DNA of 64,000 bases from Escherichia phage vB_Eco_F26, in the sequence record OP870145.1; one strand, written 5' to 3'. The position numbers and the translations under genes are program-made. Below are positions 1 to 64,000 of this stretch, one piece after another. A model generated the notes under the pieces. That model had not been told where the DNA came from. It saw only the letters and a program-made list of their open reading frames with translations, and did not search any database. Numbering within the stretch: the stretch's first letter is position 1; the number at the start of each line of letters is the position of its first letter.

Positions 1-2178
1 TTAGGCCGCAAGGGCCTTCATAGTTTTAGCGATTTGGGAAACTTCATCATCGCTCAAAGAGTTGCGATAACCGATGAAGTCGGAAACAATACGGAATTTC
101 TTGGTAAACTCAGCAACCATTTTATCACTATTTTTTGAAGCATTACGTGATAATTCATCAAAAAGATTAGTTACCGTCCAGATGTCATGACCGATGGTAT
201 CTTTTCCACCATTAAAATATACACCCTGTAATGAACTAACCATATTAGCGAGTCGTGTATATTCTTCAGAAACTTCATCTACACTGAAGTACTTCATCAT
301 AAAATCTAGTTCAGGATACTTAATAATTTTATCAATATATCGTTTAGCTGAACTTGAATAACCTACATACTTATCATAATCTACATCATCAAAAGCATCT
401 ACATATAAATCACGCAAAGCTTCAAAAATACATTGGCACTGACCGAGTTCTTTTACCTTTTTCTGTAAAAGCGGACGAATAACATAAAATTCATTAATGC
501 CAATAAGATTAGCCATACGAATCAAAATATTCATAGATGGATGACAAAGCGATGTAGTACCATCCATAGAGAAAATATCAGAACGATGCATGTATGCTAC
601 ATAACCAGTAATTTCATCTGCTTCTGATGTGAGCGTAAACAATTCCTCTTTTTCCCAGCGCCCGTCTTTAATTTCAAACTTAAATGCAGTAGCAGTTTTA
701 GGACGAGGAGCTGTACTTTTTACTGCCTTTGGAATATAACTTTTAACTAAAGCTTCAATTTCTGACAGATAATGAATGTTAACTTCATCACTTTCAAACA
801 TTGCGATAATATCAGGAAGCAAATCAATCTGCGATTCTACTTCCGGATTAATAAACAGAAGACGCTCATTGTGATGAATATTCAAAGTGTTATTAAATTC
901 ACTATCATCTAACGCGCGTGCTAATCCACGGACAATATTAACACGATTTTTAGTATTATCAATAACAATATTAATTTTTGTCGTATTAATACCAAACAGA
1001 CGATAGCTTGACGCAACGGCTGAAGTTTCATGGCTTTGCTTAATGCGTTTCAGTCGAGGGTCAAGATTTACTTCATACACAACCCCTGCATTGCATAACT
1101 TACTGTCAGGTTCAAACATGCTCTGCATCTTCTTATATGACAGATTTTTAGTCGTAAATTTGACTGAATTACTAATCATATAATCCCGAGCAGAATATCC
1201 CATCTTCATCAATTCACGGTATGTATGACGAGGAGATGTAGATTCTTTAAATCGTTTTACATCTTCATTGAATGCCTTCTCACTAAGCTCTTTAACACGC
1301 TCAATAATATTTTTACGAGTACGATCGTCCAGTGAAAGAGCCTCACGTGATGGAGCAATATCAAGTGAACCCATTGGAAACTTAATGTAATTCACTTCAT
1401 TGCGGATGCTTAACCAGTTACGGTCTCTAATAACACCATCAATAGGATAAACAATACCACCATAGATAGCATACAATCCGCCACGATCTGGCCAGTATCT
1501 TTCTGGATTTACACCGTAATAGTCATCAAAATCCGGAAAATAATCAATTTCGCGGTCAAGACCATTAATGATAGCCAAATCTTTGAATGGTCGCATGATA
1601 TAAGAAACTTCATAAGCAAAGTTTCTAAAGTCTTTTTCTTCAACCGGAACTACGATTTCAATACCAGTTTTATCGTCTGGACCCATTTCTTTTACGAATG
1701 TAGGTTTAATCTGCGGACCGTCACCATCCATGTAAGCTACATAACCACGAATTTCGCCTTTATGATATGAAGTAATACTAAATGTATCAGTATAACTAAA
1801 CGGAGATTTAGAACCTAAACCAAATCCACCAATGAAATCGTTAGATTCAGCCTTAGATGAACTGAAGTATGAATTATACAACCCAGGAGAATTATCATCA
1901 CCCTGAATATCAAAATCGCTCATACCCGGACCAAAATCTCGACAAACAAATCGCGAATCTAATCGTCCTGGAACTTGTATGATAAATTTTTCAGGATTTC
2001 CATTGAGAGCATGTGCATCAATCATGTTGGTAATCAATTCACGGACTACTGCGCGAATCTTGTTTGTGTACAAATCAGATGATAGAATTTTAAATACTTT
2101 AGGAGATGCTGTGATGCTAAATGCTTTTGATTTAGAACCATTACCAAGAATTGTTTCTTTTTCAGTGGTGATAATCAT
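1..2178 (-). CDS. rIIA: rIIA protein (725 aa), GHKL-type ATPase fold, membrane-associated; stop codon is at window start
   Basis: Full-length 725-aa ORF; N-terminal ExxxNxxDA motif ([11 protein letters not shown]) typical of GHKL ATPases; length and position match T4 rIIA. Confidence 0.85.
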
Positions 2179-2188
2179 AATTTCCTCA

Positions 2189-2392
2189 TTAATTCATATT
2201 GCGTTTAATAACTTCAGCAACTTCTAGTAGTTCATCTTTAGTTGCGGTGTCGGATTGAATTTTATCTCTAATATCCTTAAAGCGGTTTTTAAACTCTTCA
2301 GCTTCTCCCATATCGAAAAAGCGTTGAATGATTCTATATTCTCGATGAACTGCTTTATCAAAAAGTTCTAAATTTACTTTATATGATTTCAT
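2189..2392 (-). CDS. small hypothetical protein (67 aa), rIIA.1-like
   Basis: ORF immediately upstream of rIIA, same strand, tight spacing. Confidence 0.5.
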
Positions 2393-2417
2393 TCCAATAT
2401 CCTCATTTGCCCAATTA

Positions 2418-2447
2418 ATTATACCACATCCTTGTGGTAAAGTAAAC
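2418..2447 (-). promoter_or_regulatory. T4-type early promoter (GTTTAC -35, 18-bp spacer, TATAAT -10)
   Basis: Minus-strand reading GTTTAC-N18-TATAAT; overlaps 3' end of gene 60; same 32-bp sequence repeated at 51435-51466. Confidence 0.55.
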
Positions 2448-2979
2448 TACTGGCTCATCCATTCTTTACGAAGGTCAGCATTATCTCCCATGAGCATTTC
2501 AAAAAGCTCTTTCCAATTCTCAGGAAGTTTAACAACATCATATACTGGATTTTGAATCATCTCACGATATTCAGATTTTTCCAAAGAGCCAAGTCCTTTA
2601 ATATAACGGATGCTATGTTTAGGTAGAGCATCTTTGGCACTCTCATATTCAGCGACTGTATAAAACCATTCTTGTTTTTTACCGACCTGGGCGATGATTA
2701 CAGGAGTTTTGACAAAGCGAATACGTCCTTGCTCAAACAATTCTGGCCAATTACTAAAAAATCCTAGCAGAGAAGGATAAATAGAACCTAATCCAATAAT
2801 CTCTTAATTATGAGGTATTTCTATGGATAGCCCGAAGGCTATCCATCGTGATCTGCGTCTGTCATAATAGCGACATTCGCATAGTTCATTGAAGAGGATT
2901 TAATAGAACGACGAACATTGTTCTGCAATTTATATTTTTTCATATCAACGCTAGAAGAATCAATTTTTACAAATTTCAT
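2447..2979 (-). CDS. 60: DNA topoisomerase II large subunit C-terminal fragment gp60 (160 aa), translated in two segments (2979..2842 and 2791..2447) across a 50-nt untranslated gap
   Basis: Segment 1 encodes MKFVKIDSSSVDMKKYKLQNNVRRSIKSSSMNYANVAIMTDADHDG (46 aa) ending GGA-TAG; segment 2 resumes LGSIYPSLLGFFSNWPELFEQGRIRF...; 46+114=160 aa, matching recalled T4 gp60. Confidence 0.9.
2792..2841 (-). other. 50-nt translational bypass (coding gap) element with take-off hairpin
   Basis: mRNA reads GAU GGA UAG CCUUCGGGCUAUCC...UUGGA UUA; take-off GGA (2842-2844) followed by UAG stop inside an 8-bp stem with UUCG loop (2826-2845); landing GGA at 2792-2794; reading frame restored at UUA 2789-2791. 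Confidence 0.85.
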
Positions 2980-3778
2980 TATACACCTCATAGAACTTTT
3001 CATCAGGAATCCAACCGCGTTTAAATTCATTAAATGCTCGGCCGAATAATTTTGAATTCACAGTTATATTATTAACTGATTTCCATTTAGCAACTCCTGT
3101 TCGTTTATAATGATCGGGGTCATATTTCGTGACGTACCATTCATATAAATTTGGTATTAATTTTACAGCCTCTGGATTTGTCGCTGATTTATTATACCAT
3201 GGTTTCGCTTTTTCAAGTTCAGCTGCTTTTGCAGTAGCAGCAACAGTATTTCCAATACCAACTAATTTTTCAGCTTTAATGCGTGGATCATTAACATGAA
3301 GACGAAAAACTTCGCCCTTTTCATTTTTAAAGCATGTCATGCCTTTAATTCCAGGAAGCTTAACACCTTTATTAACACCGCACCATTCCTTTGGGTTAAA
3401 TGATCCTTTAATTAATAAGGCGCATTTACCCGATTTAATACTTCTCATTAAAACTTTATCTTTCATAAAGTTTTTTGACCATTCAGATACTGCTCTTTGA
3501 TGGTAAATTCTAGCAATTTCATATAATTTACTAGAACGTAAATATTTTTCAGTGTTTAACATTCTATTCATCGCATATGCCATTTCACGATTACGATGAA
3601 TTTTATATAGTAGAAAATGTGCTAAAAAGTGTTCACGAAAAGTCAGTTTCACCAAATTTTCTTTATCATCAGAACCTCCCATTGATCTTGGAAGGATATG
3701 ATGAATTTCACCCTTAAATTTAGAAACGCGGGTTTTACCCCGCACTATTAAGTCATTATAGATTTTTTCGTAATTCAC
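2960..3778 (-). mobile_element. mobA: HNH homing endonuclease gene (272 aa), mobA-like, inserted between gene 39 and gene 60
   Basis: HNH motif EIHHILPRSMGGSDDKENLVKLTFREHFLAHF; overlaps start of gene 60 and end of gene 39. Confidence 0.75.
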
Positions 3779-5306
3779 CTACTGTTATCCATTTACCATT
3801 AATCTGTACTTCATCATTTTCATTTACGATAATTGTATCGCCATTTAGTTCGAAAGTAAACCACTCGCCATCTTCTTTTTCTTCAAATGCCTTTTCACCG
3901 AGAACTAATCCAGTGATTGCGCAAATATCAAACAGTTCTTTGTTTTTAAGCATATCAGCATATGACATACCCCAGCTATTAAGAACTTTACCGCGCAATG
4001 GATAACCACCATGAAATTCTTTATCACGAACATCAATAAGATATCCGATAGCGGAATCACCCTCAGTCAAGAAAAGAGTAGTGTCAGCATCTTTACCACA
4101 AAGATTCGCTTTAATATGTTTATGAACCTTAGCTTTAGAAGCCTTTTTAGCTGCTTTAGTTTCTGCTGCTTTTTCTGCCGCCAATTTACGAGCCAAGGCA
4201 GCTTCAATGATTGGCATTAAAATTGCTTCATTATTCAAAATAGCACGTGAAATCTTTTTAGCATCAAGCTGAATATGACTACGGATTTCACCAAATGGAG
4301 AAGTCAAACGCTCTTTAGTTTGAGAATCAAATCGCATGTTTTTCATATCACGAACAAACATAACGATAGTCAAACATTCTTTAACACGTGCTTTAGTTAC
4401 ATCAATTTTGAATTTACGTTTGATTTGTGGAATAAGGTCTTCACAAATATCATCCATAACGCAGTCAATGTGATGGCCACCATTCTTAGTATGAATGTTA
4501 TTGACGTATGTTAATTGACGAAAACCATCAGGTGAACGACCAACCGCAATAGAACAGTTTTCTTGTTCTTGAACGATAGCATGTTCATCATATTGGCGTG
4601 CATATTTCTTGAAATTACCCTGAACCTTTTTACCATTAAAGGTAAATTGAATATCAGGATAAACTACTGCAAGTGTCTGGAGACGATCTAATGTAATGTC
4701 AAGATAAACTTGGGACAGCTCATTAGTTTCAAATGACATAAAATCAGGAATGAAAGTAACACGAGTTCCTTTCCATTTTCCTGGAATAGTTTCCCATGAT
4801 TTATTTTCCATGCCGTTTGAACAACGAACTACAATATTATTTTGACCATCGCCAGTTTCACCGACAAACATCACAGAAAAAATGTTTGTCAAACTAGAAC
4901 CAACACCATTCATACCGCCAGTGACGCGTTCTTTATCATCACCGAAGTTACCACCTGCTTTTGGAATAGTCCATGCAGCAACAGGACCAGGAATTTCTTC
5001 ACCGGTAGGTGTTTTAACCATCGCCTGTGGAATACCGCGACCGTTATCTTCAACTGTTACTTGATTGTTTTTAATAGTAACATTAATTTTATTTGCGAAT
5101 TTAAACTTAGTACGAATACCTTCATCTACTGAGTTATCGATAATTTCATCAATAAGCTTAACAAGACCAGGTACATACTGAACACTTTCCCATTTACCAA
5201 ACAGAAAGCGCTCATGCATTTCATTAGCAGAAGAGCCAATGTACATGCCGCTACGCTTTTTGATATGTTCAATATCGCTCAGAATTTTAATTTCATTCTT
5301 AATCAT
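3756..5306 (-). CDS. 39: DNA topoisomerase II large subunit, ATPase + Toprim part (gp39, about 516 aa from ATG at 5306)
   Basis: GyrB-like GHKL N-box (DEIIDNSVDEGI) and Toprim EGDSA motif (FLTEGDSA); ORF track starts at GTG 5309, ATG at 5306. Confidence 0.9.
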   Translation of the reverse strand: MIKNEIKILSDIEHIKKRSGMYIGSSANEMHERFLFGKWESVQYVPGLVKLIDEIIDNSVDEGIRTKFKFANKINVTIKNNQVTVEDNGRGIPQAMVKTPTGEEIPGPVAAWTIPKAGGNFGDDKERVTGGMNGVGSSLTNIFSVMFVGETGDGQNNIVVRCSNGMENKSWETIPGKWKGTRVTFIPDFMSFETNELSQVYLDITLDRLQTLAVVYPDIQFTFNGKKVQGNFKKYARQYDEHAIVQEQENCSIAVGRSPDGFRQLTYVNNIHTKNGGHHIDCVMDDICEDLIPQIKRKFKIDVTKARVKECLTIVMFVRDMKNMRFDSQTKERLTSPFGEIRSHIQLDAKKISRAILNNEAILMPIIEAALARKLAAEKAAETKAAKKASKAKVHKHIKANLCGKDADTTLFLTEGDSAIGYLIDVRDKEFHGGYPLRGKVLNSWGMSYADMLKNKELFDICAITGLVLGEKAFEEKEDGEWFTFELNGDTIIVNENDEVQINGKWITVGELRKNL

Positions 5307-5330
5307 CACTTATCCTCGTTTGGTTTCGGG

Positions 5331-5360
5331 AATATTATACTCCGGTAATCATAAAGCTAA
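5331..5360 (-). promoter_or_regulatory. possible middle promoter (MotA-box-like AGCTTTA, 13-nt spacer, TATAAT) upstream of gene 39
   Basis: Minus-strand TTAGCTTTA ... TATAAT immediately downstream of a hairpin; box has one mismatch to TGCTTTA. Confidence 0.4.
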
Positions 5361-5377
5361 AGGCCCGAAGGCCTTTT
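5359..5377 (-). terminator. GC-rich hairpin with tetraloop (AAGGCC-UUCG-GGCCUU) at 3' end of lipoprotein gene
   Basis: Inverted repeat aggcc/ggcct around cgaa; followed on the mRNA by U-rich run. Confidence 0.45.
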
Positions 5378-5636
5378 ATTTAAAACGAATAGTTGAATCC
5401 TTAAAGAACAGCCCAGAACATACTGTTCCTTCTACTTTCTGCCCAGTAGGTCCAATAGCACGAAATCCAGTATGCTGGAAATCATTTTCAGAGCAACCGA
5501 ACCAGTTATATCCGGTGATTTCAATATTAGTAAAACCACTTGAAGACAAAACTTTGGTTGCATTATCAGCATCAGTACATCCTATTAAAGACACTGCTAA
5601 TACTAATGCTGCAATAGAACGATTAATATATTTCAT
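5376..5636 (-). CDS. small predicted lipoprotein (86 aa)
   Basis: N-terminal signal peptide with lipobox LIGC (MKYINRSIAALVLAVSLIGCTD). Confidence 0.5.
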   Translation of the reverse strand: MKYINRSIAALVLAVSLIGCTDADNATKVLSSSGFTNIEITGYNWFGCSENDFQHTGFRAIGPTGQKVEGTVCSGLFFKDSTIRFK

Positions 5637-5638
5637 AA

Positions 5639-5815
5639 TTACCCTTTAAGCAAGTCGTAAAATCCACCATTCACATGCTTAGGAGCGGAAACTAACCGAA
5701 TAGCAATCCGATGACAATCAGGACATACATCAGTATCCCTTTCAGAAATTTTCTTGATTTTTTCGTATTCTTTTGCACAGTCTTTTGATTGACATTTATA
5801 ATCATAAAGCGGCAT
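5639..5815 (-). CDS. FmdB-family-like zinc-ribbon protein (58 aa), not in supplied ORF track
   Basis: Hand translation MPLYDYKCQSKDCAKEYEKIKKISERDTDVCPDCHRIAIRLVSAPKHVNGGFYDLLKG; two Cys pairs (C-x4-C ... CPDC) and RLVSAP motif. Confidence 0.5.
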   Translation of the reverse strand: MPLYDYKCQSKDCAKEYEKIKKISERDTDVCPDCHRIAIRLVSAPKHVNGGFYDLLKG

Positions 5816-5817
5816 AA

Positions 5818-6237
5818 TTATTCCTTAAAGTAAGCTTTCAACATCTGATATAAAGACCACGCCTGATCATTATTTTCAATAGTAATTTTCATGACTGGGA
5901 ATTCTGTGAAATCTTCTATTTGTTCTTGCTCTTCCTGCTCTTGTTCTTCAGCTGCCTGGTATGGATTTTCAACTTCATTAAAGAACCCAGCTTCGTTAGT
6001 AGAAAGCCAGATAAAGTTTTCGCCAAGGATATCACCATATGTTGAATATCCAACTGTGCCAGTAGATGTCACAATTTTAGTAGGACGCCCGTAATAGTCA
6101 ACATCTAAAATTTTAAAAGGTTCCATACCTAAACGGCGCGCATAGATTCCATTATAAGTATGGTCTTTAATAAAAGCTTCTTGAGCTTGTTTATTTTTAA
6201 ATTGATACCATTTATTAACCTCAAATTTAATAGCCAT
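5818..6237 (-). CDS. hypothetical protein (139 aa) with acidic EQEQEEQEQ tract; possibly goF-like
   Basis: ORF in position of T4 goF; name not verifiable from sequence. Confidence 0.4.
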
Positions 6238-6455
6238 TAATAAATTTCCTTCCAGTAAGTTGTGCCATCTTCAGTAATTTCACGAAATACACCGTAAATT
6301 GGTTGTTTATCACTGACTTTCTCATACACATAAACCGAAGTCAAGTGAGTAAACTTGCTAGTATGTTCCTTTTGAACTACTACCAAATCTGGATCGAATA
6401 ATACATCTTCAAATTCATCATTAGTGCAATTCTGAACAATTTTACGTTTCATCAT
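6237..6455 (-). CDS. small hypothetical protein (72 aa), cef-like position
   Basis: ORF with overlapping start/stop to neighbour. Confidence 0.4.
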
Positions 6456-6624
6456 AATTTCCTCATTAATTGAACATTGGAGAGATGCGTTTCAGAAGAG
6501 TATCAGCACCTTTGGCGAATTATCCATTTTATTCTTCAAGTTGTTTTCTGTATCAGTAGTTGATATTGATATAGTACCATAATCAACTACTGATGTATAT
6601 AGTTTTATGAAAAAATTTTAAACT

Positions 6625-7116
6625 TTATGCATAGCGAGCTTTGCTGTAGTGTTTAATCCAACTTTCAGGAATGACTTTGTATGTTCCTAAAAATACCACA
6701 TTGTACAGCTTAACACCATCTTCTACCCATTGATCAGTAATGTATGCACACATAGCGCGAGTACGCTGAGGAAGTGGTTGTCCACCTTCGGTAAATTCAA
6801 ACTCATAAGGAGCAATGAACTTGATAGCTTGACCAAGTTTCCACTTAAAGTCTACACCTACATGTGAAGTATCAATCGTTTCAATTCCTTTAGCAGGAAC
6901 AGCTTTCAAAAACGCAGATTCAAGAAATTTCGCGCGAACATAACCAAACTGAGGTTTAGACTTTCCATCTTTAGGAATGATACGCACTTTTACTTCAGAA
7001 TCTTCATCTTTAACGCCATGTTTAAGCTGAATGCTTACAATTTCGACCAATTTTCCTGCTGCTTTAGAACGGGATTTATCAGATACACGAGCAATTTCAC
7101 CAATATTAATAATCAT
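6625..7116 (-). CDS. hypothetical protein (163 aa), motB-like; paralog of 7193-7735
   Basis: C-terminal motif ITDQWVEDGVKLYNVVF shared with next ORF (VTDQWIEDGVELLNVVH). Confidence 0.45.
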   Translation of the reverse strand: MIINIGEIARVSDKSRSKAAGKLVEIVSIQLKHGVKDEDSEVKVRIIPKDGKSKPQFGYVRAKFLESAFLKAVPAKGIETIDTSHVGVDFKWKLGQAIKFIAPYEFEFTEGGQPLPQRTRAMCAYITDQWVEDGVKLYNVVFLGTYKVIPESWIKHYSKARYA

Positions 7117-7192
7117 AGTTATCTCTCACTTGTTAAAAAGATTTTATACTCCACAGGACCATTATACTCTGGTCCCAAGAGTTTGTAAACTA

Positions 7193-7735
7193 TTAATTCA
7201 AAATAGCTACCACTGCACTACGAGGTACTACGCTAAAATCACCTGCATGAACAACGTTCAGAAGTTCAACACCATCTTCAATCCATTGGTCTGTTACCCA
7301 ACCACAGACCGAAATAAATGGAGTCTTGATAGCTACCGCATGAGTTAGAAGGTCGGTAGGGTCTTGTTCTTCAACTTCTTGGAACAGGATGAACTCATCT
7401 TCATAAACCAGGTTTTTCTTTATTTTGTTATTATCTAACCGGCGACCGTGGATGACGTAAGATTTGTCAAACCACTCACTTTTGGCAAATTCTTCAACAA
7501 TAAATTCGCCTTCGCCAAAAACATCAGTCAGAGTTTTATGACCGGAAATCAAGGCATTAGTTTTAATTTTAGGTTCAACCAGTTTGTAGGTTTTGCCGAT
7601 TTCAATAGCGGTAGTCATAGTAGGTTCCTTAATTTCCAGCGGTTTAACAGGGCATACATAAGTGCTTACAACATCAAAATCAATCAGTTTAGCTACCGGA
7701 TTTGGTATGTATTCAGGATTATAATTAAATTTCAT
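7193..7735 (-). CDS. hypothetical protein (180 aa), paralog of 6625-7116
   Basis: Shared C-terminal TDQW(I/V)EDGV motif block. Confidence 0.45.
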   Translation of the reverse strand: MKFNYNPEYIPNPVAKLIDFDVVSTYVCPVKPLEIKEPTMTTAIEIGKTYKLVEPKIKTNALISGHKTLTDVFGEGEFIVEEFAKSEWFDKSYVIHGRRLDNNKIKKNLVYEDEFILFQEVEEQDPTDLLTHAVAIKTPFISVCGWVTDQWIEDGVELLNVVHAGDFSVVPRSAVVAILN

Positions 7736-7737
7736 AA

Positions 7738-8238
7738 TTATCTCATTTCAATAAAATCTACGAGTTCAGCATGCGATTTGCGGAACATTACTTGGTGCCC
7801 GCCAATGATAACTTGGTCATCTGGCACTTCGTATACAGCAAGATAAAATCCTTTAGAAGATAATTCTTCCCGCTCTTCTCGTGTGAACCATCTCATCATA
7901 TCATACTCACTAGCGAAAGCAAAATGATAAAGAGCTATAAACCATCCTGGAATATGATATTCTACTCCAACATAATCTTTCTTGAACTTAGTATTAATTA
8001 CTATATTAGCGTTTTTAACTAATAGTTTATCTTCGTGTGGTAAAGGAATTCTTTTATTATTATCGCTATGATGCATAAAATTAGGTCTGCCATAACCTAC
8101 GTGTAATAGCCACTCTTCGCTCCATGAATCTATTATACTCCTGTACGGCGTTATTTGAACACAAAGATTTCGACGTATTGTTATAGCATCTTCATTATTA
8201 AGAATACTAAACGATGATTCAACACGATAAATTTTCAT
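7738..8238 (-). CDS. hypothetical protein (about 166 aa from MKIYRV)
   Basis: ORF track begins at 8277, but early promoter at 8264-8295 and GAGGA SD favour ATG at 8238. Confidence 0.45.
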   Translation of the reverse strand: MKIYRVESSFSILNNEDAITIRRNLCVQITPYRSIIDSWSEEWLLHVGYGRPNFMHHSDNNKRIPLPHEDKLLVKNANIVINTKFKKDYVGVEYHIPGWFIALYHFAFASEYDMMRWFTREEREELSSKGFYLAVYEVPDDQVIIGGHQVMFRKSHAELVDFIEMR

Positions 8239-8263
8239 TTTATTATCCTCAGTAGCTATGGTG

Positions 8264-8295
8264 TTATAATACCACAACTAACCGAGGAAGTAAAC
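8264..8295 (-). promoter_or_regulatory. T4-type early promoter (GTTTAC-N18-TATTAT)
   Basis: Minus-strand GTTTAC at 8290-8295, -10 at 8266-8271. Confidence 0.5.
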
Positions 8296-8301
8296 AACTT
8301 T

Positions 8302-8985
8302 TTATCGTTTTGTTGGAAGAGACAGAGGATCGCAATCTTCCTCTGACGGAGCATCTTCAAGACCCATAGCGTATCGCAAAGCATACTTCATCATCAGGAT
8401 GTCTTTCGCACAGTCATGAATAGAATCATGCGCAACGAATCCATCTAAAGTTCCTTTTGGAAGAGGACACGTGGTCATATCACGAACAAGCAGAAGTGCT
8501 TCAATTCTGGTACGAATATCACGCTGATTCCAAAATTTACAAGGTTCTAACTTAAATGTATCAAGCTCATTCTCGGAAACGCCGTTAAGACGTTGAATAT
8601 CGCGAATGAGATCGACTAAAATTGGAAAATCAAACGACATTCCACGGCACCAGCCTTGAGATTTCCAAGGATCGATATTATGCGCATTGATGTAATCATT
8701 AAATTTTGCAATACCATCGATAGTGCTTACATCTTCATCTGATGGCGCAATATTTTTTCGAGCTTCAGGAGATTGATTCTTCCACCATTCGATAGTGCTT
8801 TTAGTAAAAAGACGATGTCCTTTTTGGCTTTTTAAATCAAATTTGATTTTAATGCCACGTGAAACTAATTCATCAAATGTTTCAACGACTTCTGGATTAG
8901 GGTCAAAAGCAATTACAGCCAAATCAATAACAGCTGCTTTTTCACCGCTTCCCATTGTTTCAAAATCTATAATAAAATCAAACAT
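8302..8985 (-). CDS. dexA: exonuclease A (227 aa), DEDD-type 3'-5' exonuclease
   Basis: N-terminal FDFETMG acidic motif; 227 aa as in T4 DexA. Confidence 0.8.
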   Translation of the reverse strand: MFDFIIDFETMGSGEKAAVIDLAVIAFDPNPEVVETFDELVSRGIKIKFDLKSQKGHRLFTKSTIEWWKNQSPEARKNIAPSDEDVSTIDGIAKFNDYINAHNIDPWKSQGWCRGMSFDFPILVDLIRDIQRLNGVSENELDTFKLEPCKFWNQRDIRTRIEALLLVRDMTTCPLPKGTLDGFVAHDSIHDCAKDILMMKYALRYAMGLEDAPSEEDCDPLSLPTKR

Positions 8986-9260
8986 TAAATTTTCCTCGCT
9001 AAATCGCGAATTTGACCTACAGTATAATCTTGGATATAAACTTTATTAATGGGCTCATCAATAAATTTTGCCATAGATTCAATATCTTTTTGTATCTCTT
9101 CAAGACTGTATACTATCTTTGAAGCTTTTTCGCAAATAGTAACATTATCAGGTCCTGGATTTTCCTCAATGACAGCTTTAACATTTGTCATAAGAGATTT
9201 AAACTGATGCAAACTTAATTCAATCATTAATAACCGCCTTATAAAGATGGCTAATTTCAC
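8985..9260 (-). CDS. hypothetical protein (91 aa), dexA.1-like
   Basis: ORF with ATGA start/stop overlap with dexA. Confidence 0.45.
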   Translation of the reverse strand: MKLAIFIRRLLMIELSLHQFKSLMTNVKAVIEENPGPDNVTICEKASKIVYSLEEIQKDIESMAKFIDEPINKVYIQDYTVGQIRDLARKI

Positions 9261-9480
9261 CTAAAACGTAATCACTGATTGTAACAGTTTTCACTTCACC
9301 ACAAAAGAATTCTAACGCAATCAAATCTCGTTCAATTTCTTCCAATTGAAGCATTAACTTGCCTGATTCAATTTTCACGTTTTTGCGATTTTTACTATAA
9401 GCTATTTCATATATTTCGCTCACTTTATCTTGAAGTAGATAAAACTGGTCTTTAGTTATTTCCACGAATAGCTTCCTCAA
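9220..9480 (-). CDS. hypothetical protein (86 aa), dexA.2-like
   Basis: ORF. Confidence 0.45.
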   Translation of the reverse strand: MRKLFVEITKDQFYLLQDKVSEIYEIAYSKNRKNVKIESGKLMLQLEEIERDLIALEFFCGEVKTVTISDYVLGEISHLYKAVIND

Positions 9481-9486
9481 ATTTAA

Positions 9487-10806
9487 TCATACATAAAACA
9501 CATCATAACGACCACGTGTTACACCAACATAAAGAAGCTGCTGAGCTAGTTCAGCATCTGCATAATGAATGCAAGGTGTATAAATGAAAGCACGATCTAC
9601 AGACATGCCCTGAGCTTTATGGAATGTTGATGCAGGAAGTGCTTTCACTTTACTAAACTGTGATTTAGCATCCCAAAAATCACTCCACGGAGCTTTTCCA
9701 CCTTTATTCCAATTTTTATAAGTTTCTGCCGTTTTACCTAAAAATAAGTTAAACTTATACAGCTCTTCATCAGATGAAATTATTTTAATCTTTTCACGAT
9801 AATATTCATCATCGCCGTAAGTTTCTACTGTTAAATCCCAATGACGAATTAGATATTCTCCGGGAACACCACGAGCTTTAACAAATGTTGATGTATACTC
9901 TGCTTCTATAATACGAACTAATTGTCCATTATTAAAAATAATTTCTGACACAGGCTTTCCATCAATTTTATATGTTTTAATTAATGGTTCCTGCATTACA
10001 ATAATTTCACCAACGATAAAATCTTTATCAGTTTCAAAAATCTTTTTGCGAATAATGCTATTTAACTTATCAACAGATTTATTCGTAAATGCCATTACGC
10101 GATTTTCAAACAAATCATCTAGCGATTTGACGATTGAAAAATAATTTACCATAAAATCGCGTAAAGCGGTATCACCAGTAAATCCACGTACTCCATGCCC
10201 GTCAACAATTTTATCATAAATCCACTTACCGTTGCGAACATCAGTAGCTACATCAATAATAGGAGCATTACTGCGTTTAACTTCAGTGAGTTCACATTGA
10301 TAAAAATCTTTGTGCGTAAAGAATGGACTGATATAAGCAGTGTTTTCTCCTGGGTCAACAGGTCTAATTTGCTTATTATCGCCTATTCCAATTATAGTAC
10401 ACCAAGGTGGAATAGTTGAAAGCAGAATTTTAAATAGCTTTCTATCATACATTGATACTTCGTCGCAGATTAATACTCTGCATTTAGCTAAATCCGGTAC
10501 TTCTTTTTGTTCAAAAAGAACGTTTTCTTCGTATGTTACTGGGTTAATTTTAAGAATACTGTGAATAGTACTCGCTTCTTTCCCTGATAGTTTTGAAAGA
10601 ATCTTTTTAGCTGCATGTGTAGGAGCTGCTAAAATAATTCCAGTTTCGCCCGTAGATATTAAAGCTTCAATGATGAACTTAGTAAGAGTAGTCTTACCAG
10701 TACCAGCAGGTCCATTAATAGTTACATGATGTTTCTTTTCTTTGATAGCCCTCATAACGATGTTAAAGGCATTTTTCTGGCCTTCGGTCAAATCATCAAA
10801 TGTCAT
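9487..10806 (-). CDS. dda: Dda SF1B DNA helicase (439 aa)
   Basis: Walker A GPAGTGKTT, Walker B LICDEVSM; length 439 aa as T4 Dda. Confidence 0.9.
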   Translation of the reverse strand: MTFDDLTEGQKNAFNIVMRAIKEKKHHVTINGPAGTGKTTLTKFIIEALISTGETGIILAAPTHAAKKILSKLSGKEASTIHSILKINPVTYEENVLFEQKEVPDLAKCRVLICDEVSMYDRKLFKILLSTIPPWCTIIGIGDNKQIRPVDPGENTAYISPFFTHKDFYQCELTEVKRSNAPIIDVATDVRNGKWIYDKIVDGHGVRGFTGDTALRDFMVNYFSIVKSLDDLFENRVMAFTNKSVDKLNSIIRKKIFETDKDFIVGEIIVMQEPLIKTYKIDGKPVSEIIFNNGQLVRIIEAEYTSTFVKARGVPGEYLIRHWDLTVETYGDDEYYREKIKIISSDEELYKFNLFLGKTAETYKNWNKGGKAPWSDFWDAKSQFSKVKALPASTFHKAQGMSVDRAFIYTPCIHYADAELAQQLLYVGVTRGRYDVFYV

Positions 10807-11114
10807 CGTAAATTCCCTGCAATTGGTATACTAACAATACGCCCAGTATCTAAAATTCGCCGATATAATCTTTGTGTGTCTACATCAGGCTTAACGTGTT
10901 TAACTTCTATTTTATTAAACCAAAACTTGCGTGGAGTCTCAACTAATCTCGGAATTCCCATACCTAAAGCTAGTTGATACTGCTCTTTAAGAGTAGTAAA
11001 TACTTTATCAGCAATCTCCCTTTCAAAAAATACAGCAGGACGATGTTCATCAAGAGGAACAGGCACCGCAAATCCATCTTTATCTCTATACACTATCGCA
11101 TATACATAAAACAT
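10803..11114 (-). CDS. hypothetical protein (103 aa), dda.1-like
   Basis: ORF overlapping dda start. Confidence 0.45.
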   Translation of the reverse strand: MFYVYAIVYRDKDGFAVPVPLDEHRPAVFFEREIADKVFTTLKEQYQLALGMGIPRLVETPRKFWFNKIEVKHVKPDVDTQRLYRRILDTGRIVSIPIAGNLR

Positions 11115-11115
11115 A

Positions 11116-11862
11116 TTATCCTCGGATAAGTTTAAAAATTGAACAATTTAGCGGGTATCCTCTTTTCAGTTTAAGTTTATCAATAAAAGACAAATTTTGA
11201 TACCGCTCTACACCTTGAATAATTTTATCACACATATCATATTGCATTTCTGCTTCTGACAACTTTTTCACAATTTTCCAATCCGAGCCTTTAAGAAGAA
11301 CGTTCAGTTTAACAACTTCAGCGCCTTCTGCTATACGAGAACCATCAATACGAGCTTTAAGTGCTATAATTCTTAGCTTAATGTCAGAGGTCTGTTTTGA
11401 TTTAGAAAGCTGAGAAATGTGTTCAATTCGGTTTTCACGTTTTTTCTGTATAGCTTTAATTTGATTATAAGTCTTTTTGATTTTAGCCCATTTCTTTTCA
11501 TCTAAATTTAGTTTATGAACTTTTTTCGCAGATGAACGACCAATTCGCAAAGCAAATAAATCACGCTTTTCAATTAACTCTTCTAAAGTATAATCAGAAC
11601 GAAATGTATTATACTTTTTCTTTACTGCAATAACATTCCCTTTAATGTATCCAACGTTATTATCAAAACGTTCTAACGATAATTTCTCTCCTTCAATACG
11701 ATTATCAAAAGGTTCTCCTGAGTAAGCGCAAACTTTCTGATCTAAAATGTTCTTAATGTAATTGAAGTCTAAGTTAAAATCTTTAGAACGTCTTTTTGCA
11801 GATGCCTGAGTATGCTCTAAACGACGTTTAATTTTACGAATTTGATTATTAGACAGCTTCAT
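11116..11862 (-). CDS. srd: Srd-like protein (248 aa), basic, putative sigma-factor-related regulator
   Basis: Position after dda and before modA; basic N-terminus; name from synteny. Confidence 0.5.
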   Translation of the reverse strand: MKLSNNQIRKIKRRLEHTQASAKRRSKDFNLDFNYIKNILDQKVCAYSGEPFDNRIEGEKLSLERFDNNVGYIKGNVIAVKKKYNTFRSDYTLEELIEKRDLFALRIGRSSAKKVHKLNLDEKKWAKIKKTYNQIKAIQKKRENRIEHISQLSKSKQTSDIKLRIIALKARIDGSRIAEGAEVVKLNVLLKGSDWKIVKKLSEAEMQYDMCDKIIQGVERYQNLSFIDKLKLKRGYPLNCSIFKLIRG

Positions 11863-11891
11863 ATTTTTCTCACGGACGGTTAACTACTTAT

Positions 11892-11921
11892 ACTATATCA
11901 TTTTTACTTCAGCTTGTAAAC
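11892..11921 (-). promoter_or_regulatory. T4-type early promoter (GTTTAC-N18-TATAGT)
   Basis: Minus-strand GTTTAC 11916-11921, -10 11892-11897. Confidence 0.5.
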
Positions 11922-11977
11922 AACTTTATGAAAAATGCTTTAAAACTTTCATGGTATAATGAATCTAAGTCCTTCCA

Positions 11978-12580
11978 TTATAGATTAAATCCTTCAAAAT
12001 CAAGAGTATAGATAGTGTATGTTGAATACTTTTTATACTCATATCTATCCGCAATTCTAAATACACTTCCAGCTGGTATCATTACTTCTTGTTCATCTGA
12101 AACTAATTCCATATTACGATAGCGATGGCTATCCGGAAACTTAAAACTTGGACTGTATTCTTTACAACGTAGAGCTTTTATAGCATACTCCTGAAAATTA
12201 AATACCATAGGAGCTTTGAATTCAAAAATAACTTGCGTGTTGTATTCTAATCCAGAAGCAAAATGCAGAGCTATATTTTTATCATATGAAGCTGATACTA
12301 CTTTATCAAATGTAATAATATCAATTCCTTGATTTAACACCTGCTTAGTCTCAACTGGAACACCTCTCCAAAGAGGTTTATCGTTTGGAACCAAACGAGA
12401 TTTGATTATTTCATTTAACCAAGAATGATCGTCTGGCTTATTAGTAATACAATGAATTAAAAGTTCAATTTCAGATAAATTAAACCCTTCAGAAAGTAAT
12501 TCTTCACGAATAGAAGCACGCACAGATGCATCCATTGATTTTATTTTAAAATCTTTTAGTTGCATTACTGAGTATTTCAT
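11978..12580 (-). CDS. modA: ADP-ribosyltransferase ModA-like (200 aa)
   Basis: 200 aa, tandem with 207-aa paralog; matches T4 ModA/ModB lengths and locus. Confidence 0.65.
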   Translation of the reverse strand: MKYSVMQLKDFKIKSMDASVRASIREELLSEGFNLSEIELLIHCITNKPDDHSWLNEIIKSRLVPNDKPLWRGVPVETKQVLNQGIDIITFDKVVSASYDKNIALHFASGLEYNTQVIFEFKAPMVFNFQEYAIKALRCKEYSPSFKFPDSHRYRNMELVSDEQEVMIPAGSVFRIADRYEYKKYSTYTIYTLDFEGFNL

Positions 12581-13200
12581 TCAACTACCTCAATATCATA
12601 AACTTTAAATGTTCCAAATGAATCGTGTAATTTTTCTTTTGAAATAGAAGTTATTTTATACTTTCCAATTGGAATCATCCATTCTTGTTCACGCACAATC
12701 ATCATTAAGTTATCAGTACGCTCTGAATCTAGCCCATCAGTATCTTCATACGTGTACTTGAACTCAGTATTAGGAGAAGAAAGTATAATATCGCTGATAT
12801 GGTCAGAATAATTAAAAGCTTTATCAGTTTTTAAGCGAAATATTATTTCAGTGAAATACTCAACATAAGAAAAACCACATGCTGTGTGCAAACTAGTAGT
12901 AAATGAATCTACCCTGTTCGTTGAAAACACCTCTCCAACTTGTAAATCTTTAATGAGTTCTTTTGTCGATTTTGATATACCACGATATAGCTGATAAGGT
13001 GATTTAGTTAAATGCTTTTTAACGATTTTATTCAACTGCTGATGAAGAGCTTCATTCTTTTTGGCTTCCATACATTGCCAAAGAATTGACTGTTCAAAGT
13101 CAGTAAATTTTTCACAGACCTTTTTATACATATCATATTGAAAATCAACACTTTCAGCTTTTATAGATAACTGTTCAACATCTGCAAGATTAATAATCAT
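12577..13200 (-). CDS. modB: ADP-ribosyltransferase ModB-like (207 aa)
   Basis: Paralog of preceding ORF; 4-nt overlap. Confidence 0.65.
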   Translation of the reverse strand: MIINLADVEQLSIKAESVDFQYDMYKKVCEKFTDFEQSILWQCMEAKKNEALHQQLNKIVKKHLTKSPYQLYRGISKSTKELIKDLQVGEVFSTNRVDSFTTSLHTACGFSYVEYFTEIIFRLKTDKAFNYSDHISDIILSSPNTEFKYTYEDTDGLDSERTDNLMMIVREQEWMIPIGKYKITSISKEKLHDSFGTFKVYDIEVVE

Positions 13201-13226
13201 GATAGCCTCCGTATACTTCAGAAGCT

Positions 13227-13256
13227 ATCATATCATCGTTAGAAAGGAAAGTAAAC
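13227..13256 (-). promoter_or_regulatory. T4-type early promoter (GTTTAC-N18-TATGAT)
   Basis: Minus-strand GTTTAC 13251-13256, -10 13227-13232. Confidence 0.5.
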
Positions 13257-13267
13257 AACTTTTTGAA

Positions 13268-13450
13268 TTATTTTGCCCAGGGAGCCCAGGGCGGAGGGTC
13301 AAGATGGTATGAAGCTAGTTCTTCTAGAAGAGCATCTGGGGCTTCAATTCCATAATTCTGTAATACTATACGGTACTCTTTCTTATAATCACTAGAATCA
13401 TTCTGGATATTCGTAGAATGATTATCTTCTAACATCTCAAATAAATCCAT
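13268..13450 (-). CDS. hypothetical protein (60 aa)
   Basis: ORF. Confidence 0.4.
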   Translation of the reverse strand: MDLFEMLEDNHSTNIQNDSSDYKKEYRIVLQNYGIEAPDALLEELASYHLDPPPWAPWAK

Positions 13451-13458
13451 ATTAATTC

Positions 13459-13929
13459 CTAGCGATAAAAACCAAAATGACGATTAGCTTCAGCAATCTT
13501 TCTTTCTTCTTCGGACATTCTCCAGCGTAGTCCAACATCAAAATGAGCCCAGACCATTTTAACAAATGCGTGTATGTCTTTAATATCCTCAATAATGAAT
13601 GTTTTACTTTTCGAAGGTTGACTCGCTAATTTAACCTTATCATCTTCAAACAGGTCAAAAAGACCATATTCATGAGCTCTTTTATAGCCTTTAATAGTTA
13701 AAGCTTCGGAAGAAGAAAACGGTGAATCAATATTTTGCAAAATATCTTCAGTATGCTTTATAATTAGAATAATATTTTCTGGATATTTTCTTTCTTTTAT
13801 ATCTTTAATTAAAAAATCCGGATTTTCTGCTAAAGGAATAATTAATGAGCATTTTTTATCAAGTGTATTTACTGATTTACCTTCTTTAGACATAAATTCT
13901 ATTGAATAATGTTTTGCTACTTCAATCAT
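13459..13929 (-). CDS. hypothetical protein (156 aa)
   Basis: ORF. Confidence 0.45.
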
Positions 13930-14082
13930 GGGATTTCCTTTTGCCTACTAATGGACCATCGGGAATTTTGTTTTCCTGGATATATTTCTCATTTTCTTCC
14001 ATCATTTTACTACCTATTTTAAGAAGCAAATCCATTGCTTCATTTGCTTTAGCTTTAGCCTCTTCTAACGTCATATCTTTGT

Positions 14083-14286
14083 TCATGATTTATCACCATA
14101 GATGTCTCTCATCAATTTAAGCGCTGAGCGTTCTAATTTCTTTTCTTTCTCAGCACTAATCATTGATTTCATCCATTCTTCCGATTCGTTCTGCATTTCT
14201 TTATTTGCTTGTTCAACCCAACCATCATCAATATACATTGAGTTTGGTCTATTGAACCATTCAAGCATTTTCTTCAGAGCTTTCAT
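14083..14286 (-). CDS. hypothetical protein (67 aa)
   Basis: ORF. Confidence 0.4.
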
Positions 14287-14758
14287 TTGTTTTACCTAAA
14301 ACAATAGTAGGAGCATCGTCAAATTCATGAATTTTTAGCAAATTTGGATTTAAATTATTCCATAAAGATGTAATAAAATATGATAAAGCATCTTCGTCCA
14401 CAATTATAAACTTATTTCCTTTATCTATTTCCCAACTATATGCTGAATCATATGAATAAAAAGATAAAGGTTTATCATTATATTTTTCTGTGTTAACATT
14501 AATGTATTCTGATTTAGTAAATGCTTCAATTGCTCTAAATGGAATATTTTGTACAGTTTCAATAATACCAATCTTTTTAAGTTTTATTTCAGCATCTTCT
14601 GGAACTGGCATTGAAACGAAATTTTTTACGAGATACATTGGGTCACAATAACCCTTATCAATCATTACAGCTACAGTAATTGGAACATCTTTAGCAAACG
14701 ACATGCTATTACTGCTAATATACATTTCAAACAAAATCGCTTCCATAATTTTCCTCAA
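14261..14758 (-). CDS. hypothetical protein (165 aa), mrh-like position
   Basis: ORF. Confidence 0.4.
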
Positions 14759-15087
14759 TCACAGGATGTGGATGAACAACTAGAATCACAAGAACTTCCA
14801 CATGAATCGCCCGTCCATACATGAACAGGAACATTAGTATCATATGAATCAGAACTAGACTGTGTATTAGATGATGTAGTAGGTACTGACCAGCGCCAAG
14901 GATTTTTATAATATTCTTGGGCTTCTTCATAAGTCATAGTGACTGCTTCTACTGTTCCATCTCCCATATAAACATACTCAACTACAGTTAAAGGAAGGTC
15001 GTCATTTGAAATAGGAACTACACCTTCCCCAGGAACTGTAGAGAAAAAATCCGTAAAGAAATTTTTAAACCAATTAAAGATAAACAT
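14755..15087 (-). CDS. hypothetical protein (110 aa) with Ser/Cys-rich C-terminus
   Basis: ORF; C-terminal [15 protein letters not shown] tract. Confidence 0.4.
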
Positions 15088-15293
15088 TACAAAAAGCCTC
15101 TTTTGAATTCAACTTGCTTCTCGCCATAATCGTATCGAATCTCTGCATTAAATTCAACAGAACCATCTGCGTACATCATAAATGAATGCACAACAACTTC
15201 TGTAGACCATGGTTGCAATTCATATTTCTTCATTACGTGTCGTGAAATGATAATATCTAAATCTTCATTCGGTTTAATCCAACGATTTAACAT
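15087..15293 (-). CDS. hypothetical protein (68 aa)
   Basis: ORF. Confidence 0.4.
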   Translation of the reverse strand: MLNRWIKPNEDLDIIISRHVMKKYELQPWSTEVVVHSFMMYADGSVEFNAEIRYDYGEKQVEFKRGFL

Positions 15294-15364
15294 AGCGCTC
15301 TCCTCTATAAGATAATTCTATTATACCATACTCATTTTGATATGTAAACCATTTAAATGAAAAA

Positions 15365-15384
15365 AGGACTCCCGAAGGAGTCCT
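15365..15384 (-). terminator. intrinsic terminator-like hairpin after soc (GGACUCC-UUCG-GGAGUCC + U-run)
   Basis: 8-bp stem with tetraloop followed by UUUUU on mRNA. Confidence 0.6.
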
Positions 15385-15391
15385 TGAATTA

Positions 15392-15637
15392 TTAACCACC
15401 AGTTACTTTCCACAAATCTTCGTTTGCAGCAATCCATTCAGTACGCTGATTTTCTTCATATACAGTAGTATATGCTGCTTTTTCTGAAGGGAACGTCTGG
15501 TAATGAGCACCAGAAATTTTGTGAACGTCAGAATAAAGAGGGAAAGCTACAGAAATTTCCTTTCCTTCAATTTTCTTATTTCCATCTAATTTCTGCTCAA
15601 ATGTTTTAATATTAACATAACCGCGAGTACTAGCCAT
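15392..15637 (-). CDS. soc: small outer capsid protein Soc (81 aa)
   Basis: Sequence MASTRGYVNIKTFEQKLDGNKKIEGKEISVAFPLY... matches recalled T4 Soc. Confidence 0.9.
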   Translation of the reverse strand: MASTRGYVNIKTFEQKLDGNKKIEGKEISVAFPLYSDVHKISGAHYQTFPSEKAAYTTVYEENQRTEWIAANEDLWKVTGG

Positions 15638-15667
15638 GTAATTCTCCTTTTATTTAAATTACATGAT

Positions 15668-15675
15668 TATTTATA
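15668..15675 (-). promoter_or_regulatory. late promoter TATAAATA upstream of soc
   Basis: Exact TATAAATA on minus strand about 30 nt upstream of soc ATG. Confidence 0.6.
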
Positions 15676-16360
15676 CATCTTCTTTTCTGAATAAGTAAAT
15701 TAAATTCTTAAGAGCTGAACTTGTTACATCATATTTTCCTTTAAGCGCCTTTACAACCGGGCCTGTTGCTGGTTTACCTAAAGAAACCCATAACTCATGT
15801 ATTTCGCTTTTAAGCGGTTCATGCCAATGCGGCGCTTTTCTTTGCGCCCTTGAAGTTCCTTCTGAAATCTTTTTATTTCCGCCATTCGAATAAAACTTTT
15901 TCATTACTTCAGATTGCCGAGCTTTTCGTTCTGCTCTATTTTGGGCTATACGTTGTGAATTCTTCATCCGAGTTTTTGTTTCAGGATTGTTTAATCTAAG
16001 TTTATGTTCTAATCGTTGTTGCTCAGTCCATTTTCTTCCTTCTCCACCCTGACCACCAGGAGAAATATTAATGCAAGTATCTGGGTGTTTACGTTTTAAT
16101 GCAGATATTAGCTCGCGTTCAACTTCATATGATTTTTCTCTAGAACCATGGCATTTTGACCAACGTATTTTATAATTAAAACCATACTTACGATATATGT
16201 TCCATAGTATTTTGCCTGACCCCGGATATTTATCATCATATGGATTTACAATAAATGATTCATGTTTCCCAGCGTACCAAAAGACGCCTTTCGGCGTCCT
16301 AACTTTTACGATATATGTTCTATAAAATTTTTGTTTAATACCCATTATCTTGACGTTCAA
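15671..16360 (-). mobile_element. segF: GIY-YIG-like homing endonuclease (229 aa), segF-like
   Basis: N-terminal GIY-YIG-like motif (RTYIVKV ... GVFWYAGK), basic C-terminal DNA-binding region; between soc and gene 56. Confidence 0.65.
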
Positions 16361-16850
16361 AATTATGTTTATTTTTCAAATAATAAAGTTTAAAGATTTC
16401 TTCCGCATTCATTCCAAGGCCAGCAAACATATTTAATACGAAATGAAATATATCCACAAGCTCAAATTTAATTTCGAGCTGATCTTCTGGGGACATTTCA
16501 TCAATGCGTTTTTCTTGCGCTTCAATATAACGTGCTTTCCATTTTTTCCAAACTGCCGATGCATCTTTTTCACCACGTGACATTTCACCAAGAGAAGTCA
16601 GAAGTTCGCGGAATTCATCATCAATACAGTCTTTTTGTTCACGCATCCAAGAAACAACATCACCGGCAGTTTCTAATTTATCTGGATGATAACAGTATTC
16701 GCGGTCATTTGCTAAACGAATCTGTAAAGATTTCTGCATATCAAGCATTACCTGCAGCGGGTCTTTTTCATCACCGAGAATATCCCAATATTCATTTTGA
16801 GCTTTATCAGCGCCTTCGATCAGTTGACTACATTCGTTGAAATGTGGCAT
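16335..16850 (-). CDS. 56: dCTP pyrophosphatase (dCTPase/dUTPase, MazG-like), 171 aa
   Basis: 171 aa; locus and length match T4 gp56. Confidence 0.8.
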   Translation of the reverse strand: MPHFNECSQLIEGADKAQNEYWDILGDEKDPLQVMLDMQKSLQIRLANDREYCYHPDKLETAGDVVSWMREQKDCIDDEFRELLTSLGEMSRGEKDASAVWKKWKARYIEAQEKRIDEMSPEDQLEIKFELVDIFHFVLNMFAGLGMNAEEIFKLYYLKNKHNFERQDNGY

Positions 16851-16923
16851 GTTATTTTTCCTTTCAATTCATGGGTTAGTAGATTAATTATACAATAAAT
16901 ATATAAAGCAATAAGGAGGACAT

Positions 16924-17124
16924 ATGGTACAAAAATTAATGGCACTTGTTAATGCCATAAAAGGTAATAAGAAACGTATAGCTTTTACTATTACTGCTAT
17001 GATAGGAATTTTACTTTGGAATTTTGTTTTATCGCCAGTTGCTATTGCTCATGGCGTTAGTATTCCAGTAGTTACTCTTGATACATTCGTAGATTTAGCA
17101 TTTGCTTTAGTTGGGTTAATTTAA
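16924..17124 (+). CDS. small hydrophobic protein (66 aa), plus strand
   Basis: Strong SD AAGGAGGA 4 nt before ATG; two predicted TM segments; only convincing plus-strand ORF in window. Confidence 0.4.
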   Translation: MVQKLMALVNAIKGNKKRIAFTITAMIGILLWNFVLSPVAIAHGVSIPVVTLDTFVDLAFALVGLI

Positions 17125-18149
17125 ATCTTAGCATATTTAGATAGCCGCATTTTAGCCATTAACCCCTGGGCAATATTATTTTTCATATATTCCATAATTT
17201 GTTCAGGGGTTGCACCTTCCTTTCTAATCATATCATTAACATCTTTTGATTTCCAGGGAGATTTATCCCAAAACATAACCCTTTCTCCTGCATCAACTAA
17301 TTTAGTCATTCGTTTAATAGTGTCAGGGTGACGAGGTTCATTATCTAAAACCCACACTCGTCTATCTTTAAATGGAACAACTTCTAGGTCTAATTGACCA
17401 CCCGTAATAGCTATACCATTTTCAATAAAAAGTGAATCTATAGGTCCTTCTAGAACATATACATCACCATCTTTAACTCGTTCGACTCCATAAATTTTTG
17501 TTGCTTCAGGATAAGCTTTGATGGTGATATATTTTTGAGGAGCATCTTTCTTTAATGCACGTCCTTGAAACGACTCAGCTTTTCCATTAGCATTATAAAT
17601 TGGAATAACAAGACGAGGCTCAGAAATTTCCTTTTTATATGTTCCCGGTGCTATGCTATTAACTAATTTAGGCCATTCGGTTGTAAACCAAAGATATTTC
17701 CATTTATCCTTTGGAATACAACGAGCTTTTACATATTTTATAATTGGATGGTCTTCCGCCAGTTTATCTAATCTAACACATGACGGAAGAGATTTAATTA
17801 TTTTCTTCTCAGGTTGTTTAGGAAGTTCTTTAGGTTTTTCTACTGGACGACTTTTACCTTTTTCTTTTCTTATTTCAAAGATATACTCACGATATAAATC
17901 AGGTTCAAACTCCTTTAAATATATTCCGATTGGTGCATGATAGTTACAGTTATAACAATGAATATTTCCTTCATTATTATCACCATAATACCATCCACGG
18001 GCTTTATTCTGGTCGGTTTTTGAATCTCCACAAACTGGGCATCTAAACCGTAATTTAAAAGTTGAACTATTATTTACTTGTGTGAATTTAGGTAAATGAG
18101 CTAATGCACGGTATGCAAACTCATTATCAATCCAAGGTATTGATGACAT
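17121..18149 (-). CDS. 61: DNA primase (342 aa)
   Basis: Zinc ribbon CPVCGDS...CYNC plus Toprim region; 342 aa as T4 gp61. Confidence 0.9.
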   Translation of the reverse strand: MSSIPWIDNEFAYRALAHLPKFTQVNNSSTFKLRFRCPVCGDSKTDQNKARGWYYGDNNEGNIHCYNCNYHAPIGIYLKEFEPDLYREYIFEIRKEKGKSRPVEKPKELPKQPEKKIIKSLPSCVRLDKLAEDHPIIKYVKARCIPKDKWKYLWFTTEWPKLVNSIAPGTYKKEISEPRLVIPIYNANGKAESFQGRALKKDAPQKYITIKAYPEATKIYGVERVKDGDVYVLEGPIDSLFIENGIAITGGQLDLEVVPFKDRRVWVLDNEPRHPDTIKRMTKLVDAGERVMFWDKSPWKSKDVNDMIRKEGATPEQIMEYMKNNIAQGLMAKMRLSKYAKI

Positions 18150-18151
18150 TT

Positions 18152-18316
18152 TTACTCTTCTTTTTCTTTAGATTCCTCTTTTTTCTTTTTAGGAATCTGT
18201 TCAGGACCTTTATTTACTACAGCGCCTGACGTTGTTCCAGTAGAGATATTTTCAGGACTACCACCTGAATCTCCAGCGACCATATCTTCTTTGATAAATT
18301 CTTTATATGTTTTCAT
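18152..18316 (-). CDS. small acidic/basic protein (54 aa), 61.1-like; not in ORF track
   Basis: Hand translation MKTYKEFIKEDMVAGDSGGSPENISTGTTSGAVVNKGPEQIPKKKKEESKEKEE. Confidence 0.4.
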   Translation of the reverse strand: MKTYKEFIKEDMVAGDSGGSPENISTGTTSGAVVNKGPEQIPKKKKEESKEKEE

Positions 18317-18317
18317 A

Positions 18318-18674
18318 TTAACCTCTATTCATAAAAGCATTAAAAATTTGGTCATCAATAGATGGTGCAGTAATATTTTCTGCATCATTTAGCAAATCAT
18401 TAATTTCATCAGATAGCATAACACATGTACCTTTATTTCCTGTAATTGTTACTGCGCAATTACGAACGTTTTCTTTATTAAATTTTAGGTTAATATTTTC
18501 GTAATGAAAATCCTTTAATGCCGAATAAATCTTTAAAATGAAATTGTCTTTTACTACAATAAACCCAACCTCGCTATTAAAACGTGGTTCATGGAAACTG
18601 TAATAAACCTTTTCATCTATAAAATCGTATGAAATTTTTTCCATTTTTAAATATGAAAATTCAGAACTATGCAT
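18318..18674 (-). CDS. hypothetical protein (118 aa), 61.2-like
   Basis: ORF. Confidence 0.45.
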   Translation of the reverse strand: MHSSEFSYLKMEKISYDFIDEKVYYSFHEPRFNSEVGFIVVKDNFILKIYSALKDFHYENINLKFNKENVRNCAVTITGNKGTCVMLSDEINDLLNDAENITAPSIDDQIFNAFMNRG

Positions 18675-18686
18675 ACTAACCTCTAA

Positions 18687-18980
18687 TTACTCACCTACCA
18701 CTTCAGCGATGATATTTTTGTTATTAAAGTTTTTATCGCAATACAGAACATAATTATACTGCATTACACCACCAGACTTAAGCTGTTTTTGCACTTCAGC
18801 TTTCATTTCAGGACGATCGCGCTCAACGATATTCATAATATCTGCTTCAATTTGGGTTTCAACCTCAGTCTGATCCGCAGTCATAGACCATTCGCACAAA
18901 TCTTTATCATAACCTGCCATAGCAGGCTGAGCAGCACAAGAAGCTAAAGCAAAAATTGTAGCAAAGATAAATTTTTTCAT
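18687..18980 (-). CDS. sp: Spackle-like periplasmic superinfection exclusion protein (97 aa from MKKFIF)
   Basis: Signal peptide MKKFIFATIFALASCAAQPAMAG; size and locus match T4 sp. Confidence 0.65.
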   Translation of the reverse strand: MKKFIFATIFALASCAAQPAMAGYDKDLCEWSMTADQTEVETQIEADIMNIVERDRPEMKAEVQKQLKSGGVMQYNYVLYCDKNFNNKNIIAEVVGE

Positions 18981-19041
18981 GATTAATCTCCTCAGTAGTT
19001 TATGTTTATATAGTATCTCAATTTCCAACAAAAGTAAACAG

Positions 19042-19341
19042 CTATTTTAAAACTTCTGCGTAATCACATGTTACAAACTGTTTCTCTAGCTTAACGATCT
19101 TACGAAAATACCTTTTACACTGACGAATCTGCCGCTTCGTAGGGCGAACAGCAAACTTAATAAATTCCACTCTACCAAATGGAGGGCTTTCTTCTGCTGG
19201 AATATCTAGCACCAATTCCCATGTATCTGCAATAAGTGCTTTGAATTGCGTATTTTTCCTGACGTTATACGGAGTGGGTTTAAATAAAACAATATGCATA
19301 TTATCCTCGGCAATCCACTTCACATACTTTCTTGTCATCAA
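19042..19341 (-). CDS. hypothetical basic protein (99 aa), 61.4-like
   Basis: ORF. Confidence 0.4.
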   Translation of the reverse strand: MMTRKYVKWIAEDNMHIVLFKPTPYNVRKNTQFKALIADTWELVLDIPAEESPPFGRVEFIKFAVRPTKRQIRQCKRYFRKIVKLEKQFVTCDYAEVLK

Positions 19342-19483
19342 TGAAAGCTTTAACTAATGCTTTATTAACTTCAGCATACTGAGTAGTAGCCCATTGAACG
19401 TCATCTTTCATCATTGTGGTTTCTTTAGTAAACATGCTTTCATTCTTAAACCACCCCATAAAAACTACTTTTACCAATTCCAT
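19301..19483 (-). CDS. dmd: Dmd-like antitoxin (60 aa from MELVKVV)
   Basis: 60-aa ORF directly downstream of gene 41; locus matches T4 dmd. Confidence 0.6.
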   Translation of the reverse strand: MELVKVVFMGWFKNESMFTKETTMMKDDVQWATTQYAEVNKALVKAFIDDKKVCEVDCRG

Positions 19484-19512
19484 AACAATCTCCACATTTA
19501 ACCAACAAGACT

Positions 19513-19542
19513 ACTATACCATAGTCTTGTCAGCTTGTAAAC
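19513..19542 (-). promoter_or_regulatory. T4-type early promoter (GTTTAC-N18-TATAGT) upstream of dmd
   Basis: Minus-strand GTTTAC 19537-19542, -10 19513-19518. Confidence 0.5.
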
Positions 19543-20969
19543 TAAAATTTTAATTCATTTGCCAAAGCATCTAACTGAGCTCGAGTGGATTCATTTCTTT
19601 GATAGCGATTCTGCTCAGCCTGAATCTGTTGTGAACCTGCTACCTCACTCACTCCAGTTGGAGTAGAATCTTGTTCAATTTCTACCCATTTCTGATTTCC
19701 TTTTTGAACACCCATCAAAAACTTATTCCACTTATTCTTATCACCATATCGTGATTTGATTTGCTTAATGAGTTGTTGCTCAGCGGCTGCTAGCTCCTCG
19801 GTTTCAATGACTGCAAGCATAAAATCAGCTGTTGCTGGAAGACCAGCAGATTCTGCAATATCGCTCATGTTAACATCAGAAGAATCCCAAGCTTGCTTAC
19901 CAACCTGTGCTGCAGTCCAAAGAACAGTTTCGGTTTCAACAGCCAGAGCACGCAATTCCTCTGCGATAGCTTTAACAGTTGTGTAACTATTTTCTGAATA
20001 AACTCTAATGCGGCAAGATTTACAAATACCTAGATAGTCGACAATAATGATTGTTGGAACAAAATTCTTTTTGAGCTTCAATTCATTCAAGAGAGACCTG
20101 AATGTATTAGCGTCTGCTCCACCAGTAGGATACTGTTTAACGATTAAACGACCAAGAGTAGATTTCTCACGCCATTTTTCCATTTTTCCTTTATATTCAG
20201 CGTAAGAAATATGTCCATCATCAATATCGTCAAGAGAAACATCGAGCATGTTAGCATCAATACGTTTAGCACAGACTTCTTCTGCCATTTCCATGGAGAT
20301 ATAAAGAACGTTATGTCCGAGCTGCAAATAATCTGCTGCTAATGAACAAAGTCCTAATGATTTACCAACGTTAACGCCAGCCATTAAAACGTTCAGTGTT
20401 CCAGTCTCAGCTCCACCTTTAGTAATTTTGTTTAGAATTCTGAGTTTAAATGGAACCTTACGAGCTTTATTCATATAAGATAGCCAACGCGCTTCGTAGT
20501 CATCCATCCAATCATGACCAACGTAACTATCAAATGAAATAGATAATGCCTGGCGCATGATGTCAGGAATAGCACCTACATCTGGCATTTTCTTATTTCG
20601 TTTTTCCGGAGGAAGCTCAGCATTAGTTTGAATTTCAATTATTTTAGATGTGGCGTTAAACATCGCCCTTTGCTGAACATATTTTTCTGTTTCTTTTACT
20701 AACCAGCTGTGGTCTTCCGGAGAATCAGCTAGTTTTGAAATAAGTGTTTTTACACCAGAATATTCTGTTTCAGTAAATGAACTATTTTCTAATGCAACAT
20801 TTAACGCATTAATAGATGGAACGCTATGATACTCATTAACATGAGATTTAATTAATTTGAATGTATTTTTAGCTGGACCACTTTCAAAATATTCTGAATC
20901 CATATATGGCCAAACTTTTGAAAAATAAGCTTGATCAAATATGAGATGAGAAAGAATAATTTCTACCAC
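19542..20969 (-). CDS. 41: replicative DNA helicase (DnaB-like), 475 aa
   Basis: Walker A GVNVGKS, RecA-like core; 475 aa as T4 gp41. Confidence 0.9.
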   Translation of the reverse strand: MVEIILSHLIFDQAYFSKVWPYMDSEYFESGPAKNTFKLIKSHVNEYHSVPSINALNVALENSSFTETEYSGVKTLISKLADSPEDHSWLVKETEKYVQQRAMFNATSKIIEIQTNAELPPEKRNKKMPDVGAIPDIMRQALSISFDSYVGHDWMDDYEARWLSYMNKARKVPFKLRILNKITKGGAETGTLNVLMAGVNVGKSLGLCSLAADYLQLGHNVLYISMEMAEEVCAKRIDANMLDVSLDDIDDGHISYAEYKGKMEKWREKSTLGRLIVKQYPTGGADANTFRSLLNELKLKKNFVPTIIIVDYLGICKSCRIRVYSENSYTTVKAIAEELRALAVETETVLWTAAQVGKQAWDSSDVNMSDIAESAGLPATADFMLAVIETEELAAAEQQLIKQIKSRYGDKNKWNKFLMGVQKGNQKWVEIEQDSTPTGVSEVAGSQQIQAEQNRYQRNESTRAQLDALANELKF

Positions 20970-20978
20970 ACTTACTCC

Positions 20979-21341
20979 TTAAAAGAATTTAAATTTTTTC
21001 TTTGACCTTTTATTAAATGCATCTTGTAGTTGCATTGTAATACATTTTTCTACATGAGGAGCTAACTCAGCTTTTCTTTCTTGGTCAAGAACAGCAAAGT
21101 CCATTACGACTTTTCCATCAACCCAATCTAATTTTGTCACATACACAATGTGTGTAGAACCATCTTCTAGTTTAATGACAATCTCCTGGATAACATTTTC
21201 CATAGCGGATTTAATTATCTTAAGAGACTCATTAAAAAGACGTTCTTTTCTTTCTTCTTCCCCCTCCGAAGAGGGGGATTCATCGATAATTTCTAGATCT
21301 AAGTCTAAATCATCTTTATTCATTAAATTCTTCCATATCAC
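20979..21341 (-). CDS. 40: gp40-like protein (120 aa)
   Basis: Locus between 41 and uvsX; acidic N-terminus. Confidence 0.55.
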   Translation of the reverse strand: MIWKNLMNKDDLDLDLEIIDESPSSEGEEERKERLFNESLKIIKSAMENVIQEIVIKLEDGSTHIVYVTKLDWVDGKVVMDFAVLDQERKAELAPHVEKCITMQLQDAFNKRSKKKFKFF

Positions 21342-22497
21342 TTAACTGCTCGAGGTCAGTTTCTAAATCAGCTGCTGATTTACTTTTACTTTCTGGAGAT
21401 TTAAATTTTTCAACCTTTGAGTTAATCAATTCATCAACTTCAGCTTCAACAATTTCATTACTATCAATAGCACCTAACTGATAAGCGCGTTTAATAGCAT
21501 CTCGGAATGGTTGATGCTTAAATAAAGGACCCCAGAATGTAGTGCAGTTGGTATCTTTTGCACGCCAAGATTTTTCTTCGCGAATCATCTCACCGGTTTC
21601 TTCGTCAAGAAATTCACGAGCATACCAGCCATTTTTAGGTTTTACTACAAATCCTAATTCTAGAGCCATATCTAACAGTCCAGAATAAGGATCGATACCA
21701 CCGTCAAATTTAACATCAATAAAGAATTTACTTTTTTCTTTAACGGTACGAGATTTTTCTACATTTAGAACAAATTGATACCCCTGAAGATCAGAACCAT
21801 CTTTAATCTGACGTTTACCGATAATGAATACGGTATCAGCCGAATACATTACGCCTGTACCACCTGTCATCACGGTTTTACTAAACATTTCAATTGTTTC
21901 AATTGTATGGTTAACCGCAACACATGGAATATTTTTAATGCTAAAGTAAGGAGTAACAATACGGAATAATGACTTCAGTGATTTAGCACGAGTCATATCT
22001 GCCACAGATTTTTCATTCAAGGCATCTTCCGTTTCTTTCTTAGAAGCCATATTACCGATTGAGTCGATGAATACAATAACCTTTTCACCGCGATCAATAG
22101 CTTCAAGCTGATTCACCATATCAATTTTCAGCTGTTCAACTGACTGGATTGGCGTATGAATTACTCGTTCTGGGTCAACCCCCATGGATCGCAAATAAGC
22201 TGGAGTAATACCAAATTCGCTATCATAGAATAGACAAACCGCGTCAGGATATTTGTTCAAATACGCCGCAACCATAGTCAAAGACATATTTGATTTAAAG
22301 TGTTTAGAAGGCCCTGCGAAAATAGTTAAACCAGACTGCATACCACCATCAATCGCACCAGAAATAGCAATATTAAGCATTGGAATTTTTGTACGAATTA
22401 CATCCTTTTCATTAAAGAATTTAGATGTAGTCAGTTCAGCAGTCATTTTAGAAGTGGAAGCTTTAATCAAACGGGATTTTAAATCTGCAATAGACAT
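21316..22497 (-). CDS. uvsX: UvsX recombinase (RecA/Rad51 family), 393 aa
   Basis: Walker A GPSKHFKS, RecA fold, acidic C-terminal tail. Confidence 0.9.
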   Translation of the reverse strand: MSIADLKSRLIKASTSKMTAELTTSKFFNEKDVIRTKIPMLNIAISGAIDGGMQSGLTIFAGPSKHFKSNMSLTMVAAYLNKYPDAVCLFYDSEFGITPAYLRSMGVDPERVIHTPIQSVEQLKIDMVNQLEAIDRGEKVIVFIDSIGNMASKKETEDALNEKSVADMTRAKSLKSLFRIVTPYFSIKNIPCVAVNHTIETIEMFSKTVMTGGTGVMYSADTVFIIGKRQIKDGSDLQGYQFVLNVEKSRTVKEKSKFFIDVKFDGGIDPYSGLLDMALELGFVVKPKNGWYAREFLDEETGEMIREEKSWRAKDTNCTTFWGPLFKHQPFRDAIKRAYQLGAIDSNEIVEAEVDELINSKVEKFKSPESKSKSAADLETDLEQLSDMEEFNE

Positions 22498-22574
22498 TCA
22501 TTTTTTCCATAGGCATCATTATATTTTCCTCACTGGTTAAAGATAGAGTAATTATAACACAATAAATTTAGGCA

Positions 22575-23423
22575 TTAATCAACTGCTATTGGATGAATAG
22601 CATTAAACTTATGAAATGCTTCTGATTTTTCTTTACGAGAAACACACATGCGAAGAACCTTTAATGGCTCGTCTTCTTCACCCAACGATTTTCGTTTTTC
22701 AATATTAGAAGTTTTCCAACGAGCTTGCTCTGGAAACTCTCTATTGATTTGTTCAAGCGCTCTATTATGTTTAGAATTACTACGAATTGAACTGCACCCG
22801 CCGGGAGCGTGTGATTTTCCAGATACAACTAGATATTTGAACAAGGCCAAATGCGGATAACCTTGATTAATTAAATTGAGAAATGCATACATATCTTCAC
22901 ATAAATCAATTTTTCCATACCCAATTTGTTCTGTCGTAAGTTTTCCGAGGTCATACCATGTATTCGTGAATCCATATGAGTTTTCACGATAATTACCCCA
23001 AGATGAAGTAATTTTAAAAATTGGTAGACGAGCATGACCGTGATAATACCCGCAATCCATAGCATCCTCAACGTATTGAATTAATTCATAGAACTGTTCA
23101 CGAGTTAATTGATTAATTTTATCTACGCGCCGTTTATCGTCTCTCTTTCGTATTGAACTCATACGAATAGTAGTATCATCATCAATCATCCAGATTCGTT
23201 GACCTGCATACATATCAGTAATTGCTTTACGAGTACCGGCAATTCCATTAACATCATCAGGAATAGTTACAATTTTAGCTCTAGACCCATAAGCATCATA
23301 ATAAGCTTTTTCTTCGTGTTCACGCACTACAATATGTGGTTCATAATCAGTCGGAAACATATCAAGGGCAGAAACTGCCCCGACACGCTGATAACTTGGA
23401 ATTACGAATTGAATCATTTCCAC
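22575..23423 (-). CDS. GT-A fold glycosyltransferase (282 aa) at the beta-glucosyltransferase locus
   Basis: FVIPSYQR N-terminal strand and DxD motif (IWMIDDDTT) typical of GT-A/GT2-like enzymes; lies between uvsX and gene 42. Confidence 0.55.
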   Translation of the reverse strand: MEMIQFVIPSYQRVGAVSALDMFPTDYEPHIVVREHEEKAYYDAYGSRAKIVTIPDDVNGIAGTRKAITDMYAGQRIWMIDDDTTIRMSSIRKRDDKRRVDKINQLTREQFYELIQYVEDAMDCGYYHGHARLPIFKITSSWGNYRENSYGFTNTWYDLGKLTTEQIGYGKIDLCEDMYAFLNLINQGYPHLALFKYLVVSGKSHAPGGCSSIRSNSKHNRALEQINREFPEQARWKTSNIEKRKSLGEEDEPLKVLRMCVSRKEKSEAFHKFNAIHPIAVD

Positions 23424-24154
23424 TCACCTTTATAGTCTTTTTTCACAATATGAGTTTCGCCAGTATTCCACCAATGATCAACCAAGTAAAAATGACGAGA
23501 ATATACATGAAGACTTCCGACATTCCATATAATAGAACCTGCTTTATACTGACGAGTTGAATCGCCTGCATTCAAATCAGATACTAATTTATCTAATACG
23601 TATTTTTGCCATGCATAATCATTACGGAATCCGAAGACCACGTCATTTGAGCGCATGCTTACTACTGCATTGACTTTCTTATCACGAATCAGGTACTGTA
23701 CTGTATTAGTACACATGAAATCTGACATACCATCTTTATTGTAGTCAAATTGCATGGATGGACGAGTATAAATCATGATACCACGTCGAGAATCAGGATT
23801 TTGACCAAGTTCAGCTAAACACATATCATACTGGGCATAGTTATCTTCTGACCAAATAGCCCAACCATAATTCGAGTTAATTTCGCCTTTAGAAGATGCT
23901 ACCTGCTGCCAAATCTTTGGTGTTTCACCTGGAATATCTTTAACAAACAAGCTCTTAGATTTATACCATTCAAGTTCGCGCTGAATGTATTCATCATTAA
24001 GAGCGCCAAAAATAAACGGTTCATCTGCTACAAATGATGCGCCAATAATTTCAATAGTTTTAACACCGGTTTTATCAACTACGAAATCTTTTTCTTTTAA
24101 TGCAAGCCCCAAATGAAGACGGATTTCTTCAACTGTCATAGAGTCACTAATCAT
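23414..24154 (-). CDS. 42: dCMP hydroxymethylase (246 aa)
   Basis: Thymidylate-synthase-like fold; 246 aa as T4 gp42. Confidence 0.85.
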   Translation of the reverse strand: MISDSMTVEEIRLHLGLALKEKDFVVDKTGVKTIEIIGASFVADEPFIFGALNDEYIQRELEWYKSKSLFVKDIPGETPKIWQQVASSKGEINSNYGWAIWSEDNYAQYDMCLAELGQNPDSRRGIMIYTRPSMQFDYNKDGMSDFMCTNTVQYLIRDKKVNAVVSMRSNDVVFGFRNDYAWQKYVLDKLVSDLNAGDSTRQYKAGSIIWNVGSLHVYSRHFYLVDHWWNTGETHIVKKDYKGEWK

Positions 24155-24307
24155 TTAAACCTCAATTGATACATTCATATTTAACTTGTAACAGTAATAA
24201 ACCCCAACCTAAAATAATAGTTGGAATCATAAGAGGAACCGTTACACTATAGTATATACTTATTATAATCATCAAGATTAAAAGCAACACTGCTATAATT
24301 TTGCTTT

Positions 24308-24559
24308 TCATTCCTTCTCTCTGATGATAATTACCTGATTTGGTTGTGCAGACTTTTTAGTTTCATCCGCAATTGACCAAATAAATGTAATAAACCAACC
24401 AATAATTGACCAGTTAAACAGTAAAGACGTGAAAAAGATTCCTACTGTTGATTTTGACCCACGCATCAAGGCGATGAACCATGGAAGCATGTATATAATA
24501 ATAGCCAACACGCCTGAAACTAAAACCATAAAAATTGAACCTGCTACTAAAGTTTCCAT
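24308..24559 (-). CDS. imm: immunity (superinfection exclusion) membrane protein (83 aa)
   Basis: Two TM helices; 83 aa; downstream of gene 43 and upstream of 42 as in T4. Confidence 0.75.
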   Translation of the reverse strand: METLVAGSIFMVLVSGVLAIIIYMLPWFIALMRGSKSTVGIFFTSLLFNWSIIGWFITFIWSIADETKKSAQPNQVIIIREKE

Positions 24560-24566
24560 GTTTTCC

Positions 24567-24947
24567 TCACTTAGTCAAATTTTTTACACACGAATTATAA
24601 GAATTCACTACATACTCCATCGGAGCATTTTTACCTGTACGCCATTGGTAATTATTAGCCCAATTTGCCCAAAGTTCTGCACAGTAGTTTTCAATTTTTT
24701 CTTCGCGTGTAATTACATCCGAATTACGATATGCTTGAGCAGATTCATCTGGACGAATAGCTTCGTCAAAATTCGCCTGCATTTGTTCTACTGTCTGTTT
24801 TGGAGCTTCTTTATAACACTTGACATTAGGATTATAAAATTTGCTTGAACAGTTTACAATTTTTCCTACATCAGACTGATTTACTACCGGTCCTTGAGCT
24901 ACACAACCAGTAAGACCTAATGCAATAACCAAAATAGCGATTTTCAT
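24567..24947 (-). CDS. predicted lipoprotein (126 aa)
   Basis: Signal peptide with lipobox LTGC (MKIAILVIALGLTGCVAQ). Confidence 0.5.
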   Translation of the reverse strand: MKIAILVIALGLTGCVAQGPVVNQSDVGKIVNCSSKFYNPNVKCYKEAPKQTVEQMQANFDEAIRPDESAQAYRNSDVITREEKIENYCAELWANWANNYQWRTGKNAPMEYVVNSYNSCVKNLTK

Positions 24948-24957
24948 AATAATTTCC

Positions 24958-25200
24958 TCAAATGCAAGTAGTAATTACTCCAGTAGTGCTTACACAGGTA
25001 TTACCTAATTGAACACCCAGCGTTCCATTAGTATTCATATGAAGATTATCATCAATTTTTGTTGATACTTTACCATTCATGTGAATAACAGTATTAGATT
25101 CAATTACATTCTGAGTGTCATTTTCAATATCAATATCAATAAATGGAACAGCTGCTAATGCAACTAAACACACTGCTAAACAACCATAAACAATTTTCAT
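24958..25200 (-). CDS. small secreted/membrane protein (about 80 aa from MKIVYG)
   Basis: ORF track starts at 25389, but early promoter at 25235-25264 favours internal ATG at 25200; hydrophobic N-terminus. Confidence 0.4.
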   Translation of the reverse strand: MKIVYGCLAVCLVALAAVPFIDIDIENDTQNVIESNTVIHMNGKVSTKIDDNLHMNTNGTLGVQLGNTCVSTTGVITTCI

Positions 25201-25234
25201 TTTATTCTCCAAATCCGTATCAGTTGATAGTTGT

Positions 25235-25264
25235 ATAGTACCATAGAAGAGCAGGGATGTAAAC
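25235..25264 (-). promoter_or_regulatory. T4-type early promoter (GTTTAC-N18-TACTAT)
   Basis: Minus-strand GTTTAC 25259-25264; conserved downstream block shared with 56523-56560. Confidence 0.5.
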
Positions 25265-25351
25265 AGTTTTGTGAAAAAATTTTTAATGAATTTACAGGAC
25301 CTAGAATCATCTATTTTTCCTAAGTATAGATTTATATTACTTGTATGAAAA

Positions 25352-25369
25352 GGGGACCCGGAGGTCCCT
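25352..25369 (-). terminator. hairpin (GGGACC-CGGA-GGUCCC) immediately after gene 43
   Basis: 6-7 bp GC stem 12 nt downstream of gene 43 stop; short U-run. Confidence 0.45.
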
Positions 25370-25381
25370 AGATTTATTCTA

Positions 25382-28078
25382 TCAGCCAAACAGGAAGTCT
25401 AACGAAGCTTTTTCCTCATAATCCATACCTGCCGATTCACACATACCCGCAAGCGGTTTAACAAACGATTTTTGGAACAAAGTTGAGTGGTCAATCCAAG
25501 ACAGTACGTCAGAACGAATTTCTTTTGGAAGTTCTGTGCCCGACGGCCAAGCAATACACTTGTCACCAAATGGATTTCCCTCACGTAATGGAAGAACCAT
25601 TACCTTATTTCCATCCAAAATTGGAGCTACACCTAAACCACTAACAGCTCGACGATAAGTTAGCACACCACGAATATGGAACGGGCATTTAAATCCTGGC
25701 CAACCTTTATCGTCATATTTCGCTATATCGTTCGCAGTTTTTACTTCAGCAATAACTTTATAGTCAAGTTGACGATATTCTTTCTCGAAGTTCTTGTAAT
25801 ATTCTTGGACAGACTCTTCGCCTTCCTGAAGAATACGACGAATACTTTCTTCGAGAGCTTCTTGTACTGCTTTTGGTGTTGAACTCTGTTGAGTTTCCAT
25901 ACCCATGATTTTTAGATGCGGTTCAGCAAATCGCTTATCTTCCATATCATAAACGTTCAGAGCATAACGCTTTTTCGCTTTCCAAAATCCACCAACTCCC
26001 TTTGAACCAAGCGGAGGGCAAGAAATAGCTTCACGGTCCATATGCATCAGATGCTCGCGGTTATTCATATAATCACATAACTCGCGATATGCAACATCAA
26101 TCATAGGTTCCATCTTTTTCTTACCGAACTGATTCATGAATTCAACTAAATCGTTCTGCTCTTTGAATCTGTCAAGACCAACTTTTTCAATAACTTTATC
26201 TACACAAACATATACCGAATCAGTATCACCTGCTGCGATGAAATCTTCATCATTAGTTCCGCATACTTTATTCAGATATTCATTAATTTTACGAGCAATC
26301 CACTGAATACCAACTTGGCCGAAAATTGTGATAGCAGTAGCATTTCGCAAATCATAGTAACGGAAATGAATATTACCAAGAGCACCATAAAGACTGTTAA
26401 TAAGAATTTTACGGTTCAGTTGATTTGTATTAGCAAGTGTAGCCGCTTTTTCACATTCTTCAATCAGACTATTGAGAACGGATTCGGTGTAATTCGATAG
26501 TTCATTTAAGAAATCATCACTGAACTTAACATATCGTTCAACTTCTGGTTTAGTTGAACAAGACCCTGCGCCTTTCATAATAATCTTTTTAATAGCTTCG
26601 GCATTCATTTCTTCAGCGAACATTTTCTTTTTCCAATCTTTACGCTGGAAAAATACTTTAGCGATTTCCTTTGGAATGATACCTTCTTGATGCTTATCAT
26701 ACATCCATCCATTCGGAGAACAAGAATATTCATCACTCGGTTTAGGAGCTGTTCCTGCAATATATTCATGAATTGGATGAACTTTAAACTGCCCACGAAT
26801 AGTCTCAGGACTAATGTTAACCTGACGAATAATGCTAGGATACAGAGACGTCAAGTCAAAACTCATAATGTATCGACGAGCAATCGGTTTAGGTTCAAAC
26901 ACAAATGCACCTGGAAAACTCTGTTTAACGTGCGAACCTTGTTGAGGAATAACCTTATGTTCACCTTTCAGTGAGTTAAAAATAATAGCATCCCAAGTTT
27001 TAATAGGACTCATTACACCAGAAAAAGGCATTTTAGCGTAATAAGACATACTTAAAACTAGATCGATAAACCCACGAATTTTATCAATTGCTTGAACTGA
27101 TTCTACGTCAATGATGTTATAACTAATGTATCGTTGATGATTAGTTTCACGAAGTTTATTAATAGGACCGTCGTATGGTAATTTACCTTTTTTGGTTTCA
27201 TGCTGAGCAACTGATTCCAAAGAGAATGACGGCAAATTAGTAAATGCGAATTTCTTATACAAATCTAAATAATCAAGAATAGATACGCCATCAATAGAAT
27301 AAATTTCTTTGCTACCGTACATATTTTGGATAAGTTTAGATTTTACTCGACCGATTGGAGAGAAGCGTTTCATACTACGTTCACCGAGAACCATTTTAAC
27401 GCGATTCATGATATACGGAACGTCAAACCCCTCAATATTCCAACCAGTAAAAATAGCAGGTCGTTTCTGTTCCCAGAGATTGATATATTCCATGAGCATA
27501 TCACGCTCATTATCGAATGGCATATAAATTACTCGGTCAAGAATTTCTTGAGGAACTTCATCACCACCTTCACAGTCAAGCTTAGCAGCTAACTTTGCAT
27601 CCCATTTTGATACTGAACCGTACATTGAATTCAAAAGGTCGAAAACATAAAAACGGTCGTCAATTGAATCATAATGAGTGATAGCATCAATTTCATATTC
27701 TGCTTTCATTGGGTCAGGAAATTTATCACCAGTAACCTCAATGTCACAGTTAGCTACACGAACAAATTTTCGGTCATAAACAATTTCTGAACCATATGTA
27801 TCACTGATATAAGCGAGTTTAAAATCGTTCATACCGAGAGCTTCGAGACCGATGTCTTCCATTCGCTTCATCCAATCTCGAGCATCTTTCATTGATGGAA
27901 ATTTTTGAGGAGCGCAGTTTTTACCATAGATGTCTTTGTATTTTGACTCTTCCTTACAATGCCTAAACATAGTCGGAAGATATTCTACTTCACGAGTACG
28001 TTCCTTTCCGTTTTCATCAATATAACGTTCAACAATGTTATTTCCAACTGTTTCGATAGAGATATAAAATTCTTTCAT
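25382..28078 (-). CDS. 43: DNA polymerase, family B (898 aa)
   Basis: Exo I motif DIE (CDIEVTGD), pol motif A DLTSLYPS, motif C GDTDS; 898 aa. Confidence 0.95.
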   Translation of the reverse strand: MKEFYISIETVGNNIVERYIDENGKERTREVEYLPTMFRHCKEESKYKDIYGKNCAPQKFPSMKDARDWMKRMEDIGLEALGMNDFKLAYISDTYGSEIVYDRKFVRVANCDIEVTGDKFPDPMKAEYEIDAITHYDSIDDRFYVFDLLNSMYGSVSKWDAKLAAKLDCEGGDEVPQEILDRVIYMPFDNERDMLMEYINLWEQKRPAIFTGWNIEGFDVPYIMNRVKMVLGERSMKRFSPIGRVKSKLIQNMYGSKEIYSIDGVSILDYLDLYKKFAFTNLPSFSLESVAQHETKKGKLPYDGPINKLRETNHQRYISYNIIDVESVQAIDKIRGFIDLVLSMSYYAKMPFSGVMSPIKTWDAIIFNSLKGEHKVIPQQGSHVKQSFPGAFVFEPKPIARRYIMSFDLTSLYPSIIRQVNISPETIRGQFKVHPIHEYIAGTAPKPSDEYSCSPNGWMYDKHQEGIIPKEIAKVFFQRKDWKKKMFAEEMNAEAIKKIIMKGAGSCSTKPEVERYVKFSDDFLNELSNYTESVLNSLIEECEKAATLANTNQLNRKILINSLYGALGNIHFRYYDLRNATAITIFGQVGIQWIARKINEYLNKVCGTNDEDFIAAGDTDSVYVCVDKVIEKVGLDRFKEQNDLVEFMNQFGKKKMEPMIDVAYRELCDYMNNREHLMHMDREAISCPPLGSKGVGGFWKAKKRYALNVYDMEDKRFAEPHLKIMGMETQQSSTPKAVQEALEESIRRILQEGEESVQEYYKNFEKEYRQLDYKVIAEVKTANDIAKYDDKGWPGFKCPFHIRGVLTYRRAVSGLGVAPILDGNKVMVLPLREGNPFGDKCIAWPSGTELPKEIRSDVLSWIDHSTLFQKSFVKPLAGMCESAGMDYEEKASLDFLFG

Positions 28079-28108
28079 AGATATTCCTTAGTTTATAGCC
28101 CGAGTTAT
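28079..28108 (-). promoter_or_regulatory. gene 43 translational operator region (hairpin AGCCU-AAUAACUC-GGGCU + SD)
   Basis: 5-bp stem / 8-nt loop hairpin directly 5' of SD AAGGA and gene 43 ATG; matches known gp43 autoregulatory RNA operator architecture. Confidence 0.55.
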
Positions 28109-28126
28109 TAGGCTCTTGATATATTA

Positions 28127-28144
28127 TACTCCAAATAAGGGGCC
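28127..28144 (-). terminator. GC hairpin with tetraloop (GGGGC-UUCG-GCCCC) after regA, followed by TATAAT
   Basis: Inverted repeat; -10-like TATAAT at 28113-28118 downstream on minus strand. Confidence 0.45.
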
Positions 28145-28156
28145 GAAGCCCCTTGC

Positions 28157-28525
28157 TTAATTACCAATCGTATATTTAGGAACGAGTTTCCATTCGTGTT
28201 TTTGTTTAAAAGAAATAACTCGGAAGTTATTAGTTAAATCTTTCATAAAAGTTCTTTGACCAGGAACGATTTCAATCAGTCCCCAATCTTCTAATAGCCA
28301 TGCAATCGAATCACGACGAACTTCATCTTCTTCTGTCATTTCAACTTGGCGACCATCCATACGAAGCATTTCTTTAAAATGAACGATATAGTATAGTCCT
28401 TTTTTCTGAAGAATATGACAGGACTGATACAGAACTTTATCTTTATTATTAGCAATTCCCATACGAGTCAAAGTTTCTTTTACTTTCAGAAAATCTTCAG
28501 GTTTTTTAAGAGTAATTTCAATCAT
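28157..28525 (-). CDS. regA: RegA translational repressor (122 aa)
   Basis: 122 aa; locus between 62 and 43. Confidence 0.8.
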   Translation of the reverse strand: MIEITLKKPEDFLKVKETLTRMGIANNKDKVLYQSCHILQKKGLYYIVHFKEMLRMDGRQVEMTEEDEVRRDSIAWLLEDWGLIEIVPGQRTFMKDLTNNFRVISFKQKHEWKLVPKYTIGN

Positions 28526-28526
28526 T

Positions 28527-29090
28527 TTACCATTCCAATGCTAGTTTTTTGAGTTGTTTCTGTTCTTTTACGTTCTTAGTCACTTCTTTCAAAAAATCAT
28601 CCGTGACTAATCCTTTAAGTTCTTTTAATACTAAAGGTAGTTTTCCATTTTTAGTAAGAATTGATTTATAGTTAATTGCATCATTTGTATTAACTTGATA
28701 CCGCTTAGCAAGTAACTTAATAATCAATACTTCGGTGGAATCTTCAACTAGTTTTGCCCATTTACCATATCTTTTACCACGAGGAACTGCAGCCATTAGA
28801 TAATTAAAATGAGCTTCATCACTTAAGCCTGATCCAATTAAATTCATAGCATATACAGCTGGCATGCACTCCGGAAATTGCGATAATGCATTCTCAACCA
28901 TGTATTTTGAATACTCTTTTTGAGCAATAGAGCATTTAGTTTTATTATTAATAGCTCCAATTATTTCAAAAAACTCATTTTCAGCTTTTTCTTTAAAAGA
29001 ATCGGCAGCGGATTGGACAGCTGTCCAATCTTTAGAATACCAAGCAACTTGATGCTCGTTTAATTGAATATCATCTTCAAATAAGCTCAT
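28527..29090 (-). CDS. 62: clamp loader small subunit (187 aa)
   Basis: 187 aa, adjacent to gene 44. Confidence 0.8.
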
Positions 29091-29091
29091 A

Positions 29092-30051
29092 TCACTTCCA
29101 CTGCATTTCGCATGCTAATTGAATGAAAAGATAAGCTAGATGCAATTCAGTATTAGCTGCAATACCATGATACTGATTATTTTCGCCGACAATTTCGTAC
29201 ATACGAATAATGCTCTGTGGAGTTACACGTGAATAGATTTCTTCGGCAAGTTTACCAACAAACCAAGAATAATCTGCTACATATTTTGGTGCTAAAGCTC
29301 TGAGTTGTTTAACATCTTTATTTTTGAGAGACTCAAGAACATCATCAATAGCACCACGATCGTTAGTAACCAGTGATAAAATACCAGCATCCAAAACACC
29401 TTTAGATGAATAACTATCGAGCTCGCCAATAGTTTTACGAAAATCAGGAAAATTCTTTTTAACCAAAGCTGCTACAACTTTCATATCAGCTATAGCAATT
29501 CCTTCATGCTTACAGATTTCAGTCAACCGACGAATCATCTGCTTCATCATTTCAATTTTATCTTCATCGGTCGGTTGACCGAATGTGATAACTCGACAGC
29601 GTGACTGAAGCGGTTTAATAATACCATCAATATTGTTAGCAGTAATAATAATACTACAGTTTGAACTATAAGCTTCCATAAAGGAACGAAGATGTCGCTG
29701 AGACTCTGCTAAACCTGAGCGGTCAAATTCATCAATAACAATTACCTTTTGACGACCATCAAATGAAGCTGCACTCGCAAAATTAGTTAAAGGACCACGA
29801 ACGAAATCAATTTTACAGTCTGATCCATTTACAAACATCATATCAGCATTTACATCATGACACAATGCTTTTGCTACAGTTGTTTTACCTGTTCCTGGAG
29901 AAGGAGAATGAAGAATAATATGTGGAATCTTACCTTTACTTGTAATAGATTTAAAGGTTTCTTTATCAAAGGCGGGAAGAATACATTCATCGATAGTAGA
30001 TGGACGATATTTCTGTTCAAGAATGTGTTCTTTTTCATTTACAGTAATCAT
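29092..30051 (-). CDS. 44: clamp loader large subunit, AAA+ ATPase (319 aa from MITVNEKEH)
   Basis: Walker [11 protein letters not shown], Walker [12 protein letters not shown] motif (QSRCRVI). Confidence 0.9.
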
Positions 30052-30084
30052 AATTTCCTCATTCAAGTTTTAGTGTAAATTATA

Positions 30085-30100
30085 AAGGGCCGAAGCCCTC
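30085..30100 (-). terminator. GC hairpin with tetraloop between genes 45 and 44
   Basis: agggc/gccct stem around cgaa. Confidence 0.4.
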
Positions 30101-30102
30101 TA

Positions 30103-30789
30103 TTAAAAATCGTGGGTAGAATCAGCTTCAAGAGCTACTACATAATTCGAGTGTTCACCTTCAAATTTAGCAGCGCCTTGTTTACCTTTTGCCCAGAGCA
30201 GAAGTTTATAATTTCCTGGTTGCATTTTCATATTTGCCATATTGATAATGAAATTAAATGTATTTTCACCATCATAATCACCAAGAGTCAAAGAATATTT
30301 AACACGGGTCAGAGCAGAATCTTCTACTTTATTAAAACCGTTAATTACGATTTTACCTTCTTTTACCGTGATAGCAATTGTATCAATTTGCAGACCACGA
30401 GATACACGCAACAGTTGTTGAAGGTCTTCAGCTTTAATTTCAGTAACAACAGATGCTACCGGGAATGGAATTGGTTTATTAGGAGCAACTACTGTACTCG
30501 GATCGGCTGCTGGCCAAAAAATTGTTGAACGAGCATCAGCAATTTTAATATTTCCATCTTCTGACTGGGAAATTTCTGCATCATCATTAACTAGAGACAG
30601 AATACCGAGAAAACCGTTCAAATCGTAAATTGCTACATCAAAATCAATAACGTCAGAAATATTTGCTTCCGCATAAGTTGTACCATTAACTGCGCGAGTC
30701 ATAATAAATTGACCGGATTTAAGCATAATACCGGAGTTAATAGTAGCGAAATTTTTAAGCAGAGCGGTAGTATCTTTAGACAGTTTCAT
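30103..30789 (-). CDS. 45: sliding clamp (228 aa)
   Basis: 228 aa; locus upstream of 44/62. Confidence 0.85.
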   Translation of the reverse strand: MKLSKDTTALLKNFATINSGIMLKSGQFIMTRAVNGTTYAEANISDVIDFDVAIYDLNGFLGILSLVNDDAEISQSEDGNIKIADARSTIFWPAADPSTVVAPNKPIPFPVASVVTEIKAEDLQQLLRVSRGLQIDTIAITVKEGKIVINGFNKVEDSALTRVKYSLTLGDYDGENTFNFIINMANMKMQPGNYKLLLWAKGKQGAAKFEGEHSNYVVALEADSTHDF

Positions 30790-30844
30790 GTAATTTCCTT
30801 CAATTCAAATGAGATTTAATTTTATAACTAATTTAATAAAGCAA

Positions 30845-31234
30845 TTAACGATTAAAATCAGCTGCGATTGTTTCGGCAACAATTTGAGCAGCAACAATCA
30901 GACGTTCATCTGCATTACCGCAATAATCATCTTCAAGGCGTTCACCACATGAAGTCATAATAAATTTAGCACCAGCATTTAGAGATTCTGCCGTATGTTT
31001 GCGCATCAGTTCAATCCATTTATCACTAACTTCACGATCGATAGCTTCATAATACGCATGACGAGCAGGTGCAGATTTAATTTTGTTCTGAATAACTTCC
31101 ATCGCGTTATCAGAAAGAGACAAAACCCATGCTCGACGAATTTTATTTTGGTTTTGTGGATTTGATTCAGAACGCACGTGTTTTGGCTGAATATCTTTTA
31201 CATCAACAGTATAATTCACGGTAATTTTAGTCAT
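30845..31234 (-). CDS. rpbA: RNA polymerase binding protein RpbA-like (129 aa)
   Basis: 129 aa; locus between 46 and 45. Confidence 0.6.
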
Positions 31235-31243
31235 AATACACCT

Positions 31244-31432
31244 TTAGTCATAATAATCAGTAACAGTCCAAGCTTCATTTCTGTTGGACATTATTTTCGT
31301 ATATTCTGATTTAAATGCATTCTTAAGCATAGATTCAGTAACTATATGCTCTTCATTAGAAAAATTATTTCTCAGAATATATCGTTTTATTTCAGGAATA
31401 GTTAATAGATGCTGTCCAGTTGAATATTCCAT
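31244..31432 (-). CDS. hypothetical protein (62 aa)
   Basis: ORF. Confidence 0.4.
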   Translation of the reverse strand: MEYSTGQHLLTIPEIKRYILRNNFSNEEHIVTESMLKNAFKSEYTKIMSNRNEAWTVTDYYD

Positions 31433-31487
31433 GTTTTTCCTCCATAGAGATTATACTCTAATAAATTAAAGCATAATCTCTTATAAA

Positions 31488-33170
31488 TTAAACCATTACA
31501 GTAAATCGACCGACTTTCTTCATTTGAAGATGCTGACCATATTCTTGCGGGTCATGGTCTTTATGTGAAATTATAAAAACATTAGTGTTTTTCATTGAAT
31601 TTATAATATTAGCTACACCTTTAATACCTTCGGCATCAAATGACCCGTCAAACACTTCATCGAGTATTAATGTACTAATACTAACACCAGATACAATAGA
31701 AGCAATATCACGCCAAGTAAATAAAAGAGCAATATCAATTCTTGCTTTTTCGCCTTCACTAAATGAAGCATAACTAAAATCTTCACGACCACGGGATTTA
31801 ATTGTCTCATTAAATTCTTCATCTAATGTAAACACATAATCCGCTTCCATTATTTTAAGATAATGGTTAATCTGCTTATTAAATAATGGAATGTACTTTT
31901 TAATAATAGCACCTTTAATACCAGAATCTTTGAGCATATCAGTCAAAATTCCTCGGTGGTATTTTTCCATTACTAAATTAGTTTTTGTCTTAACAATTTT
32001 ATCAAGTTCTTCTTGAAGCAGTGCTATTTCATCAGCATGGTCAATAAACTCAGAAGATGCTTTTTCTATAGCTGCTTTAACTTTTTTGGCTTTATCTACC
32101 GTCGTGATTAGAGATTGCTTTTTATTGCGAATATCATTTGCCAACGACTGTTGGGTTTTAATATTATCTCGGTATTCATCAACAAGAACTTTTAAATTAT
32201 CACGATGTGTTGAAAGCTGTTCAAACGAATGCGTACATTCAGAAACTTTATCTTTAATTTTAGAAACAACTTTATCACCGGAACTCAATTGTGACAAACA
32301 GGTTGGACATAATCCACCTTCGTGATACATATTAATGACTTTATTATACGAGTCAATTTTTGATTTAATTAAAAATGCTTCTTGACCGATTTTATTAAAT
32401 GCATCAGTTGGGTCTTCATCCAAAACAATATTAACTAATCTTTCATTAGCTTCTTCTATTTCCGATTTTAGCGTTCTAGCTTCTTTTGCCAAATCATCAT
32501 ACATATTTTGCAGACGAGTAAGGTTGTCACCCGTTAATTTTTTCTGGCGTTCAACGTTATCATTATATATTTTAATTTGTTGGATAATACTATCTTTTTT
32601 AACATCAAGCACTTGGTTCTGCGAATTTAATTCGCGTATTAGTGCTTTATTAAGCTTATCCATTTCAGCTAATGTTCCTACCTCAAGCAGGTCTTCCACA
32701 AGCTTTCTTCGTGCAGGGGTCGACAACCCCATGAAAGGGGTATACCCTGCTGTACCAAGGACAACAATCTGCTTGAAACTGGCATATGACATTCCGATAA
32801 GCTGTTCAAATTCTGCTTGGAAATCTTTACTGCTGGCAGATTCATTAAGACGTGTACCGTTAACGGTGATTTCGAAAACGTTTGGTTTTTGTCCTCTTTT
32901 GATATAATACTTTTTCTCATCATATTCCATCCACAGTTCAACTAAAAGTTCTTTCTTATTTGTGCTGTTTATTAATTGACCTTTCTTTACATCACGAAAT
33001 GGTTTGCCAAAAAGCCCAAATGTGATGGCTTCTAACATAGTAGACTTACCACCGCCATTTCGTCCAGTAATAAGAGTTTTTTGAACCTTATCTAATTGAA
33101 TGTCAACTCCATTTTGACCAACTGACATTATATTTTTATATTTTACTCTATTAAGTTTAAATGATTTCAT
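31488..33170 (-). CDS. 46: recombination endonuclease subunit gp46 (Rad50/SbcC-like), 560 aa
   Basis: Walker A GRNGGGKST, long coiled-coil with CxxC zinc hook (CPTC), C-terminal Walker B/D-loop. Confidence 0.9.
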   Translation of the reverse strand: MKSFKLNRVKYKNIMSVGQNGVDIQLDKVQKTLITGRNGGGKSTMLEAITFGLFGKPFRDVKKGQLINSTNKKELLVELWMEYDEKKYYIKRGQKPNVFEITVNGTRLNESASSKDFQAEFEQLIGMSYASFKQIVVLGTAGYTPFMGLSTPARRKLVEDLLEVGTLAEMDKLNKALIRELNSQNQVLDVKKDSIIQQIKIYNDNVERQKKLTGDNLTRLQNMYDDLAKEARTLKSEIEEANERLVNIVLDEDPTDAFNKIGQEAFLIKSKIDSYNKVINMYHEGGLCPTCLSQLSSGDKVVSKIKDKVSECTHSFEQLSTHRDNLKVLVDEYRDNIKTQQSLANDIRNKKQSLITTVDKAKKVKAAIEKASSEFIDHADEIALLQEELDKIVKTKTNLVMEKYHRGILTDMLKDSGIKGAIIKKYIPLFNKQINHYLKIMEADYVFTLDEEFNETIKSRGREDFSYASFSEGEKARIDIALLFTWRDIASIVSGVSISTLILDEVFDGSFDAEGIKGVANIINSMKNTNVFIISHKDHDPQEYGQHLQMKKVGRFTVMV

Positions 33171-33185
33171 TTTGTATCCAATTGT

Positions 33186-34040
33186 TCACAATGAAGAAAA
33201 TTCTTTAACTAAAGCCTGTAATGAAGCCTCTATTGGATATCCATTCTTAACTAACATTTTCCTAAACATCACATGTTTAGGACGATTATATGATATCCAC
33301 AATTCATACAATTTATCTTTATTATCCCAATGATAGCCTTTTCGTCGAGATGCTATATGAGCTTTTCTAATCTCCGGATTTTTCCAACTAGCAGCTACTG
33401 AATTTGATATAGCTATTTTATATTCAGGTTTTGATAAAGCAGCACGAACAGCCTTTTGGTGTTTAATTTTATTTTCTTCGTTATTAAACCATTCCCTTGA
33501 AGCCATTGAAATTTTTTGTTTTGTTTTAAAATTATTTAATCTTTCTTTGTTATCTTTCCTATTTTTTGCTACTGAAAAATATTTTAATGCCCTTTCTCTA
33601 GCAGCATTTCTATTTTGCGGATTTGAATAATATTGTTGAAGCCTTTTTGATATTGTGTCACTTACATCTTGTTTTATAAAACTATATTCAGCAGCTATTA
33701 AATCAACTTCGGCTAAAGATAAATTTTTATATGTTTTTCCTGACATCATTCTATTTAAAGCATTTAGCATTTTTCCATTTTTACCTTTTGCTAATAAGAA
33801 ATGTGCTTTAAAATGATTAAAATGACTTAAATTAACTAAATTCCATGTAGATTTTAAATATTCAGGAAATATTGATTTAGGAAGCACGTGATGTGCTTCC
33901 GTTTTACCTGGAGTTTTAACAGTTGAATTCATAGAAATAAAATTAATATAAGACTTGGCGTCTTCTTCACTCAACGCTAATTTTTCAACTAATTCCTTTA
34001 TTAAAAATTCATCATTAAGGTCAAGTTTAAAATTCTTCAC
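33186..34040 (-). mobile_element. HNH homing endonuclease (284 aa) inserted between genes 46 and 47
   Basis: HNH motif EAHHVLPKS...NLVNLSHFNHFKAHF; basic C-terminal DNA-binding repeats. Confidence 0.7.
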
Positions 34041-34300
34041 AAAAGATTCCTTTTAATGTATCTTTTAGACCATTCTATCATATCATCATAATCTAAAAAG
34101 TATTCATCAAATTCAGCCATGCAAACAACACCTTGTGCTGCTTTTGATGTGATATAAATTATTCCAACATATCTAGAATCTTCTTCGGTATAATCAATAT
34201 TTGCTATGAATTCATCATTAATGTCAAATGTCGAAAACTTCACAATACGCATCCTTAATACAAGATACAGCCATATCTTGTAATGATTTAGGTGTGTCAT
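34037..34300 (-). CDS. hypothetical protein (87 aa)
   Basis: ORF. Confidence 0.4.
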   Translation of the reverse strand: MTHLNHYKIWLYLVLRMRIVKFSTFDINDEFIANIDYTEEDSRYVGIIYITSKAAQGVVCMAEFDEYFLDYDDMIEWSKRYIKRNLL

Positions 34301-34487
34301 TATCTAAAATGTTGAAGTTAAAAGATACAGCCCAGTCAGTGCAGACCGTAACCTTTTTAATACAATTATCTTCAACCTCTAACGGTTCAAACCAATATTC
34401 AATAATTTCTTTATGACCAATATCATCTTTTACTTCGCATTCAAAATGCTGACTCATCATAACATTTTTAAATTCATCAAAAGTCAT
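34224..34487 (-). CDS. hypothetical protein (87 aa)
   Basis: ORF overlapping neighbours. Confidence 0.35.
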   Translation of the reverse strand: MTFDEFKNVMMSQHFECEVKDDIGHKEIIEYWFEPLEVEDNCIKKVTVCTDWAVSFNFNILDNDTPKSLQDMAVSCIKDAYCEVFDI

Positions 34488-35503
34488 TGTGTTGCCTCTA
34501 CATATAGCTGATTTGCATATTGAATAAGTGCTTCACGATCAGAATCAGTGATGTCTGGAATTGCATTAATGTATTCTTCCATCAACGTCTGAAGAGATTG
34601 AACTTCAACTTCTTCACTGTCATCTGACTCGACAGAGTTATCAATCTTTGACACAACTCGTAATGAATGCACAACTTTTTCTAGTTCAGATTCGAACTTC
34701 GTTAGATTTTTGTCTACTTCAGTTACTATAACACGTACTGATAGATTTGTAAAATCTTTATAGTCAATTTTTCCTTTAAATGGATAATGAATTCTACGAT
34801 GCCAGGTAGTGTTGTTTGGAATAAATTCCATTCGTTCTGTTTCTGTATCAAACATCCAGAACCCACGAGGGTCATTCTCGTCACCTGCAGTTAGTGTCCA
34901 TGGTGTCCCAATATATCTGACGTTAGCAGCCTCAGAGATAGTATGGAAGTGACCAGACCACACTTCTTTATAAGTCTTAAGGAAATCAGGTTCAAGACCG
35001 TGAGATTTCATTCCTTTATAAAAATAAAATCCGTTCAGTTCCCAGTGACCAACACAAAAAGAAGCAGATGAAGTTTTGATGTGTTCAAGAATTTCACCAG
35101 TATTTTCTTCACACATCCAAGGAATCAAATCAATCAAACACCCGTCAAAATCTACTGTAGTAGGCTTATCATATACTTTAACATTAGGATATTTAGCCAA
35201 AAGCTCAGTAGAGGCATTTGGATGCATTACATTTTTATAGTGGAGATCGTGATTTCCTACAATAGTGTGTAATGTAATTCCAGCATCATCAAGCGTTTGA
35301 ACTATTTCACGGGCAAACTCCATAGTTTTATGTGTGATCGCTTTTCTCACATCAAAAATATCACCATATTGAATCCAGGTAGTAATTCCATTTTTCTTAG
35401 AATATTCTATTGCTTGTTTAATTCCATCAATTTGAATACCGCGAATCCACTCATCATCAGCTTTAACGCCTAAATGCCAATCACCCAAGTTTAGTATTTT
35501 CAT
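34484..35503 (-). CDS. 47: recombination nuclease subunit gp47 (Mre11/SbcD-like), 339 aa
   Basis: Calcineurin-like phosphoesterase motifs GDWHLG, GNHD; 339 aa. Confidence 0.9.
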   Translation of the reverse strand: MKILNLGDWHLGVKADDEWIRGIQIDGIKQAIEYSKKNGITTWIQYGDIFDVRKAITHKTMEFAREIVQTLDDAGITLHTIVGNHDLHYKNVMHPNASTELLAKYPNVKVYDKPTTVDFDGCLIDLIPWMCEENTGEILEHIKTSSASFCVGHWELNGFYFYKGMKSHGLEPDFLKTYKEVWSGHFHTISEAANVRYIGTPWTLTAGDENDPRGFWMFDTETERMEFIPNNTTWHRRIHYPFKGKIDYKDFTNLSVRVIVTEVDKNLTKFESELEKVVHSLRVVSKIDNSVESDDSEEVEVQSLQTLMEEYINAIPDITDSDREALIQYANQLYVEATQ

Positions 35504-36104
35504 GGTGTCTTTTCCATCCTAATTTAGCTGCTTTTGAAACTAGTTCTTTAATTTTTCCTTTTGTCCATTCAGGACCAGGAGGTTCATGACATAACATTTG
35601 CTTAACTCCGTTATTATACCATTTTTTACCTTTATTATGTGATGAAGCTTTAAATTTATTTGACCTTCCTTTTACATAACCTTCTGGAATATAAGGCAAA
35701 AAGGCAGATTTTCCTGTTAATGGATCATGTGAATGTATATTTCCTTTACAATTATGAGAACCATATAATGGATGATTTTGTCCTTTGTTATCTCTTCCAA
35801 ATGAACCTTTTGGAGCAGCATATGACATATTAAAGAATAATGGATTTTTAACTGCATCATGCAATCGTTGATAATATAACTCGCATTTAATAGCTTCTTC
35901 ACGCGTATCAAATTCAGCTAAAATGCATGAATCAAATAAGTGAGGATTATCTGAAAGCTCTTTATTATAAATTTTCTTATACTTTTTAGATAAAACTGAA
36001 CCATGATATCCAGCTAAATGCCTATCTAAAGACGTAGATCCAATATAAAAAGGAGGAAGTTTATCTCCACTATATATTGTTAAATAAGTTATATATTTTT
36101 TCAT
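35481..36104 (-). mobile_element. GIY-YIG-like endonuclease (207 aa) between gene 47 and alpha-gt
   Basis: N-terminal YITYL...PPFYIGSTS (GIY-YIG-like), NUMOD3-like repeats (NHPLYGSHN). Confidence 0.5.
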
Positions 36105-36264
36105 ATATCAAGAACCGTCATTGAAATGCAAAATAAAATTATTGAAATAAATCCATCTGGAGTGCTAAAGAACCCAATCCAACATGCTCTAGTGAATAGA
36201 TAAAATGCAAGAAAAAGTATCACATATCCAAGAAATATCATTATATCAAACTCCGTATAAAGCT

Positions 36265-36282
36265 AAAGGGCCGAAGCCCTTT
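36265..36282 (-). terminator. GC hairpin with tetraloop overlapping alpha-gt stop; followed by MotA-box-like + TATAAT
   Basis: aaagggc/gcccttt stem around cgaa; downstream TAGCTTTA-N12-TATAAT. Confidence 0.45.
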
Positions 36283-37483
36283 ATTTTGTAATAATGTCAA
36301 ACTGTTCTTTAAAGCAGAAGCTTGAATCTTGATGCTGATACAAAAATTCATACGCTTTTTCTCGCTCACGGTCATAAAGAGCTCGGTCAGATGACAGTTC
36401 TTTAATACGTTCAAATGTTGATTCCATGTCATTTTCATCAAACCAAACGATACCGCTATCGTGTGAAATTAATGGAGTGTTATCAACACGGAATTTTAAA
36501 TTTTCGCCAGTAGATTTCCAAAATACTGGAATTGTTCCACATGCGCCAAGCTCGAGATGAGTATATTCTAAAGAACGTTGTAGATATTTTTTATCTAATT
36601 TACTCAGCTGATAACCAAATCCGGATTTACTCATGCGTTCAAGCATTTCGCTATTTACATAACGGTCGAGAATTTGCGTTGGCAAATTAGGAGCAATTTT
36701 AATTTGGTCTACTTGATGAAGACGATAATACTCGTATGGAATTCCTTTTTCTTTAATAGGAATGAACGCTGGAGAACGTTCCAGACCTTCCATAATAGTA
36801 CTTAGTCCTGCAGGTTTAAGATGTTTTTCATGAAAATCAAACATCTGATAAAAGCCTTTCCATGTAGTAGTACGACCAATCCAACGGTTGATATTCATGT
36901 TAATTTCAGAAACATCTTTCCAGTAGGTTGACCGAACCTTCGCAATATCCATAGGAGGCTGAAAATTATATACTGTTGGTGCTTCTTCAATATCATCAAA
37001 CAGAGAAACAGTTTCTGGATACCATTCTTTCATCAGAACTTTATTAAAATCGCCATTATCAGAATGACTAAAAATAACATCAGCTCGACGAACAGTTTCT
37101 TCTAATCCCAAATTTCGACGCAAAGAAAGAACAGAATGATCATGCTGATAAACTACAACACGAATAGAAGGTTTAATATTATCTAAAAGTTTTTTATAGT
37201 TATTAATCGTGGCTTCTTGAACGGAAGTAGCAGGAACAGAATTAATAATTAGAATATCACAATCATTTACCAGCTTAAGTGTTTTATCGTATTCTTTAGC
37301 TAAAATAACTGGAATTGAAAATGATTTATAATCATGCGCGCAATTACGGGTAAATGATTTATCTTTAGCATAAACCAAAGTTACTTCATGACCATTTTTA
37401 ATAAACCAATCACGCTGCTCAAGAGAAAATTTAGTTACACCGCAACCTTCAAGACCCCGAGCCAGAAAAATGCATACTTTCAT
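36281..37483 (-). CDS. a-gt: alpha-glucosyltransferase (400 aa)
   Basis: 400 aa; locus between 47 and 55; GT-B-like architecture. Confidence 0.75.
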   Translation of the reverse strand: MKVCIFLARGLEGCGVTKFSLEQRDWFIKNGHEVTLVYAKDKSFTRNCAHDYKSFSIPVILAKEYDKTLKLVNDCDILIINSVPATSVQEATINNYKKLLDNIKPSIRVVVYQHDHSVLSLRRNLGLEETVRRADVIFSHSDNGDFNKVLMKEWYPETVSLFDDIEEAPTVYNFQPPMDIAKVRSTYWKDVSEINMNINRWIGRTTTWKGFYQMFDFHEKHLKPAGLSTIMEGLERSPAFIPIKEKGIPYEYYRLHQVDQIKIAPNLPTQILDRYVNSEMLERMSKSGFGYQLSKLDKKYLQRSLEYTHLELGACGTIPVFWKSTGENLKFRVDNTPLISHDSGIVWFDENDMESTFERIKELSSDRALYDREREKAYEFLYQHQDSSFCFKEQFDIITK

Positions 37484-37505
37484 TTAATATCCTCTTTGTT
37501 TTGGT

Positions 37506-37533
37506 TTATTTTATCAAAAAATTTATAAAGCAA
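37506..37533 (-). promoter_or_regulatory. middle promoter (MotA box TTGCTTTA, 12-nt spacer, TAAAAT) upstream of alpha-gt
   Basis: Minus-strand TTGCTTTA then -10-like TAAAAT, followed by SD GAGGA and alpha-gt ATG. Confidence 0.5.
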
Positions 37534-37534
37534 T

Positions 37535-37554
37535 ATAGGAGCCGAAGCTCCTAT
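37535..37554 (-). terminator. GC hairpin with tetraloop (UAGGAGC-UUCG-GCUCCUA)
   Basis: 8-bp inverted repeat around cgaa. Confidence 0.45.
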
Positions 37555-37742
37555 CCACATAATACGCCATACAGAGGCTCATTAGAACTTTTAAATTTTA
37601 TGCGCCTATATGTTATAGTTCCTTCTGCTTTAGCTTTATCATGAGACTCTTTAAAGCGTCTCATCATTTCCTCTTTAGAGGAACGAATTTTATTATAATC
37701 TATTTCAGAAGTCTGGTGTTCATCTTTCATAACTGCCACCAT
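37551..37742 (-). CDS. hypothetical protein (63 aa)
   Basis: ORF. Confidence 0.4.
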   Translation of the reverse strand: MVAVMKDEHQTSEIDYNKIRSSKEEMMRRFKESHDKAKAEGTITYRRIKFKSSNEPLYGVLCG

Positions 37743-37933
37743 TTTTTGACTTGATAAGAATCAACCCACACTTTCATATTAGGGTCTGCTCTTACAATAG
37801 GAGGATTAACTTCTTTAATTGAACTATCATGGTATTCTTTTTCAGAAATTTTCACACAAAGATGACCATTCAAAGATTCAGTAAATCCTGCATTAATTTT
37901 AAGACGCTTGAATTTTACGTGTGTAAGCATCAA
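37727..37933 (-). CDS. hypothetical protein (68 aa)
   Basis: ORF. Confidence 0.4.
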   Translation of the reverse strand: MMLTHVKFKRLKINAGFTESLNGHLCVKISEKEYHDSSIKEVNPPIVRADPNMKVWVDSYQVKKWWQL

Positions 37934-38216
37934 TCATATCCTCAATTTGCGATCTAGTAGTCTTCCAAAGAATACTGATGAGTTCATCGTTATATGGCTG
38001 TTTTAGAATATCCCGACTTTTCTTGATAGCATATTCGTATTGAGCAAAATTATTGTTTTCAGCTGCGATCTGAGCGTGCTTATAAAGACGATTCAGTTCG
38101 CGTTTGTTTTTAGACAATAACTTATTTGCTTTTCTTTCTGCTTCAAGACGGTTCTTTTCTTCAATAGAAGAAATAAGCTTTTCCACTTCATCATTAATTT
38201 CGGGTTTATCAGTCAT
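37899..38216 (-). CDS. hypothetical protein (105 aa), coiled-coil
   Basis: ORF. Confidence 0.4.
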   Translation of the reverse strand: MTDKPEINDEVEKLISSIEEKNRLEAERKANKLLSKNKRELNRLYKHAQIAAENNNFAQYEYAIKKSRDILKQPYNDELISILWKTTRSQIEDMIDAYTRKIQAS

Positions 38217-38217
38217 A

Positions 38218-38436
38218 TTATTTCTCTAATATAAAATAAAAATCATCATCTGTTAAATGATACCTGTAATTTAATTCTACACCATTAGATTTAAAAGCGG
38301 TATCATACGGATTTTCTGGATCAATATCAATGTCAAGAGCTAAAACTTCCCTGAGATACATTTTAAGTAAATAGGGAATAGCTTCAACTTCAGGTATTTC
38401 TTCCAAGAATCCGGAGAGGTTAATCGTTAGCCTCAT
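38218..38436 (-). CDS. hypothetical protein (72 aa)
   Basis: ORF. Confidence 0.4.
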
Positions 38437-38977
38437 ATAAAAAATCCAAACTAGGAGAATCGTCTACAACACTTTTCTTTTCAGCCCCCGGTGTTCTATA
38501 GGTTGATTCTTCGTAATGCGTCATTTTATCGTAGATGTCTTGAATAAAAGTTTCATCCACTAACGCAACCATATCGTCGTCACGACTGTCATAGACATTG
38601 TGAACGAAGTAACTATATTTCTTTGCAACTTCCTTACGTTCTTTTTTAATACGTTGGACGAATGCATTAAAACAAGCTTGAGTTATATATGCATGTGGGT
38701 TTTTATATTTCGTTTCATCAAAATTATGAAGCCCCTTAATAGAAGCTTCTATACCATCTGCAATCATTTCTTGTTTCCAAGACTGGGTATATCCTGAAAA
38801 GTTGAAACGTTTAGATAAGCCTTCTGCAATAAGCATAATGGCTAATCCGATAGTATCATTCTGACGAACTACTTTATTTGGGTCTTTATTATTTGCTAAT
38901 TCTGTTTTCCAATCAATAATAGCCTGTAAAAGCTCTTTATTGTTTACGTAATTATATTTAGGCTTAGTTTCTGACAT
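38420..38977 (-). CDS. 55: late-transcription sigma factor gp55 (185 aa from MSETKPKY)
   Basis: Sequence [24 protein letters not shown]... matches recalled T4 gp55; 185 aa. Confidence 0.85.
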
Positions 38978-38983
38978 TTTCAC

Positions 38984-39308
38984 CTCTTAGCTCAATTCAT
39001 AGATCTATTATATCATAATATTTGAAGATCTATCTTAAAGCATAGAGGATATCAGTTATCTAAGTAAGCAGTATGCTTGGAACACTTTCTCCATCATCTT
39101 TTTAAATTCATGAATATCTATGTAATGATCATTAATATCAGCGCGATATAAAAAGTCTAAAAACTTTTTATGGGTATTAGAGTTAATTCAGAAACATGGC
39201 TTTCCCAATATCCAACACCAGTTTTATTTGGGAAAAATGAAATTTTCATGTATTGGTCAACATAGAAAATACCAAAATTTTCAATAGCAATAGAAATATT
39301 AATTAATT
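38984..39308 (-). pseudogene. possible decayed gene remnant (short ORF fragments in shifting frames)
   Basis: 325-bp gap in otherwise compact coding; minus-strand 52-codon ORF from 39306 with further in-frame-like fragments after stops. Confidence 0.25.
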
Positions 39309-39524
39309 TCATACATTCATCAACTTAGCCGCTTCAAGAGCTGCATCTAGTGAATCAAATTGGTCAACATATTCAATCAATTCGCCATAATTGGCATATA
39401 ACCACCATTGGCTAAATTCATACTCAAGGATGAATCCGTTTCCTTCAATTTGAGTTAAACCAATGCCATTTGTATTTACTTCATATCCAGCAAGACGCAA
39501 ATCGTTAATAAGAGCTTCGTTCAT
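39309..39524 (-). CDS. hypothetical protein (71 aa)
   Basis: ORF. Confidence 0.4.
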   Translation of the reverse strand: MNEALINDLRLAGYEVNTNGIGLTQIEGNGFILEYEFSQWWLYANYGELIEYVDQFDSLDAALEAAKLMNV

Positions 39525-39526
39525 AA

Positions 39527-39853
39527 TTATACCTTAGTAATTTTCAGGTCTGCAAATTTTTTCTTGCGTTGATTTTTCATGCGACGAATAGTCTTATCGG
39601 AAATTTCATGCTTTTGATAAGCTTTAGATTCTACACCAAAAGCTTTAACATCAAATTCTGACAAGATATATTGAACCAACAATTCACGGACAGTATTGCG
39701 TCCAATCTTCTGATCATTCTGTTTCATCGTCTGATGAAGCTCTTTTTCCCATTTATCCAAAATTTGAGGAGTTACAATATCGCCTTTTTCTAGCAAAGAA
39801 ACTACTTTATCATATGCGTAAGAATTAATGACGTTTTTAATTTGAATAGTCAT
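39527..39853 (-). CDS. hypothetical protein (108 aa)
   Basis: ORF. Confidence 0.4.
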   Translation of the reverse strand: MTIQIKNVINSYAYDKVVSLLEKGDIVTPQILDKWEKELHQTMKQNDQKIGRNTVRELLVQYILSEFDVKAFGVESKAYQKHEISDKTIRRMKNQRKKKFADLKITKV

Positions 39854-39905
39854 ACATTATCCTCAATTACGTTAAAATTTTATTATCCAAAAAGGGCCGA
39901 AGCCC

Positions 39906-40106
39906 TTAGCTAAACTTTTTGGCACCCTTCCAGCCTTCGTACATCATTGCTACTGACAATGACAAAGCTCCTTCACATGCTGCATACTTATTATTCCAGA
40001 ACCAATTTAGAAAAACTTCATCCTCAATACCATTGTGTTTCATGTTCTGGAAAAATTTGGCGCGTTCTTCAGCAATTCGCTGCGATAATTTAGATTCAGG
40101 ATTCAT
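39906..40106 (-). CDS. hypothetical protein (66 aa)
   Basis: ORF; GC hairpin immediately 3'. Confidence 0.4.
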   Translation of the reverse strand: MNPESKLSQRIAEERAKFFQNMKHNGIEDEVFLNWFWNNKYAACEGALSLSVAMMYEGWKGAKKFS

Positions 40107-40115
40107 TTAAATTTT

Positions 40116-40322
40116 TCAGTTACCGTTTTCATCAATAAATTTAATCCAGTCATTTACTGACCACTTAGTTGTATCGCCTTTTGGAGTAACATTTAAAGTG
40201 TATAACCCTTGTTTAAAAAGCATTCGTTTGATATTCATATTTTCCTCAGCTGTAACGATAGCACTCGTTTGATTTACGCTTAGCAACTCGTTGAGAAGTA
40301 TTATAATCAAAATCATCGTCAA
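40116..40322 (-). CDS. hypothetical protein (68 aa or shorter)
   Basis: ORF overlapping next. Confidence 0.35.
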   Translation of the reverse strand: MTMILIIILLNELLSVNQTSAIVTAEENMNIKRMLFKQGLYTLNVTPKGDTTKWSVNDWIKFIDENGN

Positions 40323-40584
40323 TGTAAACTGATTTTTTCAACTTTCTTACTTCACCGCGTAATTGACGATTTAACTCATCTTTAACTTCTGAATCAATAC
40401 CTTTCATTCTACGCCATTTATCTGAGCGAAAAATGTTTTCAACCATATCTTTATGATTTACACCATCAGGAGCTTTACGCTTTCCGAAATAGTCATAATC
40501 ACGCACTTTTAAGTCTTTACGACGATACGTTTTACCCATGGAGTTTAATTTCCTTAGCAACTGAACTAAATACAGCACGGTCAC
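40246..40584 (-). CDS. hypothetical basic protein (112 aa)
   Basis: ORF. Confidence 0.4.
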   Translation of the reverse strand: MTVLYLVQLLRKLNSMGKTYRRKDLKVRDYDYFGKRKAPDGVNHKDMVENIFRSDKWRRMKGIDSEVKDELNRQLRGEVRKLKKSVYIDDDFDYNTSQRVAKRKSNECYRYS

Positions 40585-40714
40585 AAATCATCTGTTTATG
40601 TAACTTGAGTATAAGATAATAAACTTCAAAACCGTTTACATAAGTAACACGAACAACATTACCATTAATAAAATAATACTGTCCCTTTTTAATTTCTTTA
40701 TCAACCACAACCAT
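40532..40714 (-). CDS. hypothetical protein (60 aa)
   Basis: ORF downstream of early promoter 40745-40774. Confidence 0.4.
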   Translation of the reverse strand: MVVVDKEIKKGQYYFINGNVVRVTYVNGFEVYYLILKLHKQMICDRAVFSSVAKEIKLHG

Positions 40715-40744
40715 ATCAATTCCTCAAAGGCAATTCATATGTTA

Positions 40745-40774
40745 ATAATACCACAGTTTGAACTTCTTGTAAAC
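40745..40774 (-). promoter_or_regulatory. T4-type early promoter (GTTTAC-N18-TATTAT)
   Basis: Minus-strand GTTTAC 40769-40774. Confidence 0.5.
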
Positions 40775-40872
40775 AACTTTGTGAAAAATATTTTAGGGAA
40801 TGACAAGAAGGGAACGATAGCTTAGAATGGTAATATACAGAATGTGAGAAAGAAAGGCCCAGAGGGCCCGCC

Positions 40873-41205
40873 TTAGTCTTCTATGATATCTCTATCATAT
40901 CCAAGTGAAATGAGAGTTTCTTTGAAGTGTTTAATGTTCTTTTGTCTAGAATCATTGATGAAAATGACTGGATAACGAATGTTAAGAGATGTGAATCCAG
41001 CGCGTTTAGCAAGAGATACAATCAGTGGACGATCATACTCAATCTTACCATTATTTGTAAGAACTTTATAGAAAGTAAAAGGAGCATTAAGCTCCTTTAG
41101 AAGTTTTGTAACTGATTGACATCCAGGACAACGACCTACTTCATCTGGAATTCCATAGACTTCAATCTTATTCTTTAAGTTCGAGTTTTGTTCCACGAGA
41201 AATAA
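40873..41205 (-). CDS. nrdH: NrdH-like glutaredoxin (about 110 aa; start probably GTG near 41205)
   Basis: CPGC redox motif (GRCPGCQSV); ORF-track N-terminal extension overlaps upstream gene. Confidence 0.55.
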   Translation of the reverse strand, partial: LFLVEQNSNLKNKIEVYGIPDEVGRCPGCQSVTKLLKELNAPFTFYKVLTNNGKIEYDRPLIVSLAKRAGFTSLNIRYPVIFINDSRQKNIKHFKETLISLGYDRDIIED

Positions 41206-41479
41206 TTCCTTGGTAAGCCCAATAAGGAGGATTAACAGAATCCTCACCAGAGTTTTCTTCAGGAAAATAAACCTGGATAACGAAACCGGATTCATCAAAG
41301 GTAAAATAAACCGTAGGCAGTTCACCTAACAATTCGGCACGAGCATTAATTTCTTCGAGATCTCGTTCACGTCCAGCCCAAAAACTAGGATTTAGACTAC
41401 ATTCGTAAAAATAATAGTCATTACCGAACATATCAAAACCCTTCCAACTCTCGACCACATACCGCTCAAAACTAATCAT
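41168..41479 (-). CDS. hypothetical protein (103 aa)
   Basis: ORF. Confidence 0.45.
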   Translation of the reverse strand: MISFERYVVESWKGFDMFGNDYYFYECSLNPSFWAGRERDLEEINARAELLGELPTVYFTFDESGFVIQVYFPEENSGEDSVNPPYWAYQGIISRGTKLELKE

Positions 41480-41481
41480 AA

Positions 41482-41697
41482 TTAAGCCTTTTTATCAAGA
41501 ACAGAATTCAGCTTGTTAGTAATTTTATCCAGACGCCCATTGAATTCACTAGAAGATAAGCCCTTTTCTGGAGAAATTAAACTAATCACGAAAAATATAG
41601 CAATAAAAGGAATAAGGAAAATAGCTCCAACTGCCATAAACAGAAAGAATGTTACAGTTGTAAGAAAATCAGCTAAACCTTTACGAAATTTATACAT
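41482..41697 (-). CDS. small membrane protein (71 aa)
   Basis: Hydrophobic TM segment FLFMAVGAIFLIPFIAIFFVISLI. Confidence 0.4.
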   Translation of the reverse strand: MYKFRKGLADFLTTVTFFLFMAVGAIFLIPFIAIFFVISLISPEKGLSSSEFNGRLDKITNKLNSVLDKKA

Positions 41698-41812
41698 ATT
41701 TTACCCTTAATTGATTAACCAAGCATTGATAAGCACTAAACTATACTGTGAATAAAATTCTGGACCAAAATGAAAAATCATATCATTTATAGTATCCATA
41801 ATGTAATTCAAT

Positions 41813-42283
41813 TTAATCATGTTTCCACACCCCATCGGTATTTGACCAAAGCCGCTGATTATCTGATCCTCTCCACAGCTTTTTAGTCGGAAGATTTTTC
41901 TCATACTTCCCATCAATAATAACATCAACATATTTAAGCATTTCTAGTTGTTTAATATCTTCAAACTTATATCCTGTCCACAACCAAATGCTTTTATTGG
42001 GATAAAGATTTTTTACTGTTTGAACGATGCAATGAATCACGTCTCTGTTATCAGGATAAAGAGGGTCACCTCCGGTTATAGTTAATCCTTCTATATAATC
42101 ATTATTCAAACATTCAATTAATTGTTCTAGTGTTTCACCAGTGAATGGAACGCCATTTCTAGCATTCCATGTTGATTTATTATAACACCCTTCGCATTTA
42201 TGCAAACAACCTGTAACGAAAAGAACGGTCCTGCATCCAGGACCATTAACAAAGCAGCACGGGTATATTCTGTCATAATTCAT
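41813..42283 (-). CDS. nrdG: anaerobic ribonucleotide reductase activating protein, radical SAM (156 aa from MNYDRIYP)
   Basis: Radical-SAM cysteine cluster CLHKCEGC. Confidence 0.8.
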   Translation of the reverse strand: MNYDRIYPCCFVNGPGCRTVLFVTGCLHKCEGCYNKSTWNARNGVPFTGETLEQLIECLNNDYIEGLTITGGDPLYPDNRDVIHCIVQTVKNLYPNKSIWLWTGYKFEDIKQLEMLKYVDVIIDGKYEKNLPTKKLWRGSDNQRLWSNTDGVWKHD

Positions 42284-43110
42284 AATAATATCCAATTTTT
42301 CCAAGCTTCATCAGTAGAATTACAGCGTTTTAGTATAAGATGTCTAGAAACTTTTATGGCATTTGAGCACTTTTTAATTGAATCATATTTAATACCGTCA
42401 ACTGAAACGGTTTTGCTAGTTGGAGAAATTTTTCCATACATTGGATTTTTTGAACCAACTTGAAGTCCTTTTAAAGCTTTTGAAAGCTTTTGTCTAGATT
42501 CCAATGACATGGGAGAATTCTTTTTACCTTCAATAATTCGCTTGCGATGAAGTTCGCGTTCTTCTTCACTCAAAGAATTGTAATATTTTTTAACACCGTT
42601 TGATATAGATAATTTATCTTTCTCAGACCGCTCTCCAGCTAATTTACTTCTAACATCTTTTCGCTTCATAGCTATGCTTACAGCTTTATTTAAATTTGCT
42701 TGATGCTCTGGCGTACGTTTATATTTCTTTAAAGCACGTGAAATAGCTATTTTAGTTTCTTCTGTTCTCTTTTTACCTTTATTTGCTAAACTATTTTTGC
42801 GGCGATGCTCAAGTGTCTGTTCATAGGCAGTTCCACCTTTTCCACCAGGTTTAATATTATATGTGTTTTCTTTTAGACAATACTCTTCGGTTACAAGTTC
42901 AGCTTCTTTATCATACATTTGTTTTTCATTATCAAAAACATGTAAAATTTCTTTATTAAAATTTTTTCTACCATATTTTAATAAAGCGGCACGAATCAAT
43001 GTTCCTGATCCCATATAACCGTCATTTATGTTATCGGTGCTATGCGCACCGATATATTCCTTTGAATTAATTATATTTGTTATTTTATAAATTATATAAT
43101 ACCTATGCAT
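42280..43110 (-). mobile_element. GIY-YIG homing endonuclease (276 aa) between nrdG and nrdD
   Basis: N-terminal YYIIYKITN...KEYIGAHS motif; basic C-terminal region. Confidence 0.65.
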
Positions 43111-44434
43111 GTTTTACTCGTTTTACCATTTCTTTCATTTTACCTAAATTCCATGGAACAACGCTAGGAGTTCCAAGATATCCGCATGTTCTTCTTATTG
43201 TGTTCATCTTTTTAGGATCAGTTTCTCCACAAATAGAACAAACAAATCCGTTTTCAGTAGGAGTCATTTCATGGGTACTTCCACATGTAAAACATTTATC
43301 TACTGGCATATTAACACCAAAATAATCTAAATGTTGTGCAGCATAATCCCATACGGCCTCAAGGCCTTTCAAGTTATTTTTCATATCAGGAAGTTCAACA
43401 TAAGAAATGTGACCACCTGTCGCAATGAAATGATACGGAGCTTCGCGAGAAATCTTTTCAAACGGAGTAATATTTTCTTCTACTGAAACGTGGAAACTGT
43501 TAGTGTACCAGCCTTTATCGGTAACATCTTTTACACTTCCATATTTTTCGGTATCAAGTTTACAGAAGCGATAGCACAGGTTTTCAGCAGGAGTAGAATA
43601 CAAACTAAAAGCAAAACCGGTTCTTTCAGTCCACTGCTTAAGACGAGCATTCATTTTAGTCAAAATTTCCTGTCCAATATCACGACCGACAAGAATATTC
43701 AATTCGTGAATACCAATGTATCCTAGGGATACTGAACTTCTACCGTTTTTAAATAACTCAATTATGTCATCATCAGGTTTAAGACGAACCCCGAATGCAC
43801 CTTCTTGGTAAAGAATAGGAGCAACAGTAGCTTTAACTCCTTTTAAGGAACTAATTCTACACATCAAAGCTTCAAAACACAGGTCCATTCGCTCGTCGAA
43901 CAATTCAGTAAATTTCTGTTCATTGAACTGTGTTCCAATATAAGAATCTAACGCGATGCGAGGAAGATTCAGTGTTACAACGCCAAGATTATTACGACCG
44001 TCAAGAATTTCATTACCGGTCGAATCTTTCCATACGCTCAAGAAACTACGGCAGCCCATTGGAGAAACTGGAACTGAAGAACCAGTGATAGCTTTATTGT
44101 TCTTAGCTGAAATAATATCAGGATACATTCTTTTGCTTGCACATTCTAACGCAAGTTGTTTAATATCATAGTTTGGATCATCTTTATAAAGATTAACACC
44201 TTCTTCAACAAACATAACAAGTTTAGGAAAAATAGGAGTTATTCCATCACGACCAAGACCTTTAATGCGGTTTTTAAGAATTGCCTTCTGAATCATTCGT
44301 TCGGTCCAATCGGTTCCTGTACCAAATGTAATTGTTACAAAAGGCGTTTGTCCGTTTGAACTAAAAAGAGTATTTACTTCATCATTATATTCAGCATGAG
44401 TCGCAAATTCATGCCCGTTTATATGAAACAACAA
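43103..44434 (-). CDS. nrdD: anaerobic ribonucleotide reductase NrdD, exon 2 (glycyl-radical C-terminal part); exact 3' splice site not determined
   Basis: Glycyl radical motif RRTCGYLG near C-terminus; CxxC pairs; ORF-track N-terminus probably includes intron-derived codons. Confidence 0.8.
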   Translation of the reverse strand: MLFHINGHEFATHAEYNDEVNTLFSSNGQTPFVTITFGTGTDWTERMIQKAILKNRIKGLGRDGITPIFPKLVMFVEEGVNLYKDDPNYDIKQLALECASKRMYPDIISAKNNKAITGSSVPVSPMGCRSFLSVWKDSTGNEILDGRNNLGVVTLNLPRIALDSYIGTQFNEQKFTELFDERMDLCFEALMCRISSLKGVKATVAPILYQEGAFGVRLKPDDDIIELFKNGRSSVSLGYIGIHELNILVGRDIGQEILTKMNARLKQWTERTGFAFSLYSTPAENLCYRFCKLDTEKYGSVKDVTDKGWYTNSFHVSVEENITPFEKISREAPYHFIATGGHISYVELPDMKNNLKGLEAVWDYAAQHLDYFGVNMPVDKCFTCGSTHEMTPTENGFVCSICGETDPKKMNTIRRTCGYLGTPSVVPWNLGKMKEMVKRVKHA

Positions 44435-45430
44435 AATTTGGATAGTCCATAGATATGCAACGTTCTTTTATAGCGCTAGGATGAAAATTTAGCGCTTTAG
44501 CTGCTTCTATATAAGACGTATACTTAATACCGTCAACAACCACATATTCAGGAACTTTATGAATAGTAGTCTTAATACTCAAAACAAGAGGATGAGTTTC
44601 GACTTCACTTTCAGTGCAATTTAAATATTCCGCTGCTTTTTTAAAACTTCTAAAAGTTTTATTTTTAAGCTTTATCGATACTTGTTTTTTACTTTTTCGA
44701 CTATTGATATTATTTTGCACATGTTCCTTAGATCTTCCGTTTTTAGCATAATATTCAGCTACAGAAGATTTTATATTGTTTTTATGAGATTCGGATAACA
44801 CTTTACCCTTATGAGCATCTCTTAATTTTTGAATATGTTCTTCAGTATCCGGATGCTTATAAAACTTTTTACCGCCTATGGATTTATTTAAACATTTTTT
44901 GCTATAAAAATATTTACGTATGACCTCTTCTTCATGTTTTAATGCATCTTTATAACTATCAAATGTTTTTAAAATTATCCATTTAGTAGGTGTATCAGTT
45001 TTTAAGCGTTCATTTATATACTTAGATGACGTTGTGTAAGTTTTCCAGTTTGTGGGCTTGTTTTTAATTGTTCTAAATTTTTTATAACCGATATAAATGT
45101 CGCCATTAGAAAACTTAACTAAGTATGTAAATGCGTCTTTATCTTTTATTTTAGTACAACGTCTTTTTATCCATTTCATTGTTTCACCTCGTATTCATAA
45201 GATAATCTTATTTATACAAGATGACTGCTGCATGTCGCCATGCAGATTAGACTATATCTTCATCTTTCGATGCCGGCCGTTTCGAATAGCATTAGCTTCT
45301 ATTCTACACCGCTACATTCATCACGGTTAGTCGTTAGGCATTTAGTTCAAAAGAACATTTAGCACGGGATTGTCTACTAGAGAGGTTCCCCGTTTAGACC
45401 GGTTTTACATGAGCCTGAATTAAATTAACT
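44380..45430 (-). other. group I intron in nrdD (approximate boundaries) carrying an endonuclease ORF
   Basis: nrdD reading frame interrupted by about 1 kb containing a GIY-YIG ORF and 240 nt of non-coding structured sequence (45180-45420); exon lengths sum to about 605 aa only if about 1.0 kb is removed. Confidence 0.6.
44409..45179 (-). mobile_element. intron-encoded GIY-YIG endonuclease (256 aa), I-TevII-like
   Basis: N-terminal FTYLVKFSNGDIYIGYKK motif; located inside nrdD intron. Confidence 0.65.
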
Positions 45431-45965
45431 CATACGCCTGGAATGCATCGTATACGTCTTTTTCTGTTTTAGATTGAGCATAATTCAACGCATCAGCGAT
45501 TTGCCATTTTTCTGCATCCTCAATATGTTTTGCATAGGTGCGTTTAACATAAGGAGAAAGTACTTTATCTACATTCGCAAAAGTCGTTCCGCCGTATTGG
45601 TGAGAAGCAACCTGTGCAGTAATTTGTGCCATAATTGCAGTAGCAACACCGATTGATTTAGGAGTTTCAATCTGTGCATTACCGAGCTTAAATCCGTTCT
45701 CAAGCATTCCTTTTAAATCTACTAAACAGCAATTAGTAAAAGGCAATGATATACTGTAATCTAAATCATGAAAATGAATTAATCCAACATTATGGGCATT
45801 TACAATATGACTTGGAAGAATACGACAAGCGATATGTTTAGAAACAATACCGGCCATTAAATCTCTTTTTGTTGGAAAGACGCGAGAATCTTTGTTGGCG
45901 TTTTCTGTATTTAATTCTTTATCTTTATTTGAAATAAAATTTAAAACATCTTTCTCTAAAGACAT
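45420..45965 (-). CDS. nrdD: anaerobic ribonucleotide reductase NrdD, exon 1 (181 codons in ORF track; last codons may be intronic)
   Basis: N-terminal part of class III RNR, in-frame stop at 45420 inside intron. Confidence 0.7.
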   Translation of the reverse strand: MSLEKDVLNFISNKDKELNTENANKDSRVFPTKRDLMAGIVSKHIACRILPSHIVNAHNVGLIHFHDLDYSISLPFTNCCLVDLKGMLENGFKLGNAQIETPKSIGVATAIMAQITAQVASHQYGGTTFANVDKVLSPYVKRTYAKHIEDAEKWQIADALNYAQSKTEKDVYDAFQAYELI

Positions 45966-46777
45966 AATTCTAATTTATCCTTTTGAAATTCTTCGTCTAA
46001 ATATGGGTTCCAACCCATTTTAAACCTTTTGATGAAATTATCAATTCTAAATTTCGGTAAGTTTAAATCCGCAAAAATAGATGATTTACTTTTAAAATCT
46101 GGACCTAAATAATCATATAAAATTTCTGCGTATTTTAACCATAATATATAAGTACCAGATTTAATTGCTCTCGGAGTTTTCCAAGGTTTTACACCATACA
46201 TCGGATTTCCACTTCCTTTATGCCTGATAGAAGATGAAATTCCAATTTTAATTTTAGCTTCCTTTGTGTGCGAAAATCCATGATGCGGATTTTCTTTCCA
46301 GTATTTTTTAGAAGCTTCTGATATTTTCTTTCTGGCTAAATTAGTATGATGCTTTCCATAAAATCCATGATTTTTACCTTTATTACGATTTCTTTTAATC
46401 ATGGTTATTGATTGCTTTTCTCTAGTTTCTTTAGAAGGAGAAATACCATACGTTGTAAATTGACCGTTAGCATATGCTAAATTGAAATACTCTTTATTCC
46501 ATATATCTTTTTCTATATTCTTTTGAAATTCAGCTTCAATGCTAGTTATTTGTTCATCTCCGACTAATTGAAAATATAATATTTCAACTTTCGGCGTTTC
46601 TTTCAATAGAGCTTTTTGAAATTCAGAAGATGACGAAGACGAATAATAAAATTTACCATTTTTATCAATAATATTCGTTCCATCAAAAGTGCAATTAGTT
46701 TTACTTCCAATGTAATAATATGGCGGGGTTTTAGCATTAATTCTATTAATAAATGATAGTTTATATACTACATTCAT
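45956..46777 (-). mobile_element. GIY-YIG-like endonuclease with NUMOD3 repeats (273 aa) between nrdD and gene 49
   Basis: VVYKL...PPYYYIGSK N-terminus; repeats GKNHGFYGKHHT, HHGFSHTKEAK, GSGNPMYGV. Confidence 0.6.
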
Positions 46778-47247
46778 TTTAAACTCTTTCTAAGCTGCTT
46801 CTTAAATGAAGCTATTAACTGTGTTTTAGTGTCAGATTCATTATATTCAAATCCTCTTTGAAGCATCTCAGCCATCATTTCCTCTTTTCCTAAACGAGAA
46901 AATTCCTTTGATTTATCTCCAACGAAGTTAGGGTGAATATTATTTTGGGTGTAATCGGATTTTAAATAAGTAAGTAAATTTTCTAACCATTCAAGATAAT
47001 CAACACCTTGTCCCTTTAAGCCAGAACGATTAAATTTATGCTTCATTTGACCTTCTGCGGCATTGCAGAGATTACAAAGCAATCCACGTACCTTTCCTGC
47101 TTTTGGTCCATTTAATTCATGGTCATGGTCGAGGTGATTAGCTTGAACATCAGGATTTAGTTCTCGTTGGCAAATTAAGCATTTACCATTTTGTGCATCA
47201 TAAAATTTCTGTTTTTCTTTTTTATATAATTTGCCAGTCAATAACAT
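46774..47247 (-). CDS. 49: endonuclease VII (Holliday junction resolvase), 157 aa
   Basis: Zinc-binding CLICQ...HLDHDH motif; 157 aa. Confidence 0.8.
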   Translation of the reverse strand: MLLTGKLYKKEKQKFYDAQNGKCLICQRELNPDVQANHLDHDHELNGPKAGKVRGLLCNLCNAAEGQMKHKFNRSGLKGQGVDYLEWLENLLTYLKSDYTQNNIHPNFVGDKSKEFSRLGKEEMMAEMLQRGFEYNESDTKTQLIASFKKQLRKSLK

Positions 47248-47288
47248 AATAAACCCTTACCTTAAATAGATAAGGGTATTTATTATTT

Positions 47289-47774
47289 TCAAGTATTGTA
47301 AAACATTTGATTCAATCGCTTATATTGCCGAATCTTTTGGTCAGAAAAAGAAATTTGAGTTTCAAGCCATTCAATGTACTCTGCGGCAGCTTGCATCAGG
47401 TTACCTTCATAGCCATCGTTATTTTCTTGTGCAGCTAATTTAGCTAATGCGTATGAAATACGTTCACCTTGAAAAGCGGCTTTAGGTTTATGAATAGCTT
47501 GATCAACTCGTTCTACGACTTCTTCAATTTCGCCATTTTCTACTGATTCAGTATTCCATAAGCACCAATACGTAATTGGCTTATCGTAGATGTTAATAAT
47601 CTTTCCGTCGGAAAGTTCAATTTCAATAATTCCAGTATCAGGTTCTATATCATCTTCACATTCTTTTGCAAGTTCACGAACTTTAAAGACAGTACCTGCG
47701 CTAAGTTCCGGCCAGTAATTACATAGCCCTGTATCAGCACGATTAATTCTAAACCACTTATCTACTGTAATCAT
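47289..47774 (-). CDS. hypothetical protein (161 aa from MITVDKW), Pin-like position
   Basis: ORF; name from synteny only. Confidence 0.4.
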   Translation of the reverse strand: MITVDKWFRINRADTGLCNYWPELSAGTVFKVRELAKECEDDIEPDTGIIEIELSDGKIINIYDKPITYWCLWNTESVENGEIEEVVERVDQAIHKPKAAFQGERISYALAKLAAQENNDGYEGNLMQAAAEYIEWLETQISFSDQKIRQYKRLNQMFYNT

Positions 47775-47897
47775 GTCCCATCTCCATATCAATTAAGTCA
47801 TTTATTGTTGGTTCATTATATACTATTTCTTCATCAGTGTAAACCGGTTCTTCCGGCTCTGGCTCTACAGTTTCCCATCTAGCCGCCCACCAAGGTT

Positions 47898-48218
47898 TTA
47901 TAGCGTAATCCATTCTCGTACTATCTGAGTTACTACACGTTCACGGGGCTCGACTAGTTCAACAGTCGGAACTGCATAATACCAGTCAGAATGATAAGAA
48001 CCTGACAGAGATTCATTTACCGCTACATGTACATTATGTTTTGGACTAAAGTAAACACACTGACGATATTGGCATTTACCATCTTGCACCCAGTCTTCTA
48101 TTTCGATAGGTTTAAGATAATCCGAAAAATCGAAATCATAATTTTCTGAAAATGCATCATGGTCTTCAATGATTTCACTAAGAACTGCATCAACATCTAA
48201 TTTATTTTCAATATTCAT
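47898..48218 (-). CDS. hypothetical protein (106 aa)
   Basis: ORF. Confidence 0.4.
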   Translation of the reverse strand: MNIENKLDVDAVLSEIIEDHDAFSENYDFDFSDYLKPIEIEDWVQDGKCQYRQCVYFSPKHNVHVAVNESLSGSYHSDWYYAVPTVELVEPRERVVTQIVREWITL

Positions 48219-48228
48219 TTTTCACCAC

Positions 48229-48618
48229 TTAATTTCGCAATTTATTAAGTTCTTCATAATCAATCCAGGATTCTAGTCCTGATGGCAGGTCACATTCAAT
48301 TTCCCAAAGAAGTTCTTCAATTTTATGAAGACGATCTAGTTCTTCAGCAGGAATAGTAACCATTGACGGAGCTCTTGCTACATTAATATCGTAAATCATA
48401 TTTACCCCCAGTTTGACCATACAATCGCCGTATTTCCACTTAGAAATAGACTTTTCACCATTAGAATAATAAACTTCAAGTTTAGCACGATTATTTTTAA
48501 TTTGAATAACCTTTGCTGTCATCAAAGTTCCATACCCATAATAAACTGCAACTTCATCACCTACATATACCGCGCTTCCGCGGTAATCGTGAATATAGTC
48601 AGTTCCTTCGAGCATCAT
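48229..48618 (-). CDS. hypothetical protein (129 aa)
   Basis: ORF. Confidence 0.4.
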   Translation of the reverse strand: MMLEGTDYIHDYRGSAVYVGDEVAVYYGYGTLMTAKVIQIKNNRAKLEVYYSNGEKSISKWKYGDCMVKLGVNMIYDINVARAPSMVTIPAEELDRLHKIEELLWEIECDLPSGLESWIDYEELNKLRN

Positions 48619-48878
48619 TTAAAATATTCTCGCAGTTGGTCAAATCCACCAATATGACTTCCATCAGGAGCAAATACCTGGGGCATTGTCAAGCCGATTT
48701 GAGTATCACGACCTAGTTTAGTCAGAAGCTCAGCGATTTTCTCATCATCAAAAACACCTTTTTCCGGCATAATGTTGATAAATTCAAACGGCTGTTTCTT
48801 CACGGTCAAAAGACGTTTTGCATTATCACAATACACGCATTTATGAATGTTGCTATCATAACCATATACTTTAAACAT
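48615..48878 (-). CDS. nrdC: thioredoxin/glutaredoxin NrdC (87 aa)
   Basis: CVYC active site (MFKVYGYDSNIHKCVYCDNAKRLL); 87 aa. Confidence 0.85.
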   Translation of the reverse strand: MFKVYGYDSNIHKCVYCDNAKRLLTVKKQPFEFINIMPEKGVFDDEKIAELLTKLGRDTQIGLTMPQVFAPDGSHIGGFDQLREYFK

Positions 48879-48879
48879 A

Positions 48880-49137
48880 TTATTCCTTAATTCCTAGTAC
48901 TTGTTTAAAAGTCTCGTCGTAATCAAGACTTTGGCCCGTTTGTTCTTTATGTTTGTATATAATATCACTTACTTCTAATAGCATATTTTTATATGAACGA
49001 GTTAAAGCAGATTTAAGCACGCTGTATCTATCAGGAAATTTACCATGTTCATTATAATAAGCTATTGCTAATTCACGGACTGCCTTTTCAGCAGTCTCCA
49101 TATATTCTTTACGCTTGGCCATTTTCTTCTCTCTCAA
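48880..49137 (-). CDS. hypothetical protein (85 aa)
   Basis: ORF. Confidence 0.4.
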
Positions 49138-49426
49138 ATCGGTGTTTGCAATGACGACATTTATAACGAAGAATACTAGTCTGCCAATGAATCAATTGAA
49201 CCTGTTCAGTACCACATTTTGGGCAGTTCGGAACATTCTTAGAAGCCCTTTCGCGGCGTTCAACCATAACCATAATGGCATCCCAAGCAGGAGGTTTAAA
49301 GTCTAAATCGTCACAACCATGAATCTTTCCACGCATTTCCAGATCGTCTTCTTCACCAGCCATAATAATTTTAATTAGACTAGAATTACTTGAAGCTACA
49401 ATGTCTTCTAATAGACGCTTTTTCAT
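49109..49426 (-). CDS. zinc-ribbon protein (105 aa)
   Basis: CPKCG...CRHCKH four-cysteine ribbon. Confidence 0.45.
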
Positions 49427-50352
49427 TTCAATACCTCAATAGCATTACGTAAACCATTTGCTTTTGCATTAAGAGCTTTTAACAGTTTGGTGTGTTCGGC
49501 AATCTGGGCTTCAACTTCAATCAAACGAGCATTGAGATATTCACGTTCTTCACTCAGGTTATCAACCTTTTCTACTTTAGGTTCTTTTACAACTTGCTTA
49601 TATGTATTAGGGTTCTTCAGTTTAATTAGAATGCGTGAACTGTACAGCATTGAACCATTATCTTCGGTTTCGTCATACATTTCCACTACGTCCATCATCT
49701 CCACCATCGTGCAGAGTTTATAAGACAACGAACGAATAATTTTGTTGTGCTTATTAATTTCTCTAGCTGTCATGGTGCCGAGATTACGTGAGTAATAATA
49801 AGGAACCTGGATATTAATTAATACTGATGAACCACCTGGCTTGTGTGTTACTTCATCAGCAATAACCCAATCCTTAACATGAACTGTATTTGTACGGTCA
49901 TCGCCCGCGGTAAATAGTTTACGAGCATGCTTAAAAAGCATATTCACTTGGTCATTGAATTGACAAGCGAATTTATCAGCAAATTTAGTTTCGGGAATGG
50001 TAGATAACCAATCAGTCAAATGGGTCTTTTTAACATCGTTAACAATAGTAAATTCAACCAAATCGGTTATAGATGTCTCAGATTTAATGAAGCTCGGCTT
50101 CATAAAGTTTTTAATGTTATCACTAGCTACAGTAGAAGATAACAGACGAGAACGTTTAAACCATTGAAGCAAATTGCCTAACGAATGAGAATAAGCGTTT
50201 TGAGTATCTTTACAGATATGATTTTCCTGGCCAACATATTGAAGGAAATCACGAAGAATATTATTGATTACTGCCCTGTGTCCTATCTGATAATTACGAT
50301 GTTTAGTAATAAGACTGTCAAAATAATCAATATAATGTTTACGAGTTTTCAT
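49423..50352 (-). CDS. hypothetical protein (309 aa) with C-terminal coiled-coil; member of tandem family
   Basis: MKTR N-terminus; C-terminal heptad region ...[31 protein letters not shown]. Confidence 0.5.
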   Translation of the reverse strand: MKTRKHYIDYFDSLITKHRNYQIGHRAVINNILRDFLQYVGQENHICKDTQNAYSHSLGNLLQWFKRSRLLSSTVASDNIKNFMKPSFIKSETSITDLVEFTIVNDVKKTHLTDWLSTIPETKFADKFACQFNDQVNMLFKHARKLFTAGDDRTNTVHVKDWVIADEVTHKPGGSSVLINIQVPYYYSRNLGTMTAREINKHNKIIRSLSYKLCTMVEMMDVVEMYDETEDNGSMLYSSRILIKLKNPNTYKQVVKEPKVEKVDNLSEEREYLNARLIEVEAQIAEHTKLLKALNAKANGLRNAIEVLK

Positions 50353-50404
50353 GTTCTTCTCACTTTGTTAATGATTTGTACTCCGAGCCATCCTTGGCTT
50401 TAAA

Positions 50405-51436
50405 TTACTTAATTAACTGTAAAGCTTGTTCTAGATGATCAAGACGATTAACGGATTCTTCCCAAATCTTTTTAGCCTGCTCATATTCTTTCTGCGCTTT
50501 ATTAGAAATTTCTAGAACTTCCTTATAAGCTTTTTCTAATGCAATAACTTCTGGACGAATTTCTACCGGTTCAGGTGAATCATCAAGACATTCCATTAGT
50601 TCCTCAAGGGTAGTTTCTTCTTTAGGAGTATTCACAATTTCATCACATTTTTGTTGGTAAATTTCTTTATCAGTCGGTGAGTACGCGCACTTTACTTCAC
50701 GAAGACTAATTACAATTTTATATCCTTCCCAACCGCATATATTCTTAAAAGGATAAGTATGAATATTTTCTACTGTTTCCATACAAAGTAATGCGGTCTC
50801 TAATTGACGAGTTATAGTGCTAGCAATTGAGAAAAATTTATTAATATTCTTTTGGTTAGTTTCTGGTGTAAAAAATCCATAATTCACAAAAATAGCTACT
50901 TTATTTTTATCAAGCTCATATTCTTTTACGATAATCATATCAGAAGCCAAAGGATGAATTTGACGATAATTGCCATAACATAATTTAGAAGCTGATTTTA
51001 GAATTTGTCCTTTGAAAAGTCTGAAATTACTAATCCAACGACGAGTAAAAATATTCTCAGGGTCTTCTTTATTATTAAGATGATAAGAATTAACATCACC
51101 GAACCAATTATATCCTACTACATCTTTAGTTCGTTTAATTTCTTTCCCAAATTTACCAAGAATATCTCTGTTGACTAAGTATGAAAGAAGACGAGACCCT
51201 TTAAAGGTTTTCTTAATGTCATCTTTATCTGTACGACTAGAAATTTCACGAACTTCGTGAATAAATCTGCTGGAAGAAACAATGCTTACATCAATATTAT
51301 TGAGCCATTGATTGATAATAGAAAGAACACTATTCTGACTAGACTTAGGTTTAACTTTATCATCAATAACACTGTTGAATGATTTGATATATTCGTTACG
51401 AGTCATATTAATCTCCTCAGTAGAAAGTAAGAACAT
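50405..51436 (-). CDS. hypothetical protein (up to 343 aa) with C-terminal coiled-coil
   Basis: C-terminal ...NKAQKEYEQAKKIWEESVNRLDHLEQALQLIK; downstream of early promoter 51435-51464 so true start may be internal. Confidence 0.5.
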   Translation of the reverse strand: MFLLSTEEINMTRNEYIKSFNSVIDDKVKPKSSQNSVLSIINQWLNNIDVSIVSSSRFIHEVREISSRTDKDDIKKTFKGSRLLSYLVNRDILGKFGKEIKRTKDVVGYNWFGDVNSYHLNNKEDPENIFTRRWISNFRLFKGQILKSASKLCYGNYRQIHPLASDMIIVKEYELDKNKVAIFVNYGFFTPETNQKNINKFFSIASTITRQLETALLCMETVENIHTYPFKNICGWEGYKIVISLREVKCAYSPTDKEIYQQKCDEIVNTPKEETTLEELMECLDDSPEPVEIRPEVIALEKAYKEVLEISNKAQKEYEQAKKIWEESVNRLDHLEQALQLIK

Positions 51437-51464
51437 TATACCACATCCTTGTGGTAAAGTAAAC
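51435..51464 (-). promoter_or_regulatory. T4-type early promoter (GTTTAC-N18-TATAAT), 32-bp identical copy of 2418-2449
   Basis: Exact repeat attataccacatccttgtggtaaagtaaacta. Confidence 0.55.
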
Positions 51465-52492
51465 TAGTTCAGTGCATTTAGTGCATTGTTCAGTTTAGAA
51501 CGTTGCTTCGTGAGATTTTTGACTTTTTCTTGAGCTTTTTCTAGCATCTTTTCAGCTTCTAGCACTTCATTAGTTGCTTTAACGAGTTCATCATCTACTG
51601 CCTTGATAGACTTCTCAATCGCATCGGCATGCCATTTTTCAACAGGTTTAAGACTCGGATTTTCAACAGGAAGAAAATTCACTTTATTGAATTTCCATGC
51701 ATCCTTATTACCTGAACTATACATCCAAAATTTAGGATCGTTTGATGAGTAATTGGATAAATTTAAATTTAAGTTATCTTGCACTTCTTGCTTTTTCTCT
51801 TGCGGGACTTCGTCCTTTCTCAAAAAATCGTATTTAAATGAAACGATCATATCAAGTTCATATGATGTTGTATCTAACTTAAATCGTTCAAAACGAGGTA
51901 AAATCTTAGATTGAACAGCAGCAACAACATCCATATATTTAAATGCTTCTGTCAACTGTGATTTAAGGCATTCACAAATTGAAAGAGAATTTTTTGTATT
52001 AGGTTTAAAGCTAATTCGTGCAGTTCTATTATTTTCTTTTAATGGTCTTACTTCCATCTGAAGAGTATAACCATCAAATTTCAGGTTCTTTAAGTTAATG
52101 TCAGAACCTTTTAATCGACTAGCCGTCGACAAAATTTGCTTTAATTGTTTACGGAATAGAGCAATAAATCTCCATTCAATACGATAATGATTTGGATTGA
52201 AAAATCCAGATGATAAATCGACCTTACTCTGACCAACACCTTGAACAAACAGAGGATTTTTATAATCAATAGTTTTACAAAAATCGGTGAGCTGCTCACG
52301 GGCCGTCATTTGTGTAATATACCCTGCTTTACTAAAATTACGCACCCATTCACTGCTATTCGTATACTTAAAGTGATGAATAACACGATTAACTTTATCA
52401 GGGTCTAAATTATTTTCACACAAAAATGTCATAACATCACGAGTATAGCTGGCATTACGAACCATATCTTCAATTTGAGAACGAGTTTTCAT
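51464..52492 (-). CDS. hypothetical protein (342 aa) with C-terminal coiled-coil
   Basis: MKTR N-terminus; C-terminal ...LEAEKMLEKAQEKVKNLTKQRSKLNNALNALN. Confidence 0.5.
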   Translation of the reverse strand: MKTRSQIEDMVRNASYTRDVMTFLCENNLDPDKVNRVIHHFKYTNSSEWVRNFSKAGYITQMTAREQLTDFCKTIDYKNPLFVQGVGQSKVDLSSGFFNPNHYRIEWRFIALFRKQLKQILSTASRLKGSDINLKNLKFDGYTLQMEVRPLKENNRTARISFKPNTKNSLSICECLKSQLTEAFKYMDVVAAVQSKILPRFERFKLDTTSYELDMIVSFKYDFLRKDEVPQEKKQEVQDNLNLNLSNYSSNDPKFWMYSSGNKDAWKFNKVNFLPVENPSLKPVEKWHADAIEKSIKAVDDELVKATNEVLEAEKMLEKAQEKVKNLTKQRSKLNNALNALN

Positions 52493-52500
52493 GGTATTCC

Positions 52501-53409
52501 TTAAGATTTAAGTAAATCAACGATTTTAATTAACTTTTCACGCTCAGATTTAGCTTTACTACTCAATCCAGATAGTCTGAAAATTTCATCGTCATATTGT
52601 TGAATAGAAATATTCAGCTCTTCAATTTGCTTATTAAAATAATCAATTTGTTCAGAATGTTTTTCGTTACTACGAACTGGTACAGGTTTTGTAGGCAATT
52701 TAGTTGAACTGGATTCATCCGGGCGATAAATTAAAATACAACTTGAACCAATAGGGCATTTTGCACCAGATGAATATTCTAATGTTCCAGCTTCTTTTAA
52801 AACTTCAAAAGCCAAACAGAGATGATGCCCCATATTAACATAATCTGTAGAGCGAGCTCTGACGTAATAATCATCGCCGCGAATACTAAATTTAAAGCAT
52901 TTAAGGTCTTCTGTATTATTGGTCTTAAAAATCATTTGTTTATCTAGACCTTTAGCTAATCGAGCGCCTAATGCTAATAATCGTCGTTGATTTTCCCACA
53001 AATCTGCGATCATTTGGTCAAATGATAATTTCGGCATTAGTCGACCGTAAAGATCATAGCCTTTATTATAATTGCGAAGAATTTCACTTGCATTAATATG
53101 AGACAACGCTCCAATTTTATTAAGGGCTTTCATGATGCGATTAGATAAAAGCATTCCAGATCCGTTTGTTCGTTGTAAATGTTTTTCTAATCCAAATCCA
53201 ATATCAACTTTAAACTTATCTAAAATTTCGGCGTGAACATCTTTATCAATAACATTTAAATTTAGTACTGGGTTAAATTTATGAAAAAATTTATCTGACT
53301 CGTCGCGTTGAAGTACAGTCCATTCATTTGATTTTTTATTAACTAAAGATTTAATTACTGCATTGACATTATTAATTGCTACTGACATATTTTCCTCACT
53401 CAATTTCAA
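52501..53409 (-). CDS. hypothetical protein (302 aa) with C-terminal coiled-coil
   Basis: C-terminal ...QIEELNISIQQYDDEIFRLSGLSSKAKSEREKLIKIVDLLKS. Confidence 0.5.
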   Translation of the reverse strand: MKLSEENMSVAINNVNAVIKSLVNKKSNEWTVLQRDESDKFFHKFNPVLNLNVIDKDVHAEILDKFKVDIGFGLEKHLQRTNGSGMLLSNRIMKALNKIGALSHINASEILRNYNKGYDLYGRLMPKLSFDQMIADLWENQRRLLALGARLAKGLDKQMIFKTNNTEDLKCFKFSIRGDDYYVRARSTDYVNMGHHLCLAFEVLKEAGTLEYSSGAKCPIGSSCILIYRPDESSSTKLPTKPVPVRSNEKHSEQIDYFNKQIEELNISIQQYDDEIFRLSGLSSKAKSEREKLIKIVDLLKS

Positions 53410-53803
53410 TTTTACTAAATACGCAGAATATGATGGAAAAGACTATATAAGCACCGCATACAGATTGAACTAATACCATTCCAAAGAACCAAATAATATT
53501 ATCAAACAATGTCTGTTTTACGTCGAAAGGACGTAAACTTACAGTAATATTATCGCCTTTTTCTATTGAAGAATACATCTCTGGTGAAATATATTCACTA
53601 AATCTATAACCGTCATTTAGTTCATATACAGCAATAAACGATAAACTAGACCCCTTTCCTTGAGTTCCTGTAAGGGTATTAACTACAGTAACATCATAAT
53701 CTTTATAATGCATATAATCATTAATTGCGTAATAACCATATGCAATTACTATACATAAACAACATATCAATAAATTCAATCTTTTAATTATCAACTGTTT
53801 CAT
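53396..53803 (-). CDS. membrane protein (135 aa)
   Basis: N- and C-terminal TM helices. Confidence 0.45.
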   Translation of the reverse strand: MKQLIIKRLNLLICCLCIVIAYGYYAINDYMHYKDYDVTVVNTLTGTQGKGSSLSFIAVYELNDGYRFSEYISPEMYSSIEKGDNITVSLRPFDVKQTLFDNIIWFFGMVLVQSVCGAYIVFSIIFCVFSKIEIE

Positions 53804-53832
53804 AATAATCTCAATTAAAAGGGCTTAGAACC

Positions 53833-53857
53833 ATTATACCATCCTTGGTATAAAGCG
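53833..53857 (-). promoter_or_regulatory. possible middle promoter (CGCTTTA box, 12-nt spacer, TATAAT)
   Basis: Minus-strand GCTTTATACCAAGGATGGTATAAT. Confidence 0.35.
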
Positions 53858-53858
53858 G

Positions 53859-54386
53859 TTATGCGAGTACCGTCTTTAACCGTTCTTCAAACTTCCGAAG
53901 AGTATTTTGGCGTTCAGCTCTTTGCTTTTTGTAAGTTTCAATACGCTCTGAAATGAGAGTGTATCGTTCATTTACTGATTCTTTCATAAAATCAGGAATT
54001 TCACGAGAAGCTTTAATCTCGTCAAATTTATCAATAACAGCTTGCTCTTCAGCAATTAAGTTATCATACATCAAAATATCTTTCTTGATGAACTCAATAT
54101 CTTCTTGAGTTACACGAGATAATTTAGATGCTTTATCCTTTTTGTACTGTTCGTTAGTATCACGAGACCAGTGTAATGTACGATTTTTATTCGTATTCTT
54201 GTAAATTTCTACAATACCAATCTCATCAATAATAACGATCCAATTCCAACGGGATTTGTAAATTTGTCCTCCATCAACAGTGATTTCACCTCCGATTGAG
54301 ATGTCATTAAAGAACTTGCTTTGTGCTTCAGATTTAAATTTACCATCGTTGTAATTTACCAAGTTGAAAATATCTTTAGCGTTCAT
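53859..54386 (-). CDS. hypothetical protein (175 aa)
   Basis: ORF with GGAGGA SD; downstream of early promoter. Confidence 0.45.
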   Translation of the reverse strand: MNAKDIFNLVNYNDGKFKSEAQSKFFNDISIGGEITVDGGQIYKSRWNWIVIIDEIGIVEIYKNTNKNRTLHWSRDTNEQYKKDKASKLSRVTQEDIEFIKKDILMYDNLIAEEQAVIDKFDEIKASREIPDFMKESVNERYTLISERIETYKKQRAERQNTLRKFEERLKTVLA

Positions 54387-54414
54387 TTTGTGTTCCTCCG
54401 TAGTTGATAGTTGT

Positions 54415-54444
54415 ATAGTACCACAGAGGAACGGTCTTGTAAAC
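54415..54444 (-). promoter_or_regulatory. T4-type early promoter (GTTTAC-N18-TACTAT)
   Basis: Minus-strand GTTTAC 54439-54444. Confidence 0.5.
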
Positions 54445-54446
54445 CA

Positions 54447-54761
54447 CTAAAAGAAACTTCTTTCACAATTTTTTCCACTGAACCACGCGCTCACTGCTTT
54501 CTTAGTCTCAGGAGCAGTGTTATCCATAAACCATTCAAAGGCAGCCTTTTTATGATTCTGGAGGGCTTCTCGAGCTTTAATCTGCTCACGGTCTATTAAC
54601 ACTAACATATGAGCCTTTCTTGTCACCAAGGGCTTCTTATGATTCTTGGAGTATTCCCAGTCATTTGTCCATCGCATCGTTGTTGCGAATTGAAGTACAG
54701 CTTCTTTAATTTTAGTTTCGTAAATTTCACGAGCCTTTGAGTATAACATCATTACCTCCAT
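54447..54761 (-). CDS. hypothetical protein (104 aa)
   Basis: ORF. Confidence 0.4.
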   Translation of the reverse strand: MEVMMLYSKAREIYETKIKEAVLQFATTMRWTNDWEYSKNHKKPLVTRKAHMLVLIDREQIKAREALQNHKKAAFEWFMDNTAPETKKAVSAWFSGKNCERSFF

Positions 54762-54831
54762 TTACCAGTTTAATTCTAGTCATCTTTTTAATGGCAGTCC
54801 ATATAATCTATTTCTGAACTTCCTTTTTGTC

Positions 54832-55551
54832 TTAGGATTCTTCTAAATGTCTTTTCTGAAAAGTTGATACCATACTACGATACGGTTCATTTGGATATCC
54901 GTGTTTTATAGCTTCCTTTGTAAATTTTCTCCATCCATATTTAGTTTCTTTCCAAAGCTCGAATAATTCATCTTCATACTGCCATATAGTTAAATGAGAA
55001 CGCTTTGCAGCTTTAATTCCATTAATATGCTTTTCTTTTACTGTAGGATTGCTTAGTTTCTTTTTAATAATATTACTAACTTTTCTAACAAAAACTGGGT
55101 CCTTATATCGTTGCGAAGTTTTTATTGAAGTGTTTAATTTAGCTTCCGGCGTGGATGTGACCTCTTTCATCTTTTTCTTCATATGCTGTATATGATTAGG
55201 ATTTTTCCATAAATTTATAGAATGCTTTTTGCATTTTATCCTAGTTTCATCTGCAACCTTTCCTCCTTCACCCCCGTATGACAGGTTAACACAGTTTTTT
55301 CCATATTTCAATTTACCTGCCATGATATATAATATTTCAGCTTGTACCATTTTATCATAATTATCAAAAACTTCTAAAACCGTTTTTGATAATATGTGGT
55401 CATTTGACACTTTTACACGTTCTATATAATTTCCACTACCAACATACGAATCATTGATGTTATTAGTTATATGTCGACCATAATAGTATTTCTTAATACC
55501 TGTCTTTAAATTTAATATTTCAGTTTTATAGATAGTAAAATATTTTTTCAT
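54832..55551 (-). mobile_element. possible GIY-YIG-like endonuclease (239 aa)
   Basis: N-terminal YFTIYKTE...KKYYYGRH; basic C-terminal half. Confidence 0.4.
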
Positions 55552-56528
55552 TTTAATAATACCGTTTCAGCAATTTCTTCCCAATGGTTTTTGTCGGTCA
55601 TAATAAAGTCAGCAAGATAAAGAGCAGTACGCAGTGAAACATTGCGTAAACGATTAACATTGACTTTCATCCATGATAATGCTTTATAAGTTTCTTCATC
55701 AGAAAGACCGCGCTTTTGCATCATGTCAGTTGAAAGAATAACATCTTCAACCCTGACCATAATTTCTTCATTAGTGTGAACACCCAAATCCAAATAAACT
55801 GAGCGGGACACTAATGCTTGTAAATGTGGAGCAAGTTTAGTACCACGGTCTAATTCGCGGTCAATATCAACGTTTGTGATAAAAACAATCGTTCCTTTAA
55901 ATTCAAACTCACGCTCAATGCCTTTTTCTTCTAAGTAAGAAGATGCAGTGCTCCAGCAGACTTTACGGGTCTCTCCAGTGTCCAGAGCAGCTTTCAGAAG
56001 ATTAAGAATGTCCATATCAGAGAAAACATCCACATCATCAATCAAAAGGACAGAATTCTCTTCACGATTATTCCAAAGCTGTTCATAAAGACCGATACCA
56101 GAGATTTTACCATTAATGCTTTTATACTCAATGTATCCAATATCATTTGCTTTATTCAAAGCTTTATCTAAAGAATACGTTTTACCAATACCTGCCGCAC
56201 CAGAGATAATTAATGAACGAATGTTTCCGTTAATAATACCATTCGTCATCATTCCCATAACATTAAATCTTTTATTAATGCGGGTTTTCATATCTTCATA
56301 TGATTCTTTAACTTCTTCAACTTTTACACCATCATATGAAATGTCTGATTTGTAAACCCAAACACCGCGACGCTTACCGTCAATTTCAACAAAAACTTTA
56401 CCATCTCCTTGTGCATCTACCGGAGCATTATCTGGGAACCATTCGCCTAAGAGCTCAAAAGTTCCAGAGATTTCTTTACCGAAGTAGATACCCTTATTGA
56501 TAGTTACAGTTTTCATTTTATTCTCCAA
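55548..56528 (-). CDS. P-loop NTPase (326 aa)
   Basis: Walker A GAAGIGKT, Walker B LLIDDVD. Confidence 0.55.
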   Translation of the reverse strand: MENKMKTVTINKGIYFGKEISGTFELLGEWFPDNAPVDAQGDGKVFVEIDGKRRGVWVYKSDISYDGVKVEEVKESYEDMKTRINKRFNVMGMMTNGIINGNIRSLIISGAAGIGKTYSLDKALNKANDIGYIEYKSINGKISGIGLYEQLWNNREENSVLLIDDVDVFSDMDILNLLKAALDTGETRKVCWSTASSYLEEKGIEREFEFKGTIVFITNVDIDRELDRGTKLAPHLQALVSRSVYLDLGVHTNEEIMVRVEDVILSTDMMQKRGLSDEETYKALSWMKVNVNRLRNVSLRTALYLADFIMTDKNHWEEIAETVLLK

Positions 56529-56550
56529 ATCTGTATCAGTTGATAGTTGT

Positions 56551-56580
56551 ATAGTACCATAAAGCTTTATGCTTGTAAAC
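56551..56580 (-). promoter_or_regulatory. T4-type early promoter (GTTTAC-N18-TACTAT)
   Basis: Minus-strand GTTTAC 56575-56580; near-identical 38-bp block to 25207-25244. Confidence 0.5.
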
Positions 56581-56602
56581 AGTTTTGTGAAAAAATTTTG
56601 AA

Positions 56603-56630
56603 ATAAAAAAGGGAGCCCGAAGGCTCCCTA
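56603..56630 (-). terminator. intrinsic terminator (GGGAGCC-UUCG-GGCUCCC + U6)
   Basis: 7-bp GC stem, tetraloop, six U on mRNA. Confidence 0.65.
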
Positions 56631-57644
56631 TCATTTATAATAACTTCGGTGGTTTTCAAGATAGACCTTCTCAAGGAAGTCATCCCAGAAACTCATGTCT
56701 ACTTTTTGTTGCATACCATTCTTAGAAGCTTCAGTAGATGCTGCTTCTACTTGATCGACCACATCTTCCAAAAACTCTTGAACTGTTTTAAATGGATGTT
56801 TACCCAACTTCACGTCGAGAATAAATGGAGCATCTTGGAGTGGATAAATCAAGTCGCCAGTTTTGTAAATTTCCAATAGTTGAAGTCCACCACGACAAGC
56901 ATGACTTAGTGCTTTCCAGTCAATACCTTCATTGGCTTCGGCCTTACGAGCGCGTTCACCATATTCAGCATCTAATTTGTTCAGTGACTGCTTAAGCTCA
57001 ATAAGAGAAAGAGTTGTCTGATATTTACGACCCAACACAGTGTAGAACGTTTGTGGGCCTGTTTTCTCATGATTATGGAACACCCATTCACAGAATTCGT
57101 TTTCTGGAAGACGATGCTTAATATCTTCAACTTTAGTACGACGCTGCTTAATGGAACCGTCTTCTTGGTAATCAACCCATTGCTCGGGGATTTGATTAAC
57201 TACTTTCAATACATCGCGTAATGCAGCCAAACGAGAACCCTTGACACCGTATTTAGAAGCTTGCTTGCGGACATATCCTAAATAGGATTTCATGTTAGTC
57301 GTATAAAAACGAGAACGGTTGTCTTGAATAAACTTCCACACATCAGGCAAATCGGATTTAACCACTAGTTCAGGTGGAGTGTGAAGCATATCCAACGCTA
57401 CAGTTTCACCATCTGCTGCTAATTTAAAGAAATACTTAAGACTGTATAGTTCATGGTCAATATCATCTTTAGTGTTTTTAGATGATGTGTTGTTAGTGTT
57501 TTTACTCATGTGCTCTTTGACATTTCCGATAAGAATATCGCGAGCAGGAGGAACAAAGATTTCTTTAAAATCTACATCAGATTCTGGGGTAGAAGTTCCA
57601 TAAAGATGACTACCAAAATAGCTTTTCATTACTGTTTTCATCAT
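56631..57644 (-). CDS. predicted nucleotidyltransferase (337 aa)
   Basis: Pol-beta-superfamily NTase motif GS-x10-DVD near N-terminus (YFGSHLYGTSTPESDVDF). Confidence 0.5.
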   Translation of the reverse strand: MMKTVMKSYFGSHLYGTSTPESDVDFKEIFVPPARDILIGNVKEHMSKNTNNTSSKNTKDDIDHELYSLKYFFKLAADGETVALDMLHTPPELVVKSDLPDVWKFIQDNRSRFYTTNMKSYLGYVRKQASKYGVKGSRLAALRDVLKVVNQIPEQWVDYQEDGSIKQRRTKVEDIKHRLPENEFCEWVFHNHEKTGPQTFYTVLGRKYQTTLSLIELKQSLNKLDAEYGERARKAEANEGIDWKALSHACRGGLQLLEIYKTGDLIYPLQDAPFILDVKLGKHPFKTVQEFLEDVVDQVEAASTEASKNGMQQKVDMSFWDDFLEKVYLENHRSYYK

Positions 57645-58102
57645 TCAGCCTTATATTCAATAACAGGACATACTTTAGCTTTACGAGCTTTTAAAAATTC
57701 GACGATAATCGATTTCTTGGGTTGAATAGGAGGTAAACCTTTATACGCCCTATCAATATTTTCTACGTGTAAAGCATAATCCTTTTTCCATTTATAATCT
57801 TTATATTTTTCACGCAAATGTGCAGGAATAACAAATGAACTGATAATAAGTAAAACAACCAAAAGCGCAAGTATAAATGCTGATGGAAGCAAAGTCCATA
57901 AACTACCAAAAATAATCCAACGTTGTAGGCTTTCTGCACAAATAATTGTTAGCCCTACGAGTATAGCACATCCAAAAATAGAAACGAAAAATGTAGGAAT
58001 GGCAATAGACCAAAAATATGCGCACAGTGTCTTAGGTCGTTGCCATTCATCGTTAAACATTTTGAATAATTTATAGTGCCAAGAGTTTTCATTAATAATC
58101 AT
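57641..58102 (-). CDS. membrane protein (153 aa)
   Basis: Three predicted TM helices. Confidence 0.45.
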   Translation of the reverse strand: MIINENSWHYKLFKMFNDEWQRPKTLCAYFWSIAIPTFFVSIFGCAILVGLTIICAESLQRWIIFGSLWTLLPSAFILALLVVLLIISSFVIPAHLREKYKDYKWKKDYALHVENIDRAYKGLPPIQPKKSIIVEFLKARKAKVCPVIEYKAE

Positions 58103-58104
58103 AA

Positions 58105-58626
58105 TTATCCTTTCATTGAAGGCGTAACAGTTGTTAAATACTTAATCATAGCTTCAGCTTCTGATTTTGATAGTGAAATTTCTTCACCGTTTTGGCGAAT
58201 AGAAACAAAATCTGGATGACGATCACCACCAGCTTTTAAAACACACATATAAGTATCAGCTTCGCCTTCAATATTTGAAATGATTGAAGCAGTTCCACAT
58301 GAATGCGGTTTTTGATAAATCAATACAGCTTTTCTTCCACCATTTGACTGTTCATAGGCTTTTAATACATCAAGCAAATCAGTTCTTTTATCAATAGCTA
58401 AGATGTTATTTTCATCTTCAATATTAAATCCTTCGGATACTTCATAAAGAGTTACCCATAAATCACCGATGTCAATAACAGCATTTACTTTTCCACGGCT
58501 TTCAAGAGTATGACAAATTTTCTTGATTTCGTCATAACTCATTTTAATAATATCATCTCCTTGAATAAGAAAGATGTCATTTTTAAATTCAACACGAATT
58601 AAACCACTTTCACTTGAAATAAACAT
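58105..58626 (-). CDS. hypothetical protein (173 aa); paralog of 58633-59178
   Basis: C-terminal ...SKSEAEAMIKYLTTVTPSM vs ...TKDEAIALKTYLDSVIPTM. Confidence 0.45.
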   Translation of the reverse strand: MFISSESGLIRVEFKNDIFLIQGDDIIKMSYDEIKKICHTLESRGKVNAVIDIGDLWVTLYEVSEGFNIEDENNILAIDKRTDLLDVLKAYEQSNGGRKAVLIYQKPHSCGTASIISNIEGEADTYMCVLKAGGDRHPDFVSIRQNGEEISLSKSEAEAMIKYLTTVTPSMKG

Positions 58627-58632
58627 ATTTCC

Positions 58633-59178
58633 TCACTTTGAAATCATAGTTGGAATGACAGAATCAAGATAAGTCTTTAGCGCAATAGCTTCGTCTTTGG
58701 TAAATGTGACAATATGTGCTCGAAAATCATCAATTTGACGAATAGTTAAGACATCTCCATCTTCATAACATTTTGATACGTTTAAAACAGTTTCATCATT
58801 CTGATTGCAAGCGTTAGTAATAATAGCATTGCAATTTTTAAACCATTTTAAACTATGTTTTCTTTCATTAGAATAATAAAAATATTTAATCTTATCTATA
58901 AAACTATCCCAATGGATAACTGATAAGCATATTGACTCGCTTTCAATATTAAATCCTGGGCATGAAGAATAAAAATGAATTTTATGCTCATCATTAATGC
59001 TTACAATTTTATCAGTATAAGGATTTTCAATTTTGGTTAAATGAATGATTTCACTAGGCGTAAAATACAGCATATCGTCTTCTTGTGTCAAACGATACAT
59101 ATTATTTACTTTTTCTATAGCCAATTCACCAAAAAGTGAACTAACTTCTAATACTAATCGTTTCGCCGCTACCGTCAT
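58633..59178 (-). CDS. hypothetical protein (181 aa); paralog of 58105-58626
   Basis: Shared C-terminal motif. Confidence 0.45.
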   Translation of the reverse strand: MTVAAKRLVLEVSSLFGELAIEKVNNMYRLTQEDDMLYFTPSEIIHLTKIENPYTDKIVSINDEHKIHFYSSCPGFNIESESICLSVIHWDSFIDKIKYFYYSNERKHSLKWFKNCNAIITNACNQNDETVLNVSKCYEDGDVLTIRQIDDFRAHIVTFTKDEAIALKTYLDSVIPTMISK

Positions 59179-59310
59179 TACATACTCCTCTGAATCATAT
59201 CAATAATGTTGTTCACCAGATTATAAGTAAACATTGGGTAATTATATTGAATCACCACATACACAACAAGCAAAACTTTCATTCTCTTCTCCTTGGCAGT
59301 TGACAAGATT

Positions 59311-59340
59311 ACTATACCATAACCTTGCCAACTTGTAAAC
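59311..59340 (-). promoter_or_regulatory. T4-type early promoter (GTTTAC-N18-TATAGT)
   Basis: Minus-strand GTTTAC 59335-59340. Confidence 0.5.
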
Positions 59341-59505
59341 CATTAAATGACGTTTTCAATAAAATTCTGAAGCTTTGTGTGAGCATCAACCATGATTTTC
59401 ATTTCTTCCTTTGCGAAAGCTGTACCTCTTTCCCGAGCAGAATACTCATAGTCAGAAACTGCATTAGCATATTCTTCAATTAGCTTCATTAAAAACATCT
59501 GCTTT

Positions 59506-59700
59506 TCAGTTTTCATTATTCCACCTAATCATTTCAAGATATTGAACTAACTTAGCTTTAGATTTATCCAAATCCTTTTTAGCTGCTTCTATACCGTCGT
59601 ATGAATATCCTTCACAATGCTCAACTGCTAATTGATATGAATCTATTTCAATATCACGTGCTAATTTAATGATTTTTTCAAACTGTTCGAGTGTTAGCAT
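59506..59700 (-). CDS. hypothetical protein (64 aa)
   Basis: ORF. Confidence 0.4.
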   Translation of the reverse strand: MLTLEQFEKIIKLARDIEIDSYQLAVEHCEGYSYDGIEAAKKDLDKSKAKLVQYLEMIRWNNEN

Positions 59701-59702
59701 AA

Positions 59703-59942
59703 TTAAACTCTCGTATTATGATCGATAATTTCATCAAGAAACATATCTAACGCTTCTAAAGCATTATCAACTTTAGTTTCAAAGTCTTTAATGCCTTTAT
59801 TCGAAATACCCGATGAATACCAAGCAAAGTCAATCAGCTCTTCATCTGCTTTACGAATTGAAGCCACTAATTCCTTGATTTTATCTGCTTGCTCTATACT
59901 AATCATTATTCCACCACATATGACAGAGAGAATATTGCACAC
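59703..59942 (-). CDS. hypothetical protein (79 aa)
   Basis: ORF. Confidence 0.4.
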
Positions 59943-60094
59943 GCCATATGCGTTGCAGCTTCATCACACATATTATAACGTTTCTTCAAAACTTCAACAA
60001 GTTCTTCACTAGTAACTTCATCCATGTTGACGAAAAAATCACCATTAATGATGACGTAGATATTTCCTTCTTGATTGAGTGCTTCAATTTTCAT
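59906..60094 (-). CDS. hypothetical protein (about 62 aa from MKIEALNQ)
   Basis: ORF track starts at 60139 but promoter 60123-60152 favours ATG at 60094 with GAGGAG SD. Confidence 0.4.
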
Positions 60095-60122
60095 GATGTT
60101 CTCCTCTTTATCCGATAGTTGT

Positions 60123-60152
60123 ATAGTACCACAGCTCAAACGGAAAGTAAAC
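60123..60152 (-). promoter_or_regulatory. T4-type early promoter (GTTTAC-N18-TACTAT)
   Basis: Minus-strand GTTTAC 60147-60152. Confidence 0.5.
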
Positions 60153-60160
60153 CGGTAAAA

Positions 60161-60186
60161 TGAAAAAAGTCTCCCGAAGGAGACTA
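60161..60186 (-). terminator. intrinsic terminator (AGUCUCC-UUCG-GGAGACU + U6)
   Basis: 7-bp stem, tetraloop, U-run. Confidence 0.65.
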
Positions 60187-60189
60187 ATG

Positions 60190-60576
60190 TTATTCGAGGG
60201 AAAGAAGATACTTACTCTGGTAAAACATTCCAGTAATATCATCTATCGTGCTTTGGATGGCTGGAGGCATTTCTTTATAAATGCTGTTAGATTGGTCTAG
60301 TATGCGATCAATCATTTTAATTGTGTCGGTAGGAAGTTTACTGGCATCTGGAATTGAAGGTGTGTATTTTCTACCAGAATACCCCAAATATTGCTCACCA
60401 AATTTATCAATCAAATCTGGCAACTCGGAGAAAATAAAATCGTATGCTTTGTGTCTAGCATAACTTTTAGTTTCAAAATGTGCAGAATGAAAATAAGCTT
60501 GTGCAGCCATTAATAAACCTAAGTATTCATCTGCCTTTGAAGGTTTTCCACTTTGTGAAAAGTCGCTGAATTTCAT
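60190..60576 (-). CDS. hypothetical protein (128 aa), immediately downstream of rI
   Basis: ORF with 4-nt overlap to rI. Confidence 0.45.
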
Positions 60577-60866
60577 TCAGTCTCCAATTTAATGTTCATA
60601 ATTCTAGCGTATGATTGTGCCATCTCCGCGCCTCGCTCTATACATTCAAAATCAGAAGAGCACGGGTCATTTTTATAAGTCGTTCGCATAAAACTATAGA
60701 ACTGTTCAGATGATTCTACGCTTTTATTTTCAAAAAGCATATAAACGTGTCTAATACCAGATTCCATAAATTTATCAAAATGAGGATCGACATTCGCTTC
60801 AATCGGTGGAGACAAAGCAAATGCTAATCCTAGCATGGCAAATAGTGCCGTTGCTTTTAAGGCCAT
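60573..60866 (-). CDS. rI: lysis inhibition regulator rI (97 aa)
   Basis: N-terminal signal-anchor MALKATALFAMLGLAFALSPPIEA; 97 aa; matches recalled T4 rI. Confidence 0.8.
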   Translation of the reverse strand: MALKATALFAMLGLAFALSPPIEANVDPHFDKFMESGIRHVYMLFENKSVESSEQFYSFMRTTYKNDPCSSDFECIERGAEMAQSYARIMNIKLETE

Positions 60867-60878
60867 AAAGGCCTCCTA

Positions 60879-61091
60879 TCATTTTTGTCCTGTATTTACT
60901 TTATGCCGATGCACGGCCTTAACTTTATCAAGGTATTTTTCAAAATTTCGCAATCTAGTATAGTCTGCCGGAGATTGGTTGAGTGATACTTCTCGACGCA
61001 AAGCTGAAATGATATTTCCAACTTCCCTACGAATTTCATCTAATTGAAGAACAGTAAGATTGCGAAGTTGCTTTTCAGTTAATTGTAGCAT
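60879..61091 (-). CDS. hypothetical protein (70 aa)
   Basis: ORF. Confidence 0.4.
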
Positions 61092-61133
61092 ATATACCCC
61101 TTTAGTTAGATAAACCTATTTATAACTTTTGCA

Positions 61134-61715
61134 CTAACCGAGCTTTTTAGTTAATTCATTCCAATGTTTTCTGCACAAAGAAACATAAATTTCATCACCA
61201 ATACAGATTTGATTACCTTCTTTAACTGGTGTTCCATCTTCCATTAATCGAGCTGTCATAATAGCTTTTTTACCACAATGACAAACTGCTTTTAGTTCAA
61301 TAAGTTTATCTGCAATCGCCAAAAGTTCTTTAGAACCTTCAAATAATTTTCCAGCGAAATCAGTCCTTAATCCATAAGCCATAACAGGAACATTATATGT
61401 ATCAACAATTCGACTTAATTGATGCACTTGTTCAGTTTTTAAAAACTGAGCTTCATCTACAAATACGCAATGAATATCTTTTTGTGCTTCAGCCCATTTA
61501 TAGAACTCGAAAATATCCATATCATCTGTAATAATATTCGCTTCCTGTTTAATTCCAATGCGAGAAACAACTTCACAGACAGAATCGCGAGTATCAATAG
61601 CAGGCTTAAGAACTAATACACTCATTCCACGTTCTTTATAATTATGTGCAGCAGTCAAAAGAGAAGCAGATTTTCCAGCATTCATTGCTGCATAAGTAAA
61701 AATTAAACTCGCCAT
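61134..61715 (-). CDS. tk: thymidine kinase (193 aa)
   Basis: Walker A GAMNAGKS; C-terminal zinc site CHCG...C; 193 aa. Confidence 0.9.
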   Translation of the reverse strand: MASLIFTYAAMNAGKSASLLTAAHNYKERGMSVLVLKPAIDTRDSVCEVVSRIGIKQEANIITDDMDIFEFYKWAEAQKDIHCVFVDEAQFLKTEQVHQLSRIVDTYNVPVMAYGLRTDFAGKLFEGSKELLAIADKLIELKAVCHCGKKAIMTARLMEDGTPVKEGNQICIGDEIYVSLCRKHWNELTKKLG

Positions 61716-61716
61716 C

Positions 61717-61905
61717 TTAGTCCTTAGTTAAATTTTCTAAATATGTTTTTAAATCATTTTCAGCTTTATCGATAGATTTTACTAATTCGTAATATGTTTC
61801 GGCATCTCCATATTCAGAAGATATTTCAAAAGACAAATCCTTTTCTAAACTAATAATTTCACCAACTAAAAATAATATTTCGTTCTTTTGTTCGCGAGTA
61901 ATCAT
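61717..61905 (-). CDS. hypothetical protein (62 aa)
   Basis: ORF. Confidence 0.4.
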   Translation of the reverse strand: MITREQKNEILFLVGEIISLEKDLSFEISSEYGDAETYYELVKSIDKAENDLKTYLENLTKD

Positions 61906-62093
61906 AAGGAATTTATATAATTAATAAGTTCTTGTTCTTTATTATCGAATTCTTTAGAAAGTTCTTCGTACTCGTTTGCACTAAAAGGACCGCATTCATT
62001 ACAAACTTTTTCCAATTCACTATTTTTATCCATAACTTCGTGGATAAGAGAAAAGAGTTTGTCTTTTTGTTCTTTACTTAAACTCATAACCAT
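61902..62093 (-). CDS. hypothetical protein (63 aa)
   Basis: ORF. Confidence 0.4.
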   Translation of the reverse strand: MVMSLSKEQKDKLFSLIHEVMDKNSELEKVCNECGPFSANEYEELSKEFDNKEQELINYINSL

Positions 62094-62311
62094 GTCACCT
62101 TTAAGCAGTATTCTTCTACATGCTGTTTACGACCTTTCTTATCAATAAAGGTATATTCAACGAATGTTCCAATGTAGTCTTTATCTACATCATGTGGACT
62201 ATTAATTGGACATTTAGTACGGCAAATGCGTTCCCATTGACGAATAATTACTGCCTTATTCTTTGGGTCATATGGATGTGGATAATGTATATTCATAATA
62301 ATGGTTCCCAA
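62084..62311 (-). CDS. hypothetical protein (75 aa)
   Basis: ORF. Confidence 0.4.
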   Translation of the reverse strand: MGTIIMNIHYPHPYDPKNKAVIIRQWERICRTKCPINSPHDVDKDYIGTFVEYTFIDKKGRKQHVEEYCLKVTWL

Positions 62312-62760
62312 TCAACAATCACAATTTCTAATTTAGAGGAATATGTATCTAAAATCCCCTCAATAATATCCCAGTTTCCTTTACCTATGCCTGCACCAAT
62401 CCTAGGCATATAGATTGTAGGTTTAATCAGTTTATTTTCACCAAACTCATTTAATTCTAACATACAATTCATTAAAGCGGAATATTCAAAATTTGGCCCT
62501 GGTTGAAATTGAGTATAAAGATTAAAGCAGTAAGCTTTATGAGTCCTAAAGTATTTTTCATAGACTGAGTAAGAACCAAGTTTAGTTACATCACCCCATT
62601 CAGTCTGTAATTTATCAGCTTCCAAAATTTTAGGGAAAGCTTTGGTTAATTGACCTGCGACTCCAGCTTTCATCGTATGAAAACAATTGCATCCATGCGC
62701 AATATTTTTACCTTCAGTGAAAAGGGCGACAATATCGCCCTTGATATATTTTACAATCAT
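62293..62760 (-). CDS. macro-domain protein (155 aa), predicted ADP-ribose binding/processing
   Basis: Macro-domain signatures GDIV...NIAHGCNCFHTMKAGVAG and IGAGIGKGNWDII. Confidence 0.55.
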   Translation of the reverse strand: MIVKYIKGDIVALFTEGKNIAHGCNCFHTMKAGVAGQLTKAFPKILEADKLQTEWGDVTKLGSYSVYEKYFRTHKAYCFNLYTQFQPGPNFEYSALMNCMLELNEFGENKLIKPTIYMPRIGAGIGKGNWDIIEGILDTYSSKLEIVIVDWEPLL

Positions 62761-63104
62761 CTAGTACTCAATCCTCGATTATAAGAATCTACCAAACGGT
62801 CAACCATTGAATGACAAGCGGCTTTATCTTTCTCCTCCGCAACTGAACATTCTAATGTATTCCACTTTTTAGCATATCGTTTTAATAATGTATCGTTTTT
62901 GTATCTGCTTGATTTATCTCTTTCTCCGTCTTTATATGCATATATTAATTTCTGCGCAAATTCAGCTTGGCATGCTTTATTTTTCCCACAATAATCTGCC
63001 GCAGTGCGATTTACATATTCTCTAATTTCAGTATATGATGTATCTGCTGACGCAGAAGCAGAAAATGAAATTAATCCTATACATAAAACCAAAATTTTAG
63101 TCAT
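62757..63104 (-). CDS. secreted protein (115 aa), vs-like position
   Basis: Signal peptide MTKILVLCIGLISFSASASA; four cysteines. Confidence 0.45.
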   Translation of the reverse strand: MTKILVLCIGLISFSASASADTSYTEIREYVNRTAADYCGKNKACQAEFAQKLIYAYKDGERDKSSRYKNDTLLKRYAKKWNTLECSVAEEKDKAACHSMVDRLVDSYNRGLSTR

Positions 63105-63642
63105 TTACTATTTCCAAAAGTTTATTATTTTTAAGGTAATTAGCCTTTTCTAGGACTTCAGAAGCATATTTAGAACCAGCTTTAACATTCCATCCCGAAT
63201 TATAAGAGGATATCGCCTTTCTTATATCGCCCTTATGTATATTTAACCAATAAGAAAGTTCAATGTACGCCCAGGAAGCTGAATTGGACCGTTTATTCAA
63301 CATTCTTTTTATTTCAGCATCGGTCATATTATAACCAAGTTCCTTAACTCTTGCTCGCATAGTAGGCAAATAATTTTGGAACATTCCGTAGGCGTGATGC
63401 TTTGGTTTAGATTTTAAATTAACTCCGCCAGAGCTTTCTTGCCATAAAATAGCAGCCATTATATGACCTAATCCGCTCTTGTGGATATTTTTATGTGTTT
63501 TATATTTTCCATCCTTAGAAAATTGTTCCCCGAATTGATACGCGTAACGCATGTTATCGAGTTGGACATTACTGAAAGTATGCTCGGAGCTATGTGCCAT
63601 CATTGAAATGGCCAATAGACCAGCGAGTAGTGCTTTTCTCAT
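63097..63642 (-). CDS. periplasmic lytic transglycosylase-like protein (181 aa)
   Basis: Signal peptide MRKALLAGLLAISMMAHS; SLT-like motif AILWQESSG and catalytic-region GMFQ. Confidence 0.5.
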   Translation of the reverse strand: MRKALLAGLLAISMMAHSSEHTFSNVQLDNMRYAYQFGEQFSKDGKYKTHKNIHKSGLGHIMAAILWQESSGGVNLKSKPKHHAYGMFQNYLPTMRARVKELGYNMTDAEIKRMLNKRSNSASWAYIELSYWLNIHKGDIRKAISSYNSGWNVKAGSKYASEVLEKANYLKNNKLLEIVND

Positions 63643-63649
63643 GCTTACC

Positions 63650-64000
63650 TCATTGAGTTTTAATTACTGCTTTAGAAGCCTTTCCTGGTAAACGACGACT
63701 GTTAATAATTGCCATCCTACATTGAAGTGACGGGTCTTTGAACTTCTCATTAGGTTTACAAACTGTAAATCCAAGCCAAAGATTTCCATCTGTGATTTCT
63801 AAACGTCCAGGACGATATTCAATTCCATCAATAAAATCCTCGTCAATGTCAGGACGCGGAGGCATACTCAGGAATTCATTAACTTCTAAAACATGGTCTT
63901 TTATTTTATGGAATAATTCAAAAACGTATGTCTCATCAATCTCCCGTTGAATTGCGCGATCAAGAAGATGTTGAGAATATTTTAGATGAAACGATGAGAC
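63650..64000 (-). CDS. regB: RegB endoribonuclease, C-terminal part (N-terminus beyond window end)
   Basis: Open frame continues to window edge; sequence ...VSSFHLKYSQHLLDRAIQREIDETYVFELFHKIKDHVLEVNEFLSMPPRPDIDEDFIDG... matches recalled T4 RegB. Confidence 0.75.
   Translation of the reverse strand, partial: VSSFHLKYSQHLLDRAIQREIDETYVFELFHKIKDHVLEVNEFLSMPPRPDIDEDFIDGIEYRPGRLEITDGNLWLGFTVCKPNEKFKDPSLQCRMAIINSRRLPGKASKAVIKTQ

Follow-up and report, generated by a model that had tools for sequence, protein, structure and literature searches.

The hop that ribosomes make within gene 60 of phage T4 is the founding example of programmed translational bypassing, and its workings have been studied in depth by genetics, kinetics and cryo-EM. 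In the T4 record the gene is annotated as join(2458..2802, 2853..2990), accompanied by a misc_feature, 'non-coding translational bypass region', in the mRNA. The T4 gap is transcribed into mRNA and is not translated, and the product that spans the junction has been identified experimentally (PMC3014915), while purified in vitro translation yields the 160-aa product from unspliced mRNA (PMC11194080). According to published T4 work, about half of the ribosomes finish the hop; the remainder drop off, releasing a 46-aa product.

Related systems have been described both near to T4 and far from it. The Clade-1 MobA cassettes of Tequatrovirus phages (vB_EcoM_G50, LH2, 215Ecol030PP, HY01; 10.1101/2022.08.31.505936) are, as published, about 1.1 kb long, replace about 64–66 nt and reach 9 nt beyond the landing codon, all of which is like the locus described here. 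Much farther away, the mitochondrial 'byp' elements of Magnusiomyces capitatus, compared here by description only, are 27–55-nt inserts that are likewise skipped between matched codons, and there too a hard-to-decode codon follows take-off. Unlike gene 60, however, they belong to an unrelated genetic system with many inserts per genome, and they have neither a homing-endonuclease cassette nor a nascent peptide of the gene 60 type.

Here we describe gene 60 of Escherichia phage vB_Eco_F26 (OP870145.1) within a window of 64,000 nucleotides, the window being the whole stretch of DNA that was analysed. The feature is already known: it is the thoroughly characterised, classic bypass of T4 gene 60, carried on a mobA cassette. 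The first-pass annotation had itself called it the classic hop and described biology, rightly so, as the locus is collinear with the annotated T4 gene 60. Since the T4 hop has already been dissected, finding it again adds no new principle. What the window offers is a clear case of the hop riding on an intact mobA cassette, one far better conserved than the surrounding host genome, together with one natural point variant of the take-off helix. There is also value for annotation: many deposited relatives split or mislabel the gene, and recognising the hop gives the correct 160-aa product.

Gene 60 and its bypass signals

The gene occupies 2447–2979, as the first-pass annotation had it, with its ATG at 2979 and its stop at 2447; the strand, which had been left unstated, is the minus strand. 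Its product is gp60, 160 aa long, which forms the C-terminal part of the large, GyrB-like topoisomerase II subunit. The parts of the gene and the signals in and around it are as follows.

2447–2979, minus strand: gene 60, comprising ORF1, the 50-nt coding gap, ORF2 and the stop (from the sequence and the T4 annotation)
2986–2989, minus strand: GAGG, a putative Shine–Dalgarno sequence at −10 to −7 counted from the gene 60 ATG, in the context …AUGAGGUGUAUAAUG…
2979–2977, minus strand: ATG start of gene 60
2842–2979, minus strand: ORF1, codons 1–46, translated as MKFVKIDSSSVDMKKYKLQNNVRRSIKSSSMNYANVAIMTDADHDG
2890–2940, minus strand: codons 14–30, the nascent-peptide bypass signal KKYKLQNNVRRSIKSSS (coordinates computed, role taken from the literature)
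2854–2881, minus strand: predicted 5′ stem-loop (GCGAAUGUCGCUAUUAUGACAGACGC), ending 9 nt upstream of the take-off codon
2823–2846, minus strand: extended take-off stem-loop, AUGGAUAGCC-UUCG-GGCUAUCCAU, of 10 bp, all Watson–Crick in the window
2842–2844, minus strand: take-off codon GGA (Gly46)
2839–2841, minus strand: UAG stop, directly 3′ of the take-off GGA
2792–2841, minus strand: 50-nt untranslated coding gap, including the landing GGA; annotated in T4 as the bypass region
2825, minus strand: natural variant at gap nucleotide 17, C here and U in T4 by sequence comparison
2801–2803, minus strand: mini Shine–Dalgarno GAG in an AU-rich context, 6 nt 5′ of the landing codon (role taken from the literature)
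2792–2794, minus strand: landing codon GGA
2791–2789, minus strand: resume codon UUA, the first codon of ORF2
2447–2791, minus strand: ORF2, 114 codons plus the stop (2449–2447)
2761–2778, minus strand: candidate 3′ stem-loop, AUCCU-UCUCUGCU-AGGAU, beginning 13–14 nt after the landing codon (a prediction, with weak energies)

Codon 46 is GGA (2844–2842) and UAG follows it (2841–2839), as had been noted at first pass, and the matching GGA reported 47 nt downstream is found at 2794–2792. The interval between the two GGA codons is exactly 47 nt, and the gap (UAGCCUUCGGGCUAUCCAUAGAAAUACCUCAUAAUUAAGAGAUUAUUGGA) therefore measures 50 nt; matched take-off and landing codons, readable by one tRNA, thereby flank a non-coding stretch. 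A tRNA scan of the 64-kb window found no tRNA genes, and hence no phage tRNA-Gly is encoded in these 64 kb. ORF2, which translates as LGSIYPS…KEWMSQ*, lies in the +2 (−1) frame relative to ORF1, and across the junction the joined product reads …TDADHDG-LGSIYPSLLGFFSNWPELFEQGR. Judging from its sequence, the GAGG upstream of the ATG probably serves as the Shine–Dalgarno sequence of gene 60.

The domain content of the joined protein spans both frames, with the Toprim DxDxDG motif in ORF1 and the remainder of the domain in ORF2. Against Pfam the joined protein scores 33.3 bits for TOPRIM_C (cut-off 29; residues 74–159), whereas DNA_gyraseB_C, covering the tail, is a weak match of 20.5 bits, below the cut-off of 29.8. 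To call the downstream frame a GyrB C-terminal domain, as was done at first pass, was thus approximately right, with only the first of these two families above its cut-off. The joined gp60 corresponds to the distal portion of Toprim, plus the tail, in the large, GyrB-like topoisomerase II subunit.

The positions of the signals in the window agree with the descriptions in Wills et al. (2024) and Manning & Atkins (2022). The nascent peptide that had been noticed upstream of the gap corresponds to residues 14–30, whose part in bypassing has been documented (10.1101/2024.12.09.627546, Fig. 1 legend; PMC5462505); the residues concerned (KKYK…, Y16 and others) are all present, ORF1 being 100% identical to residues 1–46 of T4 gp60. 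The 5′ stem-loop lies where it has been placed in the literature (Wills et al., 2024), and the 38-nt segment containing it (gene index 90–127) has a predicted energy of −10.1 kcal/mol, the same as in T4.

At the take-off site, GGAUAGCCUUCGGGCUAUCC (2844–2825) forms a perfect 8-bp stem closed by a UUCG loop, with the take-off codon in its 5′ arm, and the helix reaches 10 bp once the flanking AU/UA pairs are counted. The 20-nt hairpin is predicted at −13.2 kcal/mol (z = −5.2), a stability equalled by 0/200 shuffles, and the 20-mer occurs once in the window against 0 occurrences expected by chance. The 8-bp UUCG stem of the first-pass annotation is thus perfectly Watson–Crick in the window; in T4, with which it had been equated, the eighth pair is G·U. 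A GGG at 2833–2831 lies within the same hairpin. Beyond the landing site, the candidate 3′ stem-loop, a putative barrier to forward slippage, is predicted as a weak 5-bp hairpin that differs from T4 at one base (2765), where a synonymous C→A change adds one U-A pair. As a possible terminator the UUCG hairpin was rejected, there being no T-run 3′ of it, and the terminator scan of the window did not flag it.

The element apparently has no Rfam model: at gathering threshold no family and no intron was found in all 64 kb, and a permissive scan of 2400–3100 returned noise only, at E ≥ 4. When viral contigs from IMG/VR were scanned for exact matches to the pattern GATGGATAGCCTTCGGGCTATCNATAG, none turned up, and the related phage records used below were taken from the GenBank phage collection. 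No datum contradicts the bypass reading.

For the hop itself, its efficiency of about 50% and the role of each signal in this phage, we infer from the published T4 experiments. By that analogy, ribosomes would translate the 46 codons of ORF1, and the KKYK…SSS nascent peptide inside the exit tunnel would slow the ribosome and lock the peptidyl transferase centre in an inactive state. The slowly decoded UAG, together with the UUCG-capped mini-hairpin in the A site, would stall the ribosome at Gly46 (GGA), and the hairpin over the UAG would keep out RF1 and near-cognate tRNAs. Peptidyl-tRNA-Gly would leave the take-off GGA yet remain in the P site, with EF-G-driven pseudotranslocation beginning the slide that carries the ribosome over the 50 nt; the anti-Shine–Dalgarno would pair with the GAG 6 nt before the landing site, and the tRNA would then re-pair with the second GGA. 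UUA would be the first codon decoded after landing, and the result a single 160-aa gp60.

Identity with T4 and the mobA cassette

Over the 1.4 kb around gene 60 the window is 99.3% identical to T4 and to T4T, and gene 60 itself aligns with its T4 counterpart without gaps at 533/533 positions, with 98.7% nucleotide identity, a window coordinate being the T4 coordinate minus 11. The T4 hop (NC_000866; T4T HM137666) is matched in the gene, its genome position (with the 11-nt offset), ORF1 and the 160-aa product, as well as in GGA/UAG/GGA, the 50-nt gap, the UUCG hairpin, the GAG mini Shine–Dalgarno and the 5′ stem-loop. ORF1 shows 0 differences from T4, G50 and GRNsp7. The comparison of the gap with T4 gene 60 that had been proposed as a check returned the same 50 nt with 1 nt different, at 2825, where the C of the window, in place of U at gap nucleotide 17, makes the take-off helix fully Watson–Crick. 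ORF2 differs from T4 at six positions, all at third codon positions and all synonymous, one of them within the putative 3′ stem-loop; compared with five relatives it shows 6–12 nucleotide differences and 0 amino-acid changes. At the protein level the hop-joined 160 aa are 100% identical to T4 gp60 in PDB 8yo3 (chain C residues 517–676) and in related topoisomerase II entries, and the first 46 aa are the nascent chain in PDB 5np6 (chain C 1–46), the cryo-EM structure of a ribosome stalled at the take-off site.

Among close relatives, the bypass signals of the Clade-1 MobA cassettes are no different from those of the window, and the 75 nt around the gap are identical to those of G50, LH2 and 215Ecol030PP, the C variant included; the Clade-1 Tequatrovirus cassettes depart from the window at a few synonymous sites in ORF2 and the flanks. 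The U→C change in the gap is the only local novelty of this copy. GRNsp7, a closely related Salmonella phage, has a 51-nt gap with one U more, possibly a homopolymer sequencing error. An extra U would be harmless only if the gap is not decoded, and it thus supports the gap being unread.

The genomic setting of the gene is that of a mobile cassette, with features as follows.

2783–3890, minus strand: mobile cassette of 1108 nt (about 1.1 kb), its boundaries approximate and drawn against T2 and RB32
2960–3778, minus strand: mobA, an intact ORF for a 272-aa HNH homing endonuclease; mobA is annotated in T4T with equal length and position
3756–5306, minus strand: gene 39, the N-terminal ATPase/transducer part of the topoisomerase II large subunit (HATPase_c, DNA_gyraseB)

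The cassette is made up of the gp39 C-terminal extension, mobA, the N-terminal part of gp60, the coding gap and another 9 nt, so that it ends 9 nt past the landing codon, and, when set against T2 and RB32 without gaps, it stands in place of 66 nt of the unbroken gene. An endonuclease ORF between genes 39 and 60, C- and N-terminal extensions (CTE/NTE) of the flanking genes and replacement of a host segment, the marks of a MobA cassette, are all present. The endonuclease ORF scores 20.1 bits against Pfam HNH, just under the cut-off of 21.4, and it overlaps its neighbours out of frame, the start of gene 60 by 20 nt and the end of gene 39 by 23 nt. Here and in T4T it is intact; in the T4 reference record mobA is annotated as defective. 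From the cassette come both the C-terminal extension of gene 39 and all of ORF1: a unique N-terminal 30 aa, for which the alignment found no counterpart in T2, followed by a 16-aa replacement of the host Toprim segment that ends in DADHDG. The replacement (HomR) segment is identical to T2 at 35/48 positions. The mobA homing-endonuclease cassette would have split an ancestral gene for the topoisomerase II large subunit in two, giving genes 39 and 60, with the gap and the ORF1 N-terminus as its cargo.

The cassette is 99.55% identical to that of T4T, compared with 95.4% for rIIA and 96.2% for the host part of gene 39, and right beside the cassette the identity to T4T is 97–98%. Its distribution is patchy: 41 of 497 related phage records carry it, and elsewhere similarity starts at gene position 198. 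A patchy distribution and a cassette better conserved than its surroundings are what homing, with co-conversion of the flanks, is expected to leave behind, and the hop thus marks the cassette rather than the genome lineage. The identity of 99.55% to T4 reflects the history of the cassette and not that of the genome. The genome belongs to a Tequatrovirus that is not T4, the best database records being about 95–96% identical over 25 kb. The first-pass statement that the hop confirms the phage lineage therefore needs qualifying; the hop, moreover, rides on a mobile cassette that is present in several myovirus genera.

Probably one protein from two reading frames

In T2 and RB32 the large topoisomerase subunit is a single uninterrupted ORF of 605 aa, the sequence of which runs straight through the junction predicted here (…NIAIMTDADHDGLGSIYPSLLGFF…; IAIMTDADHDGLGSIYPSLLGFF; DADHDGLGSIYPS; that is, …DADHDG/LGSIYPS…). 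The first 9 nt past the landing codon are UUAGGUUCU in the window and CUAGGAAGC in T2; 5/9 positions differ, and both encode LGS. The joined product aligns colinearly with the homologues that lack an interruption, and from the landing codon on, purifying selection acts on ORF2. The earlier claim that gene 60 is a single protein if 50 nt are skipped is borne out by this colinearity with T2 and RB32 and by the 100% identity of the joined product to T4 gp60.

Several other ways of accounting for the two frames can be weighed against these data. Were there no hop, ORF1 could end at its UAG as a 46-aa polypeptide and ORF2 could initiate independently in or after the gap. The ORF2 frame is indeed open from the GAG on, with AUU codons and a UUG at 2740 (the start of a listed 97-aa ORF), and a 46-aa product is what the half or so of T4 ribosomes that drop off are published to yield. 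This frame, however, has no AUG or GUG from its last stop (gene index 174) to the UUG at index 240, and a product started at that UUG would be missing LGSIYPSLLGFFSNWPE, which directly adjoins DADHDG in homologues with a single ORF. The codons right after the landing GGA change only synonymously, the matching of take-off and landing codons is conserved across clades, which independent initiation would not need, and the junction product has been identified experimentally in T4; we consider two separate polypeptides very improbable. A conventional programmed −1/+2 frameshift, or readthrough of the stop codon, fits the +2 (−1) frame of ORF2, and the stable hairpin 3′ of the would-be shift site superficially resembles a frameshift stimulator. 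Yet the gap holds stops in all three frames (gene index 139 and 157 in frame 0, 170 in frame 1 and 174 in frame 2), so that neither a single frameshift nor readthrough can connect ORF1 to ORF2; no slippery heptamer precedes the UAG, the protein contains no gap-encoded residues, and the probability left to this explanation is negligible.

The 50 nt might instead be lost ahead of translation, whether as a very small intron, through editing of the RNA or through rearrangement of the DNA. Self-splicing group I introns do occur in other T-even phage genes, and the insert travels with a homing endonuclease, as many introns do. Against this, a group I or group II intron would need far more than 50 nt, and no intron fold was recovered in the Rfam scans, at gathering threshold or among the noise (E ≥ 4) in 2400–3100. 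In T4, moreover, the sequence is reported in review to be transcribed into mRNA and left untranslated (PMC3014915), and unspliced mRNA yields the 160-aa product in vitro (PMC11194080), both contrary to removal before translation, which has hardly any chance of being right. Nor do we give any real weight to the view that gene 60 is a functionless pseudogene, or that its interruption is an assembly or sequencing error, despite the many automated annotations that present it as two short 'topoisomerase' CDSs, with a 'frameshift' note or as a 'hypothetical protein'. The same interruption recurs in 41 independent records, and another 32, from five other host genera, have it in diverged form; synonymous-only change in ORF2, covariation of the hairpin (see below) and the placing of the essential Toprim DxDxDG motif in ORF1, with the remaining domain in ORF2, all speak against loss of function.

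With the anatomy of the locus, its identity with T4, its colinearity with uninterrupted homologues, the synonymous-only divergence of ORF2 and the covariation of the take-off helix all read from the sequence, we regard a T4-type programmed translational bypass of gene 60 in this phage as nearly certain.

Divergent relatives and the take-off helix

A tblastn search with the 46-aa ORF1 as query found 73 phage records, 41 of them T4-like (at least 95% identity) and 32 below 60% identity. These 32 belong to phages of Salmonella (S16-like), Proteus, Acinetobacter, Aeromonas and Shewanella, and six such distant records were read for bypass architecture. The cassettes of Salmonella S16, Proteus Pm5461, Acinetobacter KARL-1 and Stupor, Shewanella Thanatos-1 and the Aeromonas phage share with the window the same insertion point at the Toprim motif; unlike the window, they have an N-terminal extension peptide less than 60% identical, other codons and, in some cases, GCAA or UUAG loops. 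Their take-off and landing codons are matched or wobble-matched (GGU/GGC, GGG/GGA, GAU/GAC, GGU/GGU, GAC/GAC), and in all six phages take-off is followed by a stop or by the rare codon AGG. A tetraloop hairpin with the take-off codon inside it occurs in five of the six, the Aeromonas phage, with its 17-nt gap, being without one, and GAG or GGG stands 6–7 nt before the landing codon in five of the six, Thanatos-1 having none. Among the phages examined, gap lengths range from 17 to 52 nt and fall into every mod-3 class.

The take-off hairpins of seven phages from six clades were aligned by hand, anchored on the tetraloop; in this small sample 97.1% of the cells are paired, and compensatory changes occur in 5/10 pairs. 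The covariation score was reached by 0/500 shuffles, and pairing drops to 21–40% when the register is slid. At the third base of the take-off codon, the pair is variously A-U, U-A and G-C. This covariation reproduces the conclusions of Manning & Atkins.

The variant base, at 2825, is the pairing partner of the take-off codon's first G, so that U→C converts G·U, the sole such pair of the 10-bp helix, into G-C. Predicted energies go from −11.5 (T4) to −13.2 kcal/mol (window) for the 20-nt hairpin and from −17.5 to −19.8 kcal/mol in a 62-nt context, a gain for the helix of about 1.7–2.3 kcal/mol. Such a slight strengthening of the lower stem is plausibly neutral or of mild benefit. It is conceivable, though we think it rather doubtful, that U→C at 2825 together with C→A at 2765 tunes the efficiency or the temperature dependence of the hop in this lineage; if so, the pair that the take-off codon makes with its first base would be a natural 'rheostat'. 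The cross-clade alignment has G-C at this pair in four sequences and G·U in two, so that both states are natural, and the U→C change is also present in 4 of the 41 T4-like records, namely G50 (two records), LH2 and 215Ecol030PP.

Cassette identity and the state of mobA

The mobile cassette of vB_Eco_F26, about 1.1 kb in length, takes in the C-terminal extension of gp39, mobA, the N-terminal part of gp60 and the gene 60 coding gap that ribosomes are predicted to bypass:

2783-3890, minus strand: mobA cassette
2960-3778, minus strand: mobA, an intact HNH homing-endonuclease ORF of 272 aa

A comparison of window positions 880-5300 with phage T4T (HM137666) gave 99.55% identity across the cassette, with 98.2% in the adjoining host part of gene 60, 97.4% in the rIIA.1 region, 96.2% in the host part of gene 39 and 95.4% in rIIA. 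This step in identity looks like a recent acquisition of the cassette accompanied by co-conversion of its flanks. The mobA gene is likewise intact in T4T, whereas in the T4 reference record it is annotated as defective, together with an ORF 60.1; with its reading frame intact, the vB_Eco_F26 cassette may still be capable of homing.

The counterpart of window 2380-3800 in Escherichia phage CJY920 (PQ349265.1, 53220-55554) is 2335 nt long as against 1421 nt, and the alignment falls into two pieces, which suggests an additional insertion of roughly 0.9 kb inside or beside the mobA cassette of that phage.

Variation and annotation of gene 60 among relatives

Salmonella phage GRNsp7 (ON720975.1, locus about 1219-1269) has a coding gap of 51 nt instead of 50, owing to an additional U within GAGAUUUAUUGGA, and the distance from the mini Shine-Dalgarno GAG to the landing codon is therefore 7 nt. 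This is either a naturally occurring indel that the bypass tolerates or a homopolymer sequencing error. Within gene 60 of vB_Eco_F26 itself, nt 215 (window 2765, minus strand) differs from T4: the codon is CUA in place of CUC, a synonymous substitution. It falls in the putative 3' stem-loop, a candidate forward slippage barrier, where a U-A pair would be gained (AUCCU/AGGAU here versus AUCC/GGAU in T4).

The gene is frequently mis-annotated in relatives. In vB_EcoM_G50 (NC_054917.1) and many other matching records it is entered in one of three ways: as a 46-aa 'DNA topoisomerase II' CDS followed by a second, truncated CDS noted as 'frameshift', as 'hypothetical protein', or with the gap left free of any feature.

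Other signals in the window

Across window 1-64000 no Rfam family reached its gathering threshold, and neither tRNA genes nor a group I intron were detected in these 64 kb. The hexamer CTTCGG, which comprises the UUCG tetraloop core and the C-G pair that closes it, was counted 31 times over both strands of the whole window (11.8 ± 3.3 expected; 0 of 100 shuffles reached 31), an excess in keeping with T4-type genomes being known to be rich in UUCG-capped hairpins. Immediately 3' of the stop codon of gene 60 and 5' of rIIA.1, at 2418-2446 on the minus strand, there is a strong match to a sigma-70-like promoter (10/12; TTTACT-17-TATAAT with an extended -10 TG).

Follow-up and report, generated by a model that had tools for sequence, protein, structure and literature searches.

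The large subunit of topoisomerase II of Escherichia phage vB_Eco_F26 (sequence record OP870145.1) is encoded by a pair of genes (39 and 60) that have the gene of an HNH endonuclease between them, and the question arises of how a subunit of this enzyme came to be divided in this way. Programmed translational bypassing has its textbook case in the "hop" of gene 60, and Huang et al. are said to have described the gene 39/mobA/gene 60 system of T4 with its 50-nt bypass in 1988. The locus was analysed within a stretch of 64,000 nt of the phage DNA (the window). On the minus strand the genes follow one another in the order gene 39, mobA, gene 60. This order, with an HNH ORF at 2960-3778 that overlaps both neighbours, had been put forward in the original prediction and is present at essentially these positions. 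The features of the locus are the following:

3888..2783, minus strand: whole MobA mobile element, 1106 nt (alignment with seven cassette-free and seven cassette-bearing relatives)
5306..3756, minus strand: gene 39, topoisomerase II large subunit, N-terminal polypeptide, 516 aa (ORF and T4T annotation)
3778..2960, minus strand: mobA, GTG start, 272 aa, free-standing HNH homing (nicking) endonuclease (ORF and PHROG 655)
MobA residues 26-54: HNH motif HHILPRSMGGSDDKENLVKLTFREHFLAH (motif alignment to solved HNH domains)
2979..2842 joined to 2791..2447, minus strand: whole gene 60, 160 aa, two ORF parts and not one
2979..2842, minus strand: gene 60 codons 1-46, wholly element-encoded (sequence, T4T annotation, PHROG 19082 and PHROG 7229)
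2846..2823, minus strand: take-off stem-loop AUGGAUAGCC-UUCG-GGCUAUCCAU, 10-bp stem with UUCG loop
2844..2842, minus strand: take-off GGA (sequence)
2841..2839, minus strand: UAG stop after the take-off codon (sequence)
2841..2792, minus strand: coding gap, untranslated, 50 nt (sequence; coincides with a T4T misc_feature)
2803..2801, minus strand: GAG mini-SD, 6 nt ahead of the landing GGA
2794..2792, minus strand: landing GGA at the 3' end of the gap, the two GGA codons being 50 nt apart
2791..2447, minus strand: gene 60 codons 47-160 and stop, rest of the Toprim and C-terminal domain (Pfam TOPRIM_C, translation)

Gene 39 starts with a GTG at 5309 according to the ORF lister and with the adjoining ATG at 5306 according to the T4T annotation. 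mobA shares 23 nt with gene 39 (3778..3756, stop codon included; 20 nt if it is left out) and 20 nt with gene 60 (2979..2960), in different frames in both cases. By alignment, the first 9 nt of the second part of gene 60 (2791..2783) are of the element type and the remainder is host-derived. Gene 60 and the "translational bypass region" agree base for base with the T4T annotation, as does the gene order, and since T4 and other Tequatrovirus records with these annotations share 97-98% identity with the region, the gene assignments are far beyond chance. The backbone is that of a Tequatrovirus different from T4, ~95-97% identical to the nearest records. In the records of the carrier phages ELT1, LH2, G50 and pSe_SNUABM_01, gene 60 is annotated as separate fragments or as "frameshift". 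A scan of 2150..5700 for promoters and terminators gave fewer promoter-like sites than shuffled sequences, and none bearing on the expression of mobA or gene 60.

The two polypeptides together have the domain order of a type IIA topoisomerase ATPase subunit (GHKL ATPase, transducer, Toprim with E...DxDxD, C-terminal domain), which runs collinearly over gp39 and gp60. gp39 comprises the GHKL ATPase and the transducer and, of the Toprim domain, the first half with the EGDSA motif (residues 415-419); its residues 1-473 are host-derived and residues 474-516 are a C-terminal extension (CTE) of 43 aa encoded by the element. It matched HATPase_c and DNA_gyraseB of Pfam, gyrB and parE of NCBIfam and, over residues 1-475, PHROG 543. 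On this last profile, which describes the intact family, gp39 aligned to positions 23-504 and gp60 to positions 502-638, i.e. consecutively; on the gyrB and parE profiles, too, the two proteins cover successive parts. gp60 begins with a unique N-terminal extension (residues 1-30), in which the bypass signal of the nascent peptide resides, followed by the HomR segment (residues 31-46) including the Toprim motif DADHD (residues 41-45), and matched TOPRIM_C of Pfam. The two Toprim motifs are therefore located in separate polypeptides, and the Pfam match to Toprim, residues 410-492 of the intact protein of RB51, spans the insertion point at residue 473. The original prediction had assigned ATPase and Toprim to gene 39 and the C-terminal piece to gene 60; the ATPase is indeed found in gp39, but the label is imprecise with respect to the Toprim, because the split falls inside this domain. 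A cryo-EM study of the T4 enzyme found the Toprim likewise split between gp39 and gp60 and described a ~70-aa Toprim insertion as an external "pendant" that leaves the activity unaffected; solved structures exist for the topoisomerases of T4 and T6. gp39 carries F at position 431, adjoining the PLRGK motif, where all compared phages have L.

The junctions of the insertion were mapped, as the original prediction had proposed, against relatives with an uninterrupted gene 39 of 605 aa (RB51, OES_C-2, NBG2, Sf21, Killian, SP21535 and FL34). In 7/7 the junctions were identical: identity ends after ...LVLGEKA473 (window position 3889), a single block of 1106 nt takes the place of 64 nt of parental gene 39, and the rest of the 605-codon gene is collinear. 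Nothing in this alignment contradicted the prediction; the 5' boundary is ambiguous by ~3 nt. The block contains, in this order, a 43-codon tail of gene 39, mobA, the gene 60 start with its SD and a 30-codon leader, HomR, the 50-nt gap and 9 further nt. HomR is a recoded copy of 16 deleted codons. It comprises 46 nt between the 1-kb insert and the gap plus the 9 nt past the gap, and these 55 nt are identical to the parental DNA at 38 positions (69%) for six relatives and at 41 (75%) for SP21535, compared with ~97% in the flanks. The encoded peptide, NYANVAIMTDADHDGLGS, is nearly unchanged from the parental NY(R/H)NIAIMTDADHDGLGS. The assignment of HomR to the element was based on an identity of no more than 69% with the parental DNA, combined with an almost unchanged peptide.

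The dimensions and parts of this block are those of a known mobile element. According to Manning & Atkins 2022, MobA elements are 1097-1106 nt long, replace 55-75 nt of the parent and carry a HomR that is 67-81% identical to it; the element of vB_Eco_F26 has 1106 nt, 64 nt are deleted and HomR is 69-75% identical. These elements are inserted in the Toprim-coding part; counted on the intact protein, the site lies at residues 466-473, and in vB_Eco_F26 after residue 473. The HNH ORF of 269-279 aa overlaps out of frame with a CTE of ~44 aa of ORF1 and with an NTE (extension at the N terminus) of 44-46 aa of ORF2, and the corresponding values are 272, 43 and 46 aa. The bypass cassettes combine matched codons with a stop or hungry codon; the stem-loop is capped by a stable tetraloop, a mini-SD precedes the landing codon by 5-7 nt, and the 3' part is rich in A and U. 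Here, GGA/GGA, UAG, a UUCG hairpin and GAG 6 nt ahead were found. Compared with the T4 element itself, the site after ...GEKA473, the length, the deletion, the CTE and the NTE with HomR are the same, as are the size of the HNH ORF and its out-of-frame overlap with both neighbours, the 9 element nucleotides past the gap, the matched GGA codons, the UAG, the CC-UUCG-GG tip of the hairpin and the position of the GAG. The differences are trivial: a C at 2825, F431 in gp39 and the different Tequatrovirus backbone. The cassette is the already described MobA element, clade 1 of Manning & Atkins 2022, and we put the probability that the region is a copy of this element in the Toprim-coding part of a Tequatrovirus topoisomerase II large-subunit gene at about 95%.

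The endonuclease gene has 272 codons and no internal stop. MobA matched PHROG 655, "homing endonuclease", with an E-value of 2.5e-57 and reached 20.1 bits against the Pfam HNH family (PF01844), for which the curated cut-off is 21.4. Its HNH motif agrees position by position with solved HNH domains: in the form EIHHILPrsmGGSDDkeNLVkl..H it aligned with Cas8f-HNH fusions and with the HNH domain found in a group II intron maturase (6me0, E = 0.0095), and the catalytic residues H26-H27, N41 and H50/H54 are kept, in agreement with the His...Asn...His arrangement of HNH (beta-beta-alpha-metal) endonucleases. An inactive or degenerate HNH motif, which the original prediction had named as evidence that would speak against it, is not what the alignment revealed: the motif is intact. 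The AlphaFold model of MobA, computed from an alignment of two sequences from the window proteins, had a mean pLDDT of 45, a pTM of 0.30 and values below 50 in the HNH region, too poor for a fold call. The protein is identical in ELT1, LH2, G50 and SNUABM01 and differs from that of T4T by one change (A169T; 271/272 residues identical).

Among ~500 close records in the phage collection, 41 are carriers. All 41 have the mobA insert and the bypass together and none has either alone, and the ~460 other close records (at least 95% identity) contain only the flanks (two pieces that cover 65% of the query), which is the presence/absence polymorphism among near-identical phages expected of a MobA element. 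Identity among carriers is 99.3% in the element against 96.9% in the gene 39 core; the flanks of carriers are no nearer to each other than to those of non-carriers and flanking polymorphisms are common to both groups. Compared with LH2, the element has 0 mismatches in 1106 nt, and the surroundings have 126 in 2645 nt (4.8%), the first mismatches lying 12 and 13 nt beyond the element boundaries; at this flank divergence the chance of 0/1106 is about 4e-24. These data bear on the view that genes 39 and 60 were separate from the beginning and became fused, with loss of the DNA between them, into the single gene 39 of other T-evens. "Gene-fusion or gene-separation" are named as formal alternatives in the T4 structural paper, and secondary re-fusion in some Aeromonas phages was reported by Manning & Atkins 2022, but an ancestral split should be basal and as diverged as its flanks, and the observed pattern is the opposite: the split state is restricted to 41 of the ~500 close records, the element is 4-5x less diverged than the flanks and identical where these differ by 4.8%, flanking polymorphisms cut across carriers and non-carriers, the cellular homologues GyrB, ParE and Topo II are collinear across the split point, and the 64 nt that the element replaced are present in it as a recoded duplicate, HomR. 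This origin was therefore rejected as extremely improbable. It is also very improbable that the 50-nt gap was inserted independently of the 1-kb mobA insert and that the two merely came to be neighbours. Between them there are indeed 46 coding nt homologous to the parent, and Manning & Atkins 2022 allow a once-independent origin, the gap occurring with other types of endonuclease in metagenomes. However, these 46 nt and the 9 nt past the gap belong to the element haplotype (69% identical to the parental sequence, invariant among carriers), the mismatch-free tract shared with LH2 covers both features, and their linkage is complete; on the grounds of this linkage and of the shared haplotype between the two features, separate insertions were rejected.

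It also had to be considered whether the element is a relic with an inactive enzyme, in which the bypass is retained solely because gp60 depends on it. In the T4 reference record mobA is entered as a pseudogene, defective, together with ORF 60.1, Manning & Atkins 2022 described several lineages in which the endonuclease was progressively lost, and mobA of vB_Eco_F26 has a GTG start and no obvious strong SD. The pseudogene of AF158101/NC_000866, however, depends on 11 extra bases that are missing in T4T, and other T4 records imply the same absence (match span of 3150 nt versus 3161 nt in the reference). With an unbroken ORF, a protein that is the same in four other carriers and one residue away from that of T4T, an intact catalytic motif and a near-identity of the element over diverged backgrounds that argues for recent and hence active spread, we consider a dead element quite unlikely and rejected it. 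The original proposal of a single cassette, endonuclease plus bypass, that invaded an intact gene 39 is supported by the junctions, by HomR, by the 41/41 linkage and by the conservation of the element. The same conclusion has been published by Manning & Atkins 2022 and, as far as that work is seen through later accounts, by Bonocora et al. 2011.

The take-off hairpin of gene 60 has a predicted energy of -17.0 kcal/mol (z = -5.5), and 0/200 shuffled sequences were as stable. The gap differs from that of T4T at one base: position 2825 is C here and U in T4, by which a G-U pair of the stem becomes G-C (-17.0 versus -14.7 kcal/mol). The C is a minority variant; at least five further phages with a known sequence have it, and G50, LH2 and 215Ecol030PP carry the same base. 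The nascent-peptide residues Y16, Q19, V22, R24, Y33, M39, T40 and H44 are the same as in T4T. Hairpins were also predicted for the 5' stem-loop and for the forward-slippage barrier, but with stabilities not exceeding those of dinucleotide-shuffled sequence (z = -1.5 and -0.1, respectively), and because of this the two were not counted as independent evidence. A scan of the whole window against Rfam at gathering thresholds gave zero matches, so no curated Rfam family covers the bypass RNA. An exact-pattern scan of IMG/VR with the full 56-nt take-off-to-landing sequence, two positions being degenerate, gave 0 matches, diverged copies being outside the reach of such a pattern. Judged from these sequence features, ribosomes of vB_Eco_F26-infected cells probably skip the 50 nt and yield a gp60 of 160 aa. 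It is unlikely that the fully Watson-Crick 10-bp take-off stem with C-2825, ~2.3 kcal/mol stabler than that of T4, perhaps together with L431F in gp39, would measurably alter the efficiency of bypassing and hence the stoichiometry of gp60 to gp39 or the element's cost.

Since gp60 is 100% identical to that of T4T, MobA one residue off and the gap one base off, we infer that the mechanism known from T4 also applies in vB_Eco_F26. As Bonocora et al. 2011 are reported in Manning & Atkins 2022 and two reviews, T4 MobA nicks the T2 allele, the bypass sequence protects the carrier and the element homes into T2. Following the published T4 work, MobA of vB_Eco_F26 would nick gene 39 of relatives in which no cassette interrupts it, within the sequence equivalent to HomR, and in a mixed infection the recipient would acquire the element in full by recombinational repair. 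The recognition site would be destroyed by the 50-nt gap, which lies ~20 nt from the nick site, and the carrier would be immune to its own MobA because this site is ruined. Ribosomes translating gene 60 would stall at GGA-UAG, the peptidyl-tRNA(Gly) would un-pair, aided by the nascent peptide and the take-off hairpin, slide over 50 nt and re-pair at the second GGA; from this re-pairing full-length gp60 would result with an efficiency of roughly 50%. gp39 and gp60 would then reassemble via their element-encoded tails and form the active enzyme with gp52.

The MobA element shares parts of this strategy with other mobile sequences. The MobE-type insertion in nrdA of phage Aeh1, compared here by description, is also a free-standing Mob-family HNH endonuclease that splits an essential gene (a ribonucleotide reductase) and adds C- and N-terminal tails, and the halves reassemble (Manning & Atkins 2022), but the target gene is a different one and Aeh1 has no translational bypass. 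Like the homing endonucleases borne by introns or inteins (I-TevI-III, I-HmuI), the MobA element spreads selfishly by cutting or nicking the empty allele, followed by repair copying, and its insertion disrupts the target site and confers self-immunity; unlike in these, gene function is restored by subunit reassembly and bypassing and not by RNA or protein splicing. The "byp" elements in mitochondria of Magnusiomyces capitatus are likewise coding inserts (27-55 nt) that are bypassed between matched codons, but they are unrelated in sequence, occur in many copies and lack an associated endonuclease.

Another intact copy of the MobA element in a T4-like phage is no new biology, and the practical value of the finding lies in annotation: gene 60 has to be annotated as a two-part join over the 50-nt gap. 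If C-2825 did influence bypassing, the phage would offer a natural allele on which the tuning of take-off by hairpin stability could be studied. The sharp boundaries of identity with LH2 are an illustration of recent homing from one diverged backbone to another. The MobA element also serves as a model for the way in which a selfish endonuclease can invade an essential gene without death of the host.

ORFs were listed for the window up to 5.7 kb, all of them on the minus strand, and the annotation of phage T4T was transferred base for base:

2178..1, minus strand: rIIA (ORF listing)
2392..2189, minus strand: rIIA.1, 67 aa (ORF listing)
2740..2447 as listed, minus strand: ORF of the C-terminal part of gene 60 (ORF listing)
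end at 2839, minus strand: 63-aa ORF (ORF listing)
3778..2960, minus strand: 272-aa ORF, mobA (ORF listing and T4T annotation)
5309..3756, minus strand: 517-aa ORF, gene 39 with GTG start (ORF listing)
5306..3756, minus strand: gene 39 (T4T annotation)
join(2979..2842, 2791..2447), minus strand: gene 60 (T4T annotation)
2841..2792, minus strand: "non-coding translational bypass region" (T4T annotation)

The original prediction of a topoisomerase II large subunit gene split by an HNH endonuclease ORF was confirmed, except that its end coordinate for gene 39, 5309, is the GTG taken as start by the ORF lister; the annotated ATG is one codon downstream. In a megablast of the region against 50,697 phage records, T4 and other Tequatrovirus members were 97-98% identical, with ELT1 and HZ_ZJUN4 on top (98.3%) and T4 records at 97.9%. 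Across 25 kb the nearest records reached only about 95-97% identity, which makes this a T4-like phage distinct from T4 itself. An Rfam scan of both strands of the whole 64-kb window (1..64000) returned no family at gathering score. Between gene 39.1 and gene 39, a hairpin (AAAGGCC-UUCG-GGCCUUU, 5359..5377, minus strand) has the same tip, CC-UUCG-GG, as the take-off stem-loop of gene 60; the G50 record carries a terminator annotation there, but the hairpin was not picked up by a simple scan for terminators.

Gene 60 starts with an ATG at 2979 (minus strand), preceded by GAGG, and its first 46 codons (MKFVKIDSSSVDMKKYKLQNNVRRSIKSSSMNYANVAIMTDADHDG) run up to the GGA at 2844..2842, directly followed by UAG. 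The landing GGA (2794..2792) is found 50 nt further on, with GAG 6 nt ahead of it, and the frame then continues as LGSIYPSLLGFF...EWMSQ* (114 codons). The take-off codon is located within a 10-bp hairpin (AUGGAUAGCC-UUCG-GGCUAUCCAU; z = -5.5), and 0/200 shuffled sequences were equally stable. T4 bypassing relies on the nascent peptide, the A-site hairpin, the slow UAG, GAG:anti-SD pairing and matched GGA codons, and is performed by about half of the ribosomes (T4 literature). The 160-aa gp60 product is identical to gp60 of T4T and therefore has every nascent-peptide residue on the list of those that matter for bypassing. The gap differs from that of T4 in one base, C instead of U at 2825, which turns a G-U pair of the stem into G-C (hairpin energy -17.0 kcal/mol, versus -14.7 kcal/mol in T4). 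Over 81 nt surrounding the gap, G50, LH2 and 215Ecol030PP are 100% identical to the window; ELT1 and pSe_SNUABM_01 also have C at 2825, plus a second change. In the public records of ELT1, LH2, G50 and pSe_SNUABM_01, gene 60 is annotated as 2-3 separate small CDSs or as "frameshift" rather than as one joined CDS spanning the 50-nt gap; mobA is annotated shortened in pSe_SNUABM_01.

To map the junctions, seven relatives with an intact, 605-aa gene 39 (RB51, OES_C-2, NBG2, Sf21, Killian, SP21535 and FL34) and seven carriers of mobA and bypass (T4T, the T4 reference, ELT1, LH2, G50, CJY920 and pSe_SNUABM_01) were aligned. Identity to the intact genes stops after GGTGAAAA(A/G)GC, encoding ...LVLGEKA473 (3889), and restarts at ATTTATCC (2782). 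The interval spans 64 nt in the intact genes (TGAAAACTTGAATTATC..GACCATGATGGTCTAGGAAGC) and 1106 nt in the window (3888..2783). The 46 nt ahead of the gap, together with the 9 nt behind it, specify a peptide almost identical to that of the deleted parental segment, but only 38/55 nucleotides are identical (41/55 for SP21535), with flanks at ~97%; this segment, termed "HomR" by Manning & Atkins, therefore belongs to the element, and the 1-kb insert forms one contiguous block with the 50-nt gap. Thus, a single cassette of endonuclease and bypass in an ancestral intact gene 39, as originally proposed, is borne out by the mapped junctions: one 1106-nt block replaces 64 nt. The window matches the published MobA element (clade 1) in its 1106 nt, the 64 nt deleted, the 43-aa C-terminal and 46-aa N-terminal extensions and the HomR identity of ~69%, and shares the clade-1 peculiarity of 9 element nucleotides beyond the gap. 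The cassette-free Shigella phage SP21535 has several third-position states in common with the element HomR (GACGCAGATCACGA), which hints that the clade-1 HomR was copied from this kind of backbone.

The whole query was covered in 41 of about 500 records (at least 95% identity); the others matched with the flanks only (65% coverage, two pieces). The bypass, at an identity of at least 95%, was found in exactly those 41; diverged bypasses occur in 11 further records of Proteus and Salmonella S16-type phages, as published. Among carriers, mean identity is 99.3% for the element versus 96.9% for the gene 39 core, and flank identity is no higher between two carriers than between a carrier and a non-carrier. 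Window and LH2 have 0 mismatches in the 1106 nt but 126 in the surrounding 2645 nt, the nearest at 3900 and 2770, 12 and 13 nt beyond the boundaries; at this flank divergence, a mismatch-free element has a probability of about 4e-24. Flanking polymorphisms, e.g. GGATTA vs GGTCTA at 3909/3908, are independent of the cassette.

The 272-aa mobA ORF is uninterrupted and its product is identical to MobA of ELT1, LH2, G50 and pSe_SNUABM_01; T4T MobA differs only by A169T. The HNH motif HHILPRSMGGSDDKENLVKLTFREHFLAH (residues 26-54) corresponds position by position to those of a group II intron maturase (6me0) and of Cas8f-HNH fusions, and PHROG 655 "homing endonuclease" matches with E = 2.5e-57. The Pfam HNH model scored 20.1 bits, slightly below its 21.4-bit cut-off, and a predicted MobA structure was of too low quality to add evidence. 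A degenerate motif had been named beforehand as refuting the cassette; the motif here is therefore not of that kind. In the T4 reference (NC_000866.4 / AF158101.6), 11 extra bases are scattered in mobA relative to the window and T4T, corresponding to 3439..3646, and yield the annotation "defective mobA" and "ORF 60.1". Since the other T4 records matched share the 3150-nt match span of the window (3161 nt in the reference), mobA seems to be a pseudogene in this single record only, as a peculiarity or by mistake.

Two independent insertions are contradicted because mobA and the 50-nt gap are completely linked and the sequence that separates them is of element type. Likewise, the distribution among records and the divergence pattern contradict an ancestral split that was later fused into a single gene 39, and a dead relic is unlikely given an intact and conserved mobA ORF.

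The assignment of ATPase plus Toprim to gene 39 had to be corrected. Pfam detected HATPase_c and DNA_gyraseB in gp39 and TOPRIM_C in gp60. On PHROG 543, the profile of the intact family, gp39 (residues 1-475) takes up positions 23-504 and gp60 (residues 27-160) positions 502-638, and the gyrB and parE models behave likewise. The Toprim model matches residues 410-492 of intact RB51 gp39 (weakly, E = 0.008), across the insertion point, and EGDSA is found in gp39 (residues 415-419) but DADHD in gp60 (residues 41-45), which places the split within the Toprim metal-binding site. Structures are solved for T6 gp39 and fused T4 gp39-gp60; according to the 2024 cryo-EM work, the ~70 element-encoded residues form a pendant outside Toprim, an assembly bracket with little effect on activity. 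Residue 431 of gp39 (4016), just upstream of the conserved Toprim PLRGK motif, is Phe (DVRDKEFHGGYPLRGK); Leu occupies this position in RB51, in the PDB entry of the T6 protein and in each of the five carriers whose proteins were compared.

A second free-standing HNH ORF (33186..34040, minus strand, 284 aa, HHVLPKS...NLVNL...H) is flanked by a gp46-like gene (31488..33170) and by small ORFs that lie upstream of a gp47-like gene (34484..35503); tblastn aligned it to MobA with 29% identity across 203 aa (E = 5e-8). Only 71/517 matching phage records contain its 1251-nt segment in full, annotated as "homing endonuclease", so that it seems to be a further mobile element with presence/absence polymorphism. 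Compared with the window, CJY920 (PQ349265.1) has ~0.9 kb extra at the gene 60 3' end, with a 270-aa Mob-like HNH ORF (...THHILPKSMGGSNAKSNLVKMTPREHFIAH...; 564..1376 of that record, minus strand) overlapping the gene 60 stop codon (1361..1363), and a diverged homologous version takes the place of the final ~45 gene 60 codons; a second homing endonuclease seems to sit right beside the MobA element, in a record flagged UNVERIFIED.

In sum, apart from the Toprim assignment, alignments, linkage and intact parts confirm the observation and support its interpretation, and every part is already known (Huang 1988; Bonocora 2011; Manning & Atkins 2022; 2024 cryo-EM work). Anatomy, boundaries, linkage and the intactness of all parts are read from the sequence itself. 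According to the T4 literature, MobA nicks the uninterrupted allele inside the HomR-equivalent sequence, the element is then copied in by repair (demonstrated for transfer from T4 to T2), and the carrier is protected by the 50-nt gap, ~20 nt from the nick site, HomR polymorphisms alone being insufficient. Given the near-identity, we consider it about 95% probable that this mechanism also holds here: MobA would nick the cassette-free allele in the HomR-equivalent sequence, repair would insert the element, and the 50-nt gap would shield the carrier allele while ribosomes bypass it in gene 60.

Follow-up and report, generated by a model that had tools for sequence, protein, structure and literature searches.

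A T-even-type phage with eight homing endonuclease genes, all from known families, in its early region

For phage T4, Edgell, Gibb and Belfort (2010, PMC2988022) have reviewed the abundance of homing endonuclease genes (HEGs), homing without introns, cleavage at distant sites and cassettes that lack a promoter. The same review cites Sandegren, Nord and Sjoberg (2005) for SegH of T4-related phages. A mobile cassette consisting of MobA and the translational bypass of gene 60 is attributed to Bonocora et al. (2011) in bioRxiv 10.1101/2022.08.31.505936, where the MobA-bypass cassette is also described, and according to which T4 mobA is a pseudogene and relatives are intact and active.

We analyzed a stretch of 64,000 nt of Escherichia phage vB_Eco_F26 (OP870145.1), referred to here as the window, which is the early region, from rIIA to regB, of a Tequatrovirus and is approximately 95% identical to T4 where alignable (56 kb collinear alignment). 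It contains eight HEGs, all intact and all on the minus strand (Table 1). An earlier note had listed eight endonuclease ORFs, two HNH, six GIY-YIG and one of the latter intronic; all are present, all match phage homing endonuclease profiles, and each class assignment was upheld. The eight genes sum to 6.1 kb (9.6% of the window). This HEG density is ordinary for the genus, since it is about the same as in T4 (seven HEGs in the collinear region, approximately 8.2%) and in phage Lv5cm (seven HEGs in the same region). In T6, for which the comparison covers up to 50 kb plus the nrdC.10/nrdC.9 locus, there are at least three. Additional HEGs were found neither in the segments not aligning to T4 nor by phmmer across all six-frame ORFs. 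The phenomenon is already known as the typical T-even phage pattern, and, as judged by sequence matches, every one of the eight HEGs is already present in other sequenced phages.

Table 1. Coordinates of the HEGs and related loci in the window.
Feature	Coordinates	Strand	Description
gene 60	2447..2979	-	50-nt translational bypass, gap at ~2792-2841; belongs to MobA mobile cassette
mobA	2960..3778	-	HNH free-standing homing endonuclease, 272 aa, intact
segF	15671..16345	-	GIY-YIG endonuclease, free-standing, flanked by gene 56 and soc
Empty segA locus	22485..23432	-	Beta-glucosyl-HMC-alpha-glucosyltransferase gene replaces T4 segA and beta-gt
Mob-type HNH endonuclease, T6ORF054 homologue	33186..34040	-	Between 46.1 and 46
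GIY-YIG endonuclease	35481..36104	-	Between 47.1 and 47
Empty mobB locus	37474..37499	-	No counterpart of T4 37817-38679 (mobB)
segH	42280..43110	-	GIY-YIG endonuclease between nrdD and nrdG, in T4 mobC locus
nrdD group I intron	44383..45427	-	1045 nt; RF00028 (Rfam) at 45228-45463, 70.6 bits, E=1.6e-17
I-TevII-like intron-encoded GIY-YIG endonuclease	44409..45179	-	256 aa
SegG-like GIY-YIG endonuclease	45956..46777	-	Between gene 49 and nrdD
Seg-like GIY-YIG endonuclease, RB32ORF093c-type	54832..55551	-	Between nrdC.10 and nrdC.9
mobD locus	57645..58608	-	Two unrelated small ORFs, no alignment to T4 mobD

The proposed partial overlap with the T4 set was borne out by synteny. Three loci are common to both phages (mobA, segF and the nrdD intron), the T4 genes segA, mobB, mobC and mobD are absent, and five HEGs are found in the window only (those upstream of genes 46 and 47, segH, the SegG-like gene and the nrdC.10/nrdC.9 gene). 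Thus, the window differs from T4 in that only three of the seven T4 loci of the region are occupied, with five others instead, and in that its mobA is intact. In line with the T4 seg and mob genes (PMC2988022), its HEGs belong to the same families, have the same orientation and lie between conserved early genes, with start/stop overlaps and with HEGs that contain the promoters of genes downstream of them. The notion that all of them sit between or inside DNA-metabolism genes holds for most, but segF adjoins a capsid gene (soc), and nrdC.10 and nrdC.9 are of unknown function.

Each window-only HEG, as well as the nrdD intron gene variant, was detected at the same locus with 97 to 99% identity in only approximately 5 to 13% of related records (43 to 71 of 502 to 836). 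The insertion junctions are clean in comparison to T4, and the presence/absence indels lie exactly at gene boundaries. This patchy, near-identical distribution reads as the signature of continuing gain and loss, in agreement with the active turnover that had been suggested. We consider it highly probable that the window is a T-even-type (Tequatrovirus) early region with eight HEGs of known families, and that this set is a mosaic which arose as HEGs were gained and lost, repeatedly and independently, within the Tequatrovirus population.

The seven free-standing cassettes (two Mob-type HNH and five Seg-type GIY-YIG) and the I-TevII-like GIY-YIG enzyme encoded in the self-splicing nrdD group I intron would spread as follows, by analogy to T4 SegA/B/C/E/F/G, MobA/MobE, SegH and I-TevI/II. 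In a mixed infection, the enzyme would cut or nick a nearby conserved gene whose allele in a co-infecting relative lacks the HEG, and recombinational repair would then copy the HEG, together with the DNA flanking it, into the recipient. At genes 46, 47 and nrdD, the allele with the HEG would be immune, as its target site is presumably both split and recoded.

The insertion anatomy is consistent with such a scheme. HEG cassettes and host genes have the same direction of transcription. Each of the seven free-standing HEGs has a start codon that shares nucleotides with the stop codon or the 3′ end of the preceding gene, and the cassettes therefore look to be without promoters and coupled in translation; among the eight, only the intronic HEG has its own late promoter. 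The cassettes before genes 46, 47 and nrdD begin on the original start codon of the displaced gene and supply with their 3′ end a recoded replacement of its 5′ end. Because of this start codon capture and recoding, we infer that the recognition or cleavage sites are probably located at or near the 5′ ends of these three genes. The changes correlate with HEG presence in just four to five genomes per locus and could reflect linkage (co-conversion tracts) instead of target-site immunity.

The HEG upstream of gene 46, an 862-bp insertion in comparison to T4, begins with the GTG start and the six first codons that originally belonged to gene 46. Where the HEG is present (window and T6), the start of gene 46 reads ATGAAATCATTT; where it is absent (T4 and Lv5cm), it reads GTGAAGAATTTT. 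The wider flanks are nearly identical to T4 and give no clue to the target site. The protein (phrog_655, E=1.6e-44) has a conserved HNH motif, shares 99% identity with the ORF of T6 and 30% with MobD over 243 aa (BLASTP), and its gene was found at the same locus in 71 of 559 matching records. Similarly, the 595-bp insertion upstream of gene 47 takes the original ATG of this gene and carries a recoded gene 47 start. Recoding of this start is seen in the window and in phage Pinarejo, both HEG-plus, whereas T4, T6 and Lv5cm, all HEG-minus, have identical unrecoded starts. The encoded protein, the weakest candidate among the eight, matches phrog_10820 (E=1e-94), phrog_314 (E=5e-18) and, under the cutoff, Pfam GIY-YIG (E=3e-4); of 533 records, 68 have its gene at the same locus. 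For a model of its N-terminal domain (pLDDT 75), built on a six-sequence alignment of putative GIY-YIG domains, the three best fold matches were all to the catalytic domain of I-TevI (1LN0/1MK0; probability 0.89-0.95, TM-scores of only approximately 0.5).

The third cassette of this kind, the SegG-like gene (insertion of approximately 810 bp in comparison to T4; 48 of 705 records with the gene at the same locus), takes the original ATGA start of nrdD. The 5′ end of nrdD (approximately 250 nt) is diverged from the HEG-minus T4/T6 alleles and 98 to 100% identical to the HEG-plus Lv5cm allele. A MotA-box middle-promoter match is located upstream of the 49/nrdD cassette, at 46840-46865. The N-terminal 126 aa of the protein are 40% identical to T4 SegG (E=7e-26), and the protein matches phrog_7504 (E=7.5e-34) and NUMOD3 (E=6e-7).

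On the other side of nrdD, SegH is 98% identical to the annotated segH product of T6 (MH550421). As in T6, the gene replaces mobC at the junction of nrdD and nrdG, and the nrdG and nrdD flanks are diverged from T4; there is no substantive difference, and in the window segH coexists with the nrdD intron HEG and the HEG upstream of nrdD. It was found at the same locus in 69 of 836 records. SegH matches phrog_314 (E=2.4e-60), Pfam NUMOD3 (above cutoff) and, weakly, I-TevI_DNA-bd, and its catalytic domain is 45 to 54% identical to SegB/C/E (BLASTP).

The intron, whose boundaries were set by alignment with the intron-less nrdD of T6, leaves an intact NrdD ORF of 605 aa upon splicing. As in the T4 nrdD (sunY) intron with I-TevII, the insertion site is the same, the ORF lies 3′ of the ribozyme core and a late promoter (TATAAATA, at 45216) precedes it; the window ORF also has an SD sequence upstream. 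However, intron DNA identity to T4 is only 60 to 75%, although the adjacent exons are 97 to 100% identical, and the encoded protein is 56% identical to T4 I-TevII over its full length (BLASTP; Pfam SegE_GIY-YIG score 26.6, cutoff 25). The intron and its HEG represent a distinct lineage, and this variant was detected in 43 of 826 matching records.

Thus, nrdD has an HEG on either side and a third one within it. Among the matches listed, this arrangement was fully matched by one record only, and no record covered more than 90% of positions 30000-50000. It resembles the HEG islands of Barth et al. (2023, PMC10448857) in having HEGs on both sides of nrdD and HEG-proximal nrdD ends that are diverged and HEG-linked. 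The island concept stems mainly from ICP1-like phages with T5orf172 and IPA-HNH genes, in contrast to the Seg-type GIY-YIG genes at nrdD in the window. Since such islands bracket essential-gene modules in other phages, and since breaks made by SegB are reported to cause segmental amplification of genes for anti-defence in T6 (2026 study, PMC13096335), some nucleases may be retained mainly for phage benefit (competitor marker exclusion, stimulation of recombination or amplification of anti-defence loci), with mobility being secondary. We regard this explanation, which is compatible with that of a mobile mosaic, as rather unlikely: selfish spread and loss fit the patchy distribution at near-identity better than a conserved beneficial function does, and each element is missing from close relatives with no obvious compensating gene.

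The two other explanations concern the proteins themselves. All eight matched PHROG homing endonuclease families (E-values 1e-23 to 1e-94); phrog_655 (Mob-type) was the top match for the two HNH proteins, while the six others matched phrog_314 (Seg-type), which was the top match for four of them. BLASTP against characterised T4 enzymes gave matches down to 1e-171. In the alignments, the GIY-YIG set retains the invariant YIG Tyr and the Gly, Glu and Asn columns, and the HNH set retains HH...N...H. Of the profiles built on these alignments, that of the GIY-YIG set matched the catalytic domain of I-TevI (E=0.024) and that of the HNH set matched HNH domains of solved structure (E=8e-6); single-sequence searches against solved structures gave no matches. 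Five of the eight proteins had any Pfam match, and only one had a catalytic-domain match above the gathering score. In the profile-search check of the earlier note, most candidates would fail if judged by Pfam at curated thresholds alone; phage-specific profiles and comparison with characterised T4 enzymes, which support all eight, are needed.

The weak catalytic-domain scores of some proteins, and the Phe replacing the first GIY Tyr in the SegG-like protein, would also fit decaying, catalytically dead passengers, for which the pseudogenised mobA and truncated I-TevIII of T4 are precedents. That several of the eight are such relics is improbable, since every ORF is full length when set against its homologues, the alignments show conservation of the key Tyr/Gly/Glu/Asn or His/Asn/His columns, the copies in other phages are intact and 97 to 99% identical, and the Phe-type motif is shared with active T4 SegG. 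Chance resemblance of ordinary phage ORFs to endonuclease motifs, which the subthreshold Pfam scores of most proteins and an NCBIfam search with almost no matches might suggest, is effectively refuted by the PHROG, BLASTP, motif, profile/fold and indel-boundary evidence, and its probability is negligible. We conclude that the eight genes belong to known homing endonuclease families; activity and mobility are predicted for the four uncharacterised ones, which are those upstream of genes 46 and 47, the SegG-like gene and the nrdC.10/nrdC.9 gene.

The remaining cassettes correspond to described ones. MobA (phrog_655, E=2.5e-57) is 99.6% identical to the Lv5cm ORF and 92 to 98% identical to two T4 fragments (BLASTP), mobA and 60.1, which are frameshifted in the T4 reference. 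Its HNH motif HHILPRSMGGSDDKENLVKLTFREH aligns with MobB/C/D, and its GTG start overlaps the end of gene 39. Gene 60 aligns to its T4 counterpart without gaps, and both the GGA-TAG take-off and the GGA landing site of the bypass are present. The topoisomerase gene 39/60 split, the intact MobA and the bypass match the known cassette; the only difference is a T-to-C substitution in the gap, and the cassette is otherwise the same as in the T4-containing clade.

SegF (phrog_314, E=2e-23), which most likely starts at 16345 and not at 16360, is 99% identical to T4 SegF over 224 aa (BLASTP), and the late promoter of soc (TATAAATA) overlaps the stop codon of segF. Gene 56, next to segF, is 67 to 77% identical to that of the segF-minus T6, compared to 95 to 100% for the segF-plus T4 and Lv5cm. 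By this comparison, segF/gene 56 appears as a known case with the same HEG-linked flank divergence as at genes 46, 47 and nrdD. The flanks of the nrdC.10/nrdC.9 HEG (insertion of approximately 700 bp in comparison to T4) are nearly identical to T4 and give no clue to its target site. Its ATGA start overlaps the stop of nrdC.10, its product (phrog_314, E=1.9e-30) is 27 to 34% identical to SegB/SegE, and it occurs in 66 of 502 records, including T6, RB32, RB33, RB51, RB68 and RB5/6/7/9.

At the mobD locus, the ORFs at 57641-58102 and 58105-58626 have non-nuclease PHROG matches. The empty segA locus does not align to T4 23555-25497, and the replacing gene matches phrog_842 (E=1.4e-88). The 5′ half of uvsX next to this locus is just 74 to 82% identical to T4.

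All long ORFs of the window lie on the minus strand, and its GC content is ~34%. Relatives were sought by megablast against 50,697 phage records. More than 1,100 records matched, mostly T4-like phages of enterobacteria, with a best identity of ~96%; among the matches listed, no record covered >90% of positions 30000-50000. T4 (NC_000866) was collinear with the window over 56.2 kb at 94.7% identity (blastn), from rIIA (window positions 1-2178) to the regB region. By its sequence, the window thus covers the early genes for DNA metabolism of a T-even-type phage, one for which the collection has no identical record.

The earlier note had proposed eight homing endonuclease genes (HEGs), two of the HNH and six of the GIY-YIG class. 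ORF calling recovered all eight as described, and the class assignments were borne out by PHROG profiles, by BLASTP against the characterized T4 enzymes, and by the catalytic alignment columns. Profile searches, which the note had suggested as a check, gave a divided result: PHROG recognized eight of eight, but Pfam failed for most, leaving three without any match and giving only one catalytic domain above the gathering score (SegE_GIY-YIG, in the intronic gene). NCBIfam added next to nothing. Pfam and NCBIfam alone can neither confirm nor refute such fast-evolving phage HEGs. In PHROG, the Mob family phrog_655 ("homing endonuclease") matched mobA (E=2.5e-57) and the 46.1/46 gene (E=1.6e-44), and the Seg family phrog_314 matched the other six (E=4e-11 to 2e-60). 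Family-specific PHROGs were stronger for the 47.1/47 gene (phrog_10820, 1e-94) and the 49/nrdD gene (phrog_7504, 7.5e-34).

HEGs and associated elements of the window. All HEGs are on the minus strand; a single position is the left coordinate of the ORF. Records, those carrying the element/those matched.
Element	Position	Locus	Class	Nearest T4 relative (BLASTP identity)	Records
Gene-60 bypass	2792-2841	39/60			
mobA	2960	39/60	HNH	60.1 / mobA fragments (98% / 92%)	
segF	15671		GIY-YIG	SegF (99%)	
Mob-type gene	33186	46.1/46	HNH	MobD (30% over 243 aa)	71/559
GIY-YIG gene	35481-36104	47.1/47	GIY-YIG	SegG (27%, E=6e-5)	68/533
segH	42280	nrdD/nrdG	GIY-YIG	SegB/C/E/A catalytic domains (45-54%)	69/836
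Group I intron	45427-44383	nrdD			43/826
I-TevII-like gene	45179-44409	nrdD intron	GIY-YIG	I-TevII (56%, full length)	
SegG-like gene	45956	49/nrdD	GIY-YIG	SegG N-terminal domain (40%, E=7e-26)	48/705
Seg-like gene	54832	nrdC.10/nrdC.9	GIY-YIG	SegB / SegE (27-34%)	66/502

For all six GIY-YIG proteins, BLASTP to characterized Seg/I-Tev enzymes was significant. Their N-terminal catalytic domain carries the pattern Tyr...Tyr-x-Gly, Glu, Asn, and the YIG Tyr, Gly, Glu, and Asn columns were invariant in an alignment with T4 SegA, SegB, and I-TevII; the conserved Arg of the domain found no confident placement among the six window proteins. A profile built from this alignment matched the I-TevI catalytic domain (1LN0) over the whole domain, albeit weakly (E=0.024). 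For the modular C-terminal DNA-binding region expected of this class (NUMOD motifs or helix-turn-helix), Pfam placed NUMOD3 above its cutoff in SegH and the 49/nrdD protein, and NUMOD1 and the I-TevI DNA-binding domain below cutoff in the intronic protein and SegH; it detected no C-terminal DNA-binding motif in SegF or in the 47.1/47 and nrdC.10/nrdC.9 proteins. The two HNH proteins have the HH...N...H motif (beta-beta-alpha-metal) near the N terminus, and H26, H27, N41, H50, and H54 were invariant when they were aligned with MobB, MobC, and MobD. The HNH alignment profile matched solved HNH nuclease domains (E=8e-6 to 6e-4). Such alignment-built profiles were needed because single-sequence phmmer of the 46.1/46 and nrdC.10/nrdC.9 proteins against solved structures gave only noise.

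The 47.1/47 gene was the least supported of the eight. RefSeq and PHROG 10820 label its relatives "HNH endonuclease". The HNH motif was absent from it, and its sequence motif and predicted fold are those of a GIY-YIG protein. When its first 105 residues were modeled with AlphaFold (pLDDT 74.8; six-sequence alignment), the three best PDB matches were all chains of the I-TevI catalytic domain (probability 0.89-0.95; TM ~0.5). The "HNH endonuclease" label, systematic in public annotation of this family, thus appears from motif and model to be a mislabel. The GIY-YIG gene at the nrdD/nrdG junction takes the place of mobC and shares its locus with the T6 gene annotated segH, an ortholog with 98% amino acid identity; the name SegH is based on how the T6 gene is annotated and on citing papers. 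Neither the segments unaligned to T4 nor a phmmer search with the candidates over the ORFs of all six frames yielded a further HEG.

At 42304-42280, the N-terminal peptide MNYxxIY is shared by NrdG and Mob-family proteins, and in T4 the starts of mobC and nrdG (T4 42906-42930 and 43520-43540) are near-duplicates of each other; this may be a coincidence or a further instance of start capture.

The collinear region of T4 contains seven HEGs: mobA (a pseudogene), segF, segA, mobB, mobC, the I-TevII gene, and mobD. As the note had supposed, the overlap with T4 is only partial. Three loci are common (mobA, segF, and the nrdD intron), four T4 HEGs (segA, mobB, mobC, and mobD) are missing from the window, and five window elements are not in T4, namely, clean insertions of 862, 595, ~810, and ~700 bp and segH in place of mobC. 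In T6, examined up to 50 kb and at nrdC.10/nrdC.9, the HEGs found were segH and those at 46.1/46 and nrdC.10/nrdC.9. The Salmonella phage Lv5cm has mobA, segF, segH, the window-type intron variant, and the 49/nrdD and nrdC.10/nrdC.9 genes, and it is without the 46.1/46 and 47.1/47 genes. Since Lv5cm also carries a different SegG-like GIY-YIG gene between 45 and rpbA (Lv5cm 30944-31831) that neither the window nor T4 or T6 has, 45/rpbA is a further polymorphic HEG locus. Even the two closest records examined lacked window HEGs among the elements checked: two in Lv5cm and, in phage N2, one, the 49/nrdD gene (the 47.1/47 gene being outside the set checked in N2). The note was correct in its observation and in its reading of turnover. 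HEG turnover among T-even phages is known biology, of which the window offers a clean natural case.

The claim of a very high HEG density held in absolute terms, as the eight genes occupy 6117 bp of the window (9.6%), but this is normal for T4 and is matched by Lv5cm. The seven T4 HEGs make up about 8.2% of the collinear region, and HEGs account for 11% of T4 genome-wide (PMC2988022). A 2010 review described T4 as an outlier in HEG content, with no other phage approaching it (PMC2988022). The window and Lv5cm show that other Tequatroviruses equal the HEG load of T4 in this region, but that most of the HEGs concerned are not the same. For T-even phages, it is textbook biology that HEGs are numerous, lie in or near conserved genes of replication and nucleotide metabolism, and turn over.

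Several other differences from T4 were observed. Between gene 56 and gene 61 (16892-16913), the T4 dam methyltransferase gene (T4 16846-17625) is absent, as it is at this position in the T6 record. At 22575-23423, a T2/T6-type beta-glucosyl-HMC-alpha-glucosyltransferase gene (phrog_842) stands in place of T4 segA and beta-gt. The adjoining 5' half of uvsX (21801-22485), in which T4 SegA cleavage has been reported, has an identity to T4 of only 74-82%. The T4 mobD locus (57641-58626) is taken up by two small ORFs of 153 and 173 aa; their PHROG matches are to membrane proteins or to families of unknown function.

The frequency of each element was determined with the HEG plus ~400-bp flanks as the query, and a record was counted if the element was at the same locus with 97-99% identity. 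Near-identical copies occurred sporadically at fixed loci in close relatives. Every window HEG therefore already exists in public databases, in most cases under a homing endonuclease annotation, and genomes differ in how the elements are combined.

All HEGs point the same way as the neighboring genes, and the start codons of the seven free-standing ones overlap the end of the upstream gene, by an ATGA/GTGA stop-start in four and by 8 nt (segH), 11 nt (segF), and 23 nt (mobA). The ATGA/GTGA overlaps suggest translational coupling. None of the seven had its own TATAAATA late promoter, which was found only for the intronic gene; a MotA-box match lies at 46840-46865, upstream of the 49/nrdD cassette. 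This arrangement agrees with the description of several T4 HEGs as a "promoter-less cassette" (PMC2988022).

Three cassettes capture the start of the gene that they precede. The 46.1/46 ORF begins on the GTG and the initial six codons of gene 46, and the 3' end of the cassette gives gene 46 another start, ATGAAATCATTTAAACTT versus GTGAAGAATTTTAAACTT in T4. The 47.1/47 ORF starts at the ATG of gene 47; its last 23 nt overlap the new gene-47 start, with four synonymous changes in codons 3-6. The 49/nrdD ORF starts at the ATGA of nrdD, which restarts with MSLEKD, not MTIEKE, and is 53-77% identical to T4 for ~240 nt and 93-100% thereafter. In the few genomes examined, the recoded starts tracked HEG presence: for gene 46, the HEG-bearing window and T6 versus the HEG-less T4 and Lv5cm; for gene 47, the window and phage Pinarejo versus T4, T6, and Lv5cm (all three identical); for nrdD, the window and Lv5cm versus T4 and T6. 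HEG-linked flank divergence is also present at SegF/gene 56, an experimentally characterized pair, and the segH flanks in nrdG and nrdD are likewise diverged from mobC-bearing T4. A diverged patch in a-gt (36400-36800) was rejected as the target of the 47.1/47 endonuclease because HEG-less Lv5cm carries the a-gt allele of the window. Another patch, 800 bp in the nrdC.3 homologue (49400-50200), is only 62-76% identical to T4 and has no adjoining HEG.

For the window HEGs, the analysis establishes to which families they belong, that their ORFs are intact, how they are inserted, and that they are polymorphic in the population. By homology with the characterized T4 enzymes, the established model of intronless homing (PMC2988022) would apply to them. 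For the GIY-YIG genes, the presence/absence polymorphism and the HEG-linked divergence of flanks are indirect evidence of site-specific double-strand cleavage of HEG-less alleles and of one-way gene conversion. In a coinfection, the endonuclease would break or nick the HEG-less allele, and recombinational repair would then copy the HEG with flanking markers into the recipient. The insertion junctions suggest that the 5' ends of genes 46, 47, and nrdD hold the targets of the three start-capturing cassettes and that recoding together with interruption of the site would make the HEG-bearing allele self-immune. Alternatively, the association of recoded starts with HEGs, seen in a small sample of genomes, could be linkage through coconversion. 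A more specific proposal would be that the shared start-capture/recoded-5'-end design pinpoints the initial codons of genes 46, 47, and nrdD as the targets, and that the three-HEG nrdD may also act as a cooperating or competing "HEG island" moving the whole nrdD allele; we consider this doubtful. In practical terms the value is modest; of the HEG families, four are biochemically uncharacterized. The start-capturing cassettes belong to two uncharacterized families (Seg and Mob) and one SegG-like family, and junction anatomy yields testable target-site predictions for three of the four. The residual interest lies in these families, in start codon capture, and in the rare triple occupation of nrdD.

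A whole-window Rfam scan at gathering thresholds returned nothing and missed the nrdD intron. A local scan by E value detected a group I intron (RF00028) at 45228-45463 with 70.6 bits (E=1.6e-17; gathering score, 50), and alignment with the intron-less T6 nrdD delimited an intron of 1045 nt that contains the I-TevII-like ORF. Splicing restores the host frame: NrdD has 605 aa without an internal stop and is 94.7% identical to intron-less T6 NrdD. Upstream of the intronic ORF are the late promoter, at 45216, and a Shine-Dalgarno sequence. The insertion site is that of the T4 nrdD intron, and the adjoining exons are 97-100% identical, but the introns are only 60-75% identical and their endonucleases only 56% in protein. 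The window-type variant recurred at 97-99% identity. Among 962 records matching the three-HEG nrdD segment (42200-46850), Lv5cm alone matched in full, and Yersinia phage fPS-2 covered 92%.

In the mobA region, a split topoisomerase gene (39/60), the MobA ORF, and a 50-nt bypass that has GGA codons at both take-off and landing form a MobA-bypass cassette, defined by split 39/60, a MobA of 269-279 aa, and a 50-nt bypass with such paired codons (bioRxiv 10.1101/2022.08.31.505936). The bypass is intact, with a single T-to-C change in the gap relative to T4 (about 2825). The adjoining MobA ORF is intact in the window but not in the T4 reference. Intact MobA relatives were reported to be active, and the bypass element was reported to protect against MobA nicking (bioRxiv 10.1101/2022.08.31.505936).

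Finally, a ~100-nt intergenic module occurs in three copies (6500-6640, 25170-25310, and 56490-56630; ~73% column identity). Every copy combines a T4 early-promoter-like sequence (GTTTACA ... TATGGTACTATA) with a conserved leader, GGAG, and an ATG, and the three probably serve small ORFs as ordinary early promoters.

Follow-up and report, generated by a model that had tools for sequence, protein, structure and literature searches.

The modB-modA pair of predicted arginine-specific ADP-ribosyltransferases in the left arm of a T4-like Escherichia phage genome

The DNA analysed here, referred to below as the window, is a stretch of 64,000 nucleotides from Escherichia phage vB_Eco_F26 (sequence record OP870145.1). 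The features considered at and around the locus of interest are collected in Table 1. A first reading of the letters without database searches (the sequence-only reading) had described two adjacent, overlapping and paralogous open reading frames (ORFs) of 200 and 207 amino acids. Both are present at exactly the coordinates then given and overlap by 4 bp, and their products, named ModA and ModB here after their T4 orthologs, align by BLASTP with 27% identity across 182 amino acids (E 3e-16). A GAGG Shine-Dalgarno sequence, read directly from the DNA, stands 7 nt upstream of the modA ATG; this arrangement, together with the ATGA shared by the modB stop and the modA start, suggests translational coupling of the two genes. 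A Mod-family HMM run over all ORFs of the 64-kb window gave two matches (E 1e-62 and 7e-48), namely the two Mod ORFs, and found no third member of the family there. The ORF listing holds no antisense ORF of at least 40 amino acids inside 11978-13200.

Table 1. Positions of the Mod genes, of the putative expression signals around them, and of the macro-domain gene in the window.
Feature	Position	Strand	Remarks
modB	12577-13200	minus	207 aa, ATG start; predicted arginine-specific mono-ADP-ribosyltransferase and RNAylating enzyme
modA	11978-12580	minus	200 aa, ATG start; predicted arginine-specific mono-ADP-ribosyltransferase
ATGA overlap of modB stop and modA start	12577-12580	minus	read directly: ...GTTGAATGAAAT...
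Putative early-type sigma-70 promoter upstream of modB (GTTTACT, 17-nt spacer, TG-TATGAT)	13227-13255	minus	consensus scan 9/12, extended -10 TG
Predicted RNA hairpin over the modB ribosome-binding site (RBS)	13192-13237	minus	MFE -21.7 kcal/mol, z -4.4, 0/200 shuffles as stable
Putative early-type promoter in the modA-srd spacer (TTTACA, 17-nt spacer, TATAGT, with TG)	11892-11920	minus	consensus scan 10/12
Macro-domain gene, ortholog of T4 tk.4 (adfM)	62293-62760	minus	155 aa; outside the Mod unit

Compared with the T4 genome (NC_000866), the 200-aa protein is identical to ModA at 196 of 200 positions (98%) and the 207-aa protein to ModB at 198 of 207 (96%), in both cases over the full length and without gaps. 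Both also match PHROG 832, 'RNA polymerase ADP-ribosylase' (E 3e-33 for ModA and 7e-42 for ModB). The order of the genes at the locus (dda, dda.1, srd, modA, modB, modA.2, modA.3, modA.4, srh, mrh) is that of T4. Position likewise places the pair in the Mod family: in the early region, it is flanked by srd and modA.2, and modB precedes modA and overlaps it. The earlier assignment to the T4 modA/modB locus is thereby borne out by the identities and by the T4 gene order. The window represents the left arm of a genome of the T4-like genus Tequatrovirus, and the pair is the already known and well-studied modB-modA of this genus, with ordinary allelic variation.

A 1.6-kb query around the pair matched 502 phage records, all but one of which (501/502) cover at least 80% of it at 90-99% identity. 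These records belong almost entirely to T4-like phages of Escherichia, Shigella, Salmonella or Yersinia and, among the matches listed, the corresponding features are annotated as ADP-ribosylases, as modA/modB, or as hypothetical proteins. The ModB protein of the window is public in identical form as GenBank WBF80103.1 (Escherichia phage vB_Eco_F26), and ModA likewise under the name of, for example, phage UGKSEcP1; both exact sequences recur across several phage genomes. The pair of ADP-ribosyltransferases (ARTs) is near-universal in the genus Tequatrovirus; one more T4-like genome with ModA and ModB brings no new biology and confirms a typical Tequatrovirus left arm.

T4 ModA (NP_049635) has the same 200 amino acids in length, the same place between srd and modB, and the same residues R72, S96 and E163-Q-E165; the window protein differs from it by four substitutions (A76V, N143S, N145S and C185Y) that leave the catalytic residues untouched. 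T4 ModB (NP_049636; UniProt P39423) is likewise 207 amino acids long and identical at R73/G74, S99 and E171-Q-E173, and the nine substitutions in the window protein (V39I, K54Q, H55Q, E58K, I60V, S109G, A113V, T119I and L121F), none of them catalytic, cluster at 54-60 and 109-121. None of the 13 substitutions in the two proteins falls on an R-S-EXE residue. At the codon level, modA differs from its T4 counterpart by 19 synonymous and 4 non-synonymous changes, and modB by 15 synonymous and 9 non-synonymous ones; this excess of synonymous differences indicates functional genes under purifying selection. The modest value of the locus lies in this natural allelic variation, since a solved Mod structure would allow the 13 substitutions to be placed on it.

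The catalytic motif was examined across the wider family. An exhaustive HMMER search with a ModA+ModB profile against a library of 1.84 billion representative proteins, at a threshold of E 1e-3, returned merely 58 representatives at or below that value, so that Mod is a narrow family; a word-indexed homolog search found 3 clusters per protein. In a family alignment of 37 diverse Mod proteins, mostly full length and 24-38% identical to the window ModB, the only invariant columns, Met1 aside, are R73, G74, S99, E171 and E173 of ModB, to which R72, G73, S96, E163 and E165 of ModA are equivalent. Judged from the alignment, these invariant residues are the R-S-EXE motif of the R-S-E clade of ARTs. 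Alignment to the R-S-E catalytic residues, which the sequence-only reading had put forward as the check on its ART assignment, thus finds the motif intact in both proteins and invariant across 37 homologs.

Scans of ModA and ModB with our local Pfam-A and NCBIfam libraries gave no relevant match. As these libraries hold no Mod model, the absent match is not evidence against an ART, and the family assignment rests on PHROG 832, the custom alignment, the predicted fold, and orthology. A precomputed Pfam family, PF26816, is listed for homologs in the protein database. Searches of PDB sequences with both proteins returned nothing meaningful, the single match (a designed repeat protein) being spurious.

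The AlphaFold2 (AF2) models of ModA (pLDDT 85, pTM 0.80) and ModB (pLDDT 77, pTM 0.72) predict an ART fold for both proteins, with its split beta-sandwich and NAD-binding cleft. When compared with the PDB by Foldseek, the ModA model matched Certhrax, C3, iota toxin Ia and HopU1, and the ModB model matched iota toxin Ia, C3, CDTa, VIP2 and Vis, all with probability 1.0; Plx2a was also among the top PDB matches of the Mod models. The matches listed (50 per model) are all members of the ART family and almost all toxins of the R-S-E clade, XopAI being an ART-like effector. E-values ranged from about 5e-6 to 1e-4 and TM-scores were moderate (about 0.5), as obtained with predicted structures. The Mod proteins thus have the predicted fold in common with the R-S-E toxins C3 exoenzyme, iota toxin Ia, CDTa, VIP2, Certhrax and Vis, together with the same R / S-x-S-like / E-x-E catalytic arrangement, although the sequence identity between them is only 10-18%. 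Unlike these toxins, they are single-domain proteins of ~200 amino acids, are made by the phage inside the infected host, and have different targets. A third ART of T4, Alt, belongs to the same superfamily, performs the same chemistry, and has Arg265 of the RNA polymerase alpha subunit as a target in common with ModA; unlike the Mod proteins, Alt is a member of the Alt/VIP2 family, is much larger, is packaged in the phage head, and is injected with the DNA.

Taken together, we estimate a probability of about 96% that the pair is the modB-modA early operon of a T4-like phage and that its products are mono-ADP-ribosyltransferases of the R-S-EXE type. What they would do in the cell can be read from experiments on T4. 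T4 ModA ADP-ribosylates RNA polymerase at Arg265 of each of its two alpha subunits, blocks contacts with UP elements and CRP, and is toxic to E. coli (PMC2988021); its E165A variant is inactive in vivo (PMC11404850). T4 ModB modifies components of translation and, with NAD-capped RNA as donor, transfers whole RNA chains onto arginines of S1 and L2; with the double substitution R73A/G74A, S1 is neither ADP-ribosylated nor RNAylated by ModB, and a T4 phage carrying this change has a smaller burst size and delayed lysis (PMC10468400). A recent preprint that cites Tiemann 2004 describes E173 of ModB as essential for activity and R73 as important in binding NAD (bioRxiv 10.1101/2025.07.11.664405).

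Since the window proteins are 96-98% identical to those of T4 and their catalytic residues are intact, orthology allows the same activities and targets to be assigned to them. By analogy with T4, both enzymes would use NAD+ to modify arginines of host proteins soon after infection. ModA would ADP-ribosylate Arg265 of both RNA polymerase alpha subunits, a modification that would disable the contacts with UP elements and activators. ModB would modify S1, L2, EF-Tu and trigger factor and, with an NAD-capped RNA as donor, would probably place whole RNA chains on S1 and L2 (RNAylation). From the T4 orthologs we infer both the NAD-dependent arginine ADP-ribosylation by ModA and ModB and the RNAylation by ModB. 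RNAylating ARTs have no defined sequence signature. The sequence-only reading had named the division of labour in T4 (RNA polymerase alpha versus translation factors) and the link of ModB to RNAylation; its statement that the targets of the orthologs are not evident from sequence was too cautious at this level of identity and with the catalytic residues unchanged. Both ModA and ModB belong to the textbook repertoire of host takeover, and protein RNAylation has ModB as its founding example.

The expression signals at the locus are also closely shared with T4. At the start of modB, 86 nt were compared, of which 71 precede the start codon and the rest are the first five codons; they match T4 at 100% identity, and they contain both the putative promoter and the hairpin over the RBS. 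The modA-srd spacer is 95% identical to T4. Promoter-like sites occur in the scanned region at chance level (18 found versus 17.3 expected from shuffled sequence), so that both promoters are assigned by their position and by identity to T4. In the arrangement that we propose, modB and modA are probably co-transcribed from the early promoter just upstream of modB, and probably coupled in translation via their overlap, while the promoter in the modA-srd spacer would drive srd.

In the predicted hairpin, the modB AUG and its GGAGG Shine-Dalgarno sequence are base-paired with sequence further upstream, and a 14-pair stem was also flagged here in the consensus scan. Since the -10 element of the modB-proximal promoter and the 5' arm of the hairpin overlap, transcripts starting at that promoter would lack this arm and leave the RBS free. 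Read-through transcripts from upstream would carry the whole hairpin, and the modB RBS would then be sequestered. An RBS-sequestering hairpin that is present in upstream transcripts and absent from promoter-proximal ones is a design described for other T4 genes, and we infer from the sequence a similar regulatory role on modB. A difference from T4 was seen directly upstream of the srd start: a deletion of 7 nt (a GATGTGA-type repeat) at 11863-11880 on the minus strand, where the GTGAGAAAAAT-ATG context is kept despite the deletion.

The allelic differences could be taken to mean that the proteins, although orthologs of ModA and ModB, have shifted in target specificity or in their balance between RNAylation and ADP-ribosylation relative to T4. 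Besides the bare count of nine ModB and four ModA substitutions, this idea draws on N143S and N145S of ModA, which fall in a poorly modelled loop (143-147) before the EXE strand, at what we take to be about the position of the substrate-recognising ARTT loop in R-S-E ARTs. We consider it very unlikely: all changes are conservative or lie at variable columns of the family alignment, and R-S-EXE is untouched. The same features of the ModB allele (HxQLNKIV) are found in the representative of a 712-member cluster, and the recurrence of the exact sequences on several phage genomes looks like ordinary variation under purifying selection.

The macro-domain gene near the far end of the window encodes a protein identical to T4 Tk.4 at 152 of 155 positions. 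It passes the Pfam Macro model (PF01661; 25.0 bits, cut-off 22) and reaches 24 bits against the NCBIfam DarG model (NF048014; cut-off 250) in a partial match to the macrodomain part alone; it is a stand-alone macrodomain and not a DarG antitoxin. The nearest solved relatives of the protein are BT1257, Poa1p, OARD1/TARG1 and DarG. Codons 31-32 of the gene differ from T4 (G31K and S32A, turning HTMGSGVAG into HTMKAGVAG), and position 31 aligns with a glycine of the xGxG loop in BT1257 (2FG1) and Poa1p (6LFU). At least 25 public contigs carry exactly this K31/A32 variant, among them those of phages HY03 and vB_EcoM_G8. Macrodomains are not known to cleave the arginine-ADP-ribose linkage; hydrolysis of arginine-linked ADP-ribose is a property of ARH/DraG-type enzymes and not of macrodomains. 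In a DarTG2-expressing host, tk.4 is the single T4 gene required, as confirmed by knockout; it was named adfM, and AdfM was proposed to remove ADP-ribose from DNA (preprint 10.1101/2025.11.20.689424).

A second alternative joins this gene to the Mod pair as writer and eraser, the macrodomain reversing the ADP-ribosylation or RNAylation of proteins by ModA and ModB. Macrodomains are indeed modules that bind or hydrolyse ADP-ribose (Pfam Macro), and modA, modB and tk.4 share a strand within one early region, but tk.4 is 50 kb away from the Mod pair and thus not co-localised with it. A transposon screen and a clean knockout tie tk.4 specifically to resistance against DarTG2, a toxin that ADP-ribosylates thymidine in DNA (10.1101/2025.11.20.689424), and the linkage made by ModB, an arginine N-glycoside, is removed by ARH1 and not by ARH3, hydroxylamine or HgCl2 (PMC10468400). 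The anti-DarTG2 role with its proposed de-ADP-ribosylation of DNA, the ARH-type arginine linkage and the distance of 50 kb make a partnership of Tk.4 with ModA and ModB unlikely, and we consider the writer-eraser relation to be very improbable. The sequence-only reading had allowed that the macro-domain gene might act on the chemistry of the Mod pair as well. The ORF is real, with its Pfam Macro match of 25 bits; 'same chemistry' is only loosely true, as AdfM is proposed to be directed at DNA and the products of ModB are arginine N-glycosides.

There is, in our judgement, a very slim chance that the ModB or ModA allele of the window, or the G31K/S32A variant of Tk.4, has an altered substrate range relative to T4. 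If it were so, for example, a different set of proteins would be RNAylated, or the macrodomain would not counter DarTG2 or would act on another ADP-ribose conjugate, and the phage would be a natural specificity variant.

Tandem Mod genes are a recurrent feature of T4-like phages. Contigs of IMG/VR were scanned with an alignment narrower than the 37-sequence one, and 34 T4-like loci were recovered. Six of these 34, all close relatives, have the same modB-modA tandem, and nine more distant ones carry two adjacent Mod paralogs (loci L026-L032, L035 and L036; at about 3270-4580), of which the upstream copy is more ModB-like and the downstream copy about equally similar to ModA and ModB. The remaining 19 loci have a single Mod gene within 4 kb on either side. 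All Mod copies in the 34 loci carry [L/M][Y/W/F]RG and E-x-E, except a truncated ORF in locus L011 that is without the catalytic Arg motif. Tandem paralogs sometimes degenerate, as the truncated ORF of this distant relative illustrates, but that one of the two Mod copies in the window is a decaying, non-functional duplicate is hardly conceivable, for both ORFs are full length with R-S-EXE intact, their differences from T4 are mostly synonymous, and both T4 orthologs are active on different targets (PMC10468400, PMC2988021, PMC11404850).

The window shows several other differences from T4 outside the Mod locus. At 18318-18674 (minus strand), where T4 has the 208-aa anti-DarT factor AdfA (gene 61.2), a 118-aa protein is encoded that matches the C-terminal half of the Pfam AdfA family (PF23813; 32 bits) and is 34% identical to residues 109-208 of T4 AdfA. 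Judged from its sequence, this short AdfA-like protein may mean that the phage differs from T4 in countering DarTG1. The dam methyltransferase gene of T4 (T4 16846-17625) is absent at the T4 position (16892-16913 of the window), and genes 56 and 61 are about 270 nt apart. At 22575-23423 (minus strand) a beta-glucosyl-HMC-alpha-glucosyltransferase of the T2/T6 type (phrog_842, E 1e-88) replaces segA and the beta-glucosyltransferase of T4, so that glucosylation of the DNA would be of the T2/T6 type and not of the T4 type. Scanning the entire window for Rfam families and for tRNAs gave no matches. An apparently truncated regB at the window edge (a 71-aa ORF) was set aside as an edge artefact, its frame being open to the window end and matching T4 RegB. 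T4 mobB is absent from the window. ORFs for homing endonucleases (HNH and other PHROG homing-endonuclease families) are found, all on the minus strand, at 33186-34040, 35481-36104, 42280-43110 and 45956-46777, the first two at positions that hold none in T4. The nrdG-nrdD region is 81-85% identical to T4, and an ORF for an NrdD fragment (45420-45965) adjoins an endonuclease ORF.
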